Both the position numbers and the translations under genes were made by a program. Under the pieces are notes generated by a model. That model had not been told where the DNA came from and made no database searches. It saw only the letters and a list, made by a program, of their open reading frames with translations. A DNA stretch of 63,957 nt, filler included, from a bacterium (GTDB taxonomy: Bacteria > JALSQH01): NCBI GenBank assembly GCA_026985515.1. It is 6 parts of 6 records of this genome, joined end to end, with 100 filler letters (N's around TTAATTAATTAA, not from the genome) between each part and the next. Parts side by side here need not be neighbours in the genome. Positions count along the whole stretch, not along the records: positions 1 to 26,880 come from JALSQH010000223.1; positions 26,981 to 34,455 come from JALSQH010000226.1; positions 34,556 to 41,990 come from JALSQH010000227.1; positions 42,091 to 49,442 come from JALSQH010000229.1; 2 more parts are not named here. One strand, written 5' to 3'. Positions 1 to 63,957 of the stretch are shown in pieces; position 1 is the stretch's first letter; every line of letters begins with the position of its first letter.

Positions 1-5
1 AGAAA

Positions 6-935
6 ATGTATCATTCGCCCCAGTATCTTGGAGGTAATTACTTTGTCCTCGCAGCGATGAAGGAGAGTCTTGGTTATGATAGGGAAGCGGAAAAGTATTA
101 CAAAAAAGCCTTTTCTCTATACCCATTACTGAAAGAGAGACCAAGACCAATCGATGTTGATGCTATGATAGAATTGGCAATCTTCCTTAAAGATAGCAAT
201 AAGCTTGATATTGCTGAGAAAAAGGTAAAAGAGGTATTGAAGATTGATCCCCGGAATCCTCTGGCTTATTCAATTCTTGGGGATATTTATTATCTGAAGG
301 GAGAAATGGGCAATATCAGAAAGAGGCAGGATTACTATGGTAAAGCCATAAAAAGCTACCTCAAATCTCTTGATCTTGATCCACAGCAACCAGATGTGTA
401 TGTGAAACTTGGTAACATATATTTTTCTCAGGGTAATCTTGAAGTAGTGTATTACAGGCAGGGAAAATATCACCAGGCGTTTCTGAACTTCAAAAAAGCT
501 CTCGAACTTGATCCTGCCAATCCTTCCGCTCATCTCTCTCTCGGGATGCTTTATCTGGCACAGGGAGACTATGCTGAAGCTGACACAACTGTGAGTAAAA
601 CCGATTATTACAGACGAGCAATAACTGAATTGACCATTGCCGCAAGTAATGGACTGGGTAACTTTTATGTTTACTATCTCCTTGCTCTCGCATACAGAAA
701 GATAGGAGGAGAAAAGAATCTCAGAGTGGCTGAATACTTCGTCAGAAAAAGTATTAAAATGAATCCAGAATGGAATTCACCTCGATATCTTCTAGCATCA
801 ATACTGGAGGAGACTAACAGAAAAGAGGAGGCAGACAGGACCCTCGCATCAATAAAACCCGGCGGTGAAATTGGAGAAAAGGATATTTTAAGTTACATTT
901 TAATTCTCACACAGAGGGGAGGTGGGAAAGGATGA
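6..935 (+). CDS. Tetratricopeptide repeat protein (probably begins upstream of the window)
   Basis: Multiple TPR motifs (e.g. AYSILGDIYY...KAIKSYLKSLDLDP, AHLSLGMLY); the stop overlaps the next ATG (ATGA). Confidence 0.85.
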   Translation: MYHSPQYLGGNYFVLAAMKESLGYDREAEKYYKKAFSLYPLLKERPRPIDVDAMIELAIFLKDSNKLDIAEKKVKEVLKIDPRNPLAYSILGDIYYLKGEMGNIRKRQDYYGKAIKSYLKSLDLDPQQPDVYVKLGNIYFSQGNLEVVYYRQGKYHQAFLNFKKALELDPANPSAHLSLGMLYLAQGDYAEADTTVSKTDYYRRAITELTIAASNGLGNFYVYYLLALAYRKIGGEKNLRVAEYFVRKSIKMNPEWNSPRYLLASILEETNRKEEADRTLASIKPGGEIGEKDILSYILILTQRGGGKG

Positions 936-2194
936 AGAAAAGACTTGGGACAATACTGCTTGAAGAGGGACTTATTGATAAGGCTCAGCTTGAGGATGCT
1001 TTGAGAATTCAGAGAGAAAGAGGCGGCAGGCTTGGAAGTATTTTAATTCAACTGGGTTATATCGATGCTGATACCCTTGCCAGGATATTGAAGGAACAGC
1101 TGAATATAGAAACCGTTTCCCCAGAAGAGATAGAGCATCTCGATTACAGTGTGATCAATTCTATACCCAGGGACCTTGTGGAGGAATATCAGGTTTTACC
1201 GGTTAGGGTAAAGGATGGTGAAATTGAAGTGGCCATGCTTGATCCCAGAAATACTCGGGTTCTGTCGGAGTTGGGCTTTTTCCTTGATAAGGAGGTAGTC
1301 CCGCTTATAATACCGGAAGGTTTGTTGTACAGGGCTCTCAAAAAGTACTACAATCTTGATGTTGAACCGGAAGAGGAAATTATTGAGGAAGTGGTCGCTT
1401 CCGGAGTATCTTCTCATCAGGAAGTCGCGGCGCCGCCTGAATATGAAGAAGTGGTGGAAGAAGTTATTTCTCCTCCTTCAGAAGCTAAAAGATCCGAAGT
1501 CTCAGAAGCTGGGCCTGCTACTGCAGAATCTGAACCGGAAGTTGTGGAGGAGGTTAAATTTGAAGAAGTTTCCCGGCCAGAAGAAATTAAAGTGTCAGAT
1601 GGAGTGACTGAGGAGGAGGTAGTGCCTCCTCCGGTAGAAGAGATTTCTCCTCCAGCGGAAAGTGTGTATGAGGAGTGGACGGAAACTCCTGTAAAGGTAG
1701 AAGAGGTAACTGAAGATACTCTTCGATCCGCCAGAAGTATGGATGACCTTGTTTATTATCTTTCCAGGCTTCTTGAAAAAAAGAGTGCCAGACATGTTAT
1801 TTTTAAGGTTCAAAAAGGGGTGGCTTTTGGATGGGTTGCAAAGGGAGAGGATATTTCCCCGGGCTACATAGATTTAATGATGATTCCTCTGTGTGCTCCA
1901 TCTATGTTTAAAACCTCAGATGAAACAGGAGAGACCTTTTTTGGTCCACCACCAATGGACAATCCAGTTGTGGAGAGATTTATGAAGATTCTGAATTCTC
2001 ATCTTGAGCCTCCCAGAAATTTTATTCTTACTCCAGTTAAAGTTCAGGGTAAAACGGTTTTGTTCATCTATCTTGATAACGGTAAAGGGAAAGGGATTGA
2101 TGATCTTAAGCTTCTGCCAGAGATCAACAGAATCGCCTCCACACTCTCTGAAGCAATAGAGAGAATTATTGCCAGGAAGAAAAGGGGAAGTTAG
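932..2194 (+). CDS. MshEN (GspE/PilB N-terminal) c-di-GMP-binding domain protein without ATPase; acidic linker and GAF-like C-terminal domain (FrgA-like)
   Basis: Tandem RLGxxLxxxG(L/Y)IxxxxLxxxLxxQ motifs at residues 4-56; no Walker A/B; E/P/V-rich linker. Confidence 0.85.
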   Translation: MKKRLGTILLEEGLIDKAQLEDALRIQRERGGRLGSILIQLGYIDADTLARILKEQLNIETVSPEEIEHLDYSVINSIPRDLVEEYQVLPVRVKDGEIEVAMLDPRNTRVLSELGFFLDKEVVPLIIPEGLLYRALKKYYNLDVEPEEEIIEEVVASGVSSHQEVAAPPEYEEVVEEVISPPSEAKRSEVSEAGPATAESEPEVVEEVKFEEVSRPEEIKVSDGVTEEEVVPPPVEEISPPAESVYEEWTETPVKVEEVTEDTLRSARSMDDLVYYLSRLLEKKSARHVIFKVQKGVAFGWVAKGEDISPGYIDLMMIPLCAPSMFKTSDETGETFFGPPPMDNPVVERFMKILNSHLEPPRNFILTPVKVQGKTVLFIYLDNGKGKGIDDLKLLPEINRIASTLSEAIERIIARKKRGS

Positions 2195-4323
2195 CCTCCT
2201 CCCATAAAAATGAATGGAAAGATAACAGTAACGGATCCACCCATTGGTCTTGGAAATGTCCAGTTTTTAACCTTGAAAAGAATACAGCTTTCCACTTCCA
2301 TGTTGTTAAGGGTGGATTCTTCAATGCTGGCAGCTGATACATGTCCATCTGAACCAATGGTGAATTTCACTTCGATTTTACCTTCAAGATTGGGATTTAT
2401 CTTGAGCTGTTTTTCGTAGCAGTATCTCACTTCACCGTAATGTGAGGCAATAACTGTTGATATTACCTTCGGGTCAAGCCTTCCACTTTTCTGCTCGCTG
2501 GAGAGTTTGATCTGGGCCTCAATCTTTTTTATGTTCTTTTTCAAACTCACCTTTTTAACTTCCCCCACGTTAATATCAATATCCACATTTCTCACTTTTC
2601 CTCTTCTTCTTACCCCTGCAATAATAATTTCCTGCTTTTTAACCTGGCTGTTCTGTTCGGAGAGGAGCTTATCAATGTCACCCAGATTGATTCCTCCACC
2701 AATTGAAGTTCCAAAGAAGCTTTTTTTCCTGGTTTTTCTTATGTTTGAAGAAATCGTTTTTCTTTTTTCTGATCTGGAACTACTCTCTTTTTCAGGGGTA
2801 CCCGGTGCAGATTTTTTTATCACTTCATTTTTGCTTGCTGGTATTCTTTCCGGGGTTTTCCCCTCAACGGGAAGAGACTGTGAAATTATAGCTACTTTTT
2901 TCGTCTTTTCAGGTGTCGAAAGTTCACCAGTGGAGACGGTTTTCTTCTGATTTACCATCACTTTCCTGTTGCTTGCCAGCTCTTTTTTTGAACCTTCTCC
3001 GGGTGGTAAAGATTTATTTCCAGTTTTTTCAGCACTGGCCTCCTCTTTGCTCAGATTTTTTTCAGTGGAAACTTTTTCTTTTCCGGGAAGGTTAACAGTT
3101 TCCGGTTTTTTTTCTTCAACACTAATGGAAGCCTCAACTTCCCCCTTTTCCATCTTCTCAGTGGTAATTTCTGGCTCAGGTGGAGGAGTCTGTGGAGTTA
3201 TGCTTTCAATTTTTGGAGAGGAAATTTTCATTGCCACCTGGGATTTGAGTTTTGCATAGAGATTTTTGCATATTGAGCTTGTTTCCCTTTCCATTTCAAA
3301 ACCATATATATCCTGAGAACCTCCTCTGCAGCACATTGAAAGTTTTTTATAAGCTTCATCATTATTACCCATATACCAGTAAAGCTCCCCAATTTTGCAT
3401 CTAACGTGCTTATATGCAGGATCAATTGCTTCCACATTTGAGTACATATACAGGGCGAGTTTAAGCGTACTGGATGAATTGGTACTCTTTCCTATGCTTT
3501 CATAGAGATATCCGAGATCAAAGAATGCTTCTTTCTGAACAGATACCTCTCCAGATTTACTTGCCTTCAGTGCAGCCAGCCTGAAGTAATTTGTAGCGTC
3601 GCTGATTCTTCCAAGCCACCAGTAAAGCCTTGCGAGATTGAGGTAGTAAACTGCTTCATCGGGAGATAGATTTATTGCTTTGAGATAGTAATTTTCTGCC
3701 ATCGACGCCTGATTATCAGAACTATCATAGTTACCTCTTGACCATGCGATTTTTGATAATTTTTCAGAAATAAGAGCCAGTCTTTCATATATTTCTGCCT
3801 TGAAAGTTCTTATTTCTATTTCGCTTTTCCCTTTTTGCTTGCAGGTGAGAGCCTTTTTGTAGAAGGCAATGGCTGCAGGATATCTCTCCATTATTTCAAA
3901 GATTGAGCCTATTATTTTGAATATTTCAGGAATGCATAATTTTTCCTCTTCCGCCTGCGTGTATGCCTTTTCAAGTTCTGTTCGGGCAGAATCGTAATCA
4001 CCTGTTCTATAATAAATCAATCCAAGATAGTAGTGTGGAAGGTAGGATTTTGACCCGAGATTAATGGCATTTTCAAGTTCATCTTTAGCTTCGTCCCACC
4101 TGTTCTGATAGTAGTAAACAATACCGAGATAAGTGTGTATCTCTGGATTGTCAGGATAGCTTATTTCATTTCGCAGTAATATTTGTTCTGCTCTTTTGAG
4201 GTCTTCTATGCCTCCACTTTTGATGAGATTTTGTGCCCTGAATAGAGAACTTTTGAGCTGAAAGGAGGCACACCCCGCTACCCATAGTGCTATAAAAAAC
4301 AGTACAAAGTTTCTTTTCATCAT
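2191..4323 (-). CDS. TPR lipoprotein with low-complexity linker and C-terminal AgmX/PglI (GltG/GltJ-type TonB-C-like) domain
   Basis: Lipobox VAG|C; TPR array; C-terminal motif VRYCYEKQLKINPNLEGKIEVKFTIG...VESCIL...WTFPRP...VIFPFIF. Confidence 0.8.
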   Translation of the reverse strand: MMKRNFVLFFIALWVAGCASFQLKSSLFRAQNLIKSGGIEDLKRAEQILLRNEISYPDNPEIHTYLGIVYYYQNRWDEAKDELENAINLGSKSYLPHYYLGLIYYRTGDYDSARTELEKAYTQAEEEKLCIPEIFKIIGSIFEIMERYPAAIAFYKKALTCKQKGKSEIEIRTFKAEIYERLALISEKLSKIAWSRGNYDSSDNQASMAENYYLKAINLSPDEAVYYLNLARLYWWLGRISDATNYFRLAALKASKSGEVSVQKEAFFDLGYLYESIGKSTNSSSTLKLALYMYSNVEAIDPAYKHVRCKIGELYWYMGNNDEAYKKLSMCCRGGSQDIYGFEMERETSSICKNLYAKLKSQVAMKISSPKIESITPQTPPPEPEITTEKMEKGEVEASISVEEKKPETVNLPGKEKVSTEKNLSKEEASAEKTGNKSLPPGEGSKKELASNRKVMVNQKKTVSTGELSTPEKTKKVAIISQSLPVEGKTPERIPASKNEVIKKSAPGTPEKESSSRSEKRKTISSNIRKTRKKSFFGTSIGGGINLGDIDKLLSEQNSQVKKQEIIIAGVRRRGKVRNVDIDINVGEVKKVSLKKNIKKIEAQIKLSSEQKSGRLDPKVISTVIASHYGEVRYCYEKQLKINPNLEGKIEVKFTIGSDGHVSAASIEESTLNNMEVESCILFKVKNWTFPRPMGGSVTVIFPFIFMGGG

Positions 4324-4435
4324 AAATCTTCCCTTTACCGGTAGTTTTTTATATGATAACTCTTAGCCTCAAAAAAATCAATCCTGCTTTTCACCGGAAT
4401 CGGACAGGAGTAGTTATGAAGAAACTTTCATTGTA

Positions 4436-4444
4436 TGTTAAAAT
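4436..4444 (+). promoter_or_regulatory. Putative extended -10 promoter element for tldD
   Basis: TGtTAAAAT 22 nt upstream of the ATG at 4467. Confidence 0.4.
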
Positions 4445-4466
4445 ATTTTCCAGAACGGAGTCGACA

Positions 4467-5813
4467 ATGATAGAAAATTTCAATCCTTCTCTTTTATCAG
4501 GTAAAAAATGGAAGGAGATCTTCGCTGAAAGGAAAAGAGAATTGATCATAGTTATGGAACAGGGAGAGATAGAAAAGTTATGGGAGGTTGAAGACGCAGG
4601 GGCGGGGCTGAGGATAAGAGATGGAGAGCGTTTTCATTACAGATATGTTACATCTCTTGATGGCAGGAAGATTTCGGAGATGATAAGAGATGTTGAATCG
4701 GGAGAATGGAAAAGAATTGAAAGAGAATCCAGTTACAGATGCGAGGTCAGGAAGCCCTTTAATTCGGTGGAAATTGCAAGAAAAATTGACATTCTGAAAT
4801 CGGCTGATTCCTTTATTTCCCGCTATGGCTCCATTGTATCTTTCAGGAAAGTGGTTTACAAAGAAAGTCTCAGAGAAATAGAGGTAATAAATTCTGAAGG
4901 CGTACACGTTTATGATATTCAGCCGCAGGTGGTATTCTATGTGCAGGTTGCTGTCAGTGACCCTGAAAGAGGAATGGAAACCGGCTATGAACCTGTAGGA
5001 AGATCGGGTGGATTTGAAGTAATAGAAGAGATTTCCCCTGAAAATATTGCAAAAATAGCAGTTGAAAGGGCCCTGAAAAATCTCAAGTCTGACTGGGCTC
5101 CTGCAGGCAGAATGCCCGTTGTAATATCCTCTGAAGCGGGAGGGACAATCATTCATGAAGCGGTGGGGCATGGCCTTGAGGGGGATCTTGTATTCAACAA
5201 TCTTTCTGTATATGCGGGGAAACTGGGAGAGCAGGTTGCTTCTGAGAAAGTAACCATCATTGATGATGCCACACTACCCTGCTACAGAGGTTCCTTTGCC
5301 TATGATGATGAAGGAATCCCTTCCTCAAGGAGTGTACTGATAGAAAAGGGGGTTCTGAAAGGATATATGAGTGACCTTTTTTACGCAGAAAAACTGGGAG
5401 TTGAGCCAACGGGAAATGGACGCAGAGAATCCTACCGGTTTATGCCGGTGGTGAGGATGAGCAACACATTCATGTTGCCTGGTAAAGACAGTGTCGATGA
5501 CATTGTAAGTTCTGTGGATTATGGTCTCTTTGTTAAAAAAATGGGAGGGGGTGAAGTGAACACGGTGAGCGGAGATTTTGTGTTTGAGGTTCTTGAGGCA
5601 CATCTCATAAAAAATGGAAGAATCGCAGAACCTGTCAGAGGAGCAACCCTGATAGGGAATGGTCCCGAGATTCTCAAAAAGGTGGATATGGTGGGGAATG
5701 ACCTGGGTTTTGCCATTGGCACCTGCGGAAAGGAGGGTCAGGGAGTACCTGTAACTGATGGTATGCCCACCATTAGAGTTCCCGAGCTAACGGTGGGAGG
5801 AAGAGTTAAATAA
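4467..5813 (+). CDS. tldD: TldD/PmbA family metalloprotease (TldD)
   Basis: HEAVGH zinc motif, DDEG, GNGRRESY..RMSNT, CGKEGQGVPV. Start moved to ATG 4467 (GGAG SD at 4457-4460). Confidence 0.9.
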   Translation: MIENFNPSLLSGKKWKEIFAERKRELIIVMEQGEIEKLWEVEDAGAGLRIRDGERFHYRYVTSLDGRKISEMIRDVESGEWKRIERESSYRCEVRKPFNSVEIARKIDILKSADSFISRYGSIVSFRKVVYKESLREIEVINSEGVHVYDIQPQVVFYVQVAVSDPERGMETGYEPVGRSGGFEVIEEISPENIAKIAVERALKNLKSDWAPAGRMPVVISSEAGGTIIHEAVGHGLEGDLVFNNLSVYAGKLGEQVASEKVTIIDDATLPCYRGSFAYDDEGIPSSRSVLIEKGVLKGYMSDLFYAEKLGVEPTGNGRRESYRFMPVVRMSNTFMLPGKDSVDDIVSSVDYGLFVKKMGGGEVNTVSGDFVFEVLEAHLIKNGRIAEPVRGATLIGNGPEILKKVDMVGNDLGFAIGTCGKEGQGVPVTDGMPTIRVPELTVGGRVK

Positions 5814-5826
5814 AAAGGAGGTTAAA

Positions 5827-6345
5827 ATGGGAAGGGAAGCTCTTCTTGTTATTGATATGCTTAATGATTTTGTGAGGGAAGGAGCGCCTCTGGAGGTTCC
5901 TTCAACCAGAAAAGTAATTCCGGTGATTCAGGAGGAGATAAGGAAATTCAGAGAGAAGGGGGATCCTGTAATTTATATCTGCGATGCTCATGATCCAGAT
6001 GATCCTGAGTTTAAAATCTGGCCGCCACATGCTGTAAAGGGTACAGAAGGGGCTAAAATCATTGATGAACTTGCACCGCAGGAAGGAGACATAATTGTTG
6101 AGAAAACAACCTACAACGGATTTTATAAAACTAACCTTGAAGAGATCCTCAGAAAGTTAGGCGTTGATACCGTGAGACTTACTGGCTGTGTAACTCACAT
6201 ATGTGTTCTCTACACAGCTGCTGGAGCCAGAGTAAGGGGGTTTAATGTGAAGGTTGTTGAGAAAGGTGTAGCCCCACTCTCTCTGGAGGATCATGAGTGT
6301 GCATTGAGGCAGATGAGAGAAGTTTTGAAGGCAGAGATAATTTAG
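5827..6345 (+). CDS. pncA: Nicotinamidase / isochorismatase-family cysteine hydrolase
   Basis: LLVIDMLNDF, DAH, WPPHA, GCVTHICV; adjacent to pncB. Confidence 0.8.
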   Translation: MGREALLVIDMLNDFVREGAPLEVPSTRKVIPVIQEEIRKFREKGDPVIYICDAHDPDDPEFKIWPPHAVKGTEGAKIIDELAPQEGDIIVEKTTYNGFYKTNLEEILRKLGVDTVRLTGCVTHICVLYTAAGARVRGFNVKVVEKGVAPLSLEDHECALRQMREVLKAEII

Positions 6346-6358
6346 AAGGAGAGAGAAG

Positions 6359-7519
6359 ATGTTTTACCTTGCTGATGAAAAGCAGATAAAGGCCAGTAGA
6401 ACCACAGATGTTTATTTTCTCCGGACTGTCCAGATACTTCAGGCAAAAGGCATCAACAAAAGAGTAAAGATGGAGGTTTTCCTTAAAAATCTGCCTGATT
6501 CATATAAATGGGGTATTTTTGCAGGGCTGGAGGATTTACTTAGATTGTTTGAGGGTGATCCTGTTGATATTTACGCTATTCCAGAAGGTAGTGTTTTTTA
6601 TGAGGGTGAGCCTGTTCTCACCATTGAGGGGATTTACAAAGACTTTGCTCCAAGAGAAACTGCAATGCTTGGTTTTATCTGCCAGGCTTCAGGAATTGCC
6701 ACAAAGGCGGCAAGAATAAAAAAGCTGGCAGGAAGTAAAAGTGTGGTTCATTTTGGTGCGAGGAGGATGCATCCTGCCATTACCCCCATGATAGAAAGAT
6801 CAGCTTATATTGGTGGCATGGATGGTGTGGCAACTGTTGCTGGAGCGGAGGCTATTGGAAAGAATCCTGTGGGTACCATGCCACATGCTCTTATGCTTGT
6901 AGTTGGAGATACTGTGAAAGCGGCAAAGATGTTTGATGAAGTGATCTCTGAAGAGGTTCCCAGAATTGTTTTGATTGATACTTTTATGGATGAAAAATTT
7001 GAAACCATCCGGGTTGCGGAGGAATTGGGAGAGAAGTTAAGCGGAGTGCGGCTGGATACCCCTTCAAGCAGGAGAGGAAATTTCAGAAAAATTATTGAGG
7101 AAGTGAGATGGGAACTTGATATAAGAGGTTACAGACATGTGAAAATATTTGTAAGTGGAGGAATAGACGAAGATTCGGTAAGAGATCTGGCAGATGTGGT
7201 TGATTCTTTTGGCGTGGGAACTTCAGTGAGCAATGCGAAGACTTTTGATTTTTCTGCAGATATTGTGGAAGTGGAGGGTAAGCCTCTTGCCAAGAGGGGG
7301 AAATGTTCGGGTGCAAAAAAGTTGTGGGTTTGTGATAATTGCGGGAACAGAAAAGTTACTCTTATGAAAGAGGAAAAGAGCATGTGTGAAAGGTGCGGTT
7401 CCCCGATGCGACCACTGACAGTTAAGTATATGGAGAATGGAAAAATAATAAGAGATCTTCCTTCTGCTGAAGAGATAAGGGAGTATGTATTGAACCAGGT
7501 GAAAGATTTATCAGTGTAG
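6359..7519 (+). CDS. pncB: Nicotinate phosphoribosyltransferase with C-terminal Zn ribbon
   Basis: TDVYF, FGARR, GTMPH, VRLDTP, SGG, FGVGT; CDNC...CERC. Confidence 0.92.
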   Translation: MFYLADEKQIKASRTTDVYFLRTVQILQAKGINKRVKMEVFLKNLPDSYKWGIFAGLEDLLRLFEGDPVDIYAIPEGSVFYEGEPVLTIEGIYKDFAPRETAMLGFICQASGIATKAARIKKLAGSKSVVHFGARRMHPAITPMIERSAYIGGMDGVATVAGAEAIGKNPVGTMPHALMLVVGDTVKAAKMFDEVISEEVPRIVLIDTFMDEKFETIRVAEELGEKLSGVRLDTPSSRRGNFRKIIEEVRWELDIRGYRHVKIFVSGGIDEDSVRDLADVVDSFGVGTSVSNAKTFDFSADIVEVEGKPLAKRGKCSGAKKLWVCDNCGNRKVTLMKEEKSMCERCGSPMRPLTVKYMENGKIIRDLPSAEEIREYVLNQVKDLSV

Positions 7520-7521
7520 CG

Positions 7522-8055
7522 TTACTTAAGCGAGAGAGAAACACCGAGCCAGATTATACCGAGCACTATTCCTCCAATCACGTCACTGAGCCAGTGTACA
7601 TTAAAATAGATTCTGCTGAAACTGATAAGCAGGATTGCCCCAGCAATTAAAAGGAAAAATATTATTCTCAGTAATGTTTTTTTGATATTCTCTGTAAAAG
7701 CCACAAGGATAAAAAGGAGAATAATGGTTGACATCATTGCATGTCCACTTGGAAAGCTGTACCCTGTAACGTGAAAAGCTGCATCTGGAGGTCTTTCTCT
7801 GCCAAATAGATACTTGAGCAGATTCATCAGGCCAAATCCTCCAGGAATTGCCACAAAATAAGGAGCAATAAAGTTTCTCCTTTTTAGCAGTATGAGAAGA
7901 AGAAAAATCAGAATGGATAGTATGGTCATTGGAAGAAATTCACCGGCAGATGTTGCAAGAAACATAATCTTATCGAGAAGTGGAGTATGTATTGTAGAGG
8001 CCCACTGATTTACCATTCTGTCAATATTTTCAATGTGAATAAGAAGCGAATCCAT
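7522..8055 (-). CDS. PAP2-family membrane phosphatase
   Basis: KYLFGRERP, SFPSGH, SRIYFNVHWLSDV motifs; hydrophobic helices. Confidence 0.9.
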   Translation of the reverse strand: MDSLLIHIENIDRMVNQWASTIHTPLLDKIMFLATSAGEFLPMTILSILIFLLLILLKRRNFIAPYFVAIPGGFGLMNLLKYLFGRERPPDAAFHVTGYSFPSGHAMMSTIILLFILVAFTENIKKTLLRIIFFLLIAGAILLISFSRIYFNVHWLSDVIGGIVLGIIWLGVSLSLK

Positions 8056-8069
8056 TTCATTACCTCTGT

Positions 8070-8098
8070 TTGACTTCTCCTACATTCTATCTTAAAAT
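8070..8098 (+). promoter_or_regulatory. Sigma70-type promoter for the 8133-smc-ftsY unit
   Basis: TTGACT-N17-TAAAAT. Confidence 0.65.
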
Positions 8099-8132
8099 AA
8101 AACTCAGGTGAAGTAAAAGGGGGTTTTTTGTA

Positions 8133-10982
8133 ATGAGGAAAGTGGGTGTGGTATTTGTGTTAATTTTCATAACCTTTCTTGTCTCCTGCAGTGGTGCTGG
8201 TGGAACGAATACAGGAGTGGGAGTTTCTCATGCTCTTATTATTGAGAACAGTGATCAGTTGATAGGTGGTCCCGTTGCTGAAGGAGAGGAGGGGGATATC
8301 CTCATCTACAATAATCTGTCGAGATTTATCATTAAGGTAAGCGATTATCCCTATCCGGTGCCTCTCAGAGGGATGGTTGTTGATGGGGATATTAGAAGAT
8401 TTCCTGGAGAAAGAGGTGAGGATATCATACCAGGTGTGATTTTTTATTATCTCCCCGGTCATTTTGTGAGACCCGCACAGATTGTTGAGTCTTTACCAGA
8501 AATATCTATCCAGGATGATGGTAATTTTTCAGGAGTGGCTGCAGTAAAAGTAACAGGTAAAGATAGATTTTATCCTGATAGTGTAACAGTTTATCCTGAA
8601 AGTATTTCATCCGCAATAAAAAGAGATTTACCTCTTGAGTTCACAGTGGATTACTTTCTTCCACCTGATTCTCCCTGCCTGAGAGTGCTTGTTACTGTTA
8701 AGAATAAAGCTGAAAATGACATCACAATTTATCCTGGAATTCTCCTTCCCCCAGGTCCCGGAAAATCCTTTGCTGGAAATTATGGTTTTACAGGGTACAG
8801 GGTTCCACAGATTATTGATGGGATTTCATACATTGCAAAGGAATTTCAGGGAATAACATTTGGAGTTTATTCTGGTGGAATGGAGAAGGAGCCCTTATCT
8901 CCTGCTTTTGCTCTCACTGAGAACTCCGGGTATTCTTTACTCACAAAGAAGTCTCCATCTGATGTGGTCCCCGCCGGAGAAAGGAGGGCATACTCCTTTG
9001 CTGTCTGCGTTGTTAAAGGATACACTGGGGAACTTTACTCTTTTCTGACAAAAATGGAAGGTGTTGATAGAACCACTGTTTCAGGTTATACATGTTACAC
9101 TTCCGGGAATGATAAAGTTGTGCAGAGTGGGGGAACTTCCAGAAAAGTTTGTGTTACAGAAGAGGAAAGTGAGGAAAATGGGAAAACTTCAAATTCACCC
9201 ATTGATGGTGTGGATATATTTCTTTTAAATAACAGTGGTGAGGTTCTTGCCCACACCCGGAGCGGCAACGATTCGGAAGTTTACTATCAGGCACTTGAAA
9301 CACTTGACAAAACCAGATTATACAGGAAAAGTGAGTGGAAAGGTAAGTATAAATTCACTCTCCCGGGAAATAGGTACAGAATCTGGGCTGTGAGAAATGG
9401 TTTTGAACTTGCAGATACAAATTACCTCAACATTTTTCCTCCTCCCGGTACCCCCGCTGATGAAGGAATTATTGTTGAGCATGCAGATTTTGTTTTTCCG
9501 TGGCCCGTGACACTTGATGTTTTTGCGAAACTTGTCCCTGCTTCACCCACTTCTGCCAGGTTGATTCTGAAGGGAGAGAATCTTTATCCTGTGACAATAA
9601 CAAAGTATCTTGATAGATTCGGATACTCTTACCGGATAAGTGGTGAAAATCTCCGGGTTTTTTACATTGGTCCCGATGGGTATTTGCCAGTTGAGCTTTC
9701 CCCGGGTAAATATACCTATTTTGCTGATAAGGGTATCTTCTATAACACAGTTACAGGGAGCGTGAATATCATTTCAGGTAGTAAGACCCTTCTTTTAAAG
9801 TTCAAGAGAGTTGTCGATTCTCTTAATTATGTTGCAACAGATCCTTTCATAGAGAACCTGTCATGGGGAAACGAATTTGATGAGGAAAGCAGGACAGAAT
9901 CAGTAATTTCTTCCTCCATAGATGGAGGTGTCATTTTTGATTACAACATTTCTCCTGTGACATTTTCCACTGAGCTCCCTGTCCTGTATGGTGATTTCCT
10001 GTACACGCCTTATGGAAATTTCTTTGCATTTCCTCTCTTTGAAGGAGAATTATCTCCAGATTTTATGAGCAATCCAGAGTCCCTCTTTAAACACAGGTCT
10101 TACACTGTTCTTTATGATCTCTCAGATTCATCCTCATACTTTGTAAGGGAAGGTGTGCATATAGACTTCAATACCGGTAAGATTAAGCCCGATGATTTCA
10201 AGAACGATTTTGACATGATGCAGATTTTACCTGTTAAGGATTTGAAAAAGGTTATTCTTGAATGGTTCAGATTACTTCAGGTTTCTCCAGATGGTAAGGA
10301 TGAAAATTTCATTTTTCATCCACTTATTGGAGGTTCCATGAGTTCCTCACCTCTCTTTTCACCTCCTGGACTGGTTGAAACATATATTTACAGTGGTCCT
10401 ACAACTTCTGCAACCCTCGTTAACCAGGAGGAATGCAGGAAATTTAAGGAACTTGACGAAGATATTAATGATTCCCTCTGCATGATGTGGAAGGGGAACT
10501 CGGTGGTAGGAAGGTTTGTTTTCTTCTCATTTTATGTGACGACCTCGGCAGGCAAAAGGGGATTTCCAGGAGAATACGTTGCCGCTTCCTCCGGTGACAG
10601 GATTTATCTCAACTTAACAATTGAAAGTCCAGCGTGGGCTAAATTTGATAAGATTTACATCTTTGATGGGTTACAGGATTATGGATACAGTGTAACTGAT
10701 CCTTTCAGTAAAGCTGTAACTGTGGCTGTTTCTCCTCAAATAGTTCAGGTAGGGTATGAGAATTCAATGAAAAGATATGAATGGAGCGGGGTTATTGAAT
10801 ATCCATTTGCCCTTAACAGTAATGCCGATTCCTGGGTAGTGATCGCTGTAGTGGGAGATAATCCGGCATCCTATTATCCATCTTTAAAACCCTTTGCAAT
10901 ATCCAACCCCGTTTTTATTGATACAGATCTTCAGAGGGGTTACAATCCACCCTGTCCTGGAATGGCCTGTCCCAGCCGGTAG
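8133..10982 (+). CDS. Large lipoprotein, CehA/McbA-like (PHP-domain) architecture with degenerate metal ligands
   Basis: Lipobox LVS|C; N-terminal LIGGPVAEGEEGDILIYN; C-terminal FAISNPVFID; PHP motifs lack His. Confidence 0.6.
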   Translation: MRKVGVVFVLIFITFLVSCSGAGGTNTGVGVSHALIIENSDQLIGGPVAEGEEGDILIYNNLSRFIIKVSDYPYPVPLRGMVVDGDIRRFPGERGEDIIPGVIFYYLPGHFVRPAQIVESLPEISIQDDGNFSGVAAVKVTGKDRFYPDSVTVYPESISSAIKRDLPLEFTVDYFLPPDSPCLRVLVTVKNKAENDITIYPGILLPPGPGKSFAGNYGFTGYRVPQIIDGISYIAKEFQGITFGVYSGGMEKEPLSPAFALTENSGYSLLTKKSPSDVVPAGERRAYSFAVCVVKGYTGELYSFLTKMEGVDRTTVSGYTCYTSGNDKVVQSGGTSRKVCVTEEESEENGKTSNSPIDGVDIFLLNNSGEVLAHTRSGNDSEVYYQALETLDKTRLYRKSEWKGKYKFTLPGNRYRIWAVRNGFELADTNYLNIFPPPGTPADEGIIVEHADFVFPWPVTLDVFAKLVPASPTSARLILKGENLYPVTITKYLDRFGYSYRISGENLRVFYIGPDGYLPVELSPGKYTYFADKGIFYNTVTGSVNIISGSKTLLLKFKRVVDSLNYVATDPFIENLSWGNEFDEESRTESVISSSIDGGVIFDYNISPVTFSTELPVLYGDFLYTPYGNFFAFPLFEGELSPDFMSNPESLFKHRSYTVLYDLSDSSSYFVREGVHIDFNTGKIKPDDFKNDFDMMQILPVKDLKKVILEWFRLLQVSPDGKDENFIFHPLIGGSMSSSPLFSPPGLVETYIYSGPTTSATLVNQEECRKFKELDEDINDSLCMMWKGNSVVGRFVFFSFYVTTSAGKRGFPGEYVAASSGDRIYLNLTIESPAWAKFDKIYIFDGLQDYGYSVTDPFSKAVTVAVSPQIVQVGYENSMKRYEWSGVIEYPFALNSNADSWVVIAVVGDNPASYYPSLKPFAISNPVFIDTDLQRGYNPPCPGMACPSR

Positions 10983-10984
10983 AG

Positions 10985-13900
10985 ATGAGACTGACAAGAT
11001 TGTTAATAGACGGTTTTAAATCTTTTGCTGATCGCACTGAGATTATATTTGAACCAGGTATCACTGCCATAGTGGGTCCCAATGGCAGTGGTAAGAGTAA
11101 CATTGTGGATGCAATCAAGTGGTTGATGGGTGAGAGGAGTGTGAAAAATCTTAGGGGAGGAGTAAGTGATGACCTCATATTTGCCGGCAGCAAGGAAAGA
11201 AAAAGGTCCAATATTGCCATTGTTTCCATGGTGATTGAGGATGGTGAGGGAATTGAAGTTCCAGGTAAGGGACTCTACAGAAGCGTAGAAGTGAAACGGG
11301 TGTTCACAAGGGGTGAGAGGAGTGTCTTTTACATAAACAATGTAAGGGCATTTGAGAGGGAAGTTGAGCAATTCTTTTCGTCATCGGTGAGGTTATCAAG
11401 AAGGTATGCAATTATTGAGCAGAGTGCAGTAGAGGACCTTGCAACCATGACCTCAAGGGATCTTGCAAGGGTAATTGGTGATGCAGCGGACATTGGTGTG
11501 TTTCTTGCAAATAAGGTGAACGCTCAGGCAGAACTGGCTGAGGCGGAAAGCGAACTTGAAAAGATAGAACCTGTTTTGGAAGAGTGGAAGGAGAGAGCGA
11601 GGAGTCTTGCAAGAGAGGTGGAATTGAAGAAAAGGTATCAGGAACTTTCAATTGAACTCAGGAGATTGAAAGTAGGAGTTCTTCTGGAGGAGTATCGAGC
11701 GGTTAAGGGAAATCTGGAAAGGGAGGAGAAGTTTGTTAATGAACTCAGAGGGGAAAAAGATAATCTGAAACTTCTCTATGAAACTCTCCTGGAGGAAAAT
11801 GAAGAGCTTGAAATGAAATTTCGTGAAGTTATCAGAGAGTATGAAGAAGTTGAGGAACAACTTAAAGATGTCAATAACGCGCTTGTTCAGAGGACCACAG
11901 GGGAGAAGCTTGTTGAATCAAAATTAGATACTATTGAAAAAGAGCTTCGAACTACATCTGAAGCCATTGAGAGAATTGCTTCTTCAATTGAAAAAAAGAT
12001 AAGAGATGGGAATAGGATCTCTTCAGAGATAGATGATCTTGGAAAATTTATTGAAAACAGAGAGAAGGAATTAGCAGCGAAAAGGAAAATCCTCGAAAAT
12101 TTGAAAAATGAGATAGATGCAATAGATACAGCAAAGGAAAGAATGCTCGAGTCAATCTATGAGGTGAAGAGGGAGATCGCCCGTCTTGAGGATACTCTTT
12201 ATGGCATGAAAGAGCGAGAGGGGCAATTGAGAAAAGAGAAGAAGAGAAAAGAAGATAAACTCTCGTCTCTGAAGAGTGAAAGGGAAGAATTTAAAAACAG
12301 AATAGAGAAACTTAAACAAGATATTGAGGAGGCAGAAGCAGAAAGGGAGAATCTGGAGGAAGAACTTGGAGTTCTTAAAAAGGAGATAGAGTCGGTTAGA
12401 AAGATTTTGGCTGAAAGGGAAAAGGAGTATTCTGAAAAAGAAATTACCCTCAGAAAAATTGAACTTGAGATTGAGAGGATAAAAAGTGAGGTGGATAATT
12501 ATCAGGATCTCGGTGAGAGTACCGCTGAATTCATAAAATTTGCACGTGATAAGGGATTTGAAGTGATACCAGTGGCAGATTTATTCCCAGGAGAGGAAGA
12601 AAGAGATATTACCTCTTTTTTTGATGTTTCAGATGCAGTGGTGGTCAGGAACATTTCACCATCATTGCTTGTGGATTGGATGAACAGAGATGGAGGCAGA
12701 GTTAAAATTATACAGAATGAAAATGATTTCCTCAGGAGTGAAAGGAATTTCAAACATTTTCAGACAGTGGAAGAGTTTCTGGAGAGCGACGAGGATGGGT
12801 ACACCTCAACGGGCTTCCTTAGAAAGGATGGAATAATATTTCTTGGAGTAAATATTGAAAGCAGTGTGAGGCCTTTCAATCTACGTAGAAGAATAAAAGA
12901 GCTTGAAGTGGAATTGAATCGGGTGAAGAAGGAGCACACTGTTTTGAAGGGAGAGGTAGAAGATTTGAGAGAGAGGCTGGAAAAGAAGATAAAGTCTTAC
13001 GAGAAAACAAAGGAAATGCTGGATACACAAATTCAATCATTAACTGAAATGAGAAGTGCACTGGAGAGGTATGAAGGGAAACTGAACGATGTATCTGCTG
13101 AACTTGAGGCTGTTGAATTCGAAATGGGTGAAATAGAGGAGGAAATAGAGAAGATAGGGAGGAAAAAACTGGAAATTGAGGGGAAACTTGGAAAGGAAAA
13201 GGAAAAACTTGTGGCTCACCGGTCAGACCTTGAGGTTTTAAATGCTGAATTTGAAAAAAAGGAAAAGGAATTCAAAAAGTTGTCTGAAGAGTACAACGAG
13301 GAAAGAATTGCAATTGAAAGAAAGAAGGTTGAGTTAAAAAATTTAAAGGAAAAATATAACGAAACCATGAGGACTCTTGATAGGGATAAAAGAAGGAAGG
13401 AGGAACTTGTAAAAGAAGTTGAGAAACTTGAGAATCAGAGGAGGGAGCTCGAGAAAAAGAAAGAAGAAACAACTCTGGAGATCAGAAAACTGATCAAAAA
13501 GAGGGATGGCATAACTGCAGAAGTGGAAAATCTCAGAGAGAAAAGAAATTCAATAGAGGATGAGCTTAAGAAGAAAAAATCAAAATTAAACAGAGTGCAG
13601 AAGAAGTTGAGTGCTGTGGAGAAGGAACTTGAGGAAAAAAGAAGCAGGCTGGAGGAATTGAATATTTCCCTGAATTCTGTACTTACCAGAATCCAGGATG
13701 AAAGTGGTAAACTGATTGGTGAGGTAATAGATGCTCCTGAGTATCAGCTGGAGATTGAGAAAAATCTGGCTTTAAAGAGAATTGAGGAAATAGAAAGAGA
13801 AATTGAATCACTTGGACCCATCAACAATAAGGCTCCAGATGAGTATGAAAAACTCATGAAGGAAATATCTGAACTGGAAGAAAAGAGAAGAGATGTTGTT

Positions 13901-14401
13901 GCTGCCATTGAGAAACATCAGATGACCATTCAGGAGGTGGAAAGTCAGGCCAGAAAGAAATTTTTCGATGTGATGAAGGAGCTTGAAAAGAATTTCAATG
14001 ACCTTTACTGGTATCTGACCGGTGGAAGTGCCAATTTCATTGCCAGTGAGGCTTCCTCTCTGGAAAATATTGGCGTGGACATAAAACTTTTTCTTCCAGA
14101 CAAAAATATAAGAAGTATTTTTTCCCTTTCGGGGGGAGAAAAGGCTCTCATGTCTATAGCCCTTATCCTGTCAATTTTTAAATACAAAAAGGCACCCTTC
14201 TGCATTCTTGATGAGGTGGATGCACCCCTCGATGCGGCAAATACAGAGAGATTTGGTATTCTTCTCAGAGAACTGTCGAAACAAACGCAATTCATTGTGG
14301 TGACCCACAACCACAAAACCATGGAAATGGCTGATCGTCTTTACGGAGTTTCTATGGAAGATGGAGCTTCAAAGGTTGTATCTGTTTCCCTGAAAAGTTA
14401 A
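10985..14401 (+). CDS. smc: Chromosome segregation protein SMC
   Basis: GFKSF, GPNGSGKSN, long coiled coils, LSGGE, ILDEVDAPLD, VTH. Confidence 0.93.
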   Translation: MRLTRLLIDGFKSFADRTEIIFEPGITAIVGPNGSGKSNIVDAIKWLMGERSVKNLRGGVSDDLIFAGSKERKRSNIAIVSMVIEDGEGIEVPGKGLYRSVEVKRVFTRGERSVFYINNVRAFEREVEQFFSSSVRLSRRYAIIEQSAVEDLATMTSRDLARVIGDAADIGVFLANKVNAQAELAEAESELEKIEPVLEEWKERARSLAREVELKKRYQELSIELRRLKVGVLLEEYRAVKGNLEREEKFVNELRGEKDNLKLLYETLLEENEELEMKFREVIREYEEVEEQLKDVNNALVQRTTGEKLVESKLDTIEKELRTTSEAIERIASSIEKKIRDGNRISSEIDDLGKFIENREKELAAKRKILENLKNEIDAIDTAKERMLESIYEVKREIARLEDTLYGMKEREGQLRKEKKRKEDKLSSLKSEREEFKNRIEKLKQDIEEAEAERENLEEELGVLKKEIESVRKILAEREKEYSEKEITLRKIELEIERIKSEVDNYQDLGESTAEFIKFARDKGFEVIPVADLFPGEEERDITSFFDVSDAVVVRNISPSLLVDWMNRDGGRVKIIQNENDFLRSERNFKHFQTVEEFLESDEDGYTSTGFLRKDGIIFLGVNIESSVRPFNLRRRIKELEVELNRVKKEHTVLKGEVEDLRERLEKKIKSYEKTKEMLDTQIQSLTEMRSALERYEGKLNDVSAELEAVEFEMGEIEEEIEKIGRKKLEIEGKLGKEKEKLVAHRSDLEVLNAEFEKKEKEFKKLSEEYNEERIAIERKKVELKNLKEKYNETMRTLDRDKRRKEELVKEVEKLENQRRELEKKKEETTLEIRKLIKKRDGITAEVENLREKRNSIEDELKKKKSKLNRVQKKLSAVEKELEEKRSRLEELNISLNSVLTRIQDESGKLIGEVIDAPEYQLEIEKNLALKRIEEIEREIESLGPINNKAPDEYEKLMKEISELEEKRRDVVAAIEKHQMTIQEVESQARKKFFDVMKELEKNFNDLYWYLTGGSANFIASEASSLENIGVDIKLFLPDKNIRSIFSLSGGEKALMSIALILSIFKYKKAPFCILDEVDAPLDAANTERFGILLRELSKQTQFIVVTHNHKTMEMADRLYGVSMEDGASKVVSVSLKS

Positions 14402-14415
14402 TACTGGAGGTAAGT

Positions 14416-15519
14416 GTGAAGGAACTTAATTTTCTTGCAGGTGATCCCCTTTACCTTTATTCGGCGGCAGGGGTACTTGTTCTTATTTTAATCCTGATTT
14501 TGATTTTTCTGAGAGTCAGGAGAAAAAAGAAGAAGTTACCTGAAGAACAGAAGGCTGAATTGGAACAACCTGTTACCGAGGTTGAAGAGCGCAGGGTTGA
14601 AGAGAAAGTTGAAGAGGTAAAGCCACGAACAATTAAGGAAGGGCTGGAAAAAACGAGAAGCTCCTTTTTGAGCAGGTTAAACCAGCTTCTCAGGGGAGAA
14701 AAAATTTCTCCTGAAATTTATGAGGAGCTCGAAGCTATTCTCATCACCGCTGATTTTGGAGTGAAAACAACTCAAAAACTCCTTTCCCGTGTTAGAGTTG
14801 AGGCAAAAGAGCGGGGAATAAGTGACCCTGCAGCCCTGAAGAACCTGCTGAAAGAGAAGATCCTTGAAATTTTAAAGTCAGTTCCTCCCCATTCTCTTCC
14901 CGATGTGAAACCTCTTGTGATAATGGTGGTGGGCGTCAATGGTACGGGGAAGACGACCTCAATAGGGAAGCTCGGGAAATACTTCATTGATCAGGGGAAA
15001 AGGGTTGTCTTCGCAGCTGGAGATACCTTCAGAGCTGCTGCCATTGAACAACTTGAAATATGGGCTGAAAGGGTGGGTGCCAGGATTGTTAAGCATCAGG
15101 AAGGAAGTGATGCAGCGGCTGTGTTTTATGATGCCATTGAATCTGCAATCCATCGAGGTGATGATGTTGTGATAGGTGATACTGCAGGGAGACTCCACAC
15201 AAAGGTTAACCTGATGGATGAACTCAGGAAAGTGAAAAGAGTGTCCTCCAGAGCAATGGAGGGGGCTCCTCATGAAATATGGCTTGTTATTGATGCTGTA
15301 ACGGGTCAGAATGCACTGAGGCAGGCTCAGGAGTTCAACAAAACTCTGGGACTTACCGGCATAATTCTCACCAAACTTGATGGTACCGCCAAAGGAGGTA
15401 TTGTGGTGGCAATTGCCGATGAACTCAAGATTCCCATTCTCTATGTGGGGGTTGGAGAGGGGATCGGGGATCTTAAACCCTTTTCCCCTGAAGAATTTGT
15501 GGAAGGATTATTTGAATGA
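14416..15519 (+). CDS. ftsY: Signal recognition particle receptor FtsY with N-terminal TM helix
   Basis: GVNGTGKTT, DTFRAAA, DTAGR, TKLDGTAKGG. Confidence 0.96.
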   Translation: MKELNFLAGDPLYLYSAAGVLVLILILILIFLRVRRKKKKLPEEQKAELEQPVTEVEERRVEEKVEEVKPRTIKEGLEKTRSSFLSRLNQLLRGEKISPEIYEELEAILITADFGVKTTQKLLSRVRVEAKERGISDPAALKNLLKEKILEILKSVPPHSLPDVKPLVIMVVGVNGTGKTTSIGKLGKYFIDQGKRVVFAAGDTFRAAAIEQLEIWAERVGARIVKHQEGSDAAAVFYDAIESAIHRGDDVVIGDTAGRLHTKVNLMDELRKVKRVSSRAMEGAPHEIWLVIDAVTGQNALRQAQEFNKTLGLTGIILTKLDGTAKGGIVVAIADELKIPILYVGVGEGIGDLKPFSPEEFVEGLFE

Positions 15520-15523
15520 GCGA

Positions 15524-15772
15524 TTACTTCCCTGCCGGATTTTTCTGGAATTTCTCTCCCTCAACACTCTCTCTACAGATTTCATCGAAATTTTCGTAGG
15601 TTACTTTTCCTGCGGCTATTTCTCTGAGAGCTGTGACAATATATTTATTGTCAGTCTTTACAAGTGGTTTGGCACCTTCAAGAAGTTGTCTTGCTCTTTT
15701 GGCGGCCAGAATTGTCAGAGCAAATCTATTACTTACCGTCCTGAGAGAATCTTCAACAGTTATTCTTGCCAT
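15524..15772 (-). CDS. rpoZ: RNA polymerase omega subunit
   Basis: [30 protein letters not shown]. Confidence 0.93.
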
Positions 15773-15842
15773 TTTTGTCCTCCTTTTCGCAAAACATTTT
15801 ACAGAATTTCATGAAGAATACAAGATGGTATCTGAAATTCCC

Positions 15843-15871
15843 TTGAAAAAAGAGGAAAAATCTGATATCTT
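15843..15871 (+). promoter_or_regulatory. Putative rimP-nusA operon promoter
   Basis: TTGAAA-N17-TATCTT with extended -10 TG at 15863-15864. Confidence 0.5.
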
Positions 15872-15885
15872 TATAATTGCCACTT

Positions 15886-15916
15886 AAAGGTGGACTCTCG
15901 TAGTCCACCTTTTTTT
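15886..15916 (+). terminator. Leader hairpin with U-tract (attenuator-like) upstream of rimP
   Basis: AAAGGTGGACT-ctcgt-AGTCCACCTTT followed by TTTT; lies between the promoter and the rimP start. Confidence 0.75.
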
Positions 15917-15929
15917 ATATGATGAGGTA

Positions 15930-16418
15930 ATGCAGGTGAGTGAGTTGAAAAAACAGATTGAAGAGAGAGCCTGGGAAGTGGTGGAACCACCCCTTGAAAA
16001 AATGGGGTATGAACTGGTTGATATTGAGTTTTCAAAAGAGGGGAGGAGGAGTTTTCTGAGGATCTTCATAGACAAAAAGGGGGGTGTGACCCTTGATGAT
16101 TGTGTGAATGTGACGAAGTTTATCTCTCCCCTGCTGGAGGTTGAAAATGTTGAGGATCTGATCCCCGGAAGCTACAATCTTGAGGTTTCGTCACCAGGGC
16201 TTTTCAGAGAGCTCAAGCGAGAGAGAGACTATGAGAGATCCATAGGTAAGAGGGTAAAAATTGTAACAGGTGAAAAGATAGAAAACTCCAATACCTTCGT
16301 AGGAATACTTGAGAGAAATGAGGAGGAATATTTTATTTTGAATGTGAAGGGAAAAGAACTGGAGATACCGAAATCGATTGTGGTGAAAATAAATCTTGAA
16401 CCAGATTTAAAAATTTGA
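15930..16418 (+). CDS. rimP: Ribosome maturation factor RimP
   Basis: LRIFIDK.GGVTLDDC, YNLEVSSPG; first gene before nusA. Confidence 0.95.
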   Translation: MQVSELKKQIEERAWEVVEPPLEKMGYELVDIEFSKEGRRSFLRIFIDKKGGVTLDDCVNVTKFISPLLEVENVEDLIPGSYNLEVSSPGLFRELKRERDYERSIGKRVKIVTGEKIENSNTFVGILERNEEEYFILNVKGKELEIPKSIVVKINLEPDLKI

Positions 16419-16434
16419 TTGTCAGGAGGAAGTT

Positions 16435-17742
16435 ATGGGAAGTGAATTTCTAACCGAGATTTCGAGAGTTGCCAAGGAAAAGGGTGTAGATAAAAAAAAG
16501 ATACTGGAAGCCTTTGTTGATGCTATACGAGCAACTTTAAAAAAGAAGTATGGTTATGATGAGGAGGATGTTGAGATTGAGGTCAATGAAGAGACAGGTG
16601 ACATTGAGATAGGTGTTTACAAAGAAGTGGTTGAAAAGGTTACTGATCCCTCAAAAGAAGTGTCACTGGAGGAAGCAAGGAAAATATTTGGAGAGGATGA
16701 GGAAATTGAAGTTGGAGACGAGGTGCTGATACCGATAAGTTTTGAAGACTTTTCGAGAGTTGCCATACAGACTTTAAAGCAGATCTTTGCGCAGAAATTG
16801 AGAGAAGCAGAAGTTGAAGCCATAATGGCAGAATTCAAGGATAGGAAAGGCCAGCTTGTTACTGGATATGTGAGGAGAATCGAGAAGAGAAAGGGGAGAA
16901 AGGGTGGAAATATCATAGTTAACCTTGGAAAGGTTGAAGCTGAGGGTATTCTTCCCGAATCGGAACAGATTCCAAAGGAAGTTTATCAACCCGGTGATAA
17001 AATTAAAGTTCTTTTAAAGGAAATAGATACCAATCCCAGAACAGGGGCACCGAAACTTATCCTTTCCCGTGCTGACCCGGATTTCCTGAAGGAGCTTTTC
17101 AGACTGGAAGTACCTGAAGTTTATGAAGGAATAGTGGAAATAAAGGCTGTTGCAAGGGATGTTGGTGTGAGAGCCAAGGTTGCTGTAAAGAGCAATGATC
17201 CTGATGTTGACCCTGTTGGTGCATGTGTAGGAGTGAGGGGTGCCAGAATTCAGAACATAGTTCAGGAGCTTTCTGGAGAGAAAATTGATATAGTTCTGTG
17301 GTCTGAAGATCCTGCCCAGTTCATAGAAAATGCCCTTGCTCCGGCAGAGATTGTCCAGGTTATAATCGATGAAGAGTCTCATTCAATTGAGGTGGTGGTA
17401 CCTGATGATCAACTATCCCTTGCAATTGGTAGCAAAGGTAGAAATGTGAAACTTGCATCTGAACTGACGGGATGGAATATTGACATAAAGAGTGAGTCTG
17501 AGTATCTTGAAAATGCCAAAAAAGTTAAGGAGGCTTTGAGACAGATAGAGGGGATAACCGATTTTGATGTTGAGTTGCTGTTTCACAGTGGTTATTTCTC
17601 AATAAGCGATGTGGCGAGGTCTGAACCGGAAGAGATTGAGAAAACAACAGGCATAGAGCTTGAGAAGGCAAAGAAATATGTTGAATCTGCTAAAAAACTG
17701 CTGGAATCTGGCGAAAAAGTTGAAGAAAAGCAGGAGGAATAA
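16435..17742 (+). CDS. nusA: Transcription termination/antitermination factor NusA
   Basis: S1/KH domains, DPVGACVGVRGARI, QLSLAIG.KGRNVKLA. Confidence 0.97.
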   Translation: MGSEFLTEISRVAKEKGVDKKKILEAFVDAIRATLKKKYGYDEEDVEIEVNEETGDIEIGVYKEVVEKVTDPSKEVSLEEARKIFGEDEEIEVGDEVLIPISFEDFSRVAIQTLKQIFAQKLREAEVEAIMAEFKDRKGQLVTGYVRRIEKRKGRKGGNIIVNLGKVEAEGILPESEQIPKEVYQPGDKIKVLLKEIDTNPRTGAPKLILSRADPDFLKELFRLEVPEVYEGIVEIKAVARDVGVRAKVAVKSNDPDVDPVGACVGVRGARIQNIVQELSGEKIDIVLWSEDPAQFIENALAPAEIVQVIIDEESHSIEVVVPDDQLSLAIGSKGRNVKLASELTGWNIDIKSESEYLENAKKVKEALRQIEGITDFDVELLFHSGYFSISDVARSEPEEIEKTTGIELEKAKKYVESAKKLLESGEKVEEKQEE

Positions 17743-20258
17743 TGGCCAGTAAGAAATTATCTCAGGTTGCCAGTGAACTTGGCGTGAAGCCCAGAGAATT
17801 ACTGGAGTTTGCTCGAAAACATAAATTTCAGGTTGCCACCATTCAGAGTTATATGGATGAGGTGGACATAAGGAAACTGAAAACATTGTTCAAGGAAGAA
17901 AGGGAAGGGAAAAAGGAATCAAAACCCACCCTGAAAAAGAGGGTAAGAAAGAGGGAGAGAAAAGAGGAGAAAGTCGAAAGGGTAGAAGAAGCAGTTGCTC
18001 CAGCTACTGTTGAAGAGAAGGTGGCTGAGAGACCTGAGGCAGTTTCACCTCCTGCTGCTGAAGATAAAGCATTTGAGCAGAAGGAAGTGTCTCCTTCAGT
18101 GGAAGAAAAGAAGGAGGAAGTCGAAGTAGAAACGAAAGTGGAGGAGGGAAAGGAGAAACCAGAGGTAGAAAAGGTTGAGGAACCGGGAAAGGGAGGAGTG
18201 GAGGAAAAGAAAGAGGAAGTTAAAGCTCTTGATGAGGAAAAGATAAAGGAGGAGCTGGAAAAGATAAAGAAAAAAGTGGCTGGAAAAATTGAAGAGGAGG
18301 AGGAAGAAGAGGAAGAGAAGTTTCATCCCCGCAGAAGAATTGTAATGAAGCGAAAGCGGAAAAAGAGGCCCAGGAGAGAGGAAGAGGAATTACTCAGAGA
18401 ACTTGAGGAAGAGGAGCCAGAATTAAAAATATCCGAGGAAGAGGAAAAACAGGAAAAGGTAAAAAAAGAGCCCAGAAGGCCTTCCACACTTCCTCCCAAA
18501 AAGAACATCAAGATTAAAATTGGCAATGAGATTGAGATTAATGAACTCGCCAAAAGTATGAGTGTCAAGATCAGAGATGTCATGAGAAAATTGAAAGAAC
18601 TCGGGATGGATGATCTTGAGGAAACAGACACAATAGATTTTGAAACTGCATCAATAATAGCCACAGAATTTGGCGTCGAGGTTCAGAAAGCTGGCTACAC
18701 TGAGGAAGAACTGCTTGATATACAGCCAGACAAACCTGAGGATCTGGTTCCGAGACCTCCTGTGGTCACAGTTATGGGGCATGTTGATCATGGGAAGACG
18801 ACTCTTCTAGATACTATCAGACAGACCCGTGTGGCTGAGAGGGAGGCAGGCGGGATTACTCAGCACATAGGTGCATCTGTGGTGGAGCTTAAAGGGAAGG
18901 GTACAATAGTCTTCATAGATACTCCCGGTCATGAAGCCTTTACACAGATGAGGGCGAGAGGTGCCCAGGTAACAGATATTGTTGTACTTGTGGTTGCCGC
19001 TGATGACGGTGTTATGCCTCAAACAGAGGAAGCGATAAGCCATGCGAGAGCTGCAGGTGTTCCAATAGTTGTGGCCATAAACAAAATTGATGTTCCAAAT
19101 GCCAATCCAGACAGGGTGAAGAAAGAGCTTGCTGAAAGGGGACTCATACCGGAGGAGTGGGGCGGAGATACATTGATGGTTGAGGTCTCAGCCAGGCAGA
19201 AGATTGGCATTGAAGATCTGCTTGAAATGATCATTTTGCAGGCAGAAATGCTGGAACTCAAAGCCAATCCGAAGAAAAGGGCAGAGGCAGTTGTTATTGA
19301 ATCGAGGCTTGACAAGCATAGAGGTCCTCTTGCCACTGTAATAGTGAAAAATGGGACTCTTCATGTGGGCGATTATGTTGTGGCTGGAATCAACTATGGT
19401 AAGGTCAGGGCTCTTATAAATGATGTGGGGAAGAATGTTAAAAGTGTGGGTCCCTCCTTTCCAGCTGAGGTTATGGGACTTGATGGTGTGGCTCCTGCAG
19501 GAGAGAAACTCTATGCGTTAAAAAATGAAGATGTTGCAAAGAAAATAGTGGAATTGAGGAAAAACAGGCTGAAGAAGGAAAGTGAAGCGGCACCGAAGAG
19601 TGTTTCTCTTGAAGATCTCTTCAGGCTTGCCCAGGAAGGTGATGTAAAGGAACTTAACATAGTTTTGAAAACAGATGTTCAGGGTACAGCAGAAGCGGTC
19701 AAACAGGCTCTGGAGAAGCTTTCCACAGATGAAGTAAAGGTCAGAGTTGTCCATACAGGAGTTGGAGGAATAACAGAAAGTGATGTTATGCTTGCTTCTG
19801 CATCAAAGGGAATAATCATCGGATTTAATGTGAGGCCTGACAATAAAGCGATGAAACTGGCAAAAACTGAAGGTGTGGAAATCTACACCAGTAGAGTGAT
19901 ATATGAACTTGTTGATCTGATTAAAAAATCCCTTGAAGGGATGCTTGCTCCTGAGGAGAAGGAGGTCTATCACGGCAGGGCTGAAGTGAGGCAAACCTTC
20001 AATATTCCAAAAGTGGGAACTGTTGCAGGGTGTTACGTTGTTGATGGTTTCATCCGTAGAAGTGATAATGTCAGGGTAATAAGGGAAGGGAAGATTATTT
20101 TTGAGAGCAGGATAGCTTCCCTGAAGAGATTTAAAGAAGATGTAACTGAGGTGAAAGAGGGTTACGAGTGCGGTGTGGGTATTGAGGGTTTCAACGACAT
20201 AAAAGTGGGAGATATTCTGGAAGCCTTTGAAATTGAAAAAGTTAAAAAAACTCTCTGA
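17742..20258 (+). CDS. infB: Translation initiation factor IF-2
   Basis: RPPVVTVMGHVDHGKTTLLD, DTPGHEAF, NKID. Confidence 0.98.
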   Translation: MASKKLSQVASELGVKPRELLEFARKHKFQVATIQSYMDEVDIRKLKTLFKEEREGKKESKPTLKKRVRKRERKEEKVERVEEAVAPATVEEKVAERPEAVSPPAAEDKAFEQKEVSPSVEEKKEEVEVETKVEEGKEKPEVEKVEEPGKGGVEEKKEEVKALDEEKIKEELEKIKKKVAGKIEEEEEEEEEKFHPRRRIVMKRKRKKRPRREEEELLRELEEEEPELKISEEEEKQEKVKKEPRRPSTLPPKKNIKIKIGNEIEINELAKSMSVKIRDVMRKLKELGMDDLEETDTIDFETASIIATEFGVEVQKAGYTEEELLDIQPDKPEDLVPRPPVVTVMGHVDHGKTTLLDTIRQTRVAEREAGGITQHIGASVVELKGKGTIVFIDTPGHEAFTQMRARGAQVTDIVVLVVAADDGVMPQTEEAISHARAAGVPIVVAINKIDVPNANPDRVKKELAERGLIPEEWGGDTLMVEVSARQKIGIEDLLEMIILQAEMLELKANPKKRAEAVVIESRLDKHRGPLATVIVKNGTLHVGDYVVAGINYGKVRALINDVGKNVKSVGPSFPAEVMGLDGVAPAGEKLYALKNEDVAKKIVELRKNRLKKESEAAPKSVSLEDLFRLAQEGDVKELNIVLKTDVQGTAEAVKQALEKLSTDEVKVRVVHTGVGGITESDVMLASASKGIIIGFNVRPDNKAMKLAKTEGVEIYTSRVIYELVDLIKKSLEGMLAPEEKEVYHGRAEVRQTFNIPKVGTVAGCYVVDGFIRRSDNVRVIREGKIIFESRIASLKRFKEDVTEVKEGYECGVGIEGFNDIKVGDILEAFEIEKVKKTL

Positions 20259-20267
20259 TATATTTCC

Positions 20268-20555
20268 ATGTACGTGGGAGTTTACAAATTGACCCTCTAT
20301 ATTTATGGGGTGGCGTCGCTCAAGGAGAAAAGAAGAGTATTGCAGAAAATAAAGGATCGTTTCAGGAACAAGTTTCACTTTCCCCTTGTTGAGGTTGAGG
20401 ATCAGGATTTGTGGCAGAAGGCTGTCCTCGGCGGTTCAACCGTTAGCGCAGATGACAGGTATCTTGAAGTCGTGTTTGAAAAAATGAAGGACTTCCTTGA
20501 AACTTTCCCGGAAGTTGAACTGATAGACAGCGAAAGAGAAATTTTTACCTATTGA
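20268..20555 (+). CDS. DUF503 (YlxP-like) protein
   Basis: SLKEKRRVL...EVEDQDLWQ; conserved position between infB and rbfA. Confidence 0.88.
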   Translation: MYVGVYKLTLYIYGVASLKEKRRVLQKIKDRFRNKFHFPLVEVEDQDLWQKAVLGGSTVSADDRYLEVVFEKMKDFLETFPEVELIDSEREIFTY

Positions 20556-20561
20556 GGAAAG

Positions 20562-20915
20562 ATGAAGGGGTACAGAAGAGAAGACAGAGTTGCTGAATTG
20601 CTGCTGGAAGAAATATCTGCAATTGTAATGAGAGAGCTTAAAGATCCCCGGGTGTCTGGTGTGACCATCACTGGAGTTAAAGTTTCTCCTGACCTTGGAT
20701 ACGCTAAAGTTTTTTACATTTCCACATTTGGAAATAATGATGAGGCGGGGGAAGGATTGAGACATTCTGCTGGATTTATAAGGTATGAGTTAAAAAAGAG
20801 ATTGAGTCTGAGACACATACCGCAGCTTAACTTTATTTACGACGATAGTTTTGACTATGGGGAGAGAATTGACAGGCTTATTGAGGAAATAGAAGAGGGG
20901 GAAGGGGATGAGTGA
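20562..20915 (+). CDS. rbfA: Ribosome-binding factor A
   Basis: KDPRV...VSPDL..AKVF, LRHIPQLNFIYDDS. Confidence 0.95.
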   Translation: MKGYRREDRVAELLLEEISAIVMRELKDPRVSGVTITGVKVSPDLGYAKVFYISTFGNNDEAGEGLRHSAGFIRYELKKRLSLRHIPQLNFIYDDSFDYGERIDRLIEEIEEGEGDE

Positions 20916-21882
20916 GTTGCCGTACGCCGAAGCTATTGAGCTCCTTTCCATGTCAGATTCATTCTTCATAGCTACCCACAGTAATCCTGATGGAGATACG
21001 ATCGGTTCAGCACTGGCACTCTGGAATTACCTTTCAAATGCGGGTAAAAAGGACCTCTTCCTGTATAATGAGGGCAAGATTCCCTATTACCTTGAATTTC
21101 TGAAGGGACACGAAAATTTCAGCACCGGTGTGCCTGATAGAGAATTTGATGTTGCTGTGTTAATAGATGTAGGTGATCTTGAGAGGGTAAATGAGGATCT
21201 TGGAAAGAAATTAAAATTCAGGCATTCCCTTGTAATTGATCATCACCTTACAGTTACTGGATTTGGCGATATTAAGTTGATAGATTCAGATGCAGCAGCA
21301 ACTGGAGTGATTCTCTACAGATTGATGAAAAAGTGGAAAGAGGAATGGATCAGTGTTGATGCCGCAGAGGCAATTTACACAGCTATATTCACAGATACAG
21401 GATCTTTCAGATTTTCCAATACAGATTCAGAATCTCTGCACATCGCCGCTGAGCTTGTGAGGAAAGGGGTTGACCCTTCCCGGGTTGCTTCGAATGTTTA
21501 TGAAAATTATCCTTTTTCCAAACTGCATCTTTTATCAGCGGTGCTCTCCACCCTCACCCGTGATATAAAGGGCAGGTGGGCATACATTGTTGTAACCAGA
21601 GATATGTTTGCAAGAACAGGGGCCACACCAGATATGCTTGAGGAAGTGATAAATTATGTCAGGGGTATAAGGGGGGTTGAAGTGGCCATTCAGTTCAGAG
21701 AGATTGAGGAGAATGTTTACAAAGTTGGATTCAGATCAAAAAGAGTTGATGTGGAAAGAATAGCAAGAAAATTTGGTGGTGGTGGTCACAAAAATGCTTC
21801 CGGTTGCAAGATTACAGGTCCCTATGAAAAAATTGTTTCTGATGTGGTGAGGGAAGTGGAAAGGAGTCTTCAGAATGGGTGA
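20908..21882 (+). CDS. nrnA: DHH/DHHA1 nanoRNase / pAp phosphatase
   Basis: HSNPDGDTIGS, IDHH, TDTGSF, GGGGHKNASG. Confidence 0.92.
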   Translation: MSELPYAEAIELLSMSDSFFIATHSNPDGDTIGSALALWNYLSNAGKKDLFLYNEGKIPYYLEFLKGHENFSTGVPDREFDVAVLIDVGDLERVNEDLGKKLKFRHSLVIDHHLTVTGFGDIKLIDSDAAATGVILYRLMKKWKEEWISVDAAEAIYTAIFTDTGSFRFSNTDSESLHIAAELVRKGVDPSRVASNVYENYPFSKLHLLSAVLSTLTRDIKGRWAYIVVTRDMFARTGATPDMLEEVINYVRGIRGVEVAIQFREIEENVYKVGFRSKRVDVERIARKFGGGGHKNASGCKITGPYEKIVSDVVREVERSLQNG

Positions 21883-22780
21883 AATAGAAGGTGTGATAAA
21901 TATCAATAAGCCACCAGGGATTTCCAGCAGGGAGACGGGAGAGAAGGTTAAAGAGATTCTGAAGGTTAAGAAAGTGGGACATGCAGGTACCCTTGATCCA
22001 ATGGCGAGGGGGGTTTTGCTGATTCTTGTTGGAAACGCGAGCAAGTTAAGCCAGTTCCTGACGGCACTTGATAAGGTTTATCTCTTCAGGATGAAACTGG
22101 GGGAAAGGAGACTTACGGGGGATGCTACAGGTGAAGTGATTGAGAGAAAACCGGTTCCAGAACTTTCAAGGGAGAGGATCGAGGAAGTTCTGCAAAAATT
22201 CAGGGGAGAAATCCTTCAGAGTCCTCACCCGTTTTCTGCGGTTAAGTACAGGGGAAGGCCCCTTTACAAGTATGCGAGGGAGGGAAATTTGATCAAACTT
22301 GAACCAAGAAAGGTGTACATCAGGGAAATTGAGCTTGTTGATTTTACTGAGGATGAAATTGCAGTAAAAGTTACAACTTCAAGTGGCGTATATATCAGAA
22401 CCCTAGCAGAAGAAATTGGCAGAGAGCTTGGTAGTGTTGCATACTTGAGTTATTTAAACAGGCTCAGGGTTGGAAGATTTCAGCTGGAAGATTCGGTAAC
22501 CCTTGAAGCTCTGGAGGAAAGTGTAAAAAGGGGAGATGTGTTTAAACATATCATACCTATGGTTGAAGTAATTGATATGAGGAAAATAAAGGTTAACAGA
22601 CAGGTGGCCTCTCTTGTATTAAGGGGAGTTCCAATTAGTCAGATTCTTGGTGCCAGGTTTGAGATAATTGAGCCGGGAGAGAAATTTGCAATAATAAGTG
22701 AAAATGGAAAGAAATTGTATGCCATTGCTGAAAAGGGGAGGAACGGAACATTCAGATATGTAAGGGTCTTCACAGGGTAG
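21875..22780 (+). CDS. truB: tRNA pseudouridine(55) synthase
   Basis: KVGHAGTLDPMARG, SAVK, G.YIRTL. Confidence 0.95.
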   Translation: MGEIEGVININKPPGISSRETGEKVKEILKVKKVGHAGTLDPMARGVLLILVGNASKLSQFLTALDKVYLFRMKLGERRLTGDATGEVIERKPVPELSRERIEEVLQKFRGEILQSPHPFSAVKYRGRPLYKYAREGNLIKLEPRKVYIREIELVDFTEDEIAVKVTTSSGVYIRTLAEEIGRELGSVAYLSYLNRLRVGRFQLEDSVTLEALEESVKRGDVFKHIIPMVEVIDMRKIKVNRQVASLVLRGVPISQILGARFEIIEPGEKFAIISENGKKLYAIAEKGRNGTFRYVRVFTG

Positions 22781-22809
22781 TTGAAATAAAAATGGATTTG
22801 TCATAATAT
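22781..22809 (+). promoter_or_regulatory. Putative rpsO-pnp promoter
   Basis: TTGAAA-N17-TAATAT in the truB-rpsO gap. Confidence 0.45.
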
Positions 22810-22841
22810 AATATACCAAAAAAACAAGGGGGAAAATTCAG

Positions 22842-23111
22842 ATGGCTCTTACGAAGGAAGAAAAAAAGATGATTATTAACAACTTCAGAATTCATGAAAA
22901 TGATACAGGTTCTGTGGAGGTACAGATAGCCCTTCTCACAGAAAGGATAAACTACATTACGGAGCATCTTAAAGTTCACAAAAAGGATAAGCATTCCAGA
23001 CTGGGGCTTATAAAACTTGTTTCAAAGCGCAAGAAATTGTTAAAGTATCTCATGAGAGAAAATCCACAGAAGTACTTTGAAATTACCAGGAAACTTGGCA
23101 TAAGAAGATAG
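22842..23111 (+). CDS. rpsO: 30S ribosomal protein S15
   Basis: [16 protein letters not shown]...[11 protein letters not shown]. Confidence 0.98.
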
Positions 23112-23121
23112 AGGAGAGAAA

Positions 23122-25221
23122 ATGGATCCAGTAGTAGTTTCCACTGAAGTAGGCGGAAGAGTATTATCAATTGAAACGGGAAGAGTTGCAAAGCAGGCAA
23201 ATGGTTCTGTACTTGTGAGGTATGGTGATACGGTGGTCCTCGTGACCGCTGTAATGTCCAGGAAGGAGATGGAAGATATTGATTTTCTTCCTCTCACTGT
23301 CAATTATCAAGAACAGTTTTATGCCGTGGGAAAAATACCTGGCGGATTCATAAAGAGAGAGGGGAAACCCTCAGATCATGAAGTTCTTGTATCAAGGGTA
23401 ATTGATAGATCGATAAGACCTCTTTTCCCCGAAGGTTACAAGTATGATACCCAGGTAATAGCAATGGTTTTATCCTTTGACAAGGATAATGATCCGACAC
23501 CTCTTGCGATAATTGGTGCATCTGCGGCTCTTTACATTTCTGATATACCTTATGAAGTACCCATTGCCGCAGCTATTGTGGGAAGAGTGGATGGCCAATA
23601 TGTCATAAATCCGACACAGGAACAGGAAGAGAAAAGCGACCTCAATATTACAGTCTCTTCTTCCAGTGACAGCATTGTTATGGTAGAGGGTGGAGCAAAA
23701 TTTGTTCCAGAAAAGGATATTCTGGGTGCCCTTGATTTTGGATTTAAAGAGGTTCAGAAGATAATAGAGATTCAGAAGGAACTGAGGGAGAAGGCTGGAA
23801 AAGAAAAAATAAAAATTGAAGTGAAGAAACTGGATGAAGAAACGACAAGACTTATTGAGGAGAAATACGCAGGCAGATTAAATGAAGCAATAAGAATAAA
23901 GGAGAAGCTCAAGAGATACAGGGCCATTGATGAAATACTGGAAGATGTTATTTCAGAATTTGGTAACGATGATCCTGAGAGAATTCTTCTTATCAAGAAC
24001 GCCTTTGATGAGTTAAAGAAGAAGCTTGTCAGGAATCTGATCAAAAGTGGTGTTAGAATTGATGGAAGAAAGTATGACGAAATAAGACCTATTTCCATTG
24101 AAGTGGGAGTTTTGCCCAGAGCTCACGGCTCTGCTCTCTTTACCAGAGGTGAAACTCAGGCTCTCGTTGCAACAACTCTCGGCACACACGAAGATGAACA
24201 GATGGTTGACACAATTGAGGGAGAAAGTTTTAAGAAATTTATGCTTCACTATAATTTCCCACCCTTCAGTGTTGGAGAGGTGAGGCCACTGCGAGCTCCC
24301 GGAAGAAGAGAGATCGGTCACGGTGCTCTTGCTGAGAGAGCCATTCAGCCAGCCATGCCTTCTGAGGAAGAGTTTCCTTATACCATAAGAGTTGTATCAG
24401 ATATTATGGAATCCAATGGTTCTTCCTCAATGGCAACTGTGTGCGGTGCTTCTCTTTCGCTTATGGATGCAGGAGTACCCATAAAAACGGATGTGGCTGG
24501 AATCGCAATGGGACTTTTGAAGGAAGGTGACCAGTTTATAATTTTGAGTGACATTCTTGGGGATGAGGATCACCTTGGAGATATGGATTTTAAAGTGGCT
24601 GGAAATGACAGAGGGATATCCGCCATCCAGATGGATATAAAAATCAAAGGTATTGGAATGGATATCCTTGAAAAGGCCCTTGAACAGGCGAGAAAGGGAA
24701 GGCTCTATATTCTTTCAAAGATGAGAGAGGTGATAAGCAAACCAAGAGATGAAATAAGCAAGTTTGCTCCGAGATACTACACCATGAATATCAATCCTGA
24801 ACGAATAAGGGATTTAATTGGACCCGGTGGGAAAACGATAAAACGAATAATTGGGGATACAGGAGTCACCATTGATATTCAGGAGGATGGAAGGGTTGTG
24901 ATATATGCACCTTCACTGACAAGCCTGAATGAGGCCATTGAGAAAATAAAGGAAGTTACCAGAGAGATAGAGGTTGGGAAAATTTATCAGGGCGTTGTTA
25001 AGAGAATTGCTCCCTATGGTGCCTTTGTAGAAATATTACCTGGTGTGGAAGGGTTGCTTCACATTTCACAACTGGAAAACAGAAAAGTTAACAGAGTTGA
25101 GGATGTGGTGAATGTGGGAGATGTGGTGCCGGTAAAGGTGATAGAACTTGATGAACTTGGAAGACCAAGATTAAGCAGAAAAGAAGCACTCAAAGAGATT
25201 CAGAACTCTTCTGATAAGTGA
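23122..25221 (+). CDS. pnp: Polyribonucleotide nucleotidyltransferase
   Basis: [34 protein letters not shown] and S1 domains. Confidence 0.98.
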
Positions 25222-25679
25222 AGTTGGAAACTGTACCTGTAAAGATCAAAATCCTTGATGACAGGGTGAGGAAGCTCAATCTTCTCCCCCGCTACATGAC
25301 AAAATTTTCAAGTGGAATGGATCTTCATGCTCTGCCGGAGGAGGAAGTTACCGTTAAGCCTGGAAAAATAGCTCTTATTCCAACAGGTATTGCTGTGGCA
25401 ATACCTCCCGGGTATGAGATTCAACTCAGACCACGCAGTGGACTGGCTTTTCGTTATGGGGTTACACTTCCCAATACTCCAGGAACAATTGATTCTGATT
25501 ACAGGGGTGAAATAAAGGTCATAATTATAAATCTGGGAGAGAAAGACTTTGTTATTCGCCCTGGAGATAGAATCGCGCAGATGGTCCTCGTGCCCGTGTG
25601 CAGGATAGAATGGGAAGAGGTTGAAGAACTACCTTCCACAGAAAGGGGAGACGGGGGTTTTGGTCACACAGGTTTTTAG
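25218..25679 (+). CDS. dut: dUTP diphosphatase
   Basis: [31 protein letters not shown]. Confidence 0.96.
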
Positions 25680-26407
25680 AATTTTCTCAATTTTATCTTA
25701 ATTTTCTCAAGAATGTTACTTTCCAGAATTCCGGGTAGCTTAACCAGGTCTTCTTCCTTTATTTCGAGAGTGAGATTTCCATCACGTGATAATCTCAATC
25801 GTGAAGGATTTCCAGTTGCATGGAAGATTTTTGATTCAATTCTGTCAATAAGTTTTATCTTTTCTACATCAGGTTCAGAGAATAAGGGAAAGCGTGTGGC
25901 AAGGCAGGTATTGTTCTCCATAAAAGGAAAGGCGGATTTTTTGAGGAATTTGATTATATGAGTTCTATCAACACAGTATTTTTTAAGCGGAGAAAATATC
26001 TCCATTTCGGTAAGTGCCATTTCTCCCGGTCTCTCTCCTTCTTCGTAGCAACTGCTTCCCTCAATGATGGTGTGATTTGGAAAATTTTCCCTTGCAAGAG
26101 ATAACATTTTCCTTTTGCAGAAGTAACATCGGGAAGGCAGGTTTTTTTTCATAGCGTAGATTTCTTTAAAGTCAAAGGAGAGTATCACTGCTTCTGCACC
26201 TGACTTTTGTAAGGATTGCTTAATGAAATCAATTTGATACGATGGTATAAGACCGTTGTCTATTGTAACTATCTGAAAGTCAATGGTGTTTTCCAGAAGA
26301 ATTTTAAGAAGAAAACTGCTTTCCACCCCACCGCTGTACATGAGTACAACAGGTTGTTTTTCTTCTAATTCCCGGCTTATTGCATCTACAGTTTTTTTCA
26401 GATCCAT
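25676..26407 (-). CDS. Divergent LarE-like (PP-loop sulfur transferase) protein
   Basis: YSGGVES PP-loop, RCYFCK, ERPG..AL.E..IFSPL, CLATRFP. Confidence 0.7.
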
Positions 26408-26880
26408 CCTTCAAGGAAATGGTTGATGGACTCAAGAATAATCTGATCTTCAACTGGAATGGTGATATCTTCTATAACTTTACCAATTTCCCTGAGAAGA
26501 ACATACTCAGGTTTTCCGCCTCTGACTTTTTTATCATATCTGACTGCTCTGATAATCTTTTCTGGATAAATCAAAGGAGTCCTGCGAATGTGAGAGAGGA
26601 CAAGATTTTTTATCGTTTTTCCAATTTCCTCTACTGTCTCTCTATCAATAAGGCCCAGTTTCCAGGATATTATTGATTCAATAATCATTCCAGTTGCCAC
26701 GGCCGTTCCATGTTTTACCATAAAGTCATTTGTAACTTCAATTGCATGACCTATTGTGTGTCCAAAGTTAAGAATTTTCCTCAGTCCCGATTCTCTCTCG
26801 TCTTTCACAACTATTTCTACCTTGTTGAGACAGCTTCTGTAAATCATGAATTCCAGGGCGTCAGGGTTTCTTCTTCAATT
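26398..26880 (-). CDS. aroB: 3-dehydroquinate synthase, C-terminal part (truncated by contig end)
   Basis: DERESGLRKILNFGHTIGHAIE...HGTAVA.GM...DKK. Confidence 0.92.
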
Positions 26881-26980
26881 NNNNNNNNNNNNNNNNNNNN
26901 NNNNNNNNNNNNNNNNNNNNNNNNTTAATTAATTAANNNNNNNNNNNNNNNNNNNNNNNNNNNNNNNNNNNNNNNNNNNN
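26881..26980. other. Artificial contig spacer
   Basis: N44-TTAATTAATTAA-N44 (stops in all six frames). Confidence 0.99.
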
Positions 26981-26982
26981 AA

Positions 26983-27138
26983 GGTGTCTTTCTTGCACTT
27001 ACCCTTTCCTCAATTTTAGATCTGATTTCCGGGGATTTCATTTATCAATCATTCTGGATAATGGTCGGACTTGGCATATACACAGAACATTTACTCAATA
27101 AGAGAAATTTTGAAGCGTTCTACCAGACTAAGCATTAA
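26983..27138 (+). CDS. C-terminal fragment of a membrane protein, possibly O-antigen ligase/polymerase (not in the ORF track)
   Basis: Open from the contig edge: GVFLALTLSSILDLISGDFIYQSFWIMVGLGIYTEHLLNKRNFEAFYQTKH*; hydrophobic, converges on the glycan cluster. Confidence 0.45.
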   Translation, partial: GVFLALTLSSILDLISGDFIYQSFWIMVGLGIYTEHLLNKRNFEAFYQTKH

Positions 27139-28008
27139 CACATACACCTCAAGAAAAAATTGCCATATACTTATTTGCCATCTCTTCCATGAGCAGTAAT
27201 TGGCAAAAATATATTTTTTACTTTCCATAAAATTTCTGTAACCTTTTTGAATAGAGTGAGATTTCTTATGAAGATGTTTTACTTTAATCTTCGAATAGAA
27301 AATTATTTTAAATCCGGAGCGCTGTGTAACAAACTGAATAACTGATTCTTCCCCGCTCAAAAAAAGATTCTCATCAAACAAACCTATTGCACGAAAATTT
27401 TTCAGGTCTATAAGCATACAACAACCGTGGGGTTTCTCTATTTGTGAAAACTCTCTATGAGAAACTTCCGGGGATTTTGATAAAAACTTACCGAAAAAAA
27501 TTTTTAGTATATTGGTGATAAATCTGCATGTTTCAGGTGGAAGTAAAGGCTGTTCTGAAAAATCATTGTCAACAATCAAAGGAACAAGAATTAAAATTTT
27601 TTCATTTTCTTGAAGAAAAGAAATACCCTCCTCCACATTATCTGTAACAATTCTCGTATCAGGATTCAAAATAAATCCATATATTATCCCCTGACTCAAT
27701 GCATAATCAATGCCAAGGTTATTACCCGCAGAATAGCCACGATTTTCATCATTTGCAATTATCACGATTTTCGAATCGGTCTTTCTTCCTTCCTGAGCAT
27801 CTTTTCTGTAAATTACCTGAACTTCATTTTCATCGTTAAGAGAAGCCTCGATCTTCTCAACAGACCCATCATTTGAATTATTATCAACTATAATTATCTT
27901 CTTGGGTTCGTAAGAAAGAGCAAGGACACTCCTGACACATTCCACCGTCTCTTCAGGGGTTCTATAATTCAAGATGATGAAAGCAACTGGTTCACTATTT
28001 TTCTTCAT
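27091..28008 (-). CDS. Glycosyltransferase family 2 (rhamnosyltransferase-like)
   Basis: IILNY, IVDNNS.DGS, NRGYSAGNN.G, LNPDT, GCCML, FDENLFL. Confidence 0.88.
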   Translation of the reverse strand: MKKNSEPVAFIILNYRTPEETVECVRSVLALSYEPKKIIIVDNNSNDGSVEKIEASLNDENEVQVIYRKDAQEGRKTDSKIVIIANDENRGYSAGNNLGIDYALSQGIIYGFILNPDTRIVTDNVEEGISFLQENEKILILVPLIVDNDFSEQPLLPPETCRFITNILKIFFGKFLSKSPEVSHREFSQIEKPHGCCMLIDLKNFRAIGLFDENLFLSGEESVIQFVTQRSGFKIIFYSKIKVKHLHKKSHSIQKGYRNFMESKKYIFANYCSWKRWQISIWQFFLEVYVLMLSLVERFKISLIE

Positions 28009-29251
28009 AGATTTCCCTTAACCTATCCAACACGATTTTATCACTAAAATTTTTTTTTACCATCTCCTTTCCGCTTTTCCCTATTTTAACCCTAAGTTGA
28101 GGATTGCTATACAATGTCCACAGGATATCAGTAATATTGTTTACCATCTTTTGATATTCAGAGCATTCCACAGTAATACCATTCTCCCAACTTGTTATAA
28201 AAGAAGCCAGACCTGCACATTTCAGGGTTATTACAGGGACCTCCAACAGCATGGCTTCAAAAATCACCATTCCCACTTCTTCTACAGTTGGAAAAAGAAA
28301 CACAGAGGCACTTCTCAACCATTCCATAAACTCATTCCGGGGCAATCTTTCAATAAAACTTACATAATCACTTATATTCCTTTCTACAACTCTTTTCTCT
28401 ACAAATTTTCTTAATGGTCCATCACCGATAAAAATCAATTCGGCTCTTTTCACCTCGTATTTTCTAATGAAATGCTCGAAGCTATCCACCACAAGATGAG
28501 GTGATTTCAGATAGATAAATTGTCCTGCAAAAAGTACCACAAAACGGTTTTTTGGAATAATTTTATTCTCAGCCACCTCTGGTAAATAAAGGCCTGAACT
28601 TTGAGGCAGGATAATAAATTTATTTTCCAGTTTAAAAATCTTTTTTAATCTATTTTTAACCCCGGGGGTAGGAACTATTAAAACATCGGCTCTCCTTATT
28701 GCAGCCCAGAAAAGAGGGTTTAAAATCCTGACAAAAAATTTTGAAAAGAACTTCAATCTATCTTTTACACATATCATTATAGAGGGAGATAGCACGCATG
28801 GAAGGAGATTATTACTTGCCATCGGTCCCCATACAAACTTTGCTCTCCTTGAAAAAAAGGCAAAATATGCTGGGAGATAATCATTCACAAAAGTCACATG
28901 ATGAATAATATCTGGATCAACTTTTTCCTTTCCAAATTTCAACTTTAAAAAAGCACCAATCTGCCACAGGTTGTAATAAAGAAGGACAGTCAGTGAGCCC
29001 TTTTTCCAGAAGAGCAGTTTCTGGGGAAAATCGAAATAGATAAAATGAAGATTTGAGGGAAGTTCACCTTTTATTGATTCAATTGCCTTCCTCTTTTTAG
29101 CCCTGGTAACCACATAAACATTATATCCCAGCTGTTCAGTAGCCTTTGCTATCATTACAGACCATCTGAGACCAACTTCATGCTCCGAGCCTCTATTTGG
29201 CTCGAGAGCGTAGGCAATAACCAAAATAGATTTCCGGGTATCCCTATTCAT
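27995..29251 (-). CDS. Glycosyltransferase family 4
   Basis: EPNRGSEHEVG..W, GDGP, E.GMVIFEAM...PVI. Confidence 0.88.
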   Translation of the reverse strand: MNRDTRKSILVIAYALEPNRGSEHEVGLRWSVMIAKATEQLGYNVYVVTRAKKRKAIESIKGELPSNLHFIYFDFPQKLLFWKKGSLTVLLYYNLWQIGAFLKLKFGKEKVDPDIIHHVTFVNDYLPAYFAFFSRRAKFVWGPMASNNLLPCVLSPSIMICVKDRLKFFSKFFVRILNPLFWAAIRRADVLIVPTPGVKNRLKKIFKLENKFIILPQSSGLYLPEVAENKIIPKNRFVVLFAGQFIYLKSPHLVVDSFEHFIRKYEVKRAELIFIGDGPLRKFVEKRVVERNISDYVSFIERLPRNEFMEWLRSASVFLFPTVEEVGMVIFEAMLLEVPVITLKCAGLASFITSWENGITVECSEYQKMVNNITDILWTLYSNPQLRVKIGKSGKEMVKKNFSDKIVLDRLREIYEEK

Positions 29252-29260
29252 TTAATTTCT

Positions 29261-30118
29261 TTACGTTGATTTTCCAAACATGATAATGTTACGTAGAAGA
29301 AGCTTTGCCACACTTGCAGAATATCTCATCCCCCTGTACAATAAAAAAATGCGGTCTAATCCGTCAAATGAAGGAGCATTCTTAAATGCCACATAAGCAA
29401 ATTCAGCAAGATGCCTTATTCCAAACCTTTTCGTAGAATTACCCGGGTAATAACGATAAGCAGCCACTTTTTCATCAATAAACCCCAGGAGATCTCTTGC
29501 AACCAATCTTAAATAAAAATCCCAGTCCTCAACCTGGAGTCTTTCATCGTAATATCCCACTATTTCAAATACTTCTTTTTTAATCATCAGCACAGGACCT
29601 GGTACAGACCAGTTCAAAATTACCTCTCTACGTAAGCCGATGTCACTAAAATATTTTTCTTTTCTCCCTTTTCGAAGCTGAAAAATGCCACTTTCATATA
29701 TCTGCTTCCCATTTTCATCGACAACGATACAATCACCAATTACCGCCTTTTTTTCAGAATGCATAGCAAGATACTCATACCTTTTCCTTATACCATTATT
29801 TATCAGGAAATCATCGCTCGCAAGGATAACAAGAAACTCACCCTCTGACATCTTAACAAGTTCGTTTAATGTTGCAGTCAAACCTCTATTAATTTTCCTT
29901 TTTAAAAATTTTACATTTATATCATTTTTATGTTTTTTTATCCATCCTTCTATTTTCTGGGGCGTGGCATCTGTGGAACCATCATCTATTATCACGATTT
30001 CTTTTGCAGGATAATCTTCATACAATACACTATCCAGTGCCTCAGTTACAAACCTTTCATGATTGAAAGATGGTATTAATACCGAAATCAGAGGTATATT
30101 ATCAGTTATTGAAATCAT
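29261..30118 (-). CDS. Glycosyltransferase family 2
   Basis: SVLIPSFNH, IDDGSTD, LASDD, VEDWDF. Confidence 0.9.
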   Translation of the reverse strand: MISITDNIPLISVLIPSFNHERFVTEALDSVLYEDYPAKEIVIIDDGSTDATPQKIEGWIKKHKNDINVKFLKRKINRGLTATLNELVKMSEGEFLVILASDDFLINNGIRKRYEYLAMHSEKKAVIGDCIVVDENGKQIYESGIFQLRKGRKEKYFSDIGLRREVILNWSVPGPVLMIKKEVFEIVGYYDERLQVEDWDFYLRLVARDLLGFIDEKVAAYRYYPGNSTKRFGIRHLAEFAYVAFKNAPSFDGLDRIFLLYRGMRYSASVAKLLLRNIIMFGKST

Positions 30119-31019
30119 TCCACTCAGAAAAATCCTTTCCAGTTATCTTTTTTAGAAGATTTACGTCATCTTCCAGAAGTCCCTTTAACCATACTCTTGT
30201 GTCGGGATCCAGAGGCGGATAACTGTAAGAAATCACTTTAGAAGAAAGAACCCCGATAAGGTAATTAATGCCTTTTAAAATCAACCCCTTAAAAGAAGCC
30301 GGTAATACTCTGGCGACAATATTCCTCAAAGGATTGCTGGTTGCCACTGTAAATTTCAGTAGAAAATATATCCGGGGATACTTTAGCAATTTCGTTTTAT
30401 TCGATTCAATTTCGGGGACAGTTTCAAGAGGTTCAACACCAAGCCATTTAAAAATAGCATTGAGTTCTTTTAAAGGGTCTGTTCTAAAAGACTCTGTTGT
30501 TACAATGTAAATCTGGTCTCGACCAAAAATTTCGAAATATTTTTTAAGCCACTTACCGTAAAGACTGTACTGAAAATAAAATTTGTAATAGTCAATAACT
30601 ACTTTTTCAGGAAGAGGTTCATCTTTCATATCCGCCATAACAGCTTCTCTGAAAGGTCTTGTCTCGTAACCCTGACCTTTCAACCACCAGTAATGAGAAT
30701 AAATTCTATCAATAGGATTTCTCAAAATGAAAATAAATTTTAACTCTTCTCTATTTAATTCTTCGAGCATTCTTTCAATTACACCAGGGAAAACCATATA
30801 TCCTGTACTTGACTCACCTCTGTATCTGGCCTTTTCACAACCATCAAAGAGCGAGTAGTACCATTCCTTCTTTATAAATCTTTCAGGATGGCTGAAATAA
30901 TGAGGTTCTTTTACTTCACTCATACAGATATCAGGATGGTAACCAAGATACTCATGCAAACTTGAGGTACCAGATTTTGCAGCTCCAGCGATAAAAAGAT
31001 TGGGCAAATTTCTATTCAT
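30102..31019 (-). CDS. PAPS-dependent sulfotransferase
   Basis: GAAKSGTSSL (5'-PSB), KEPHYF, GESSTGY, LRNPIDRIYSHY (3'-PB). Confidence 0.88.
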   Translation of the reverse strand: MNRNLPNLFIAGAAKSGTSSLHEYLGYHPDICMSEVKEPHYFSHPERFIKKEWYYSLFDGCEKARYRGESSTGYMVFPGVIERMLEELNREELKFIFILRNPIDRIYSHYWWLKGQGYETRPFREAVMADMKDEPLPEKVVIDYYKFYFQYSLYGKWLKKYFEIFGRDQIYIVTTESFRTDPLKELNAIFKWLGVEPLETVPEIESNKTKLLKYPRIYFLLKFTVATSNPLRNIVARVLPASFKGLILKGINYLIGVLSSKVISYSYPPLDPDTRVWLKGLLEDDVNLLKKITGKDFSEWNDFNN

Positions 31020-31764
31020 TCCTGAACTCTTCTTTCCATTTCTTTACTATTTCCTCCGGATAACCTCTGTGGAGTCGCCTCCGCCACGGATAAACAGGTT
31101 CTCCTGTTTCACGATGCTTAATGTTTTCTACGCTTCCCACCACTCTTGCCGGAGATCCAATAACAACTTTTCCCTCAGGAACATCTTTAGTTACTATACT
31201 TCCAGCTCCCACAAGGCTATCTTTGCCTATTTTTACTCCTGGCAAGATGATTGAACCTGCTCCTATGGCTGCATAATCTTCCACAACAGCCCCCACCCAG
31301 TAATCACTGGGAGGATGTGGATCATTTGTAAAGACAACAAAAGGAAAAATCCAAACAAAATTTTTTATAATTGTATACTTACCAATGAAAATGTTGCTAT
31401 TGGTTCTGACATAATCACCAATTTCACAATCTCCCTGAACATCCACGAGAGTGCCAAGTTGAACCCATTTCCCTATCTTACTATTTTCTCTTATTGTAAC
31501 CCGGTGACCTGTAACCAATTTCTCTCCGATTACAGAACCAGTGTATATTATGGTTTTTGAACGAATAAGAGAATTTTTTCCAATTATCAAACGATTTTCT
31601 TTCGCTAGTGGAGTTGGATATCCTATTTCACAATGAGCCTCGATCTTCGTGTTATCTCCAATAACTACATTATCATAAATTATCGTATATGGGCCTATCG
31701 AGACATTCTCTCCAAGTTCCACATTCTTTCCAATTATTGCGGTATCATGAATTTCAACACCCAT
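31012..31764 (-). CDS. Hexapeptide-repeat sugar N-/O-acyltransferase (FdtC/QdtC/WbpD-like)
   Basis: Left-handed beta-helix repeats, VFTNDPHPP, GSPAR. Start moved to ATG 31764 (GAGAGG SD). Confidence 0.82.
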   Translation of the reverse strand: MGVEIHDTAIIGKNVELGENVSIGPYTIIYDNVVIGDNTKIEAHCEIGYPTPLAKENRLIIGKNSLIRSKTIIYTGSVIGEKLVTGHRVTIRENSKIGKWVQLGTLVDVQGDCEIGDYVRTNSNIFIGKYTIIKNFVWIFPFVVFTNDPHPPSDYWVGAVVEDYAAIGAGSIILPGVKIGKDSLVGAGSIVTKDVPEGKVVIGSPARVVGSVENIKHRETGEPVYPWRRRLHRGYPEEIVKKWKEEFRNE

Positions 31765-31774
31765 GGTTATCCTC

Positions 31775-33097
31775 TCAAAATGGTCTGTAACCAATATACA
31801 TTTTAAACCTGGCCCATATATATGCAAGTCCCACAATATTCCACAGCACAGTAGCTATACAGGAACCTAAAGCTGCTCCAATAGAACCCAATCCCGGTAT
31901 GAGAAGGTAATTGAGAATAACATTAACAATCGCGGAAAAAATTACAATATTGCGATAAGTCTTTTCTTTACCCGTCATCATAAGAAAATACCCTACCGGA
32001 CCTGATGCAGCATTAACAAGCTGTGAAAAAGCAAGAATTATTAGTACCCACTTTCCAGCTATAAACTCTTTTCCGAAAATACTCAGAATAAAAGAAGGGA
32101 AAATAAGAAAAAAAACCATAACAGGAAAGGAAGTATAAAAGAATAACTTTGACCCAAATGAAACTACCTGCTTTAATTCTTCAATCTTTTTCTTCCAGTA
32201 CAACTGCGATATTTTTGGAGCAAGAATCATATTTATTGAAACACCACCGATGCTCGCAAGCAGAGAAAGCTTAAAAGCTATACTGTAAATCCCAACTTCA
32301 CTTGGCGTACTGAAATATCCAAGCATGACCCTATCGGTATTTGCGATTATTACCATCATGGAGGAAGTAATTAAAAGGGGCAGAGATGTATCTATAACTT
32401 CCTTGAAAGCAATTCTGCTTCTCTTCGTCACCTTTCTTCTGTGAAAAATTCTTAGAAAACTAAAAAAAGAAATAAAAAAAACTGTGAAAACAATAATATC
32501 GTATGCAATAGCGGGAAGAGTATCCTTAATTTTAAACACATAATAAAGCAGAAGAATAGAAAATAAATTAATTAACGACATTGAGTTTCTGATCGATTCA
32601 GAGACAGAAATCTTGCGCAACCCTCTGATAGTTTCCACCATTTCGTTACTTATAATTGAAAAAGGAAAAGCAAGTGAGTAAAGTATAAGATAATCTTTCA
32701 ATAAAGTTATATGAAAAAATCGCCGGGAAATAACATCCGAAAATACTGCAATGAAAAGGGAAATGGTAATTGCTATAATAAGACTAGTAAAAAAAATTCT
32801 ACTCACAATAAAAGAAAGTACAGAATCCTCTTCATATTGAGAAGCATACCTGACCAGTACATTCGGAAAACCAAAATTTGCGAACAAACCGGCAAAAGCA
32901 AAAATAGATGCCGTTAAACTGTTTACTCCTATAATTTCGGCACCAAGCAATCTTGCAAGAATAATTGTATTAATGTAACCAATTCCAAGAGAAAAAATTC
33001 TTGTGCCAAGAGACCACAAAGATCCTTTTAAGATTTCTCTAATATCCTGAGAGAATTGTGGATTTTTTAATATAAGAAAGTTTTTTCTTAGGACCAT
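31775..33097 (-). CDS. Wzx-type polysaccharide flippase
   Basis: Multi-TM MOP fold; ARLLG, TDRVMLG...VGIY, NYLLIP.LG.IGAA. Confidence 0.9.
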   Translation of the reverse strand: MVLRKNFLILKNPQFSQDIREILKGSLWSLGTRIFSLGIGYINTIILARLLGAEIIGVNSLTASIFAFAGLFANFGFPNVLVRYASQYEEDSVLSFIVSRIFFTSLIIAITISLFIAVFSDVISRRFFHITLLKDYLILYSLAFPFSIISNEMVETIRGLRKISVSESIRNSMSLINLFSILLLYYVFKIKDTLPAIAYDIIVFTVFFISFFSFLRIFHRRKVTKRSRIAFKEVIDTSLPLLITSSMMVIIANTDRVMLGYFSTPSEVGIYSIAFKLSLLASIGGVSINMILAPKISQLYWKKKIEELKQVVSFGSKLFFYTSFPVMVFFLIFPSFILSIFGKEFIAGKWVLIILAFSQLVNAASGPVGYFLMMTGKEKTYRNIVIFSAIVNVILNYLLIPGLGSIGAALGSCIATVLWNIVGLAYIWARFKMYIGYRPF

Positions 33098-33135
33098 GAA
33101 AAGATTTTATATTGATTCCCTTAATTTTTAACTTC

Positions 33136-33984
33136 TCAAATATCCTTTACAAACTCTTCAATAGCCTCTTCCCAGCTTCTCAATCTTATCTCACTAAGAG
33201 TTGTTAGAGGGCTCCAGAGGGGCCTTTTTGCTTTTGTGGGAAAAGTAGTATGATCAACCGGAATTATCTCAGCATTGTAAGGAGAAAGTTCCACTATTTT
33301 TTTTGCAAATTCATACCAGGTGCAGTAACCCGCATTCGTCATATGATAAATTCCTGAGGGGTGATCCTCAGTTAATAGTGTCCAGATACCTCTTGCTGCA
33401 TCTTTTGTATAAGTGGGTGACATCCATATATCATTCACAACTTTTAGTAATTCTCCATTCTTAGCTTTATTTAAGATAGTATAGACAAAGTTCCCTCCTT
33501 TGCCACTCGCCCCTGCCTTACCAAAAACACTTGCTATCCGGACAATATAAAATTTTTCCAGATAATTTCTCACAATAAATTCACTGCTCAATTTTGAGAT
33601 TCCATAGACATTGAGTGGATTCGGTATATCTTCCTCATTGTAAGGCTCCTTTGTCTCTATTTTTCCACCATCAAACACATAATCTGTACTGACGTGAATC
33701 AGAATACAGTTTTCCCCTCCACAATAATCAACTAAATTTTTCACACCTTCTACATTTACCTTAAAGGTCTTTTCAACCTCTTCTTCACACAGATCAGTTT
33801 TGTGAAACGCAGCAGTATTGATAATAACATCTGGTTTAATCTGGCTTAATTTTTTTAACAGATCATCTCTAAAGGTTATGTCAAGTTCCTGATGAGATAA
33901 AGGTAAAACTTCAAATTCTCCGGGTACCTCCTTCTTTAAATCATGGGCTAGCTGCCCATTTCCACCAGTTATTACCACCTTCAT
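33136..33984 (-). CDS. rfbD: dTDP-4-dehydrorhamnose reductase
   Basis: GGNGQL, STDYVFDG, YGISK, SPTY, AKRP..S.L. Confidence 0.9.
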   Translation of the reverse strand: MKVVITGGNGQLAHDLKKEVPGEFEVLPLSHQELDITFRDDLLKKLSQIKPDVIINTAAFHKTDLCEEEVEKTFKVNVEGVKNLVDYCGGENCILIHVSTDYVFDGGKIETKEPYNEEDIPNPLNVYGISKLSSEFIVRNYLEKFYIVRIASVFGKAGASGKGGNFVYTILNKAKNGELLKVVNDIWMSPTYTKDAARGIWTLLTEDHPSGIYHMTNAGYCTWYEFAKKIVELSPYNAEIIPVDHTTFPTKAKRPLWSPLTTLSEIRLRSWEEAIEEFVKDI

Positions 33985-34455
33985 ATTTCAACACCCTCGC
34001 TGAGCAACTTCTGGTACCACTTAACGGTGATGGTTGTTGGATCATCAGGGGAAACTTCTCCATTCTTTAAGGCATTCCAGACTTCCACCGCACCTTTTTC
34101 AGCGTTATAATCCGGAGTAAAACCCAGCACATTCTTTATTTTGCTGAAATCAACACGGTATGACCTGTGATCTGGATCTCCATACCACTCGTACTCAAAA
34201 GGTATTCCGATTGCCTTCGCCACTCTCTGAGCAAGGTCAAAAATCTGGTAATTCTGTTCATTTGAACCCACATTGAAAATTTCACCATTCACCACATCAG
34301 GGTCACTCTTCAATATCATCATCATAGCCTTTGAAGTGTCTCTGACATGGACAAAGGGTCTCCACTGTGTCCCGTCCCTGAGTATGGGTATTTTACCATT
34401 AACAAAAAACCCCCTGACCATTCCATTTATGGCAAGGTCAAATCTCATTCTTTTA
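33981..34455 (-). CDS. NAD-dependent epimerase/dehydratase, C-terminal part (truncated)
   Basis: RMRFDLAIN.M, DGTQWRPFVHV.D, FNVG, D.RSYRVDFSKI. Confidence 0.85.
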
Positions 34456-34555
34456 NNNNNNNNNNNNNNNNNNNNNNNNNNNNNNNNNNNNNNNNNNNNT
34501 TAATTAATTAANNNNNNNNNNNNNNNNNNNNNNNNNNNNNNNNNNNNNNNNNNNN
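34456..34555. other. Artificial contig spacer
   Basis: N44-TTAATTAATTAA-N44. Confidence 0.99.
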
Positions 34556-34633
34556 TGATTATAGCATGGTAAAGGAGTTAAAGAGAAGGGTAAATAGCCT
34601 GAGGAAGGGAGTTGTATGAGAAAATTCTTGTAA

Positions 34634-34661
34634 TTGACTTATTTTTTATTTATGCTAAACT
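34634..34661 (+). promoter_or_regulatory. Putative sigma70 promoter for the acyl-CoA dehydrogenase operon
   Basis: TTGACT-N16-TAAACT with extended -10 TG. Confidence 0.5.
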
Positions 34662-34693
34662 TCTTTTAAGAAAAATCAAAAAGGAGTGGTGAG

Positions 34694-35923
34694 ATGTTTG
34701 AGTTCAACTTCACTGAAGAAGAGAGGAAGTTAAGGGATGAGGTGAGGGATTTTGTAAAGAGTATTCCAAGAGAACTTCTGATAAAGATGGACAAAGATGA
34801 GATTAAATATCCGAAAGAATTTCTCCAGTGGGCGGGAGAAAGAAATCTTCTGGGATTGCGGTTTCCAAAAGAATGGGGTGGTAGAGGTTTACCCTGGACA
34901 AGTGAGATCATAGCTCTTGAAGAGATAGGTGTTCTGGGAAATGCCCTTGCGTGTCTCTATTCTCTGGTGAGTATTGTTGGAGAAGCAATTGATAAATTTG
35001 GCACAGAAGAGCAGAAGGAAAAGTACTTGAAACCCATGCTTGAGGGGAAACTCCACACGGCAGAGGCCTTAACAGAACCAAGAGGAGGCTCAGACTTCTT
35101 TGGTGCCACCACTGTAGCGGAGAAAAAGGGTGATTACTACATCTTAAATGGACAGAAGAGATTTATTGTTGGAGCAGAGGGTGCAGATTTCTTCCTTGTG
35201 TATGTTAAAACCAATCCCAATGTTGATCCAAAGAAAGGTTTGAGTGTTTTCATTGTGGAAAGGGATATGGGTGTTAGAGTTGAAACGATTTATGAATTGA
35301 TGGGGACCAGAGGTGGTGGAACAGGAAGAATTGTTTTTAAGGATGTAAAGGTGCCTGCAAGAAACCTGGTGGGTGAGGAAAATATGGGTGCTGTGATTTT
35401 CAACCAGATGATGATACCTGAAAGAATGACCAGCGCCGCAGGTGCCATTGGCCTTGCAAGGTCAGCTCTTGAAATCGCTGCCCGGTACAGCGATCGGAGA
35501 AAGGCTTTTGGAAAAGCAATAAGAAGATTTCAGGGAGTGAGTTTCAGGGTGGCCGATGCCATAAGTGCTCTTGATGCTGCAAGGGGGCTTGTTTACTTTG
35601 CTGCAAGGGCAGTTGATCTTGATGCTCCAAATAAGAGAAGACTTGTTTCTGAGGCCAAAAAAGTTGCAACTGATACTGCCTGGGAGGTGATTAACCACGC
35701 CATGCAAATTATGGGTGGAATAGGATATACAACTGTGTATCCAATTGAAAGGTATCTGAGAGATGCCAGATTGACAATGATCTGGACAGGTACAAATGAA
35801 ATCATGAATCTCCTCATTCAGCATGAATACTACAAGGAGGTTCTTGCAGGCAGAGAGTTTGGAAGGGATATTGAAAAAGACGCTTCAATGGCAGACAGGG
35901 AGGATGAAAAGGTTTATGAGTAA
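34694..35923 (+). CDS. Acyl-CoA dehydrogenase
   Basis: [39 protein letters not shown]. Confidence 0.93.
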
Positions 35924-37097
35924 GTACAACAAAAAAATTAAAGTTTCATTTGTCTTACTTTTATTGCTTTTTCTTCCTTTTGCGTGTGGAAAGTCTGGTG
36001 GAGAAAAATCTAATGGCAAAACTAAAATTTACTCACCATGGGAAACGGGACCATATCCTGTTGGCTCCAGCACCATCGTTCTTGTTGACAGCAGTAGAAT
36101 AGATAAAATAACCGGTTCATACAGAACTCTCGTCACTGAAGTCTGGTATCCTGCCGTTGATTCTGCTGCCAGTACTCCCCATATGAAATTGAAGGATTAT
36201 TTTGGACAGAATTTTCAGGATGCTATAAAAAAATTGCTTGATGAATTTGGAATAAGTGTGAGCTTTTCAACGATGGATAAAGAGTTGATGTCCCATCGAA
36301 ATGTGCCAATCAGGGAGGGAAAATTTCCCGTAATAATATTTTCACATGGTAATGGAGGTGTAAGATTTCAATCGCTATACCTCACCGAGTTCCTTGCAAG
36401 TCACGGTTACATAGTCCTTGCTCCTGATCACACGGGTAACGCAGCTATTACCATTATCAACGGCCAGATCATTACTTATGACAAAGATTCTTTTTTCTAT
36501 GGCATGGCTGGTGACAGAGTGATGGATATAGAGTTTATAATCGATTATCTTTTCTCAGTTGCAGAGAAAGGTTCCTTTCTGTCCGGGCACATGGATCTTC
36601 AGCATATTGGTCTTGCTGGACACTCCTTTGGGTCATTTACATCTATTTCTGTGGCTTCCAGAGATAAAAGGGTTAAGGCAATACTTCCCCAGGCTGCACC
36701 TGGTTTAATAAGTGCAAGATTTGATGTACCGGCAATGTTCATGGTGGCTGGAAAAGATCAGACAGTGAAAGAAGAAGGTAACAATCTGGAAAAGTGGGAG
36801 TTCAACATGAATGATGGACCTTCCTTTTTTGTTGATTTTGTCAATGCAGGCCATTTTACATTCTCAAACATGTGTGACCTCGTTCCAGATTTTGGAGATG
36901 GGTGCGGTGAAGAGGAGAAGAATGGAAAGATAATTAAGTTTGTGGATTACAGGTATGCTGCAAAATTAATAGATTATTATGCCGTTAGTTTTTTCAACTA
37001 TTACCTGAAAGGGGAAAAAGAGTATATGAAATATATTCTTCACAATCCTGACCCCAATGAAGTTAAATTTGAAACAAATCTTGTTGATTTCAGGTAG
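35916..37097 (+). CDS. Alpha/beta-hydrolase lipoprotein (PAF-acetylhydrolase/lipase-like)
   Basis: Lipobox PFA|C; GPYPVG, EVWYPA, FSHG.GG, LASHGY, GHSFG nucleophile, AGHF. Start moved from 35823. Confidence 0.85.
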
Positions 37098-38037
37098 TTT
37101 TCTTCTTTTCTTCTTCTATTCTTCTTCGTGTGCAGGTCAAAAAAGCAAATCAGCAAACAAGAAAAACTTACCACCTCTCATAATTGACACCGATATAACC
37201 ATGGGATTACCATTCAAGGATGTTGATGATGGACTTGCCGTTGCTTCCATCATTCTGAGTGGTAAATATGATGTTAAAGGCATTACTGTAACTTTTGGAA
37301 ATGGAACTCTTCAGGAGGCAAGAGAAAGAATCCTCGATCTTCTTTCACATCTCAATGTGAATATTCCTGTTTACAATGGAGCTGAAGATAAGTACTCTCT
37401 TGGCGTAACCACTGAAGCTGCCAGATTTATAACTGCTGTGGCGGAAAAGTACAGAGGAAGAATAACGATACTTTCCATAGGACCTTTAACTGACCTTGCT
37501 ACCGCTTATCTTCTCAATAAAAAGATATCTGGTTATTTTAAAGAAGTTGTAATAATGGGCGGAGCTATTTTTCATGAGGGCAATGTTCCACCAGAGATGG
37601 AGAGTGAGTTTAACTTCTGGAGAGATCCTCCTGCTGCAAAGATTGTCCTTGATAATTTCAAAAACATCCGCCTTTTCCCCCTTGATGTGTGTATGGACAC
37701 CATAATTGATGGTGAGGAAATGAAAAACCTCTCGCAATGTACTTCCTCATGGTGTCAGTACCTTTACAACAACATAAAAGATTGGTATGATATTATGAGT
37801 TCAATTTTTGGTGGTTTTTATCCTTATGATCTGATTGCTGCACTTTACCTGGTTGATAATAGTTTTTTGACAGATTACAGAACGATGCCTGTCACTGTTC
37901 TGACGGAAGAAGGTGAATATTACGGGAAAAGCATTACAACAGGTGCAATTAATAAAAGCCTTGTTTTCTTTGACCTCAATGAAGAAAGGTTTAAAGATGA
38001 GTTTTACAGGTATCTGAAAATTGGAAAAGGAGATTAA
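37057..38037 (+). CDS. Nucleoside hydrolase (IU-NH family) with lipoprotein signal
   Basis: IIDTD...DVDDGLA, TFGN, GPLTDLA, MGG, EFNFWRDP; signal peptide ending SSS|C. Confidence 0.85.
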   Translation: MKLNLKQILLISGSFLLFFFYSSSCAGQKSKSANKKNLPPLIIDTDITMGLPFKDVDDGLAVASIILSGKYDVKGITVTFGNGTLQEARERILDLLSHLNVNIPVYNGAEDKYSLGVTTEAARFITAVAEKYRGRITILSIGPLTDLATAYLLNKKISGYFKEVVIMGGAIFHEGNVPPEMESEFNFWRDPPAAKIVLDNFKNIRLFPLDVCMDTIIDGEEMKNLSQCTSSWCQYLYNNIKDWYDIMSSIFGGFYPYDLIAALYLVDNSFLTDYRTMPVTVLTEEGEYYGKSITTGAINKSLVFFDLNEERFKDEFYRYLKIGKGD

Positions 38038-38038
38038 T

Positions 38039-38851
38039 ATGAAAGTCGTTGTAACAGGTGCCGCTGGAAGGATGGGTAGTTTGATCTCCCGTCTTGTATG
38101 GGAAAGCGAAGATATGGAACTGGCAGGTGTAATTGAAAGGGAGGATCACCCTCTTCTCGGGCGTGATATGGGATACATATGGGGAACGGAGAAGGCTGGA
38201 ATTGTTCTTGAATCAGATTTTCTTAACAGGATTGAGAATGCTGATCTTTATATAGATTTTACATCTCCCGAGTCCTCACTTAAATTTCTCACCCTTGCTG
38301 CAATGAAAGGAAAGGCAGCAGTGATTGGTACAACTGGATTCACAGAGCAGGATAGGGAATTTATCAGGGAGCAGGCTCAAAAGATCCCTGTGGTTCTTGC
38401 TCCCAATATGAGTCTTGGCATAAATCTTCTTTTTTACCTTACAAAAAAAGTTTCAGAGGTGCTGTTTAATAGAGATTTTGATATTGAGATAATTGAAAGG
38501 CATCATCGCCACAAACTCGATGCTCCGAGTGGAACTGCTCTTAAAATTGGAGAGATAATTTCTGAAGTAATAGGAAAACCACTTGAGGAAATAATGAAGT
38601 GGGGAAGATATGGGCGTTCAACAACTGAGAGGAGCAAAGATGAAGTGGGGATATTTGCCCTCAGGGGAGGTGAGGTTGTGGGAGAACACACCCTTTTCTT
38701 CTCTGGTCCAGCTGAGGAAGTTGTAATCACCCATCGGGCTTTTTCAAGAAAAGCCTTTGCCATAGGTGCCCTCCAGGCTGCCAGGTGGGTAGCAGGGAGA
38801 GATAAGGGATTATATGATATGCAGGATGTCCTGGGACTGAGAGGTGAGTGA
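38039..38851 (+). CDS. dapB: 4-hydroxy-tetrahydrodipicolinate reductase
   Basis: [33 protein letters not shown]. Confidence 0.96.
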
Positions 38852-38852
38852 G

Positions 38853-39614
38853 ATGAAGTTTGGAAGATTTCTCTTTGGTGAAAAGGTGTTCTGGGGTAGA
38901 GTGGAAGGTGATGAAATTGCAGTGTTAAAAATCCCTCCACAGAAAGGGTTGATTGAAAGTGGGGAGGTATTTAACATAAACGAGGTTAAAATTCTGCCTC
39001 CTGTGGTTCCCACAAAGATTGTGGGGGTGGGGCTCAATTACAGGAAACATGCAGAGGAGATGGGCAAGCCACTTCCAGCGGAACCACTCATTTTTCTCAA
39101 ACCTTCAACGGCTGTGATCGGCCCTGAAGATAACATAATCTTACCTCCTGTGAGTGAGAGGGTTGATTATGAGGGGGAACTTGGAGTTGTGATAAAAAAG
39201 GCGTGTAAAAATGTGGCGGTGGAAGAAGCTTCAGAGTGTATAATGGGATTTACCTGTTTCAACGATGTTACTGCCAGAGACCTGCAGGCAAAGGATGTGC
39301 AGTACACGAGGGCGAAGGGTTTTGACACTTTTGCCCCTGTTGGTCCTTTTATTGAAACAGATATAAACCCTGATGAGGTGGAAATAAAAACATACCTGAA
39401 TGGAGAGATCAGGCAACATTCCTCCACTGCAGATATGATATTTAATGTGTATCAGCTGGTCAGTTTTATATCAGGAGTAATGACTCTTCTGCCGGGGGAT
39501 GTGATTGCTACTGGAACACCTCCCGGTGTTGGTAAGCTTTCCCCGGGAGACAGGGTTTCAATTGAGATAGACGGTATTGGTACCCTTTCAAACTATGTTG
39601 TAGCTGTAAAATAG
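38853..39614 (+). CDS. Fumarylacetoacetate hydrolase family protein
   Basis: [37 protein letters not shown]. Confidence 0.93.
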
Positions 39615-39624
39615 GAGGTGGATT

Positions 39625-40794
39625 ATGGATTTTCCTTTTGCGAAGAGGATAAGGGAACTGCCCCCCTATCTTTTTGCCGAGATCGACAGGTTAAAAGAGG
39701 AACAGATAAAGAAAGGGAAAAAAGTTATTGATCTGGGTGTGGGGGATCCCGATATACCTACTCCTCCCAGTATTGTGAGTGCACTCCAGAGGGCTGCAGA
39801 GAAGAAAGAAAATCACAGATATCCTTCATATGTGGGGATGCTGAAGTTCAGAGAGGCAGCGGCGGAGTGGTACAGAAAAAGGTTTGGAGTCACCCTTGAT
39901 CCAGAAAGGGAAGTAATAACTCTGATTGGTTCCAAGGAGGGGATAGCTCATCTTCCATGGGCGTTTATTGATGAGGGTGACATTGCACTCGTACCAGATC
40001 CTGCCTATCCTGTTTATGGAATTGCAACAAAGTTTGCAGGGGGAGAAGTTTATAAGATGCCCCTTAAGTGGGAAAATGGTTTCTTACCAGATGTGGAGTC
40101 AATTCCGGAAGATGTTCTGAAGCGAGCAAAACTCATGTTTCTGAATTATCCCAATAATCCCACCACTGCCGAGGCAACAGAAGAATTTTACAGAAAAGTT
40201 GTTGATGTGGCAAGCAGATACTCTATTCTTGTAGTTTCAGATGCCCCATACACTGAAATCTACTATGACGAGTCAAAGAAACCATTGAGTATACTTCAGA
40301 TTGATGGTGCAAAGGATGTGGCAATTGAGTTTCATTCTCTCTCAAAAACCTACAATATGACAGGATGGAGAATCGGTTTTGCCGTTGGAAATGAAAGTGC
40401 AGTTAAAGGGCTGGGGAAGATCAAGACCAATGTTGATTCCGGTGTCTTTCAGGCAATTCAGGAAGCGGGAATTGAGGCCCTTACAGGTGACCAGAGTTAT
40501 GTTGAGAAAAACAGAGAAATTTACAGGAAAAGGAGGGAGATTTTTATTAAGGGATTGGAAAAACTTGGACTGGATTATATGAAAAGTAACTCAACCTTTT
40601 ATCTCTGGATAAAAGTTCCTGACGGTTATTCTTCCTCAGACTTTGCAAAAAAGCTCCTTGAAGATGCTGCAATTGTGGTTACTCCAGGAGTTGGTTTTGG
40701 GGAGTATGGTGAAGGTTATTTCAGGGTTTCTCTGACTCAGGATACAGATTTACTTGAAGAAGCAGTGGAGAGAATGCTAAAATTAAATCTGTAA
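39625..40794 (+). CDS. dapL: LL-diaminopimelate aminotransferase
   Basis: PPYLFA, GSKEG, NYPNNPT, SLSKTYNMTGWRIG; dapB context. Confidence 0.85.
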   Translation: MDFPFAKRIRELPPYLFAEIDRLKEEQIKKGKKVIDLGVGDPDIPTPPSIVSALQRAAEKKENHRYPSYVGMLKFREAAAEWYRKRFGVTLDPEREVITLIGSKEGIAHLPWAFIDEGDIALVPDPAYPVYGIATKFAGGEVYKMPLKWENGFLPDVESIPEDVLKRAKLMFLNYPNNPTTAEATEEFYRKVVDVASRYSILVVSDAPYTEIYYDESKKPLSILQIDGAKDVAIEFHSLSKTYNMTGWRIGFAVGNESAVKGLGKIKTNVDSGVFQAIQEAGIEALTGDQSYVEKNREIYRKRREIFIKGLEKLGLDYMKSNSTFYLWIKVPDGYSSSDFAKKLLEDAAIVVTPGVGFGEYGEGYFRVSLTQDTDLLEEAVERMLKLNL

Positions 40795-40803
40795 GGTAAC
40801 CAG

Positions 40804-41316
40804 ATGGCAATTTATCTTTCACTTGGATCAAATTTGGGCGACCGGCTGAAACATATTCTTGACGCTCTTGGCGAGCTAAACATATTCGGAAGAGTTGTGG
40901 CTGTGTCAGACCTGTATGAAACTGCTCCCATCGGGATGGGGGGAGAAAATTTTTACAACTGCGTTGTGAAATACAGAACCAATCTCTCTCCGTTTGAATT
41001 TCTCAGGATTTTGAAAATGATAGAGCATGATCTGGGAAGGGATGAGTCTCAGGGGCATAACAGACCACGGGTAATTGATATTGATATTCTGATTTATCAC
41101 AATTACAGGATAGAGAGTGAGCAACTTACCATTCCTCATCCGGCCATCTATGTGAGGGATTTTGTTCTCAGAGGACTTTTGGATATCGATGAAAACTTCT
41201 TCTGCAGATTTGTGGGTAAGTCGGCCTCTGAAATACTTGGTGCTTTAAAGGAAAGATCCATCCTTAAAAGAATAATGAGGGGAGAGGAACTTTTTGAATT
41301 ACTTTTTACAGGGTGA
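40804..41316 (+). CDS. folK: 2-amino-4-hydroxy-6-hydroxymethyldihydropteridine pyrophosphokinase
   Basis: LSLGSNLGDR, PRVIDIDIL, LTIPHP. Confidence 0.93.
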   Translation: MAIYLSLGSNLGDRLKHILDALGELNIFGRVVAVSDLYETAPIGMGGENFYNCVVKYRTNLSPFEFLRILKMIEHDLGRDESQGHNRPRVIDIDILIYHNYRIESEQLTIPHPAIYVRDFVLRGLLDIDENFFCRFVGKSASEILGALKERSILKRIMRGEELFELLFTG

Positions 41317-41990
41317 GATATAGATTTCCCCCCATTTTCCTCCTGACCATTTATGTTTTGAACCTTCCACATAGAAACTCCATTGAGGTAGTTCTTTTTC
41401 AAGTTTTTCTATTAATTCAGGTTTTACAATAAGAGCAGTGGCAAGCCCATCAGAAATAACTGGATCTGTTCCCACAACTACTGAAACTCGTCGAGTGTCT
41501 ATTCTTTTACCTGAGAATGGATTATAAATTTCTTTTCTCAGGTAGGTTCCCGAAGAAAAGATACTCCATTTTCCTTTTAATTTAATGCATCCTTTTTCCA
41601 TTTTCCCCCTGAAATTCCGAAAACTGACTGTAATTCTTTTCCCCCATGCAATTATATCTCCCCCGGCATTTATATATCCCTCTGATGAATGGGAGAAAAA
41701 CTTGTTGAAAAGTTTCATAATTACATATCCCTTTGCCATTCCGCTGAAGTCAAAGATAAGATTCTTCCTGTGCTTGATCAGTAGATTTTTGTTCAGGGTC
41801 AGGAGATCAGATATTTTTTTATCCCGGGTCTCTTCAGGACTTCTGAAGAGGATGTCAAAGTAGCCATCGGTGAGATTAAACAATTTGATTCCATAATCAA
41901 CCATTTTTTCAAGATCTTGGTTAAGTGCAACGGTTGAAACGGGTTTATTGAGAAGAGTATTTAGCAGGCTTTTTCTATTCTGGAAGGATA
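41299..41990 (-). CDS. ApbE-like FAD:protein FMN transferase, divergent, N-terminus truncated
   Basis: T.GYFDI, DFSGMAKGY, INAGGDI, SSG.Y.R, SDGLATAL. Confidence 0.75.
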
Positions 41991-42090
41991 NNNNNNNNNN
42001 NNNNNNNNNNNNNNNNNNNNNNNNNNNNNNNNNNTTAATTAATTAANNNNNNNNNNNNNNNNNNNNNNNNNNNNNNNNNNNNNNNNNNNN
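41991..42090. other. Artificial contig spacer
   Basis: N44-TTAATTAATTAA-N44. Confidence 0.99.
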
Positions 42091-43077
42091 CTCCTCAATA
42101 TAGCAGTAACCATAAAGCAGTTGAGCCTTGGGTATCAAAGGACTGTCAGGTACTTCCTCAGCGAGCTGGTAAAGTAAATGATAAGTTTTCCCAAATTGTC
42201 TCTTCATGGCCCATACCCATGCCCTCTCATACAGAGCATGGTCATAGAAGCGGGATGTGGAAGTAATTTTCAGATAATAGCTTCTTGCCCTATCGTAATC
42301 ACCTGCCTCAAAGAATAATCTTCCGATTGAGAGAAGAAGCAGGTCTTTGAAATCCGTGTAAAACTTTCTCTTACCGGTTTCCTCCAGTGGGGTTTTAGCC
42401 AGATCAGATTTCACCTCTTTAAGGAGATGGTAAAAAATTCTGTAACTCTTTACAGGCTGATTCTCAAGGAGGTAAATTGAAGCAAGATAATACCGGGACT
42501 GCAGGTAAAACTCACCACCCTTTTTAATATTTCTGAAAAGTTTTGCAGCCTCCCTGTACTTTCTCATGTTAAAATAAGAAACGCCCAGCAGATACAACGC
42601 TCTGTTTTCAAAAGCTTCAGGGGGAAGAATTTCTTTCAATATCTTGAAGTAACCTATTGCCTCTCCAAAGCGTTTCAACATTATGGATATTTCAAGCAAA
42701 CGCTGAATCACATCAGGGTAAAAGGGGAATTCCCTACCATATATGGCAAGAATCTTCCTGTAAGTCTGGTAAGCCTGCTGAAGCATTCCCGACTGAAAAT
42801 AGGATTCGCCAAGATAGTACATGGCTTCCCTGTATTCGGGAAGATAACTCAGTTCCCTGTATTTAACTGCAGAGTAAAAAAATGCCATTGCCTCTTCGTA
42901 GGAACCAGAGGAGTAAAAATCGAGACCAAGATCAAGGTACTTCTTTACATGTTGAATCTTTTCTTTTCTGGATAATTCCTCAATAAGTGATCTCTTCTTA
43001 GGATAGAGAGCCGGGGCAGTTAAAAAAAAATCCCCACCAATCAAAATCAAAAGAAACAGAACACTCTTAAGCTTCAT
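42091..43077 (-). CDS. Exported TPR protein, GltC/GltD-like (C-terminus truncated)
   Basis: Hydrophobic N-terminus; TPRs; LSIGRLFFE.GDY..A..YY..I...SRFY..ALYERAW motif. Confidence 0.7.
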
Positions 43078-43901
43078 TCTACAATCTTAAATTTTATGGT
43101 TGGTCTGTCCTTCAGCTGATATATTGAACCTCTATCTGCTGGCATTATATTTATAGTGATTGTTTTACCCCTGGGGGCACTGAAATAGTAGGTTGCTGAA
43201 ACTTCCATTTTTACAGCTTCCATGTAGGTAAAAATTCCATATCCCTTTCCTCTGATTATCATATCCACATCCAATCTGTGATTTTCCGGCAATATACTGG
43301 CGGTAAAGATTTCCATATTTCTGGCCTTTTCAAGTTTTGAAGCATCCTTCTCCTGATAAATTGGATATCCATCAAGTTTTACAACCACCTGTACCGGGGC
43401 AAAGGTACCACCCATGTCATTTGTAAAAAGGAGCCTCAATTTTGTTCCACTTATAAACCCCTGAGAAATTCTGTCCCCCAGCTCCATTATCTTTGACTTT
43501 GTATCCAGAATCTGGTTTCTCAGTTGATTGATTTTCTCCTCAAGTCTCTGTAACTCCTCATCCGTGACAACAAGATTTCCACTTTCCTCTTCCTGAAACT
43601 CCTCTTCAAGAGAGGTGGAAGGGGGAATGTTTTTCATCTCTTTTTCCATTTTCTGTTCCCCGGGACCTGCAGGTTTCTCCTCTTCTACAGGTCCTCCCTC
43701 TTCAAATATCTCCTCTTCAGTGCCTCCGCTCCTGGTGGTAACACTTCCCGAAACTGGAGCCGGTGCCGAACTCTTTTCCACAGAAGTGGTTGCTGGCTGT
43801 GTCCCCTCCTCCATTATAATTTCTTCGCCGGAGAAAACCCCTGTCCCCCAGAGAAAGAAACCCATTATCAGAATTACTGAAAACAGTTTTCTATTCATCA
43901 C
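43074..43901 (-). CDS. Exported protein: acidic linker, coiled coil and beta-rich domain (myxobacteria-type family)
   Basis: Signal peptide; LEEKINQLRNQILDTKSKI; NDMG..F......LDG.PIY; RGKGYGIFTYME; LKDRP. Confidence 0.7.
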   Translation of the reverse strand: MMNRKLFSVILIMGFFLWGTGVFSGEEIIMEEGTQPATTSVEKSSAPAPVSGSVTTRSGGTEEEIFEEGGPVEEEKPAGPGEQKMEKEMKNIPPSTSLEEEFQEEESGNLVVTDEELQRLEEKINQLRNQILDTKSKIMELGDRISQGFISGTKLRLLFTNDMGGTFAPVQVVVKLDGYPIYQEKDASKLEKARNMEIFTASILPENHRLDVDMIIRGKGYGIFTYMEAVKMEVSATYYFSAPRGKTITINIMPADRGSIYQLKDRPTIKFKIVE

Positions 43902-43921
43902 AGCTTCTCTCCTTTTCTCTT

Positions 43922-43930
43922 ATTATACCA
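43922..43930 (-). promoter_or_regulatory. Extended -10 promoter (TGGTATAAT) of the 43901 operon
   Basis: Perfect TATAAT with TGn on the minus strand; poor -35 (CTGCCT). Confidence 0.65.
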
Positions 43931-43948
43931 GATTGTTTTAAAAAAGGC

Positions 43949-43964
43949 AGTGATACATATCACA
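43949..43964. promoter_or_regulatory. CRP/FNR-family-like binding site
   Basis: AGTGA-TACATA-TCACA (9/10 match to TGTGA-N6-TCACA), centred at about -41.5 of the minus-strand promoter. Confidence 0.55.
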
Positions 43965-43980
43965 GCAAAACTTCCTCCCC

Positions 43981-44008
43981 TTGACAAAAGCACTCCACGA
44001 AATAAAAT
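43981..44008 (+). promoter_or_regulatory. Sigma70 promoter of the nucleotide-sugar dehydrogenase
   Basis: TTGACA-N16-TAAAAT. Confidence 0.6.
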
Positions 44009-44041
44009 ATACTGAAAACATTTTACCCGCAGAGTTACCTT

Positions 44042-45343
44042 ATGTCAATAAAAGAAGAAATAAAATCCCGCATTTTAAAGAAAGAGATTATTTTTTCTGT
44101 GATAGGGCTTGGCTATGTGGGCCTTCCACTGGCTGTGGAATTTGCAGAAGCAGGATTTAAAGTTGTCGGATTTGATATTGACAGGAAAAAAATTGATCTC
44201 ATAAACAGGGGAAAATCCTACATTGACGATATTCCATCTGAAAGACTACAACCTCTTGTTGAGAAAAAGATCCTGGAGGCATCCGACAATTTCGATAGGC
44301 TTAAAGAGGTTGACGTTATCAGCATATGTGTACCAACTCCTTTGAGGAAAACGAAAGACCCTGATATTTCCTATATACTTTCAGCCACAAAAGAAATTTC
44401 AAAAAGATTGAAAAAAGGTCATGTAGTTATCCTGGAAAGTACCACCTATCCAGGAACAACAGAAGAAATAATAAAACCTGAACTTGAAAAAACCGGTCTG
44501 AAAGTGGGTAAAGATTTTTTTCTTGCTTTCTCTCCCGAAAGGGTCGATCCGGGGAATAAAAAATTCACAACGAAAAATACACCAAAAGTGGTGGGTGGAG
44601 TTACAGAGGATTGCCTTGAGATTGTGAGCACGCTTTACAGTCAGGTAATTGAAAAAGTGGTCCCTGTTTCTTCCCCAAAAGTAGCTGAAATGACAAAAAT
44701 TCTGGAAAACACCTTCAGAGCTATAAATATTGGACTGGTGAATGAAACAGCAATAATCTGTGACAAACTGGGAATTGATGTATGGGAAGTGATAGATGCC
44801 GCTGCTACCAAGCCCTTCGGTTTCATGCCATTTTACCCGGGTCCCGGACTGGGTGGTCACTGTATCCCAATTGACCCTCACTATCTGAGCTGGAAGCTCA
44901 AGGCATACAACTATAATGCGAGATTTATTCAACTGGCTGATGAAATCAACTCCAGTATGCCTTACTATGTGGTAGAAAAAATCTCCAGGGCTCTGAATGA
45001 TGATGGAAAACCCATTAATGGTTCAAAAATATTGATTCTTGGCGTTGCATATAAACCTGATGTTTCAGATACGAGAGAATCACCTGCACTTGATATTATC
45101 TCTCTTTTAAGAGAGCGCAAGGGAATTGTTGATTACAATGATCCATTTGTACCTGAGATCAGGGAAGCAGGACTGCAGATGAAATCCGTACCTTTAGATG
45201 AAATTGAAAAATATGATATTGTCGTTATTACAACCAATCATTCAGTTTACGATTACCGGGAAATAGTTGAAAGGGCAAAAATGATTCTTGATACCCGCAA
45301 CGCCACCAGAGGTATTGTTTCTCCAAAAATTTACAAGCTCTGA
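44042..45343 (+). CDS. UDP-N-acetylhexosamine 6-dehydrogenase (WbpA/WecC family)
   Basis: GLGYVGLP, CVPTP, LESTTYPGTT, SPERVDPG, GGHCIP.DP. Confidence 0.93.
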   Translation: MSIKEEIKSRILKKEIIFSVIGLGYVGLPLAVEFAEAGFKVVGFDIDRKKIDLINRGKSYIDDIPSERLQPLVEKKILEASDNFDRLKEVDVISICVPTPLRKTKDPDISYILSATKEISKRLKKGHVVILESTTYPGTTEEIIKPELEKTGLKVGKDFFLAFSPERVDPGNKKFTTKNTPKVVGGVTEDCLEIVSTLYSQVIEKVVPVSSPKVAEMTKILENTFRAINIGLVNETAIICDKLGIDVWEVIDAAATKPFGFMPFYPGPGLGGHCIPIDPHYLSWKLKAYNYNARFIQLADEINSSMPYYVVEKISRALNDDGKPINGSKILILGVAYKPDVSDTRESPALDIISLLRERKGIVDYNDPFVPEIREAGLQMKSVPLDEIEKYDIVVITTNHSVYDYREIVERAKMILDTRNATRGIVSPKIYKL

Positions 45344-46567
45344 TCAGGTATAGTGGTAGAGTTTTGTGAATAACCTTCTGTAAATAACAATTCTCTGAAT
45401 CTGGCCAGTTCCCTCAAATATATCAAACACCTTTTGATCCCTGTAAAGCTTTTCCACGAGGTTGTCTCTCTCAAGTCCATCTCTTCCCATTATTTCCAGT
45501 GCCTTACTGGTAACTCTCTGGGCCACATTGGCTGCATAGGCCTTGCTCATTGATGCATGTTTTGTATTTGGCTTTCCCACATCTCCCATCCAGGCAGCCT
45601 GCCACACGAGATATCTCGCAGTTTTAATTTCTCTATCCATTTCCACCAGCAATTCTCTGATCCTCTGATACCTGGGAATGGGTCTGTTTATCATGTAATT
45701 TTCATTAATCCACTCAACAAGCCGTTCATAGGCAGCTCTTGCTATTCCCACAGCCATCGCCGCCACAAGTGGTCTGGTCTGGTCAAATGTTTTCATCGCT
45801 CCCTTAAAACCACCACCTTTAACCTTTTTTTCATAATACTCCTCTCCTCCCAGCAGGAAGTCTTTATGAACTCTGCAATCCTCAAATATCAGCTCAGCAG
45901 TTTCAGCAGCTCTGAGACCCATTTTCTGCTCAATTTTACCTACCTTAAATCCAGGTGTCCTCTTAAAAACAAGAAAAGCCCTGTGACCTGCTCTTCCAAG
46001 GGATTTGTCAATTGTGGCAAAAACCACATTCCAGTCTGCCCTTGCTCCATTGGTAATAAATATTTTTGTTCCATTGAGTATGTAGTAATCACCATCTTTA
46101 ACAGCTGTTGTGGAAAGAGCAGCAACATCTGAGCCAAAACCAGGTTCAGTCAATGCGTAAGCTCCCCAGTGAGGATTCTCTGTGTCTTTAAAAACTTCAA
46201 AAGCCATTTTCTGCTGTTCCGGGGTTCCCATTATCATAACGGGAGGTCCACCAAGCCCTGGACCGGGAATGTTGAGCAGTATGGCAGGATCACCCCAGGC
46301 AAGCTCTTCCATGGCAATGGCACCAATTCTGTTTATTTCACTTTCCTTCTTCTTTCCTTCAGGTTCGCCAAGAAGTTTCCCTCCACCAAATCTTCCGGGA
46401 ATGGATCCTCCTCCAAACCCCATTTTAACAAGTTTCATCAAAAATTCCCTTGGAACCTGATGGGTTCTGTCAGCCTCTATTGCAAGGGGTCTTATTTCTG
46501 TTTTCGCAAACCAGTGTATCATTTCCCTTATGTTCTGCATAGCTGGACTCAATTCAAAATCAAACAT
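45344..46567 (-). CDS. Acyl-CoA dehydrogenase, FadE23-like (catalytic subunit)
   Basis: ALTEPGFGSD, F..TRPLVA, RDQKVFDIFEGTGQIQ. Start moved to ATG 46567 (GGAGG SD). Confidence 0.9.
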   Translation of the reverse strand: MFDFELSPAMQNIREMIHWFAKTEIRPLAIEADRTHQVPREFLMKLVKMGFGGGSIPGRFGGGKLLGEPEGKKKESEINRIGAIAMEELAWGDPAILLNIPGPGLGGPPVMIMGTPEQQKMAFEVFKDTENPHWGAYALTEPGFGSDVAALSTTAVKDGDYYILNGTKIFITNGARADWNVVFATIDKSLGRAGHRAFLVFKRTPGFKVGKIEQKMGLRAAETAELIFEDCRVHKDFLLGGEEYYEKKVKGGGFKGAMKTFDQTRPLVAAMAVGIARAAYERLVEWINENYMINRPIPRYQRIRELLVEMDREIKTARYLVWQAAWMGDVGKPNTKHASMSKAYAANVAQRVTSKALEIMGRDGLERDNLVEKLYRDQKVFDIFEGTGQIQRIVIYRRLFTKLYHYT

Positions 46568-46568
46568 C

Positions 46569-47723
46569 CTATTTTCCTCCATTTTCTTTAACTATGTAGT
46601 TTGAGGCAACATCCTCAAAAACAATCAAAGATCCTGCAAGGAGTGACAGAGCCTTTGCATCCCTGGCCCACTTCTCCACTGGATGGTCCATAATGTAACC
46701 ATGACCTCCAAGTACCTGGATGGCATCCGGGCAGATCTTATCTGCAGCCACAGCTATCTGTGCAAGAGCAGCTGCAACATCTCCTATGGATGCTTTACCT
46801 TCCACCACACTCCAGGCAGTCTCCCATAGATAATCTCTTGCCCCCTCAAGGAGAATGGCCATGTCAGAGATCATAAAAGCAAGACCCTGGTGTTTTGCTA
46901 TGGGCTGTCCAAAGGCAACCCTTTCCTGAGCATAATCAATAGCGTACTCAAGTGCCGCTCTTGATGCCCCCAGAATCATTGAAGCGATTCTCAACCAGAA
47001 ATAGATGTAAGATTCCTCGAGTGACTTTACGGGGTCCTGACTTCCACTCAAAACTTCTGCCTCCACATCCTTGAACTCAACGACACCTGTTCTGAAAGAA
47101 AGTAAACCTATTTTGTCATCTTTTCTGCCTGTAGTTATACCTGGAGACTCCTTTTTTACAATAAAAACTCTTAATTCTTTCAAATCTTCTGAACCTTCCG
47201 GAAGAGCCAGAACAACATATATATCGTCGTTATCGAAATTATGCACAAAGTAGCCTGTTCCATTCAGAAAAAATTTTCCCCCCTTACTCACATACCTCAC
47301 AGTTACGCTCTCAGTATCGTAAGGATCAAAGGTTCTGTTCCATACCGAGCCTATTCTATAAGAAAAATTTGACGGATCAGAGAATGGTGAAAGATACTTC
47401 ACCTTCTGCTCATCTGTACCAAAGAATCGTATAACTAACCCACCAAATCCAGGTGTATCAAGAGAAAGGGCTATTGCAGGGTCTCCCCATGCAAGCTCCT
47501 CGTAAAGGACTACACTGCTTCTCACATCCATGCCCGCACCACCCACATTTTCCGGATAATCAATAAGAAACATTGACAGCTCTGCATATTTTTTTTCCAG
47601 AGACTCAGGGACCTTCCCTATTTTCTCTGCTTCCCTGGCAATTTCCCTAACCTCGTTCAGGGAAAATTCATGAATAGTATCCTGCACCAGCTTTAAATCT
47701 TCACCCACCTCAAAATTTATCAT
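46569..47723 (-). CDS. Acyl-CoA dehydrogenase, FadE24-like (degenerate partner subunit)
   Basis: EELAWGD, RVAFGQPIAKHQ, QVLGGHGY..DHPVEKWARD; lacks the TEP..GSD and EG motifs. Confidence 0.85.
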   Translation of the reverse strand: MINFEVGEDLKLVQDTIHEFSLNEVREIAREAEKIGKVPESLEKKYAELSMFLIDYPENVGGAGMDVRSSVVLYEELAWGDPAIALSLDTPGFGGLVIRFFGTDEQKVKYLSPFSDPSNFSYRIGSVWNRTFDPYDTESVTVRYVSKGGKFFLNGTGYFVHNFDNDDIYVVLALPEGSEDLKELRVFIVKKESPGITTGRKDDKIGLLSFRTGVVEFKDVEAEVLSGSQDPVKSLEESYIYFWLRIASMILGASRAALEYAIDYAQERVAFGQPIAKHQGLAFMISDMAILLEGARDYLWETAWSVVEGKASIGDVAAALAQIAVAADKICPDAIQVLGGHGYIMDHPVEKWARDAKALSLLAGSLIVFEDVASNYIVKENGGK

Positions 47724-47767
47724 AGCTACCCCCTATTTTGTAAACACTTACTTACTTTTATCAAAAA

Positions 47768-47783
47768 TTGACAGATATGTCAA
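47768..47783. promoter_or_regulatory. Palindromic operator overlapping the -35 of the ACAD operon
   Basis: TTGACA-GATA-TGTCAA; the right arm reads TTGACA on the minus strand. Confidence 0.55.
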
Positions 47784-47835
47784 GTATCCAGAACTGCAAT
47801 CCCTGCTGAAATTAAAGATGAAAAGGGAAACTACC

Positions 47836-48648
47836 CTATTTTGTGACAGGTATATCAAAGAAATCATTCCTGTATCTGTGCCACTTTACTTTTGAAATCT
47901 GCTCCCGAAAAAATGGCAGAACTTTCAGGGTCCAGTGGTATACAATCTTCGCATACCAGCTCCGGGGATGAAGATCATCGAGCCTGGTAAGATAGGAAAG
48001 AGCAGCCAGAGTATTTCCTTCATACGCTTCAAGTTCAGCAAGATCCACATATCCATATGGAAAATCTGGATCTATGGAAATCGCTTCAGAGAGAAGTTTT
48101 CTTGCCTTTTCAGGGTCACCATAACTCACAGGAAAATGTGGTAGTTTGTAAAGGGTCTTTGCAAGAACAATGGCAGGCTCACCATGCAGATAGGTTTTGT
48201 CCAGCTTATAAGCTTTCAGTAAATAGGAAAGCCCACGAGGAGCAAGATTTAAAACATTCAGAACCCCTTTCATCAAGCCATAAAGTCCGAGAAAACTGCC
48301 TTTCCACAACCATCCATCCGGGTCGCGTGGGAAAAGAGAAGTGGTTTCCTCGCTGAATTTCAACCCAAGCTTCACAGCCTTTTCCTTTTTATCTGGCGGT
48401 AATACATACCAGTAAAGAAAAGTGTAAATATTACGAAGTCTGAAAACTTTCAGGTTCCTTCTGTCCTTGTGAGCCAGTCTATCAAGGTTATCAATGATCC
48501 ACTTCAAATATGCTGGATTTTCAAGTTGCTTAAATGAGGAAGCAAAAGGTGCTGATGGGGGAGCAAAAAGATCATAGAGCCTTACATCAAAAGAAAGAAG
48601 TTTTCCTGCAAAACTGCATAACAAAATAATCAATATGAACCGTTTCAA
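47836..48648 (-). CDS. Exported TPR-like protein (TatT-like)
   Basis: Signal peptide; GWLWKGSFLGLYG..KGVL, LYKLP.FP.S.GD.EKA..L..A...DP. Confidence 0.55.
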   Translation of the reverse strand: MKRFILIILLCSFAGKLLSFDVRLYDLFAPPSAPFASSFKQLENPAYLKWIIDNLDRLAHKDRRNLKVFRLRNIYTFLYWYVLPPDKKEKAVKLGLKFSEETTSLFPRDPDGWLWKGSFLGLYGLMKGVLNVLNLAPRGLSYLLKAYKLDKTYLHGEPAIVLAKTLYKLPHFPVSYGDPEKARKLLSEAISIDPDFPYGYVDLAELEAYEGNTLAALSYLTRLDDLHPRSWYAKIVYHWTLKVLPFFREQISKVKWHRYRNDFFDIPVTK

Positions 48649-48660
48649 AACAAACCTCCA

Positions 48661-49442
48661 CTACGGTTGATACTTCTCCTTTTCATTTTCAACCAGTTCG
48701 ATCATTCTCTTTGCAACTCTTTTAATTTCCACCTCTTCCGAGATGTCACCCCTTCTGCTTTTTATCTCCACAACTCCTTTCTTTAACCCTCTCTCACCAA
48801 CAACGATTTTAAATGGATAACCAATCAAATCGGCATCCTTAAACTTGAACCCAGCCCTTTCCTCCCTGTCATCTATGATCACCTCTATCCCGGCTTCAAT
48901 TAACTCCTCATAAATTTTTTCTGCAGTTTCCCTGACTTCCTCTTTATCCCAGTTGGTTGGTATTATGATAACTTCAAAGGGCGCAATTGTAATGGGCCAT
49001 ATGATTCCATTCTCGTCATGGTTCTGTTCAATCGCTGCTGCGGCCACCCTTGTAACACCTATTCCGTAACATCCCATAATGAACGGTTTTTCCTTTCCAT
49101 CCCTGTCAAGAAAAGTTGCTTTCATGGCCTCACTGTACTTGGTTCCAAGTTTAAATATGTGACCAACTTCTATTCCTCTGGAGAATTCAAGTTCTGCCCC
49201 GCATCTGGGACATCTATCCCCCTTCACCGGCAGTCTGAGATTCATCACCCTCTCTTCTGGCACACTGAAATCCCTGCCGGGATTTACGTTTACAAAGTGA
49301 TAATCCTTTTCATTGGCACCTGTTACGCCATTTTTTACAGATAATACTGAACGGTCAATGAGTATGTTATCAAAATCAAGATTCACAGGTCCTGCAAACC
49401 CAACAGGAGCACCGGTGATTTTTTCTATTACTTCGGGCTCAG
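48661..49442 (-). CDS. proS: Prolyl-tRNA synthetase, C-terminal part (truncated)
   Basis: GIEVGHIFKLGTKYS, MGCYGIGV.R, DDREERAG.KF.DADLIG. Confidence 0.96.
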
Positions 49443-49542
49443 NNNNNNNNNNNNNNNNNNNNNNNNNNNNNNNNNNNNNNNNNNNNTTAATTAATTAANN
49501 NNNNNNNNNNNNNNNNNNNNNNNNNNNNNNNNNNNNNNNNNN
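49443..49542. other. Artificial contig spacer
   Basis: N44-TTAATTAATTAA-N44. Confidence 0.99.
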
Positions 49543-49872
49543 GTTTTAGAGAAATTTTACCATGTACAGATCAAACAACCTGAAGCAGTGACACAGCTAA
49601 ACATCCCTGTAAGACAGAGAAGAGTTATGTATCAGCATGGATCTTCTCAGTCCGCCACACCCCAGAGACACTCTCCCATAAGAAAGAGCAAAAGGGAGAT
49701 CGGAAGAAATGATCCCTGCTGGTGTGGTTCGGGCAAGAAGTATAAAAACTGCCATCTTGGCAAAGAGCCGGAAACTGAGCGGGAGAGATATCTCTATGAA
49801 CTCTACTTCACAAATCCCCGGAAGTGGGAAGAAGAAACCGGTGTAAAAATGAAAAAGAGGAATGCAAATTGA
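49543..49872 (+). CDS. secA: Preprotein translocase SecA, C-terminal end with SEC-C motif
   Basis: Frame open from the contig edge; [19 protein letters not shown]; followed by argJ. Confidence 0.75.
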
Positions 49873-51059
49873 ACAAAAAACTCTTTGTCCCTGGATTTAA
49901 AACATCCTCCTCCTGCGCCGGGATAAAAGAGAATTGTCCCGATGTGGCCCTTTTTTTCAGTGAAATTCCTGCCGTCACCGTTGGGTTCTTCACCACGAAC
50001 TCTCTGAAAGCCATTCCCGTAAGAATTTCTGAAGAAACGCTGAGAAAAAAAGAGAGGATACAGGCAATTATAGTTAACAGTGGAAACGCAAACGCCGCAA
50101 CGGGACAGGAGGGGGAAATAGCTGCAAAGGATGTGGTCAGGAGCGTTGCAGAGAGCCTCATTCTCGATCCTGACCAGATTTTACCAGCCTCCACTGGCAT
50201 AATAGGTGAAGTTCTGCCTGCAGATAAAATCAAAAAAGTTATTCCTGAACTGGTAAAGAATCTATCAAAGGATGGATGGGAAGAATCAGCCAGAGCCATA
50301 ATGACGACAGATACAGTTCCAAAGATCTCCTACAGGGAATTTTCCATTAGCGGTGAAAAAATCCACATCCTTGGAATTGCAAAGGGGGCAGGAATGATTC
50401 AGCCATCCATGGCAACCATGCTTGCCTTCATATTCACAAACGCTCTTATAACTCCGGAGGAGTTGAAGAGAATATCCACCCCGCTCATGGAGGAAACATT
50501 CAATATCATCAGTGTGGATGGGGAAATGAGTACAAACGACTCTGTCATCATAATGGCAAATGGTTTTTCATCAGTTCCAATCCTGAAAAAAACTGAAAAT
50601 TGTAGAAAATTCCGGAGAACTTTAAGAGAAGTGATGAAAGAACTCGCCCTCAAAATTGTTGACGATGGAGAGGGAGCAACTCACAGAATTGAGATTACAG
50701 TGGAAGGTGCAAAAAATAAGAATGAAGCCAGAAGAATCGCATATCGCCTTGCCAATTCTCCCCTTCTCAAAACTGCGGTGGCGGGAAATGATCCCAACTG
50801 GGGCAGGGTGTATGCTGCAGTTGGTTCCTTATCTCTTGACATAGAACCGGAGCAACTGGAAATTTCCATTGCCGGCATACCGCTCTACAGATGGGGTAAG
50901 TTACCTGAGAAGGAGATGGTGAAAAAAGCAGAAGAAGCGATGAAGGAGCGTGTGGTACCCATAAAAGTCACTCTGAGGAGAGGGAAGGGAAAATTTACAG
51001 TTTACACCACAGATTTCACCTGCGATTATGTAAAAATAAACGCAGATTACCATACCTGA
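49869..51059 (+). CDS. argJ: Ornithine acetyltransferase / N-acetylglutamate synthase
   Basis: [49 protein letters not shown] start overlapping the secA stop. Confidence 0.95.
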
Positions 51060-51097
51060 AATTTTCGGGTCATTGTCTATTAATTCTAACCATTTAA

Positions 51098-51126
51098 TTG
51101 CAACTGTTCAGACTTTCATGTATAAT
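51098..51126 (+). promoter_or_regulatory. Sigma70 promoter of fbaB
   Basis: TTGCAA-N17-TATAAT. Confidence 0.7.
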
Positions 51127-51166
51127 AGTTTTGTAATAACAAACAATCAAAAAGGAGGAGGACAGG

Positions 51167-52228
51167 ATGTCAGTAATAGACAGGATTGTGGAACTGCTTG
51201 GCGAAGAAGAAACAAGGTATCTGCTCGAACACAAATCAAAAACCATTCCAAAAGAAAAACTTCACCTCCCCGGACCCGATTTTGTGGACAGAGTGGTGGC
51301 ACAATCAGATAGAAAACCGGCAGTTCTCAGGAATCTCCAGTGGATGTTCAACACAGGAAGACTTGCAGCAACAGGTTATCTCTCAATTCTTCCTGTGGAT
51401 CAGGGTGTTGAACACAGTGCCGGAGCATCCTTTGCACCCAATCCGGATTACTTTGACCCCGAAAATATAGTAAAACTCGCCATTGAAGGTGGATGCAATG
51501 CCGTAACCTCAACTCTTGGTGTTCTTGGTTCCGTGGCAAGGAAATACGCCCACAAGATACCTTTTATTCTGAAAATCAACCACAATGAGCTTCTCTCCTA
51601 CCCCAACAGATATGACCAGACTCTCTTTGCCAGTGTGAAACAGGCCTTTGATATGGGAGCTGTGGGAGTTGGAGCCACTATTTACTTTGGTTCCCCCGAA
51701 TCAAGGAGACAGATTAAGGAAATAAGTGAAGCATTTGAATACGCCCACGAACTTGGTATGTTTACAGTTCTCTGGACCTATCTGAGAAACTCGGCTTTTA
51801 AGGCTGATAAAGATTACCACTTTGCTGCGGACCTGACAGGGCAGGCAAACTATCTGGGAGCCACCATTGAGGCAGACATCATAAAGCAGAAGCTCCCCGA
51901 AAACAATGGCGGTTTCCTTGCCCTTAAATTTGGAAAGACCCATCCAAAGATGTATGAAGAAATCGTTTCCGACCACCCCATTGATATGGTGAGGTACCAG
52001 GTGGCAAACTGCTATATGGGAAGAATCGGTCTCATTAATTCAGGTGGAGCCTCAAAGGGATACAAGGACTTTGCAGAAATTGCAAGGACGGCCATCATAA
52101 ACAAAAGGGGGGGAGGAATGGGACTGATAACTGGAAGGAAAGCCTTCCAGAGACCCATGAAAGAGGGAATCGAGTTTCTCAACTTTGTTCAGGACATCTA
52201 TCTTGAAAAGTCAATTGACATAGCGTAA
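51167..52228 (+). CDS. fbaB: Class I fructose-bisphosphate aldolase (DhnA type)
   Basis: [44 protein letters not shown]. Confidence 0.95.
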
Positions 52229-52268
52229 AAGGAGGTATTTCCCCCTTCTTTTTTTACAGGAGGTGCCC

Positions 52269-53552
52269 ATGAAAGTTCTTGTTGTTGGTGGAGGAGGCAG
52301 GGAGCATGCAATCGCGTGGAAACTGGCACAGAGTCCAATGCTATCCAGACTCTACATAGCTCCTGGTAACGGGGGTACAGGGAAGGTGGGCGAAAATGTA
52401 AATATCTCTGCTGAAGATATAGAGGGTCTTTTAAATTTTGCAAGAAAGGAAAAAATTGATCTCACAGTGGTTGGTCCCGAAGCACCCCTTGTAAAAGGCA
52501 TAGTTGATGCCTTCACCCGGGAAGGATTGAAAATAATAGGTCCCGACAGGGAAGCGGCACAGCTTGAAGGAAGCAAATCATTCACCAAAAAGATAATGCA
52601 GGAAAATAACATACCAACAGCTGAGTATGCCGAATTTGAAGATTATGAAGAAGCTGTGAAATATGTCAAATCAAGAGGTGCTCCCATTGTGGTCAAAGCT
52701 GATGGACTGGCTGCTGGAAAAGGTGTAACTGTGGCAATGAGTGTTGATGAGGCCCTTGAAGCACTAAAAAAAGTTATGGTTGATAAAATTTTTGGAGAAG
52801 CGGGTAAGAAAGTGGTAATTGAGGAGTATCTGGAGGGTGAAGAGGCAAGTTACATTGTTCTCACAGATGGTAAATATATACTTCCACTGGCATCCTCCCA
52901 GGATCATAAAAGAGCCTTTGATGGTGACAGGGGACCCAACACGGGAGGAATGGGAGCCTACTCTCCCGCACCAGTTGTTACACCTGAAGTTGAGAGAGAT
53001 ATCATGGAAAAAATCGTTATACCCATCATAAAGGCAATGGAAAAAAGGGGAACTCCATTCAGAGGCGTCCTGTATGGGGGACTGATGATAACGGAGGAGG
53101 GACCGAAGGTTCTGGAGTTCAACGTCAGATTTGGTGATCCGGAGGCACAGCCCATTCTGTTAAGAATGAAAGGAGATCTTCTTGACGCATTCGTAAAATT
53201 ATCAGAAGGGGAGCTTGAAAAGGCCAGCATCTCCTGGGATGAGGATGCAGCTGTGGGTGTCGTTATGGCATCACAGGGATATCCAGGCAAGTATGAAAAG
53301 GGTAAAGTTATTCATGGCCTCGAAGAGGTAGAAAAAATGGAAAACGTTGTGGTTTTCCATGCAGGAACCCGATATGAGAATGGAAGATACCTTACAAATG
53401 GTGGAAGGGTTCTCTGTGTGACTGCAAAGGATAGAGATATACCATCAGCCATCAAAAGGGCATATGAGGCAGTGGAAAAAATTCACTGGGAAGGCGCCTT
53501 CTTCAGGAGAGACATTGGTAAAAAAGCACTGAAACATCTGGGACTGGATTAG
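52269..53552 (+). CDS. purD: Phosphoribosylamine-glycine ligase
   Basis: GGGGREHA, KADGLAAGKGV, QDHKR, GPNTGGMG, RFGDPE. Confidence 0.98.
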   Translation: MKVLVVGGGGREHAIAWKLAQSPMLSRLYIAPGNGGTGKVGENVNISAEDIEGLLNFARKEKIDLTVVGPEAPLVKGIVDAFTREGLKIIGPDREAAQLEGSKSFTKKIMQENNIPTAEYAEFEDYEEAVKYVKSRGAPIVVKADGLAAGKGVTVAMSVDEALEALKKVMVDKIFGEAGKKVVIEEYLEGEEASYIVLTDGKYILPLASSQDHKRAFDGDRGPNTGGMGAYSPAPVVTPEVERDIMEKIVIPIIKAMEKRGTPFRGVLYGGLMITEEGPKVLEFNVRFGDPEAQPILLRMKGDLLDAFVKLSEGELEKASISWDEDAAVGVVMASQGYPGKYEKGKVIHGLEEVEKMENVVVFHAGTRYENGRYLTNGGRVLCVTAKDRDIPSAIKRAYEAVEKIHWEGAFFRRDIGKKALKHLGLD

Positions 53553-53974
53553 ACAAATTTTTCCCTGTATTCAACTTCAAATTTCTTCCTGTATTCACGA
53601 AACCTTCTTCTGCTTTCCTGGAGAGTTTCGTCACTGCTCCTGTCCACAAAATCCACAACCCATTCAAACTGACTGATAAAATCTTCTGAAGCAGGTACAT
53701 CAAGAACAAGAACATCAGATCCATTGAGATTTCTCTCAAGGATCGTTATTACAACCGGTTCATCCTGAACCACATCTTCTGCATAGGTGTGTGGTATAAA
53801 AGACTGCTGCTTAAAGGTCCAGAGAAGATCATCAAGCTGCTCACCTCTTTCCTGTGAATCTGTGAGAATCAGCACCTTTTCACCCATGTTGTAAAATTTT
53901 TCCACAGAAAGGGCAAGGGTTTTATCCTTTCCATAATCCCTGGTATCCACAAAAATTATCTTCGTTTTCCCCAT
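53549..53974 (-). CDS. holC: DNA polymerase III chi subunit
   Basis: LDDLLWTF...SFIPH, SRRRFREY. Confidence 0.85.
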   Translation of the reverse strand: MGKTKIIFVDTRDYGKDKTLALSVEKFYNMGEKVLILTDSQERGEQLDDLLWTFKQQSFIPHTYAEDVVQDEPVVITILERNLNGSDVLVLDVPASEDFISQFEWVVDFVDRSSDETLQESRRRFREYRKKFEVEYREKFV

Positions 53975-54354
53975 TTTATTACCCTCAATTTCACTTTAAC
54001 AACCCCCTTTCCAATCATGCCCAGTTTCTTTGCAGCTGCATAAGAGAGATCAATAATTCTTCCAGCCTTGTAGGGACCTCTGTCATTAATTCTCACCACC
54101 ACTTTTCTACCATTTTCAAGATTGGTAACTTCCACCAGTGTTCCAAAGGGGTAGTAACGATGGGCAGCGGTATAATCGTACATATTGAAAACCTCTCCGC
54201 TTGCAGTCAATTTACCATTAAAACCAGGCCCATAGTAGCTGGCATAACCATACTCCACCCTCTTCAACTTTCCAGGACCGGGGGTACAGCAACAACCTGA
54301 AAAAATTATGATTAAACTACTCATCAAAAATAACTTCCAGTGCCTCCGCCACAT
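53956..54354 (-). CDS. rlpA: RlpA-family lytic transglycosylase lipoprotein (DPBB domain only)
   Basis: ASYYG..F.G.LTASGE, TAAH, VRINDRGP, RIIDLS; lipobox FSG|C. Confidence 0.9.
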   Translation of the reverse strand: MWRRHWKLFLMSSLIIIFSGCCCTPGPGKLKRVEYGYASYYGPGFNGKLTASGEVFNMYDYTAAHRYYPFGTLVEVTNLENGRKVVVRINDRGPYKAGRIIDLSYAAAKKLGMIGKGVVKVKLRVIKWGKRR

Positions 54355-55672
54355 TTTTCACCCCCACCAGAAATTTTCTGTATTTTTCTGAAATTTCACC
54401 ATAGTTGGTTGCCGGAATGATAATTCTACTGAACCCGCTTTTCACAGCTTCTTTAACCCTTTTTTCAACTTCCTTAACTCTTCTCACTTCTCCCACAAGT
54501 CCCACCTCACCGATAAGAAGGGTTTCCGGAGAAATCTGCTTCTCCCTGAAACTGCTTGCAATGGCAGAAATCACAGCAAAGTCAGAAGCCGTCTCCTGTA
54601 TTCTCATTCCCCCCACAACATTTACAAAAACATCCTGCCCCCCAATATGATAGTGAGCCCTCTTTTCAAGAATAGCAATAAGAAGTGAAACCCTGTTGGG
54701 ATCAAGTCCAATAACAGTTCTTCTCGGTATGGCAAAAGGTGAAGGTGAGACAAGAGCCTGTATCTCAATGAGAAATGGCCTTGTACCCTCCATCGCAACA
54801 GTCACACTGCTACCGGGAACCTCAACCTGCCTACCTTCGAGAAAAAGAGCAGACGGATTTTTAACCTCAATTAGACCACTCTGCGTCATTTCAAAGATTC
54901 CCACCTCATTGGTGGGACCAAATCTGTTTTTATTGCTCCTCAGAACCCTTAAATCAGTTGCGGAATCACCCTCAAAGTAGAGCACAGTATCAACAATATG
55001 CTCAAGCAAACTTGGACCTGCTATGTTTCCCTCCTTCGTAACATGCCCTATCAGAAAAATAGGTATATTGAGCTTTTTGGCTATCTCGGTGGATCTGTAT
55101 GCAACCTCCCTCACCTGCACAACTGACCCGGGAACTGAGCCAACCTCTTCAACATACATCGTTTGTACAGAATCTATGATAACCAGCGATGGCTTCTCTT
55201 TTTCAATTATTCTGCTGATTGAATCAAAATCGGTTTCAGAAATCAAAAACAGATCCTCAGAATTTATTCCCAGCCTCCCTGCCCTCAGCCCGATCTGGGT
55301 TTCAGATTCTTCACCAGATACATAGAGAACCTTTCCATGAAATTCGCAAATCCTGTTCCCTACCTGAAGGAGAAGAGTTGACTTACCTACTCCAGGCTGC
55401 CCTCCCACAAGCACAACACTACCCTCCACAATACCTCCCCCAAGAACCCTGTCAAACTCTTCAATTCCCGTCTCTATTCTCTTCTCTCTGCTCTCAGAGA
55501 CCTGTGTAACGGGAAGAGGAGTTTTTACACTATTCTTTGAACTTCTTACTCTGTTGCTGTTCTCTATTTCACGGAAACTATTCCAGCTACCACAGGAGGG
55601 ACACTTACCAAGCCACTTGTTGCTCCTGTATCCGCAAATATCGCATATATAAATCTTTTGAGGTCTGGCCAT
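54317..55672 (-). CDS. radA: DNA repair protein RadA/Sms
   Basis: C4 zinc finger, GQPGVGKSTLL, KNRFG, Lon-like C-terminus. Confidence 0.97.
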   Translation of the reverse strand: MARPQKIYICDICGYRSNKWLGKCPSCGSWNSFREIENSNRVRSSKNSVKTPLPVTQVSESREKRIETGIEEFDRVLGGGIVEGSVVLVGGQPGVGKSTLLLQVGNRICEFHGKVLYVSGEESETQIGLRAGRLGINSEDLFLISETDFDSISRIIEKEKPSLVIIDSVQTMYVEEVGSVPGSVVQVREVAYRSTEIAKKLNIPIFLIGHVTKEGNIAGPSLLEHIVDTVLYFEGDSATDLRVLRSNKNRFGPTNEVGIFEMTQSGLIEVKNPSALFLEGRQVEVPGSSVTVAMEGTRPFLIEIQALVSPSPFAIPRRTVIGLDPNRVSLLIAILEKRAHYHIGGQDVFVNVVGGMRIQETASDFAVISAIASSFREKQISPETLLIGEVGLVGEVRRVKEVEKRVKEAVKSGFSRIIIPATNYGEISEKYRKFLVGVKNVAEALEVIFDE

Positions 55673-56809
55673 TATTGATTGATCTCAACAATCCTGTAAA
55701 TCAATTGATCATAGGTGTAACTCCTGTAGGCGAAGGCGAGAGAACCATTGGGGGCTATCCTCATTTTTGAGTATTCTCCGGTGATTCCCACTGAATCAAC
55801 AATGTCATAATGCCAGCTTCCCCTGTCTTTCCAGGCAAGCCTGAGATCGCTGTAGGTGGAATCAAAAAAGCTGATAAAGGGCTTTCCATTCAAAAGTACC
55901 ACATTTATGTAGGCGTCACACATGTCTTCCGTCATCAACATCTCCCTGTGCCACTGCCCATTCACTTCATAGGCAAGTTTAACCTTATAATTGGTAGAAT
56001 CTGAATATGCAATGTAAGGATTGTCATTTTCATCAAGGACAATAGAATTCCACTTCCCGAGATCTTCAGGGCTGTTATCACCTTCAGGGGGATCATCAAT
56101 TACCTCCTTCACCCAGCTCCCCTGTCTGGGATCATAGTAGGCGTAACGCAGGTCGCCGAGGAATCCGTCATAATAGGCAATATGAGGGTAACCAAGAGAA
56201 TCAAGTGCTATGGAAGTTTGACGGTTAAGTACACCTCCTCCTGCCGCAGTAATACCATCATCCACTTCCTGAACAATATAATTTCTGCCATCCCACCTGG
56301 CGTATTTTAGATCCTGATTCTCCCCATCAATATAGGCTATGTGAACCATTCCATTTTTATCCACAGCAAGACTGATCCACAACCCCACATCGGGAGCATC
56401 GTCAATAACAATTTTGTTCCACAGACCACTTCTCTTATAGGCAAGTTTCAACCTTCCATTCGTCGCGTCAAAATACGCAATTACAGGGTTACCATTCACC
56501 AGTCCAATTGCTGAATACTGCCCCACATCTCCATCATCATCAACCTTTTCATTCACCCAGTTTCCCTGTGCATCCAGAGTGGCAAACCACAGTGACTGAG
56601 AATTTGCCTCATAGTAACTTATATAGGGATAACCTTCCTCATCGAGGACAAAATCTATCCAGTAAGCCTTCACATTATCTGCAACCACAGCACTCTTAAC
56701 TACAGGAAGGGTAACTTTTTCCGGACAGGGAGGAGGACATTTGCACTCTGGACACTTCTTCTTGTTTCCTCCATTACATGCGACCAAAACAGAGAAAAAC
56801 AAAATAACC
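55672..56809 (-). CDS. Beta-propeller repeat lipoprotein (N-terminus at contig edge)
   Basis: LVA|C lipobox; repeats of VD..G.VG...SI.LD..G.P.IAYYD.....L.YA. Confidence 0.65.
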
Positions 56810-56909
56810 NNNNNNNNNNNNNNNNNNNNNNNNNNNNNNNNNNNNNNNNNNNNTTAATTAATTAANNNNNNNNNNNNNNNNNNNNNNNNNNNNNNNNNNN
56901 NNNNNNNNN
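56810..56909. other. Artificial contig spacer
   Basis: N44-TTAATTAATTAA-N44. Confidence 0.99.
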
Positions 56910-57582
56910 GTCTGAAAAGACCGTTATCGTCGAAGTTTATCTTTGCATCAAGAGCAAGCAATCTTCCGTCACCGGTTATTACCAGGGGATTAATTTCCGC
57001 AAGGGATGCATCCTTTGCCACAAAGAGATTGTAAAGTCCACTTACAAAACTTGTGAATTTCTTTACCTGATCCTTATCAAGCCCCATATCATACCCCAAT
57101 TTTCTCCCCATGTAAGGGGAAAAACCAACAGCAGGATCTACATAAACCTTGTGGATCTTTTCAGGTGTTTTGGCAGCAACCTCCTCTATTTCCATTCCGC
57201 CAGCTTCACTGGCCATGATGACAATCCTGGAAGCAGATCTGTCAATAACCATTCCAAGATAAAGCTCCTGAACAATCTCCATCGCCTCTTCTACAAGGAC
57301 CTTTCTAACTATCTTGCCCTCTGGCCCCGTCTGATGGGTTACCAGCTTCATTCCTATCATCTGTTTTGCAATTTCATAAGCCTCTTCAGGAGACTTCGCA
57401 ATTTTTACTCCACCAGCCTTCCCTCTTCCACCTGCATGTACCTGGGCCTTGATAACTGCCTTACCACCAAGCTGTTTGGTGTAATACTTTACCTCTTCCG
57501 GAGTATAGGCAAGTTTACCTGCTGGTACCGGAACACCAAACTCTTTCAATAATTCCTTGGCCTGATACTCATGTATCTTCAC
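56910..57582 (-). CDS. sucC: Succinyl-CoA synthetase beta subunit (C-terminus truncated)
   Basis: MKIHEYQAK, KAQVHAGGRGKAGGV, EINPL, LDAK. Confidence 0.97.
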
Positions 57583-57614
57583 TTTTCAACCTCCTGAATC
57601 AAGATAAGAGATTT

Positions 57615-57642
57615 ATTATACAATTTAAAAATTATCGTTCAA
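57615..57642 (-). promoter_or_regulatory. Putative internal sucC promoter
   Basis: TTGAAC-N16-TATAAT on the minus strand. Confidence 0.45.
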
Positions 57643-57648
57643 CAATTT

Positions 57649-58353
57649 TTACAGCTTGCTTGTCACAACCTTCAACTTCAACCTGGAAATGTACTCGGTA
57701 ATATTGATCTCCTTTGGACATGCCTCCACACAGTTGAAAATCACATGGCATCGCCATACACCATCAGCGTCATTTACGATCCTCAACCTCTCTTCAGTCA
57801 GAGTGTCCCTGGTATCAAAGATAAACCTGTACGCTTTAAGGAGTGCAGCTGGACCAAGATAATCATCATCAGCCCAGAAAGAAGGACATGAACTTGTACA
57901 GCAACCACACCAGATACAGGAATATGCTTCATCAATGAGTTTCTGTTCCTCCGGAGTCTGGAGAAACTCTCTTCCTGGAGGTGGATTATCATTTACGAGA
58001 TAAGGCTTTACTTTGAACATCTTTTCATAGAACTTATTCATATCAACCACAAGATCTTTTATAACTGGATAGCTCTTCAATGGCTCGATTTTAATAGGCT
58101 TACTTGTATCAAGGTCCTTTATAAGAGTCTGACATGCGAGTCTGTTTTTACCATTAATTGTCATACCGCAGGAACCACAGATAGCATGAGCGCATGAGCG
58201 TCTGAAGGTGAGAGTCCCATCATAATGCCACTTTATATCATTCAACACATCAAGCAGAACTGTATTTGGCTCGACATCAAGGGTATACTCTTTGTAATAT
58301 GGCTTCTTATCTTTATCGGGATCATATCTGAATATCTTAAATGTGGCCTTCAC
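57649..58353 (-). CDS. sdhB: Succinate dehydrogenase iron-sulfur subunit
   Basis: RSCAHAICGSC, CIWCGCCTSSCP, CHVIFNCVEACP. Confidence 0.96.
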   Translation of the reverse strand: MKATFKIFRYDPDKDKKPYYKEYTLDVEPNTVLLDVLNDIKWHYDGTLTFRRSCAHAICGSCGMTINGKNRLACQTLIKDLDTSKPIKIEPLKSYPVIKDLVVDMNKFYEKMFKVKPYLVNDNPPPGREFLQTPEEQKLIDEAYSCIWCGCCTSSCPSFWADDDYLGPAALLKAYRFIFDTRDTLTEERLRIVNDADGVWRCHVIFNCVEACPKEINITEYISRLKLKVVTSKL

Positions 58354-58355
58354 TT

Positions 58356-60110
58356 TTAGTACCTCCTTTCTTGGGGTGGAAATCTGGTAATAACAACATT
58401 TCTCTGTTTAATAAGAGGTTCCTTGCCTTCCTGCTTAAACGCCAGTGTGTGCTTGAGAAAATGCTCATCATCTCTATTAGGATAATCAACCCTTGAGTGT
58501 GCACCCCTGCTCTCCTTCCTGAAGAGGGCAGAAGCTACAAGGGCCTCGGCATAGTTCAACATATTTTCAAGTTCCAGTGCTTCCTTCAGCTCCATATTGA
58601 AAGTGGTACTCTTATCCTCAACATAGACATTCTTATATCTCTCCTGCAGTTCCTTTATCTTATCAAGAGCCTTGATCAACTTCTCCTCAGTTCTGAAAAC
58701 AGAGACATTCTCCCACATGGTCTCCTGCAGTTCTTCTCTCAGCTTACTCACCTTTTCACCACTGTTTCTTGAAAGGATAGCCTTTATCTTCTCCTCCTGC
58801 TCCTTACCAACATCCTCCGGAAGATCCTTTATTTTTATTGTATCAAGTATTTCTACCATGTGTTTACCAACTCTCCTTCCAAACACAATGGTATCTGTCA
58901 TTGAATTGGCTCCAAGCCTGTTTGCACCATGGAGTGATTCACATGCTGCTTCGCCGCCTGCGTAAAGCCTCTTCACAACCTTTGAAACCTCACCATCAGG
59001 ACCAACATCAGCAACAACCTCACCTGTCTCATGATGAGTTGGGATTCCACCCATCATGTAGTGCATTGTGGGCATAACAGGAATCGGTTCTTTTGTACAA
59101 TCAACACCTGTATATGTTTTTGCAAATTTCCAGATTTCAGGAAGTTTTTCCATAATTGCATCTTTCCCAATATGATCAATCTTGAGAAGGACATGATCCT
59201 TCTTTGGTCCAACGCCTCTTCCTTCCATGATTTCCGTGTAGATTGCTCTGGAAACAACATCCCTTGGAGCAAGGTCTTTGAAGTCAGGAGCGTATCTCTC
59301 CATGAATCTCTCACCCTTGCTATTTATAAGATATCCACCTTCTCCCCTGACACCCTCTGTAATAAGAATTCCGAGAGGATAGAGCCCCGTGGGATGAAAC
59401 TGAGGAAATTCCATATCCTGCAGAGGCAGACCCTTTCTGTATATCATTCCAAAACCGTCACCTGTGTACTCATGGGCGTTACTTGTAATCTTGTAAATCC
59501 TTCCTCCACCACCTGTTGCAAGCATTACAGCCTTTGACTGAAAGATGTGGAGTTCTGTCGTTCTTATATCGTAGGCAACAACTCCCCTGACAACATAATC
59601 ACCTTCCTCTTCATCCAGAATCAGATCCATAACAAAAAACTCAGGATAATACTTCACTCCGAGCCTTATGCTCTGCTCAAAGAGAGTGTGAAGAAGAGCA
59701 TGACCTGTTCTGTCAGCAGCATGAGCTATTCTGGTCCTCTGATGACCTCCAAAATCCCTCTGGGAAATCCTTCCATCAGGCATCCTGGAAAAAGGAGTTC
59801 CCCAGTGCTCCATCTCGATTATGGCCTTGGGAGCCTCCTTTGCAAAATACTCAACAATGTTCTGATCAGCCAGGTAATCGCTTCCTTTAACAGTATCAAA
59901 CATGTGGAGTAACCAGGTATCAACTCCTCTTTTAAGGTTGTTATTCAGCACTGCTGCCGCTCCACCCTGAGCAGCAGTTGAATGGGACCTTGTCGGAAAT
60001 ACTTTTGATATTACTGCAACATCGGCAACCGGTGCCACCTCAACAGCAGCCCTTGTCCCCGCCAGACCGGCGCCGACGATGATGACATCATGATAGTGAA
60101 AGTGTATCAT
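58356..60110 (-). CDS. sdhA: Succinate dehydrogenase flavoprotein subunit
   Basis: [38 protein letters not shown]. Confidence 0.97.
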
Positions 60111-60123
60111 TTTGCCTACCTCC

Positions 60124-60480
60124 TTATTTTAATCCAAAAGGAATCAATGTTACCGCTGCAAGGAAAAAGAGAAAAACTCCAACAAGCACAAGAATGGTAT
60201 AAATAACAGCTCTCCAGCCCTCACTCCTGACATAATCCTGAATAGCCATCCATATTCCGTTGAGCCCGTGATAGAGGGCAAATACCACGAAACTCAGATC
60301 GAGCATCTTCCAGTAGGGATCACTCAGTCTCCCCACAATATTTTCGTAGGTTATTTCACCGGTTCCGGTGAAGTGCATTATGGTAAAGTGAAGTAAAAGG
60401 ATCACAAAGAGGAAGATACCTGTGATCCTCTGATAAAACCATGCAAATGCTCCACTATTTCCACTTGATTTGAAACTCAT
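60124..60480 (-). CDS. sdhD: Succinate dehydrogenase membrane anchor
   Basis: W..QRITG, YHGLNG...DY; three TM helices. Confidence 0.9.
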
Positions 60481-60492
60481 TTTCTACCTCCT

Positions 60493-60906
60493 TTAATGGA
60501 TCATATGAAGAGCCATAATTATTCCGCCACCAACCCACAGTACCACAAAGAGAAAAAGGACGATGAAAAACAGCTGCTTCTGATACTTCGACCCGTGCCA
60601 GAAGTCCACTATAATGACTCTCATTCCGTTGAAGGCATGATACACAATAACTCCCCACAAACCAATTTCGAGAACCTTGAAGAGGGGCGTTCCAACAGCC
60701 TGCATTACCTGATCAAAGGCAGCCGGTCCCCTTGAAAGATGATGGATAACCCAGATGTGGAGCAACAGGTAAAAAACGAGAGCCCATCCAGAAAGTCTAT
60801 GAAGAACCCACGCAAAAGAACCCCAGAACCACTTGTAATCCCACTCGAACCAGCGTTTTCTGTCGAGGACCTGTTCTTTATACTTTGGTGACATATAGAG
60901 TGACAT
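60493..60906 (-). CDS. sdhC: Succinate dehydrogenase cytochrome b subunit
   Basis: LHRLSG, YHAFNGMR; three TM helices. Confidence 0.9.
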   Translation of the reverse strand: MSLYMSPKYKEQVLDRKRWFEWDYKWFWGSFAWVLHRLSGWALVFYLLLHIWVIHHLSRGPAAFDQVMQAVGTPLFKVLEIGLWGVIVYHAFNGMRVIIVDFWHGSKYQKQLFFIVLFLFVVLWVGGGIIMALHMIH

Positions 60907-60925
60907 GGCACTACCTCCTTATGAC

Positions 60926-61489
60926 TTAAAGCTCTATTTCCCTGTACTTTGACTGTCCAATCTCGTAGAGATCATTTCCATAAATATCATCAACAACCAC
61001 CGCCGGAAAATCTTCAACAACAAGTTCCCTGAGAGCCTCTGGACCAAGATCCTCATAGGCAATTATTTTTGCCGATTTTACTCTTCTTGCAAGAAGAGCT
61101 CCTGCTCCGCCTGTAGCAGCAAAATAGACAGCCTTGTATTTGACACAGGCTTCCCTGACTTCCTTCGACCTGGAACCCTTTCCTATCATTCCTTTGAGGC
61201 CAAGCTCAATGAGAATCGGAGCATAGGGGTCCATCCTGTAGCTTGTTGTGGGACCTATAGAACCAATAGGATAGCCGGGCTTTGCAGGTGCGGGCCCTGC
61301 ATAGTAGATGACTGCACCTTTAATATCGAAGGGTAAAGGCTCACCTTTTTTTATAGCCTCAACCATTCTCTTGTGGGCAGTATCTCTACCCACATAAATA
61401 ATCCCTGAAATTAAAACATTATCCCCTGCATGGAGGTCTGCAACAACCTCATCAGTCAGGGGAGTGGTCAATCTCTTATATTCGGTCAT
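60926..61489 (-). CDS. fumB: Class I (Fe-S) fumarate hydratase beta subunit
   Basis: GRDTAHKR, GPTTSYRM, MIGKG, GGAGAL; TCA context. Confidence 0.9.
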   Translation of the reverse strand: MTEYKRLTTPLTDEVVADLHAGDNVLISGIIYVGRDTAHKRMVEAIKKGEPLPFDIKGAVIYYAGPAPAKPGYPIGSIGPTTSYRMDPYAPILIELGLKGMIGKGSRSKEVREACVKYKAVYFAATGGAGALLARRVKSAKIIAYEDLGPEALRELVVEDFPAVVVDDIYGNDLYEIGQSKYREIEL

Positions 61490-61511
61490 TTTACACCTCT
61501 TCTTCTTGAGG

Positions 61512-62357
61512 TTAAATTATTCTCTCTTTATGCCTTGACATGTGACACTGAATATTAACAGCAACTGGTAAGCTTGCAATGTGAACAGGTTCCATAAGCA
61601 TGTGAACATCAAGAGCTGTAAACTTTCCTCCAAGACCCTGGGGACCAACACCTGTTTTGTTTATAAGTTCAAGTAGCTCTTCCTCATACCTGGCAACTTC
61701 AGGATCAGGATTCCTTACACCCACAGGTATCATGAGAGCCTTTTTTGCAAGATAGGCTGACCTTTCAATGGTACCACCAACTCCCACACCCACAATTATG
61801 GGGGGACAGGGATTGGGACCTGCTTCAATAACTCTTCTCACCACAAAATCTCTTACACCTTCCCAGCCATCAGCTGGTTTCAACATGGTTGCCCTGCTCA
61901 TATTTTCGCTTCCGCCACCCTTGGCAGCAAAAATGATTTTAACCTTATCTCCCGGTACGATCTCTATGTGGACAGTTGCCGGAGTGTTGTCTCCGATATT
62001 CTTTCTGGTGAATGGATGACATGTTGACTTCCTCAAATACCCTTCCTGATATCCCTGCCTGACTCCTTCATTTATGGCATCGATGAGATTTCCACCAACA
62101 AAGTGGACATCCTGACCAATTTCAAGGAAAACAACTGCAAGACCCGTATCCTGACAGGCGGGAAGCTGTTCCTCTGCAGCGATTCTGTCATTCTCGAGTA
62201 TCTGCTGTAATACAGCTTTTCCAGCAGGAGAAACCTCAATTTTAAGCCCTTCCTCAAGTTTTTTTATCACATCATCAGGCAAATAATAGTTCGCCTCCAT
62301 TGACATCTCTTTAATGGCCTTTGTGATTTCGCTTACATCTATTTCTCTAACTGGCAT
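61512..62357 (-). CDS. fumA: Class I (Fe-S) fumarate hydratase alpha subunit
   Basis: CQDTG, KGGGSEN, NPCPP, G.GPQGLGG, HIASLPVAVNIQCH. Confidence 0.9.
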   Translation of the reverse strand: MPVREIDVSEITKAIKEMSMEANYYLPDDVIKKLEEGLKIEVSPAGKAVLQQILENDRIAAEEQLPACQDTGLAVVFLEIGQDVHFVGGNLIDAINEGVRQGYQEGYLRKSTCHPFTRKNIGDNTPATVHIEIVPGDKVKIIFAAKGGGSENMSRATMLKPADGWEGVRDFVVRRVIEAGPNPCPPIIVGVGVGGTIERSAYLAKKALMIPVGVRNPDPEVARYEEELLELINKTGVGPQGLGGKFTALDVHMLMEPVHIASLPVAVNIQCHMSRHKERII

Positions 62358-62386
62358 AATTATGCCCCTTGTTAAAAGTTGACACT

Positions 62387-62412
62387 AAAAAAGGGGGCTT
62401 ATGCCCCCTTTT
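62387..62412 (-). terminator. Intrinsic terminator after mdh
   Basis: AAAAGGGGGC-ATAA-GCCCCCTTTTTT on the minus strand. Confidence 0.8.
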
Positions 62413-62417
62413 CGTAC

Positions 62418-63455
<1,038 letters not shown>

Positions 63456-63957
63456 TTAAATTTCACCTTTTTCTTTCATTCTCTTTTCAATCAGTTTCTT
63501 GGTGTAGGGTAATTTTCCTCCCTCAAGGAGATACTGCCTCTGGAGCTTCGTAGCATAAATCTTAACTTCGAACTCCTTATTCTTTGTTTTGTTCAACACT
63601 TTAACTGTTTCAGCGCCAGATGCAATGGCCTCTCTCAGACCCTTTATTTCCAGCTCATCACCCTGGTCAATCTCATCGTAGTCAGACTCATTTATAAAAA
63701 GTAGAGGGGTGATTCCAAAGTTGCAGAGATTGGCCTGGTGAATCCTCTCTATGGTCTTGGCAATAACAGCTTTGACTCCAAGGAATGCAGGACAGATAGC
63801 AGCATGCTCTCTACTGGAACCCTGCCCATAACTCCATCCACCCACAATAACATTGTGAATGCCATTATCCCTGTTTTCTGCTGCTCTCCTGGAAAAAGTG
63901 GGATCAACCACCTCAAACACAAATTCCGCATATTTTGGAATATTTGATCTGTATTTC
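63456..63957 (-). CDS. Aconitate hydratase, C-terminal swivel domain (partial)
   Basis: YGQGSSREHAA, ERIHQANLCNFGI.PL; TCA context. Confidence 0.9.
   Translation of the reverse strand, partial: KYRSNIPKYAEFVFEVVDPTFSRRAAENRDNGIHNVIVGGWSYGQGSSREHAAICPAFLGVKAVIAKTIERIHQANLCNFGITPLLFINESDYDEIDQGDELEIKGLREAIASGAETVKVLNKTKNKEFEVKIYATKLQRQYLLEGGKLPYTKKLIEKRMKEKGEI

Follow-up and report, generated by a model that had tools for sequence, protein, structure and literature searches.

Does a 63,957-nucleotide window of DNA from an uncultured bacterium encode a gliding machine of the Myxococcus kind, or an envelope machine with another task? The window, which is the whole stretch analysed here, consists of six contigs with N spacers between them and comes from a genome (G000) whose lineage is a candidate phylum with two genomes only. 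A first-pass annotation had proposed a rearranged Glt-like surface-transport or motility system scattered across it. As judged from its predicted proteins, the genome holds the core of an Agl-Glt envelope motor without the surface parts that gliding requires. One copy of this core runs into polysaccharide-export genes, which suggests a role in secreted sugars and not in movement. All ORFs named in the annotation were present where it had placed them (Table 1), and its picture of a compact, thermophilic genome was borne out by a size of 2.36 Mb (completeness 97.6%, contamination 0.83%) and an IVYWREL fraction of 0.437 in a crude ORF set of the genome, which would correspond to growth at ~74 °C. 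The tetranucleotide profiles of contigs 1 and 4 were typical of the bin (r of 0.982 and 0.979; counted from the bottom, they rank 99th and 85th among 162 contigs of at least 5 kb).

Table 1. Features of the window discussed in the text, with positions along the whole stretch.
Feature	Coordinates	Strand	Remarks
Generic TPR protein, 3′ half of ~560 aa	3..935 (also given as 6-935)	+	5′ half on contig C102
Stand-alone MshEN protein	932..2194	+	two c-di-GMP motifs, acidic linker, further C-terminal domain
Satellite lipoprotein, 710 aa	2191..4323	−	signal peptide with Cys18, TPRs ~20-367, disordered linker, GltG-arm copy (predicted)
GltC-like TPR gene, 5′ part (329 codons)	42091..43077	−	truncated by the end of contig C229
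cc-Ig gene	43074..43901	−	opens the G4-type Agl-Glt core operon; product exported
Nucleotide-sugar dehydrogenase	44042..45343	+	divergent from the operon; UDP-HexNAc dehydrogenase type; TIGR03026

The proposal of an Agl-Glt-type machine with a MotAB-like motor held, on the strength of a motor locus and of core homologues. An AglR-type MotA/ExbB protein and two ExbD-like subunits are encoded on contig C97 in a complete locus (aglR-ExbD-ExbD-gltG) that is kept in the sister genome (G001, 80% complete). Both AglR proteins of the genome clustered with AglR-type sequences, apart from its own TolQ/ExbB, in a FastTree tree of 87 sequences and 208 columns with weak deep nodes. The proton-channel Asp is present in the second ExbD-like subunit, as in 78/78 homologues, and the first carries Asn at that site, as do 61 of 81. 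The two GltG genes score 183 and 140 bits with the GltG model, whose cut-off is 650. Their products have an AgmX/PglI TonB-C-like domain and one hydrophobic helix each, at 143-161 and 181-199; neither matched an FHA model in Pfam. GltC-GltD-GltE occur in operon order twice, on C229+C18 and on C42+C27, the latter contigs overlapping by 19 bases. All matches to the GltC, GltE, GltG and GltJ equivalog models fell under their cut-offs; GltC was assigned by synteny and profile, its model being weak, and GltD by size, position and a purpose-built profile, with no match to a curated GltD model. The genome holds three partial sets (C229+C18, C42+C27 and C97), of which only the first adjoins wza, and it encodes mglBA on a contig other than that of the operon. 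All seven members of the core defined by Luciano 2011 (group B: GltC, D, E, G, AglR, Q and S) have homologues here. The arrangement differs from that core in being split over three loci, with C/D/E and F/R/G duplicated, GltF present and GltGs without a Pfam FHA match, in a host from a two-genome candidate phylum.

On contig 1, the lipoprotein does carry the AgmX/PglI-type TonB-C domain that had been annotated (residues 616-706, NF033768, 114.7 bits against a cut-off of 40); it also bears N-terminal TPRs and a lipoprotein cysteine, which had not been combined with the domain before. Cys18 is invariant across four orthologs. Residues 435-709 share ~33% identity with the GltG arms encoded in the same genome, and the best matches of this arm are the GltGs of this genome and its sister (122, 120 and 108 bits; all others at most 91). 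Two full-length relatives were found among 33 matches, in addition to that of the sister genome, and the Atlas placed the protein in generic TPR and TPR+TonB_C clusters only. A transmembrane helix is absent, hydrophobicity being restricted to the signal peptide, and TPRs stand where GltG and GltJ have cytoplasmic FHA or zinc-ribbon/GYF domains. The protein is a putative lineage-specific, lipid-anchored copy of the GltG periplasmic arm without the inner-membrane helix. It presumably cannot be driven as GltG is, and most likely would act as a fixed anchor or a competitor on the scaffold.

The neighbouring ATPase-less MshEN protein was likewise confirmed (53.9 bits against 23.1; two tandem c-di-GMP motifs; no ATPase family among its Pfam matches). 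Several TPR proteins are indeed present, but that at 6-935 is half a gene: its two halves match residues 4-245 and 251-560 of a 562-residue ortholog in G001 at ~60% identity. Neither gene held up as a Glt part, the MshEN motif occurring in none of the ORFs of 84 AglR-type loci and the TPR protein reaching 25 bits with the GltE model, where the genuine GltE-like gene has 124. The MshEN protein is probably a c-di-GMP effector. The locus reads DUF4388-DnaJ-TPR, lipoprotein, TPR, MshEN, convergent TPR-AgmX and tldD, and the neighbours of the MshEN gene are the same in the sister genome. That the genes of contigs 1 and 4 form one machine was not confirmed. The lipoprotein and its MshEN/TPR neighbours could instead make up a separate c-di-GMP-linked surface module for pilus or adhesion control, which took over a GltG domain and has no contact with the core complex; we rate this just short of an even chance. 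Conservation of the locus order in the sister genus, away from the agl/glt genes, favours such a module, as does the orientation of the TPR-AgmX gene, which is read towards the MshEN gene and is not co-directional with it. Against this, what was borrowed is the periplasmic arm in full, with the segment that is wound around GltD in the published model, and conservation among the four orthologs is highest in the 100 residues at its C-terminus. A module of this kind would cover the contig-1 genes only and can hold together with the export explanation developed below.

On contig C229, the TPR and coiled-coil operon that had been annotated is real and belongs to the Agl-Glt core operon; it is also a fragment. 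At positions 43901-42091 lies the start of a G4-type core operon that an assembly gap interrupts, so that what looked like a system rearranged across the window is a conserved operon broken by assembly. The cc-Ig protein at its start is modelled (pLDDT 79.6) with a disordered N-terminus, a coiled-coil helix (114-146) and transthyretin-like beta-sandwich strands (153-274). It had no Pfam match and no NCBIfam match below E 0.04, and Foldseek of the model gave weak fold matches only, none at E≤0.001. Its sequence relatives number 726 at E≤0.001, and it occurs in 34 of 80 named AglR loci, always immediately 5′ of the GltC-like gene. In a metagenome scan with cc-Ig, the sole match was the contig of the window itself; because the cc-Ig alignment has no conserved stretch, the AglR alignment was used for the genome scan.

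The GltC-like fragment gave the only match to the GltC model in the genome (38 bits, cut-off 450), and the remainder of its gene is probably the 5′-open ORF G000:C18:1-1830. When both halves are placed on a profile built from 21 foreign GltC-like proteins, that of C229 spans positions 64-332 and that of C18 begins at 348, a tiling that leaves ~9 residues missing. The contig ends overlap by only 3 bases, and contigs of three runs aligned to 42091-45400 left the gap unbridged; the longest of these records extends 22 bases beyond the C229 end and may be the source of this very DNA. Contig C229 very probably continues into C18. Two other pairings were dropped, C42+C18 for halves that would overlap on the profile and C229+C27 for ~325 missing profile positions.

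Read across this join, the order is cc-Ig, gltC, gltD, gltE, gltF, aglR, gltG, x177, a WzpB-like barrel, wza and wzc, with products of about 950, 1193, 604, 96 and 447 aa for C-D-E-F-G. Gene order was read directly within each contig, as was the homology of the genes; the junction within gltC is what we infer. ExbD genes are absent from this operon (operon A). The x177 product is a small secreted helical protein. The barrel matches PF10082 and is a predicted WzpB-type outer-membrane porin, without any sequence relative in the PDB; Wza has two SLBB domains and M. xanthus WzaB (9N9A) as its best PDB match. The divergent dehydrogenase scored 454 bits on TIGR03026 (cut-off 189.8). Its next-best models, UDP-ManNAc dehydrogenase and TviB, each stayed under their own cut-offs, and its best PDB matches are UDP-ManNAcA dehydrogenase and Cap5O; it may provide uronic-acid sugars for a putative exported polymer.

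This layout is, on gene order and homology, of the type of the M. xanthus orphan G4 cluster and not of the gliding cluster. In M. xanthus, G4 (MXAN_1923-1919; 809, 1111, 490, 91 and 447 aa) is followed by wzpB (MXAN_1916) and wzaB (MXAN_1915) (PMC3169522, PMC9603273, PMC7310880). The order C-D-E-F-G is the same, sizes are similar, and a porin and an OPX protein lie downstream in both. Provided that C229 joins C18, the G4-type features comprise the cc-Ig head, the long GltC and x177-barrel-wza downstream. The operon here differs in having aglR inside it, wzc directly after wza, a GltC-like protein ending in an extra cc-Ig-type domain, a Wza with two SLBB domains, and mglBA elsewhere. Four genomes show mglB-mglA-ccIg-C-D-E-F-G-x177-barrel-wza, in agreement with M. 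xanthus tags 1926, 1925, 1923-1919, wzpB 1916 and wzaB 1915. The Agl-Glt gliding (G1, G2, M1) and Agl-Nfs spore-coat machines share the motor type and the periplasmic TPR scaffold, and Agl-Nfs also handles a Wza-exported polysaccharide (PMC3858216, PMC11761067); unlike in those machines, GltA/B-type barrels, GltJ, GltK and GltH were not found here. As in class-3 OPX translocons (WzpB-WzaB-WzcB, EpsX-EpsY-EpsV), barrel, short OPX and Wzc are consecutive on C18. The portions of PMC9601211, PMC9603273 and PMC12819527 consulted do not assign a role to an Agl-type motor or Glt scaffold; TonB has no occurrence in the three, nor Glt in PMC12819527. A link between G4 and the exporter was not found in print.

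How general is this linkage? The 80 named AglR loci are the best 80 of 610, and 45 of them were informative, having gltG and 3 kb or more downstream of it. The barrel was present in 18, x177 in 16 and wza in 14 of the 20 informative loci that have a cc-Ig head. Four of the 25 without cc-Ig, which have a cut-off head, carry all three genes, and the other 21 none; the barrel profile used here derives from linked loci, so that barrels of another kind next to unlinked operons could escape it. In G025, too, the complete operon has no barrel within the fetched flank. In one phylum that was sampled, 66 of 81 genomes have the x177 gene, which falls in Myxococcota-rich Atlas clusters. Its 30 best loci had the barrel downstream in 22 by the script's rule and gltG within 12 kb upstream in 15; seven had no core gene in that interval and eight more were too short to judge. 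This sample favours linkage, because the model whose best matches these loci were had itself been derived from linked loci. A barrel after gltG is seen in this candidate phylum, in Myxococcota/Bradymonadia and in one Bdellovibrionales genome; linked loci come mostly from one clade, plus the single Bdellovibrionales locus and this genome, and thus represent few independent events. No cc-Ig, GltD or x177 was found in the sister genome (80% complete), which keeps the motor locus. A predicted complex of barrel, GltG C-terminal domain and x177 scored 0.00 from alignments of 20 rows, a score that speaks neither for nor against such a complex.

We consider it about an even chance that the operon encodes an envelope machine powered by protons and linked to polysaccharide export. 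An AglR pentamer with an ExbD-like heterodimer would use proton flow to move the membrane-anchored GltG arm, which would grip a GltC/D/E/F TPR scaffold beneath the outer membrane, as modelled for Myxococcus. Without GltA/B/H and an adhesin, this scaffold would act at the polysaccharide porin, where it might help to open the porin, draw the polymer out or distribute it on the cell surface; propulsion of the cell would not be its task. The conserved gene order, the barrel in 18/20 loci, the analogy with Nfs, a paralogous system that moves a polysaccharide, and the kept motor Asp argue for this. Against it, gene linkage is not function. Further counterpoints are the x177 loci without an upstream core gene, the two cc-Ig loci and the G025 operon without the barrel, the lack of ExbD genes in operon A and the gene complement of the sister genome. 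In M. xanthus, a polar insertion in MXAN_1922 (G4) is reported to have left motility unchanged, whereas mutants of the BPS pathway, including wzaB, were impaired in swarm spreading.

The same operon could belong to a general Tol/Ton-like proton-driven device for outer-membrane upkeep or protein or lipid transport, with the export genes merely old neighbours, as mglBA is in Myxococcus-like genomes. This is a reading that we hold less probable but take seriously. It would account for the core without barrel or wza in 21/21 informative non-G4 loci, for x177 lying with the barrel more often than either lies with gltG, for the reported lack of a motility phenotype in the G4 mutant, and for wza adjoining a single partial set. 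It sits less well with the barrel after gltG in such distant lineages, and with M. xanthus, where wzpB-wzaB stayed beside G4, 1 Mb from the remainder of the BPS cluster.

Extending the export explanation, we tentatively propose, as a rather doubtful conjecture, that powering polysaccharide export was the ancestral job of the Agl-Glt core. The Agl proton motor would have acted via GltG and the TPR scaffold on a WzpB-type porin, with x177 as a free plug or handle; G4-type operons would be the form surviving in a deep hot-vent lineage, and Nfs and gliding would have been derived by swapping the porin for GltA/B/H. If so, the M. xanthus wzpB-wzaB pair, whose wzaB two papers term an orphan, would be the tail of the G4 operon, and the contig-1 lipoprotein a GltG arm anchored from the outer-membrane side. 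The conserved G4-wzpB-wzaB linkage offers a concrete hypothesis, testable in M. xanthus, on the roles of the core and of G4, a question that dates from 2011, and it bears on the energy source of class-3 OPX/porin systems and on the evolution of gliding. The genome extends Agl-Glt-type systems to a thermophilic candidate phylum; were the linkage only inherited gene order, it would still provide a new host for a known complex and one unusual fusion protein.

As to movement, TIGR04565, the model that we take to be linked to GltA/B, had no match in G000 or G001 and was present in 4/4 control genomes. GltJ (zinc ribbon, GYF, transmembrane helix, TonB-C) reached 49 bits at best against 450, its model meeting only the shared C-terminal domain or short fragments. 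The models for CglC (GltK) and CglE, which we take to be GltH, had no match in either genome, in a search without a positive control, and the longest ORF seen in this fragmented assembly has 2000 aa against 4132 for GltI. CglD was dropped as a candidate, with repeat-level matches only (best 36 bits against 400). Because GltA/B-type barrels, GltJ and GltH/GltK were not found, gliding by a simplified Agl-Glt machine, with the TPR-AgmX lipoprotein or another adhesin replacing the outer-membrane module, is unlikely, for all that the motor is full, GltC/D/E/F/G homologues occur in two to three copies, mglBA is present, flagellin was not found in the genome and large lipoproteins are many. Luciano 2011 counted GltF as a group A gene, which would favour gliding, but found the core type in non-gliders and judged it insufficient for motility; a type IVa pilus set (pilB, pilT, pilC and a pilin) offers twitching instead. 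Of the surface-transport or motility system first proposed, the core machine stood, as a G4/core type; searches did not recover the outer-membrane and cytoplasmic parts specific to gliding.

A predatory lifestyle, also put forward, was not shown. A Tad CpaF ATPase with an N-terminal FHA domain (G000:C69:2121-3683, on a contig of 4.4 kb) keeps the idea alive, KilF of Myxococcus being a Tad ATPase fused to an FHA domain (PMC8460266), but the sister genome, which is 80% complete, yielded no such ATPase. By Pfam, the window itself holds argJ, dapB, purD and part of aroB.

Three genes of this genome (G000) exceeded the AgmX/PglI cut-off in a genome-wide search: the window gene at 2191-4323 and two that adjoin MotA/ExbB genes, on contigs C18 and C97. 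The first-pass annotation had proposed a dispersed, rearranged Glt-like motility or surface-transport system, and its observations and their interpretation are each borne out in part. Agl-Glt-type motor genes do occur, on C97, and mglBA and type IVa pilus genes are both present. Genes for type II secretion and a Tad locus are also present in the genome, in which no flagellin was found. Every match to the Myxococcus equivalog models fell under its cut-off, so the genome's Glt genes are paralogs rather than the gliding orthologs.

Loci and features in the window and on other contigs of the genome (cc-Ig, coiled-coil helix plus beta-sandwich protein; x177, 177-aa secreted protein)
Location	Feature	Remarks
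Window 6-935	TPR fragment	upstream of MshEN gene; generic TPR
Window 932-2194 (+)	MshEN protein	two c-di-GMP motifs
Window 2191-4323 (-)	TPR-AgmX lipoprotein	TPR superhelix, disordered linker, AgmX domain
Window 8133-10982 (+)	949-aa predicted lipoprotein	immediately 5' of smc-ftsY; no match in Pfam or NCBIfam
Window 26981-34455 (C226)	low-GC (36%) polysaccharide cluster	glycosyltransferases, sulfotransferase, flippase, rmlD
Window 42091-43077 (C229)	GltC-like TPR gene	truncated
Window 43074-43901 (C229)	cc-Ig head gene	
Window 44042-45343	UDP-HexNAc-type dehydrogenase gene	divergent from operon head
Window 47836-48648 (-)	exported TPR-like protein	weak match (E 0.005) to model for BstC, a sterol transporter; precedes two acyl-CoA dehydrogenase genes
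C97 locus	gltF, aglR, two ExbD-like genes, gltG	retained in sister genome
C18 locus, first genes	5'-open ORF (609 codons), GltD-like TPR protein (1193 aa), GltE-like lipoprotein	GltE-like match, 124 bits
C18 locus, middle	CglF/GltF-like gene, aglR, gltG	gltG, 183 bits
C18 locus, end	x177 (secreted, 177 aa), PF10082 barrel, wza, wzc	
G000:C18:1423-1725 (L013)	extra cc-Ig beta-sandwich domain	closes GltC-like protein of operon A
G000:C18:10452-10496 (L013)	porin signal peptide 5' of first GTG	GGAGG site precedes ATA codon
G000:C48:50-1147 (L115)	mglB-mglA pair of Myxococcus type	three more Roadblock proteins elsewhere
G000:C58:12996-16935	second wza-wzc pair, phosphatase-like gene	without G4-type barrel
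G000:C1:1-6003	ORF spanning 2000 aa or more, Asp-rich repeats, likely a large adhesin	weak CglD-model matches; comparable 1833-aa frame in sister genome (G001)
G000:C105:2192-2584	130-aa lipoprotein-like protein	little beyond divergent AgmX/PglI domain (32.5 bits); G001 has one too
G000:C220:3065-6445	1126-aa protein	zinc-finger start

As for the proposed motility role, none of the gliding-specific parts searched for was found. TIGR04565 barrels number zero in G000 and zero in G001, and all four control genomes have them. Matches to the GltJ model in the genome are limited to the C-terminal domain or short fragments, and the CglC and CglE models, searched without a positive control, gave no match. 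According to Luciano et al. 2011, a seven-gene core occurs in non-gliders and does not suffice for motility; G4, G5 and M2 are listed there as paralogous clusters of unknown function (PMC3169522). Cluster G4 of M. xanthus comprises MXAN_1923-1919 (809, 1111, 490, 91 and 447 aa), whereas MXAN_1925 and MXAN_1926 are mglA and mglB (PMC3169522); MXAN_1916 is wzpB and MXAN_1915 is wzaB (PMC9603273, PMC7310880). We assigned the labels C, D, E, F and G to G4 by size and tree file, because the homologue column of the table in PMC3169522 appears scrambled for this cluster. The order mglB-mglA-ccIg-C-D-E-F-G-x177-barrel-wza was observed in four genomes and fits the published M. xanthus locus tags.

Window 42091-43901 falls at the head of such an operon. 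The family profile of the cc-Ig gene matches 34 of 80 AglR-like loci (the best 80 of 610 in named genomes), and in 34/34 the matching gene directly precedes a GltC-like TPR gene. On a profile built from 21 foreign GltC-like proteins, the truncated window TPR covers positions 64-332 (via residues 43-323 of 329), and the 5'-open ORF of C18 begins at position 348; C42 covers positions 61-520 and C27 begins at 663. Only C229+C18, with approximately nine residues absent, and C42+C27 tile in this way. As no contig bridging the C229-C18 gap was found, we infer this join rather than observe it, and the C229 TPR gene would continue on C18. Another head gene with its own C-D-E set spans C42 and C27, with a 19-base in-frame overlap between the two contigs. 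An overlap of 12 bases within proS suggests that C105 adjoins the far end of C229 (window 49442). The extra cc-Ig domain of the operon A GltC-like protein had no counterpart when the cc-Ig profile was run against the other GltC-like ORFs of 84 loci. The porin gene on C18 seems to start at ATA behind GGAGG.

Linkage to a barrel was counted in the 45 of 80 loci with gltG on the operon strand and at least 3 kb downstream; the remaining 35 AglR loci were too short, inverted or without gltG. Loci with a cc-Ig head (n=20) carry the barrel in 18 cases, x177 in 16 and wza in 14. Among those without (n=25), four whose head is cut off carry all three genes and 21 carry none. The profiles used were built from linked loci, and the counts do not represent independent events because the linked loci mostly belong to a single clade; the exceptions are this genome and one locus from Bdellovibrionales. 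The genome's C18 AglR was placed outside the main linked clade in a weakly resolved tree. Within one phylum, the x177 family was present in 66 of 81 genomes, usually as a single copy. In the best 30 x177 loci the barrel lies downstream in 22, and gltG lies upstream within 1.5 kb in six and within 12 kb in nine more, most of these nine having a ~1300-aa protein inserted between; seven lacked any core gene over these 12 kb, and eight were too short. In a single group of genomes (L159, L161, L162, L165, L166, L168 and L170) a protein of ~1300-1600 aa, apparently repetitive, separates gltG from x177 and is a candidate surface protein or cargo. The top PDB match of the C18 Wza is M. xanthus WzaB. 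ManNAcA is a building block of BPS (PMC9603273), and a UDP-HexNAc-type dehydrogenase gene diverges from the operon head.

Several results stand against a tie to export. The core operon of one genome (G025) is complete and lacks a barrel within the fetched flank, and no x177 was found in that genome; cc-Ig, GltD and x177 were not found in the 80% complete sister genome. The weightiest result comes from M. xanthus: motility was not appreciably affected by a polar insertion in MXAN_1922 (PMC3169522), while BPS mutants show poor spreading and a fuzzy appearance (PMC7310880). The insertion result argues against a strict G4 requirement for BPS export, although the test is older than the description of BPS.

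The Agl-Glt core complex is already known. In its published AlphaFold model, AglR5 and an AglQ/AglS heterodimer bind the helix of GltG, whose arm wraps GltD, and GltF adds a strand to the TonB-C domain of GltG and bridges to GltC, which is located beneath the GltABH barrels (PMC11761067). Here GltABH were not found, and the motor aspartate is retained in one ExbD subunit. Most simply, the scaffold would act at the barrel encoded by its own operon. The x177 protein combines a signal peptide, a helical core in which two cysteines are conserved, a beta-prone segment and, at the C-terminus, a PPxxSPF motif, and we speculate that it may be a plug or handle of the porin. The paralogous Nfs system moves a polymer that Wza exports (PMC3858216), so polysaccharide is a plausible cargo of the machine. 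A published account of the G4-wzpB-wzaB linkage was not found, and subscription papers and supplements may anticipate it. MXAN_1917, 1918, 1919, 1921, 1923 and 1924 are absent from the main texts of the literature searched, where mxan_1915 is termed 'orphan-like' (PMC7310880) or orphan (PMC7484181).

The contig-1 lipoprotein encoded at 2191-4323 has an invariant Cys18 in 4/4 orthologs, and gene order around the G001 ortholog is identical. Since its residues 435-709 match the GltG periplasmic arms encoded in the genome itself better than foreign ones, it is a lineage-specific duplicate of the GltG arm that lost the membrane helix. Two other full-length relatives were present among 33 matches (search range 390-1243 residues, 8000 scored candidates); Acidobacteriota have TPR+TonB_C fusions that belong to other families. 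The MshEN and upstream TPR genes had also been counted as Glt parts, and we saw no such tie: the MshEN motif occurs in 0/84 AglR-type loci scanned, and both genes belong to a conserved block including a DUF4388-DnaJ-TPR gene.

Nor was the suggested predatory lifestyle substantiated. The Tad ATPase, encoded on C69, carries an FHA domain at its N-terminus, as does KilF (PMC8460266), but no such ATPase was found in G001, and the window carries biosynthetic genes of the arginine, lysine, purine and aromatic-precursor pathways.

The DNA consists of six contigs, joined by N spacers, from one 2.36 Mb bin of 268 contigs (completeness 97.6%, contamination 0.83%), and the host phylum comprises two genomes in total, G000 and G001. 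All ORFs named in the first-pass annotation were recovered, with the AgmX/PglI (114.7 bits, cut-off 40), MshEN (53.9, cut-off 23.1) and TPR domains, and contigs 1 and 4 have tetranucleotide profiles ordinary for the bin. The genome's IVYWREL value of 0.437 corresponds by formula to about 74 C, and this amino-acid bias points to a thermophilic host. The label of the best-matching sequencing run, possibly the source, reads hydrothermal vent metagenome. The zinc-finger start of the 1126-aa C220 protein makes it a candidate reverse gyrase, which would suit thermophily. The tetranucleotide profile of C226 is the fourth most deviant among 162 contigs; its cluster possibly comprises synthesis genes of an exported polymer, or else foreign DNA.
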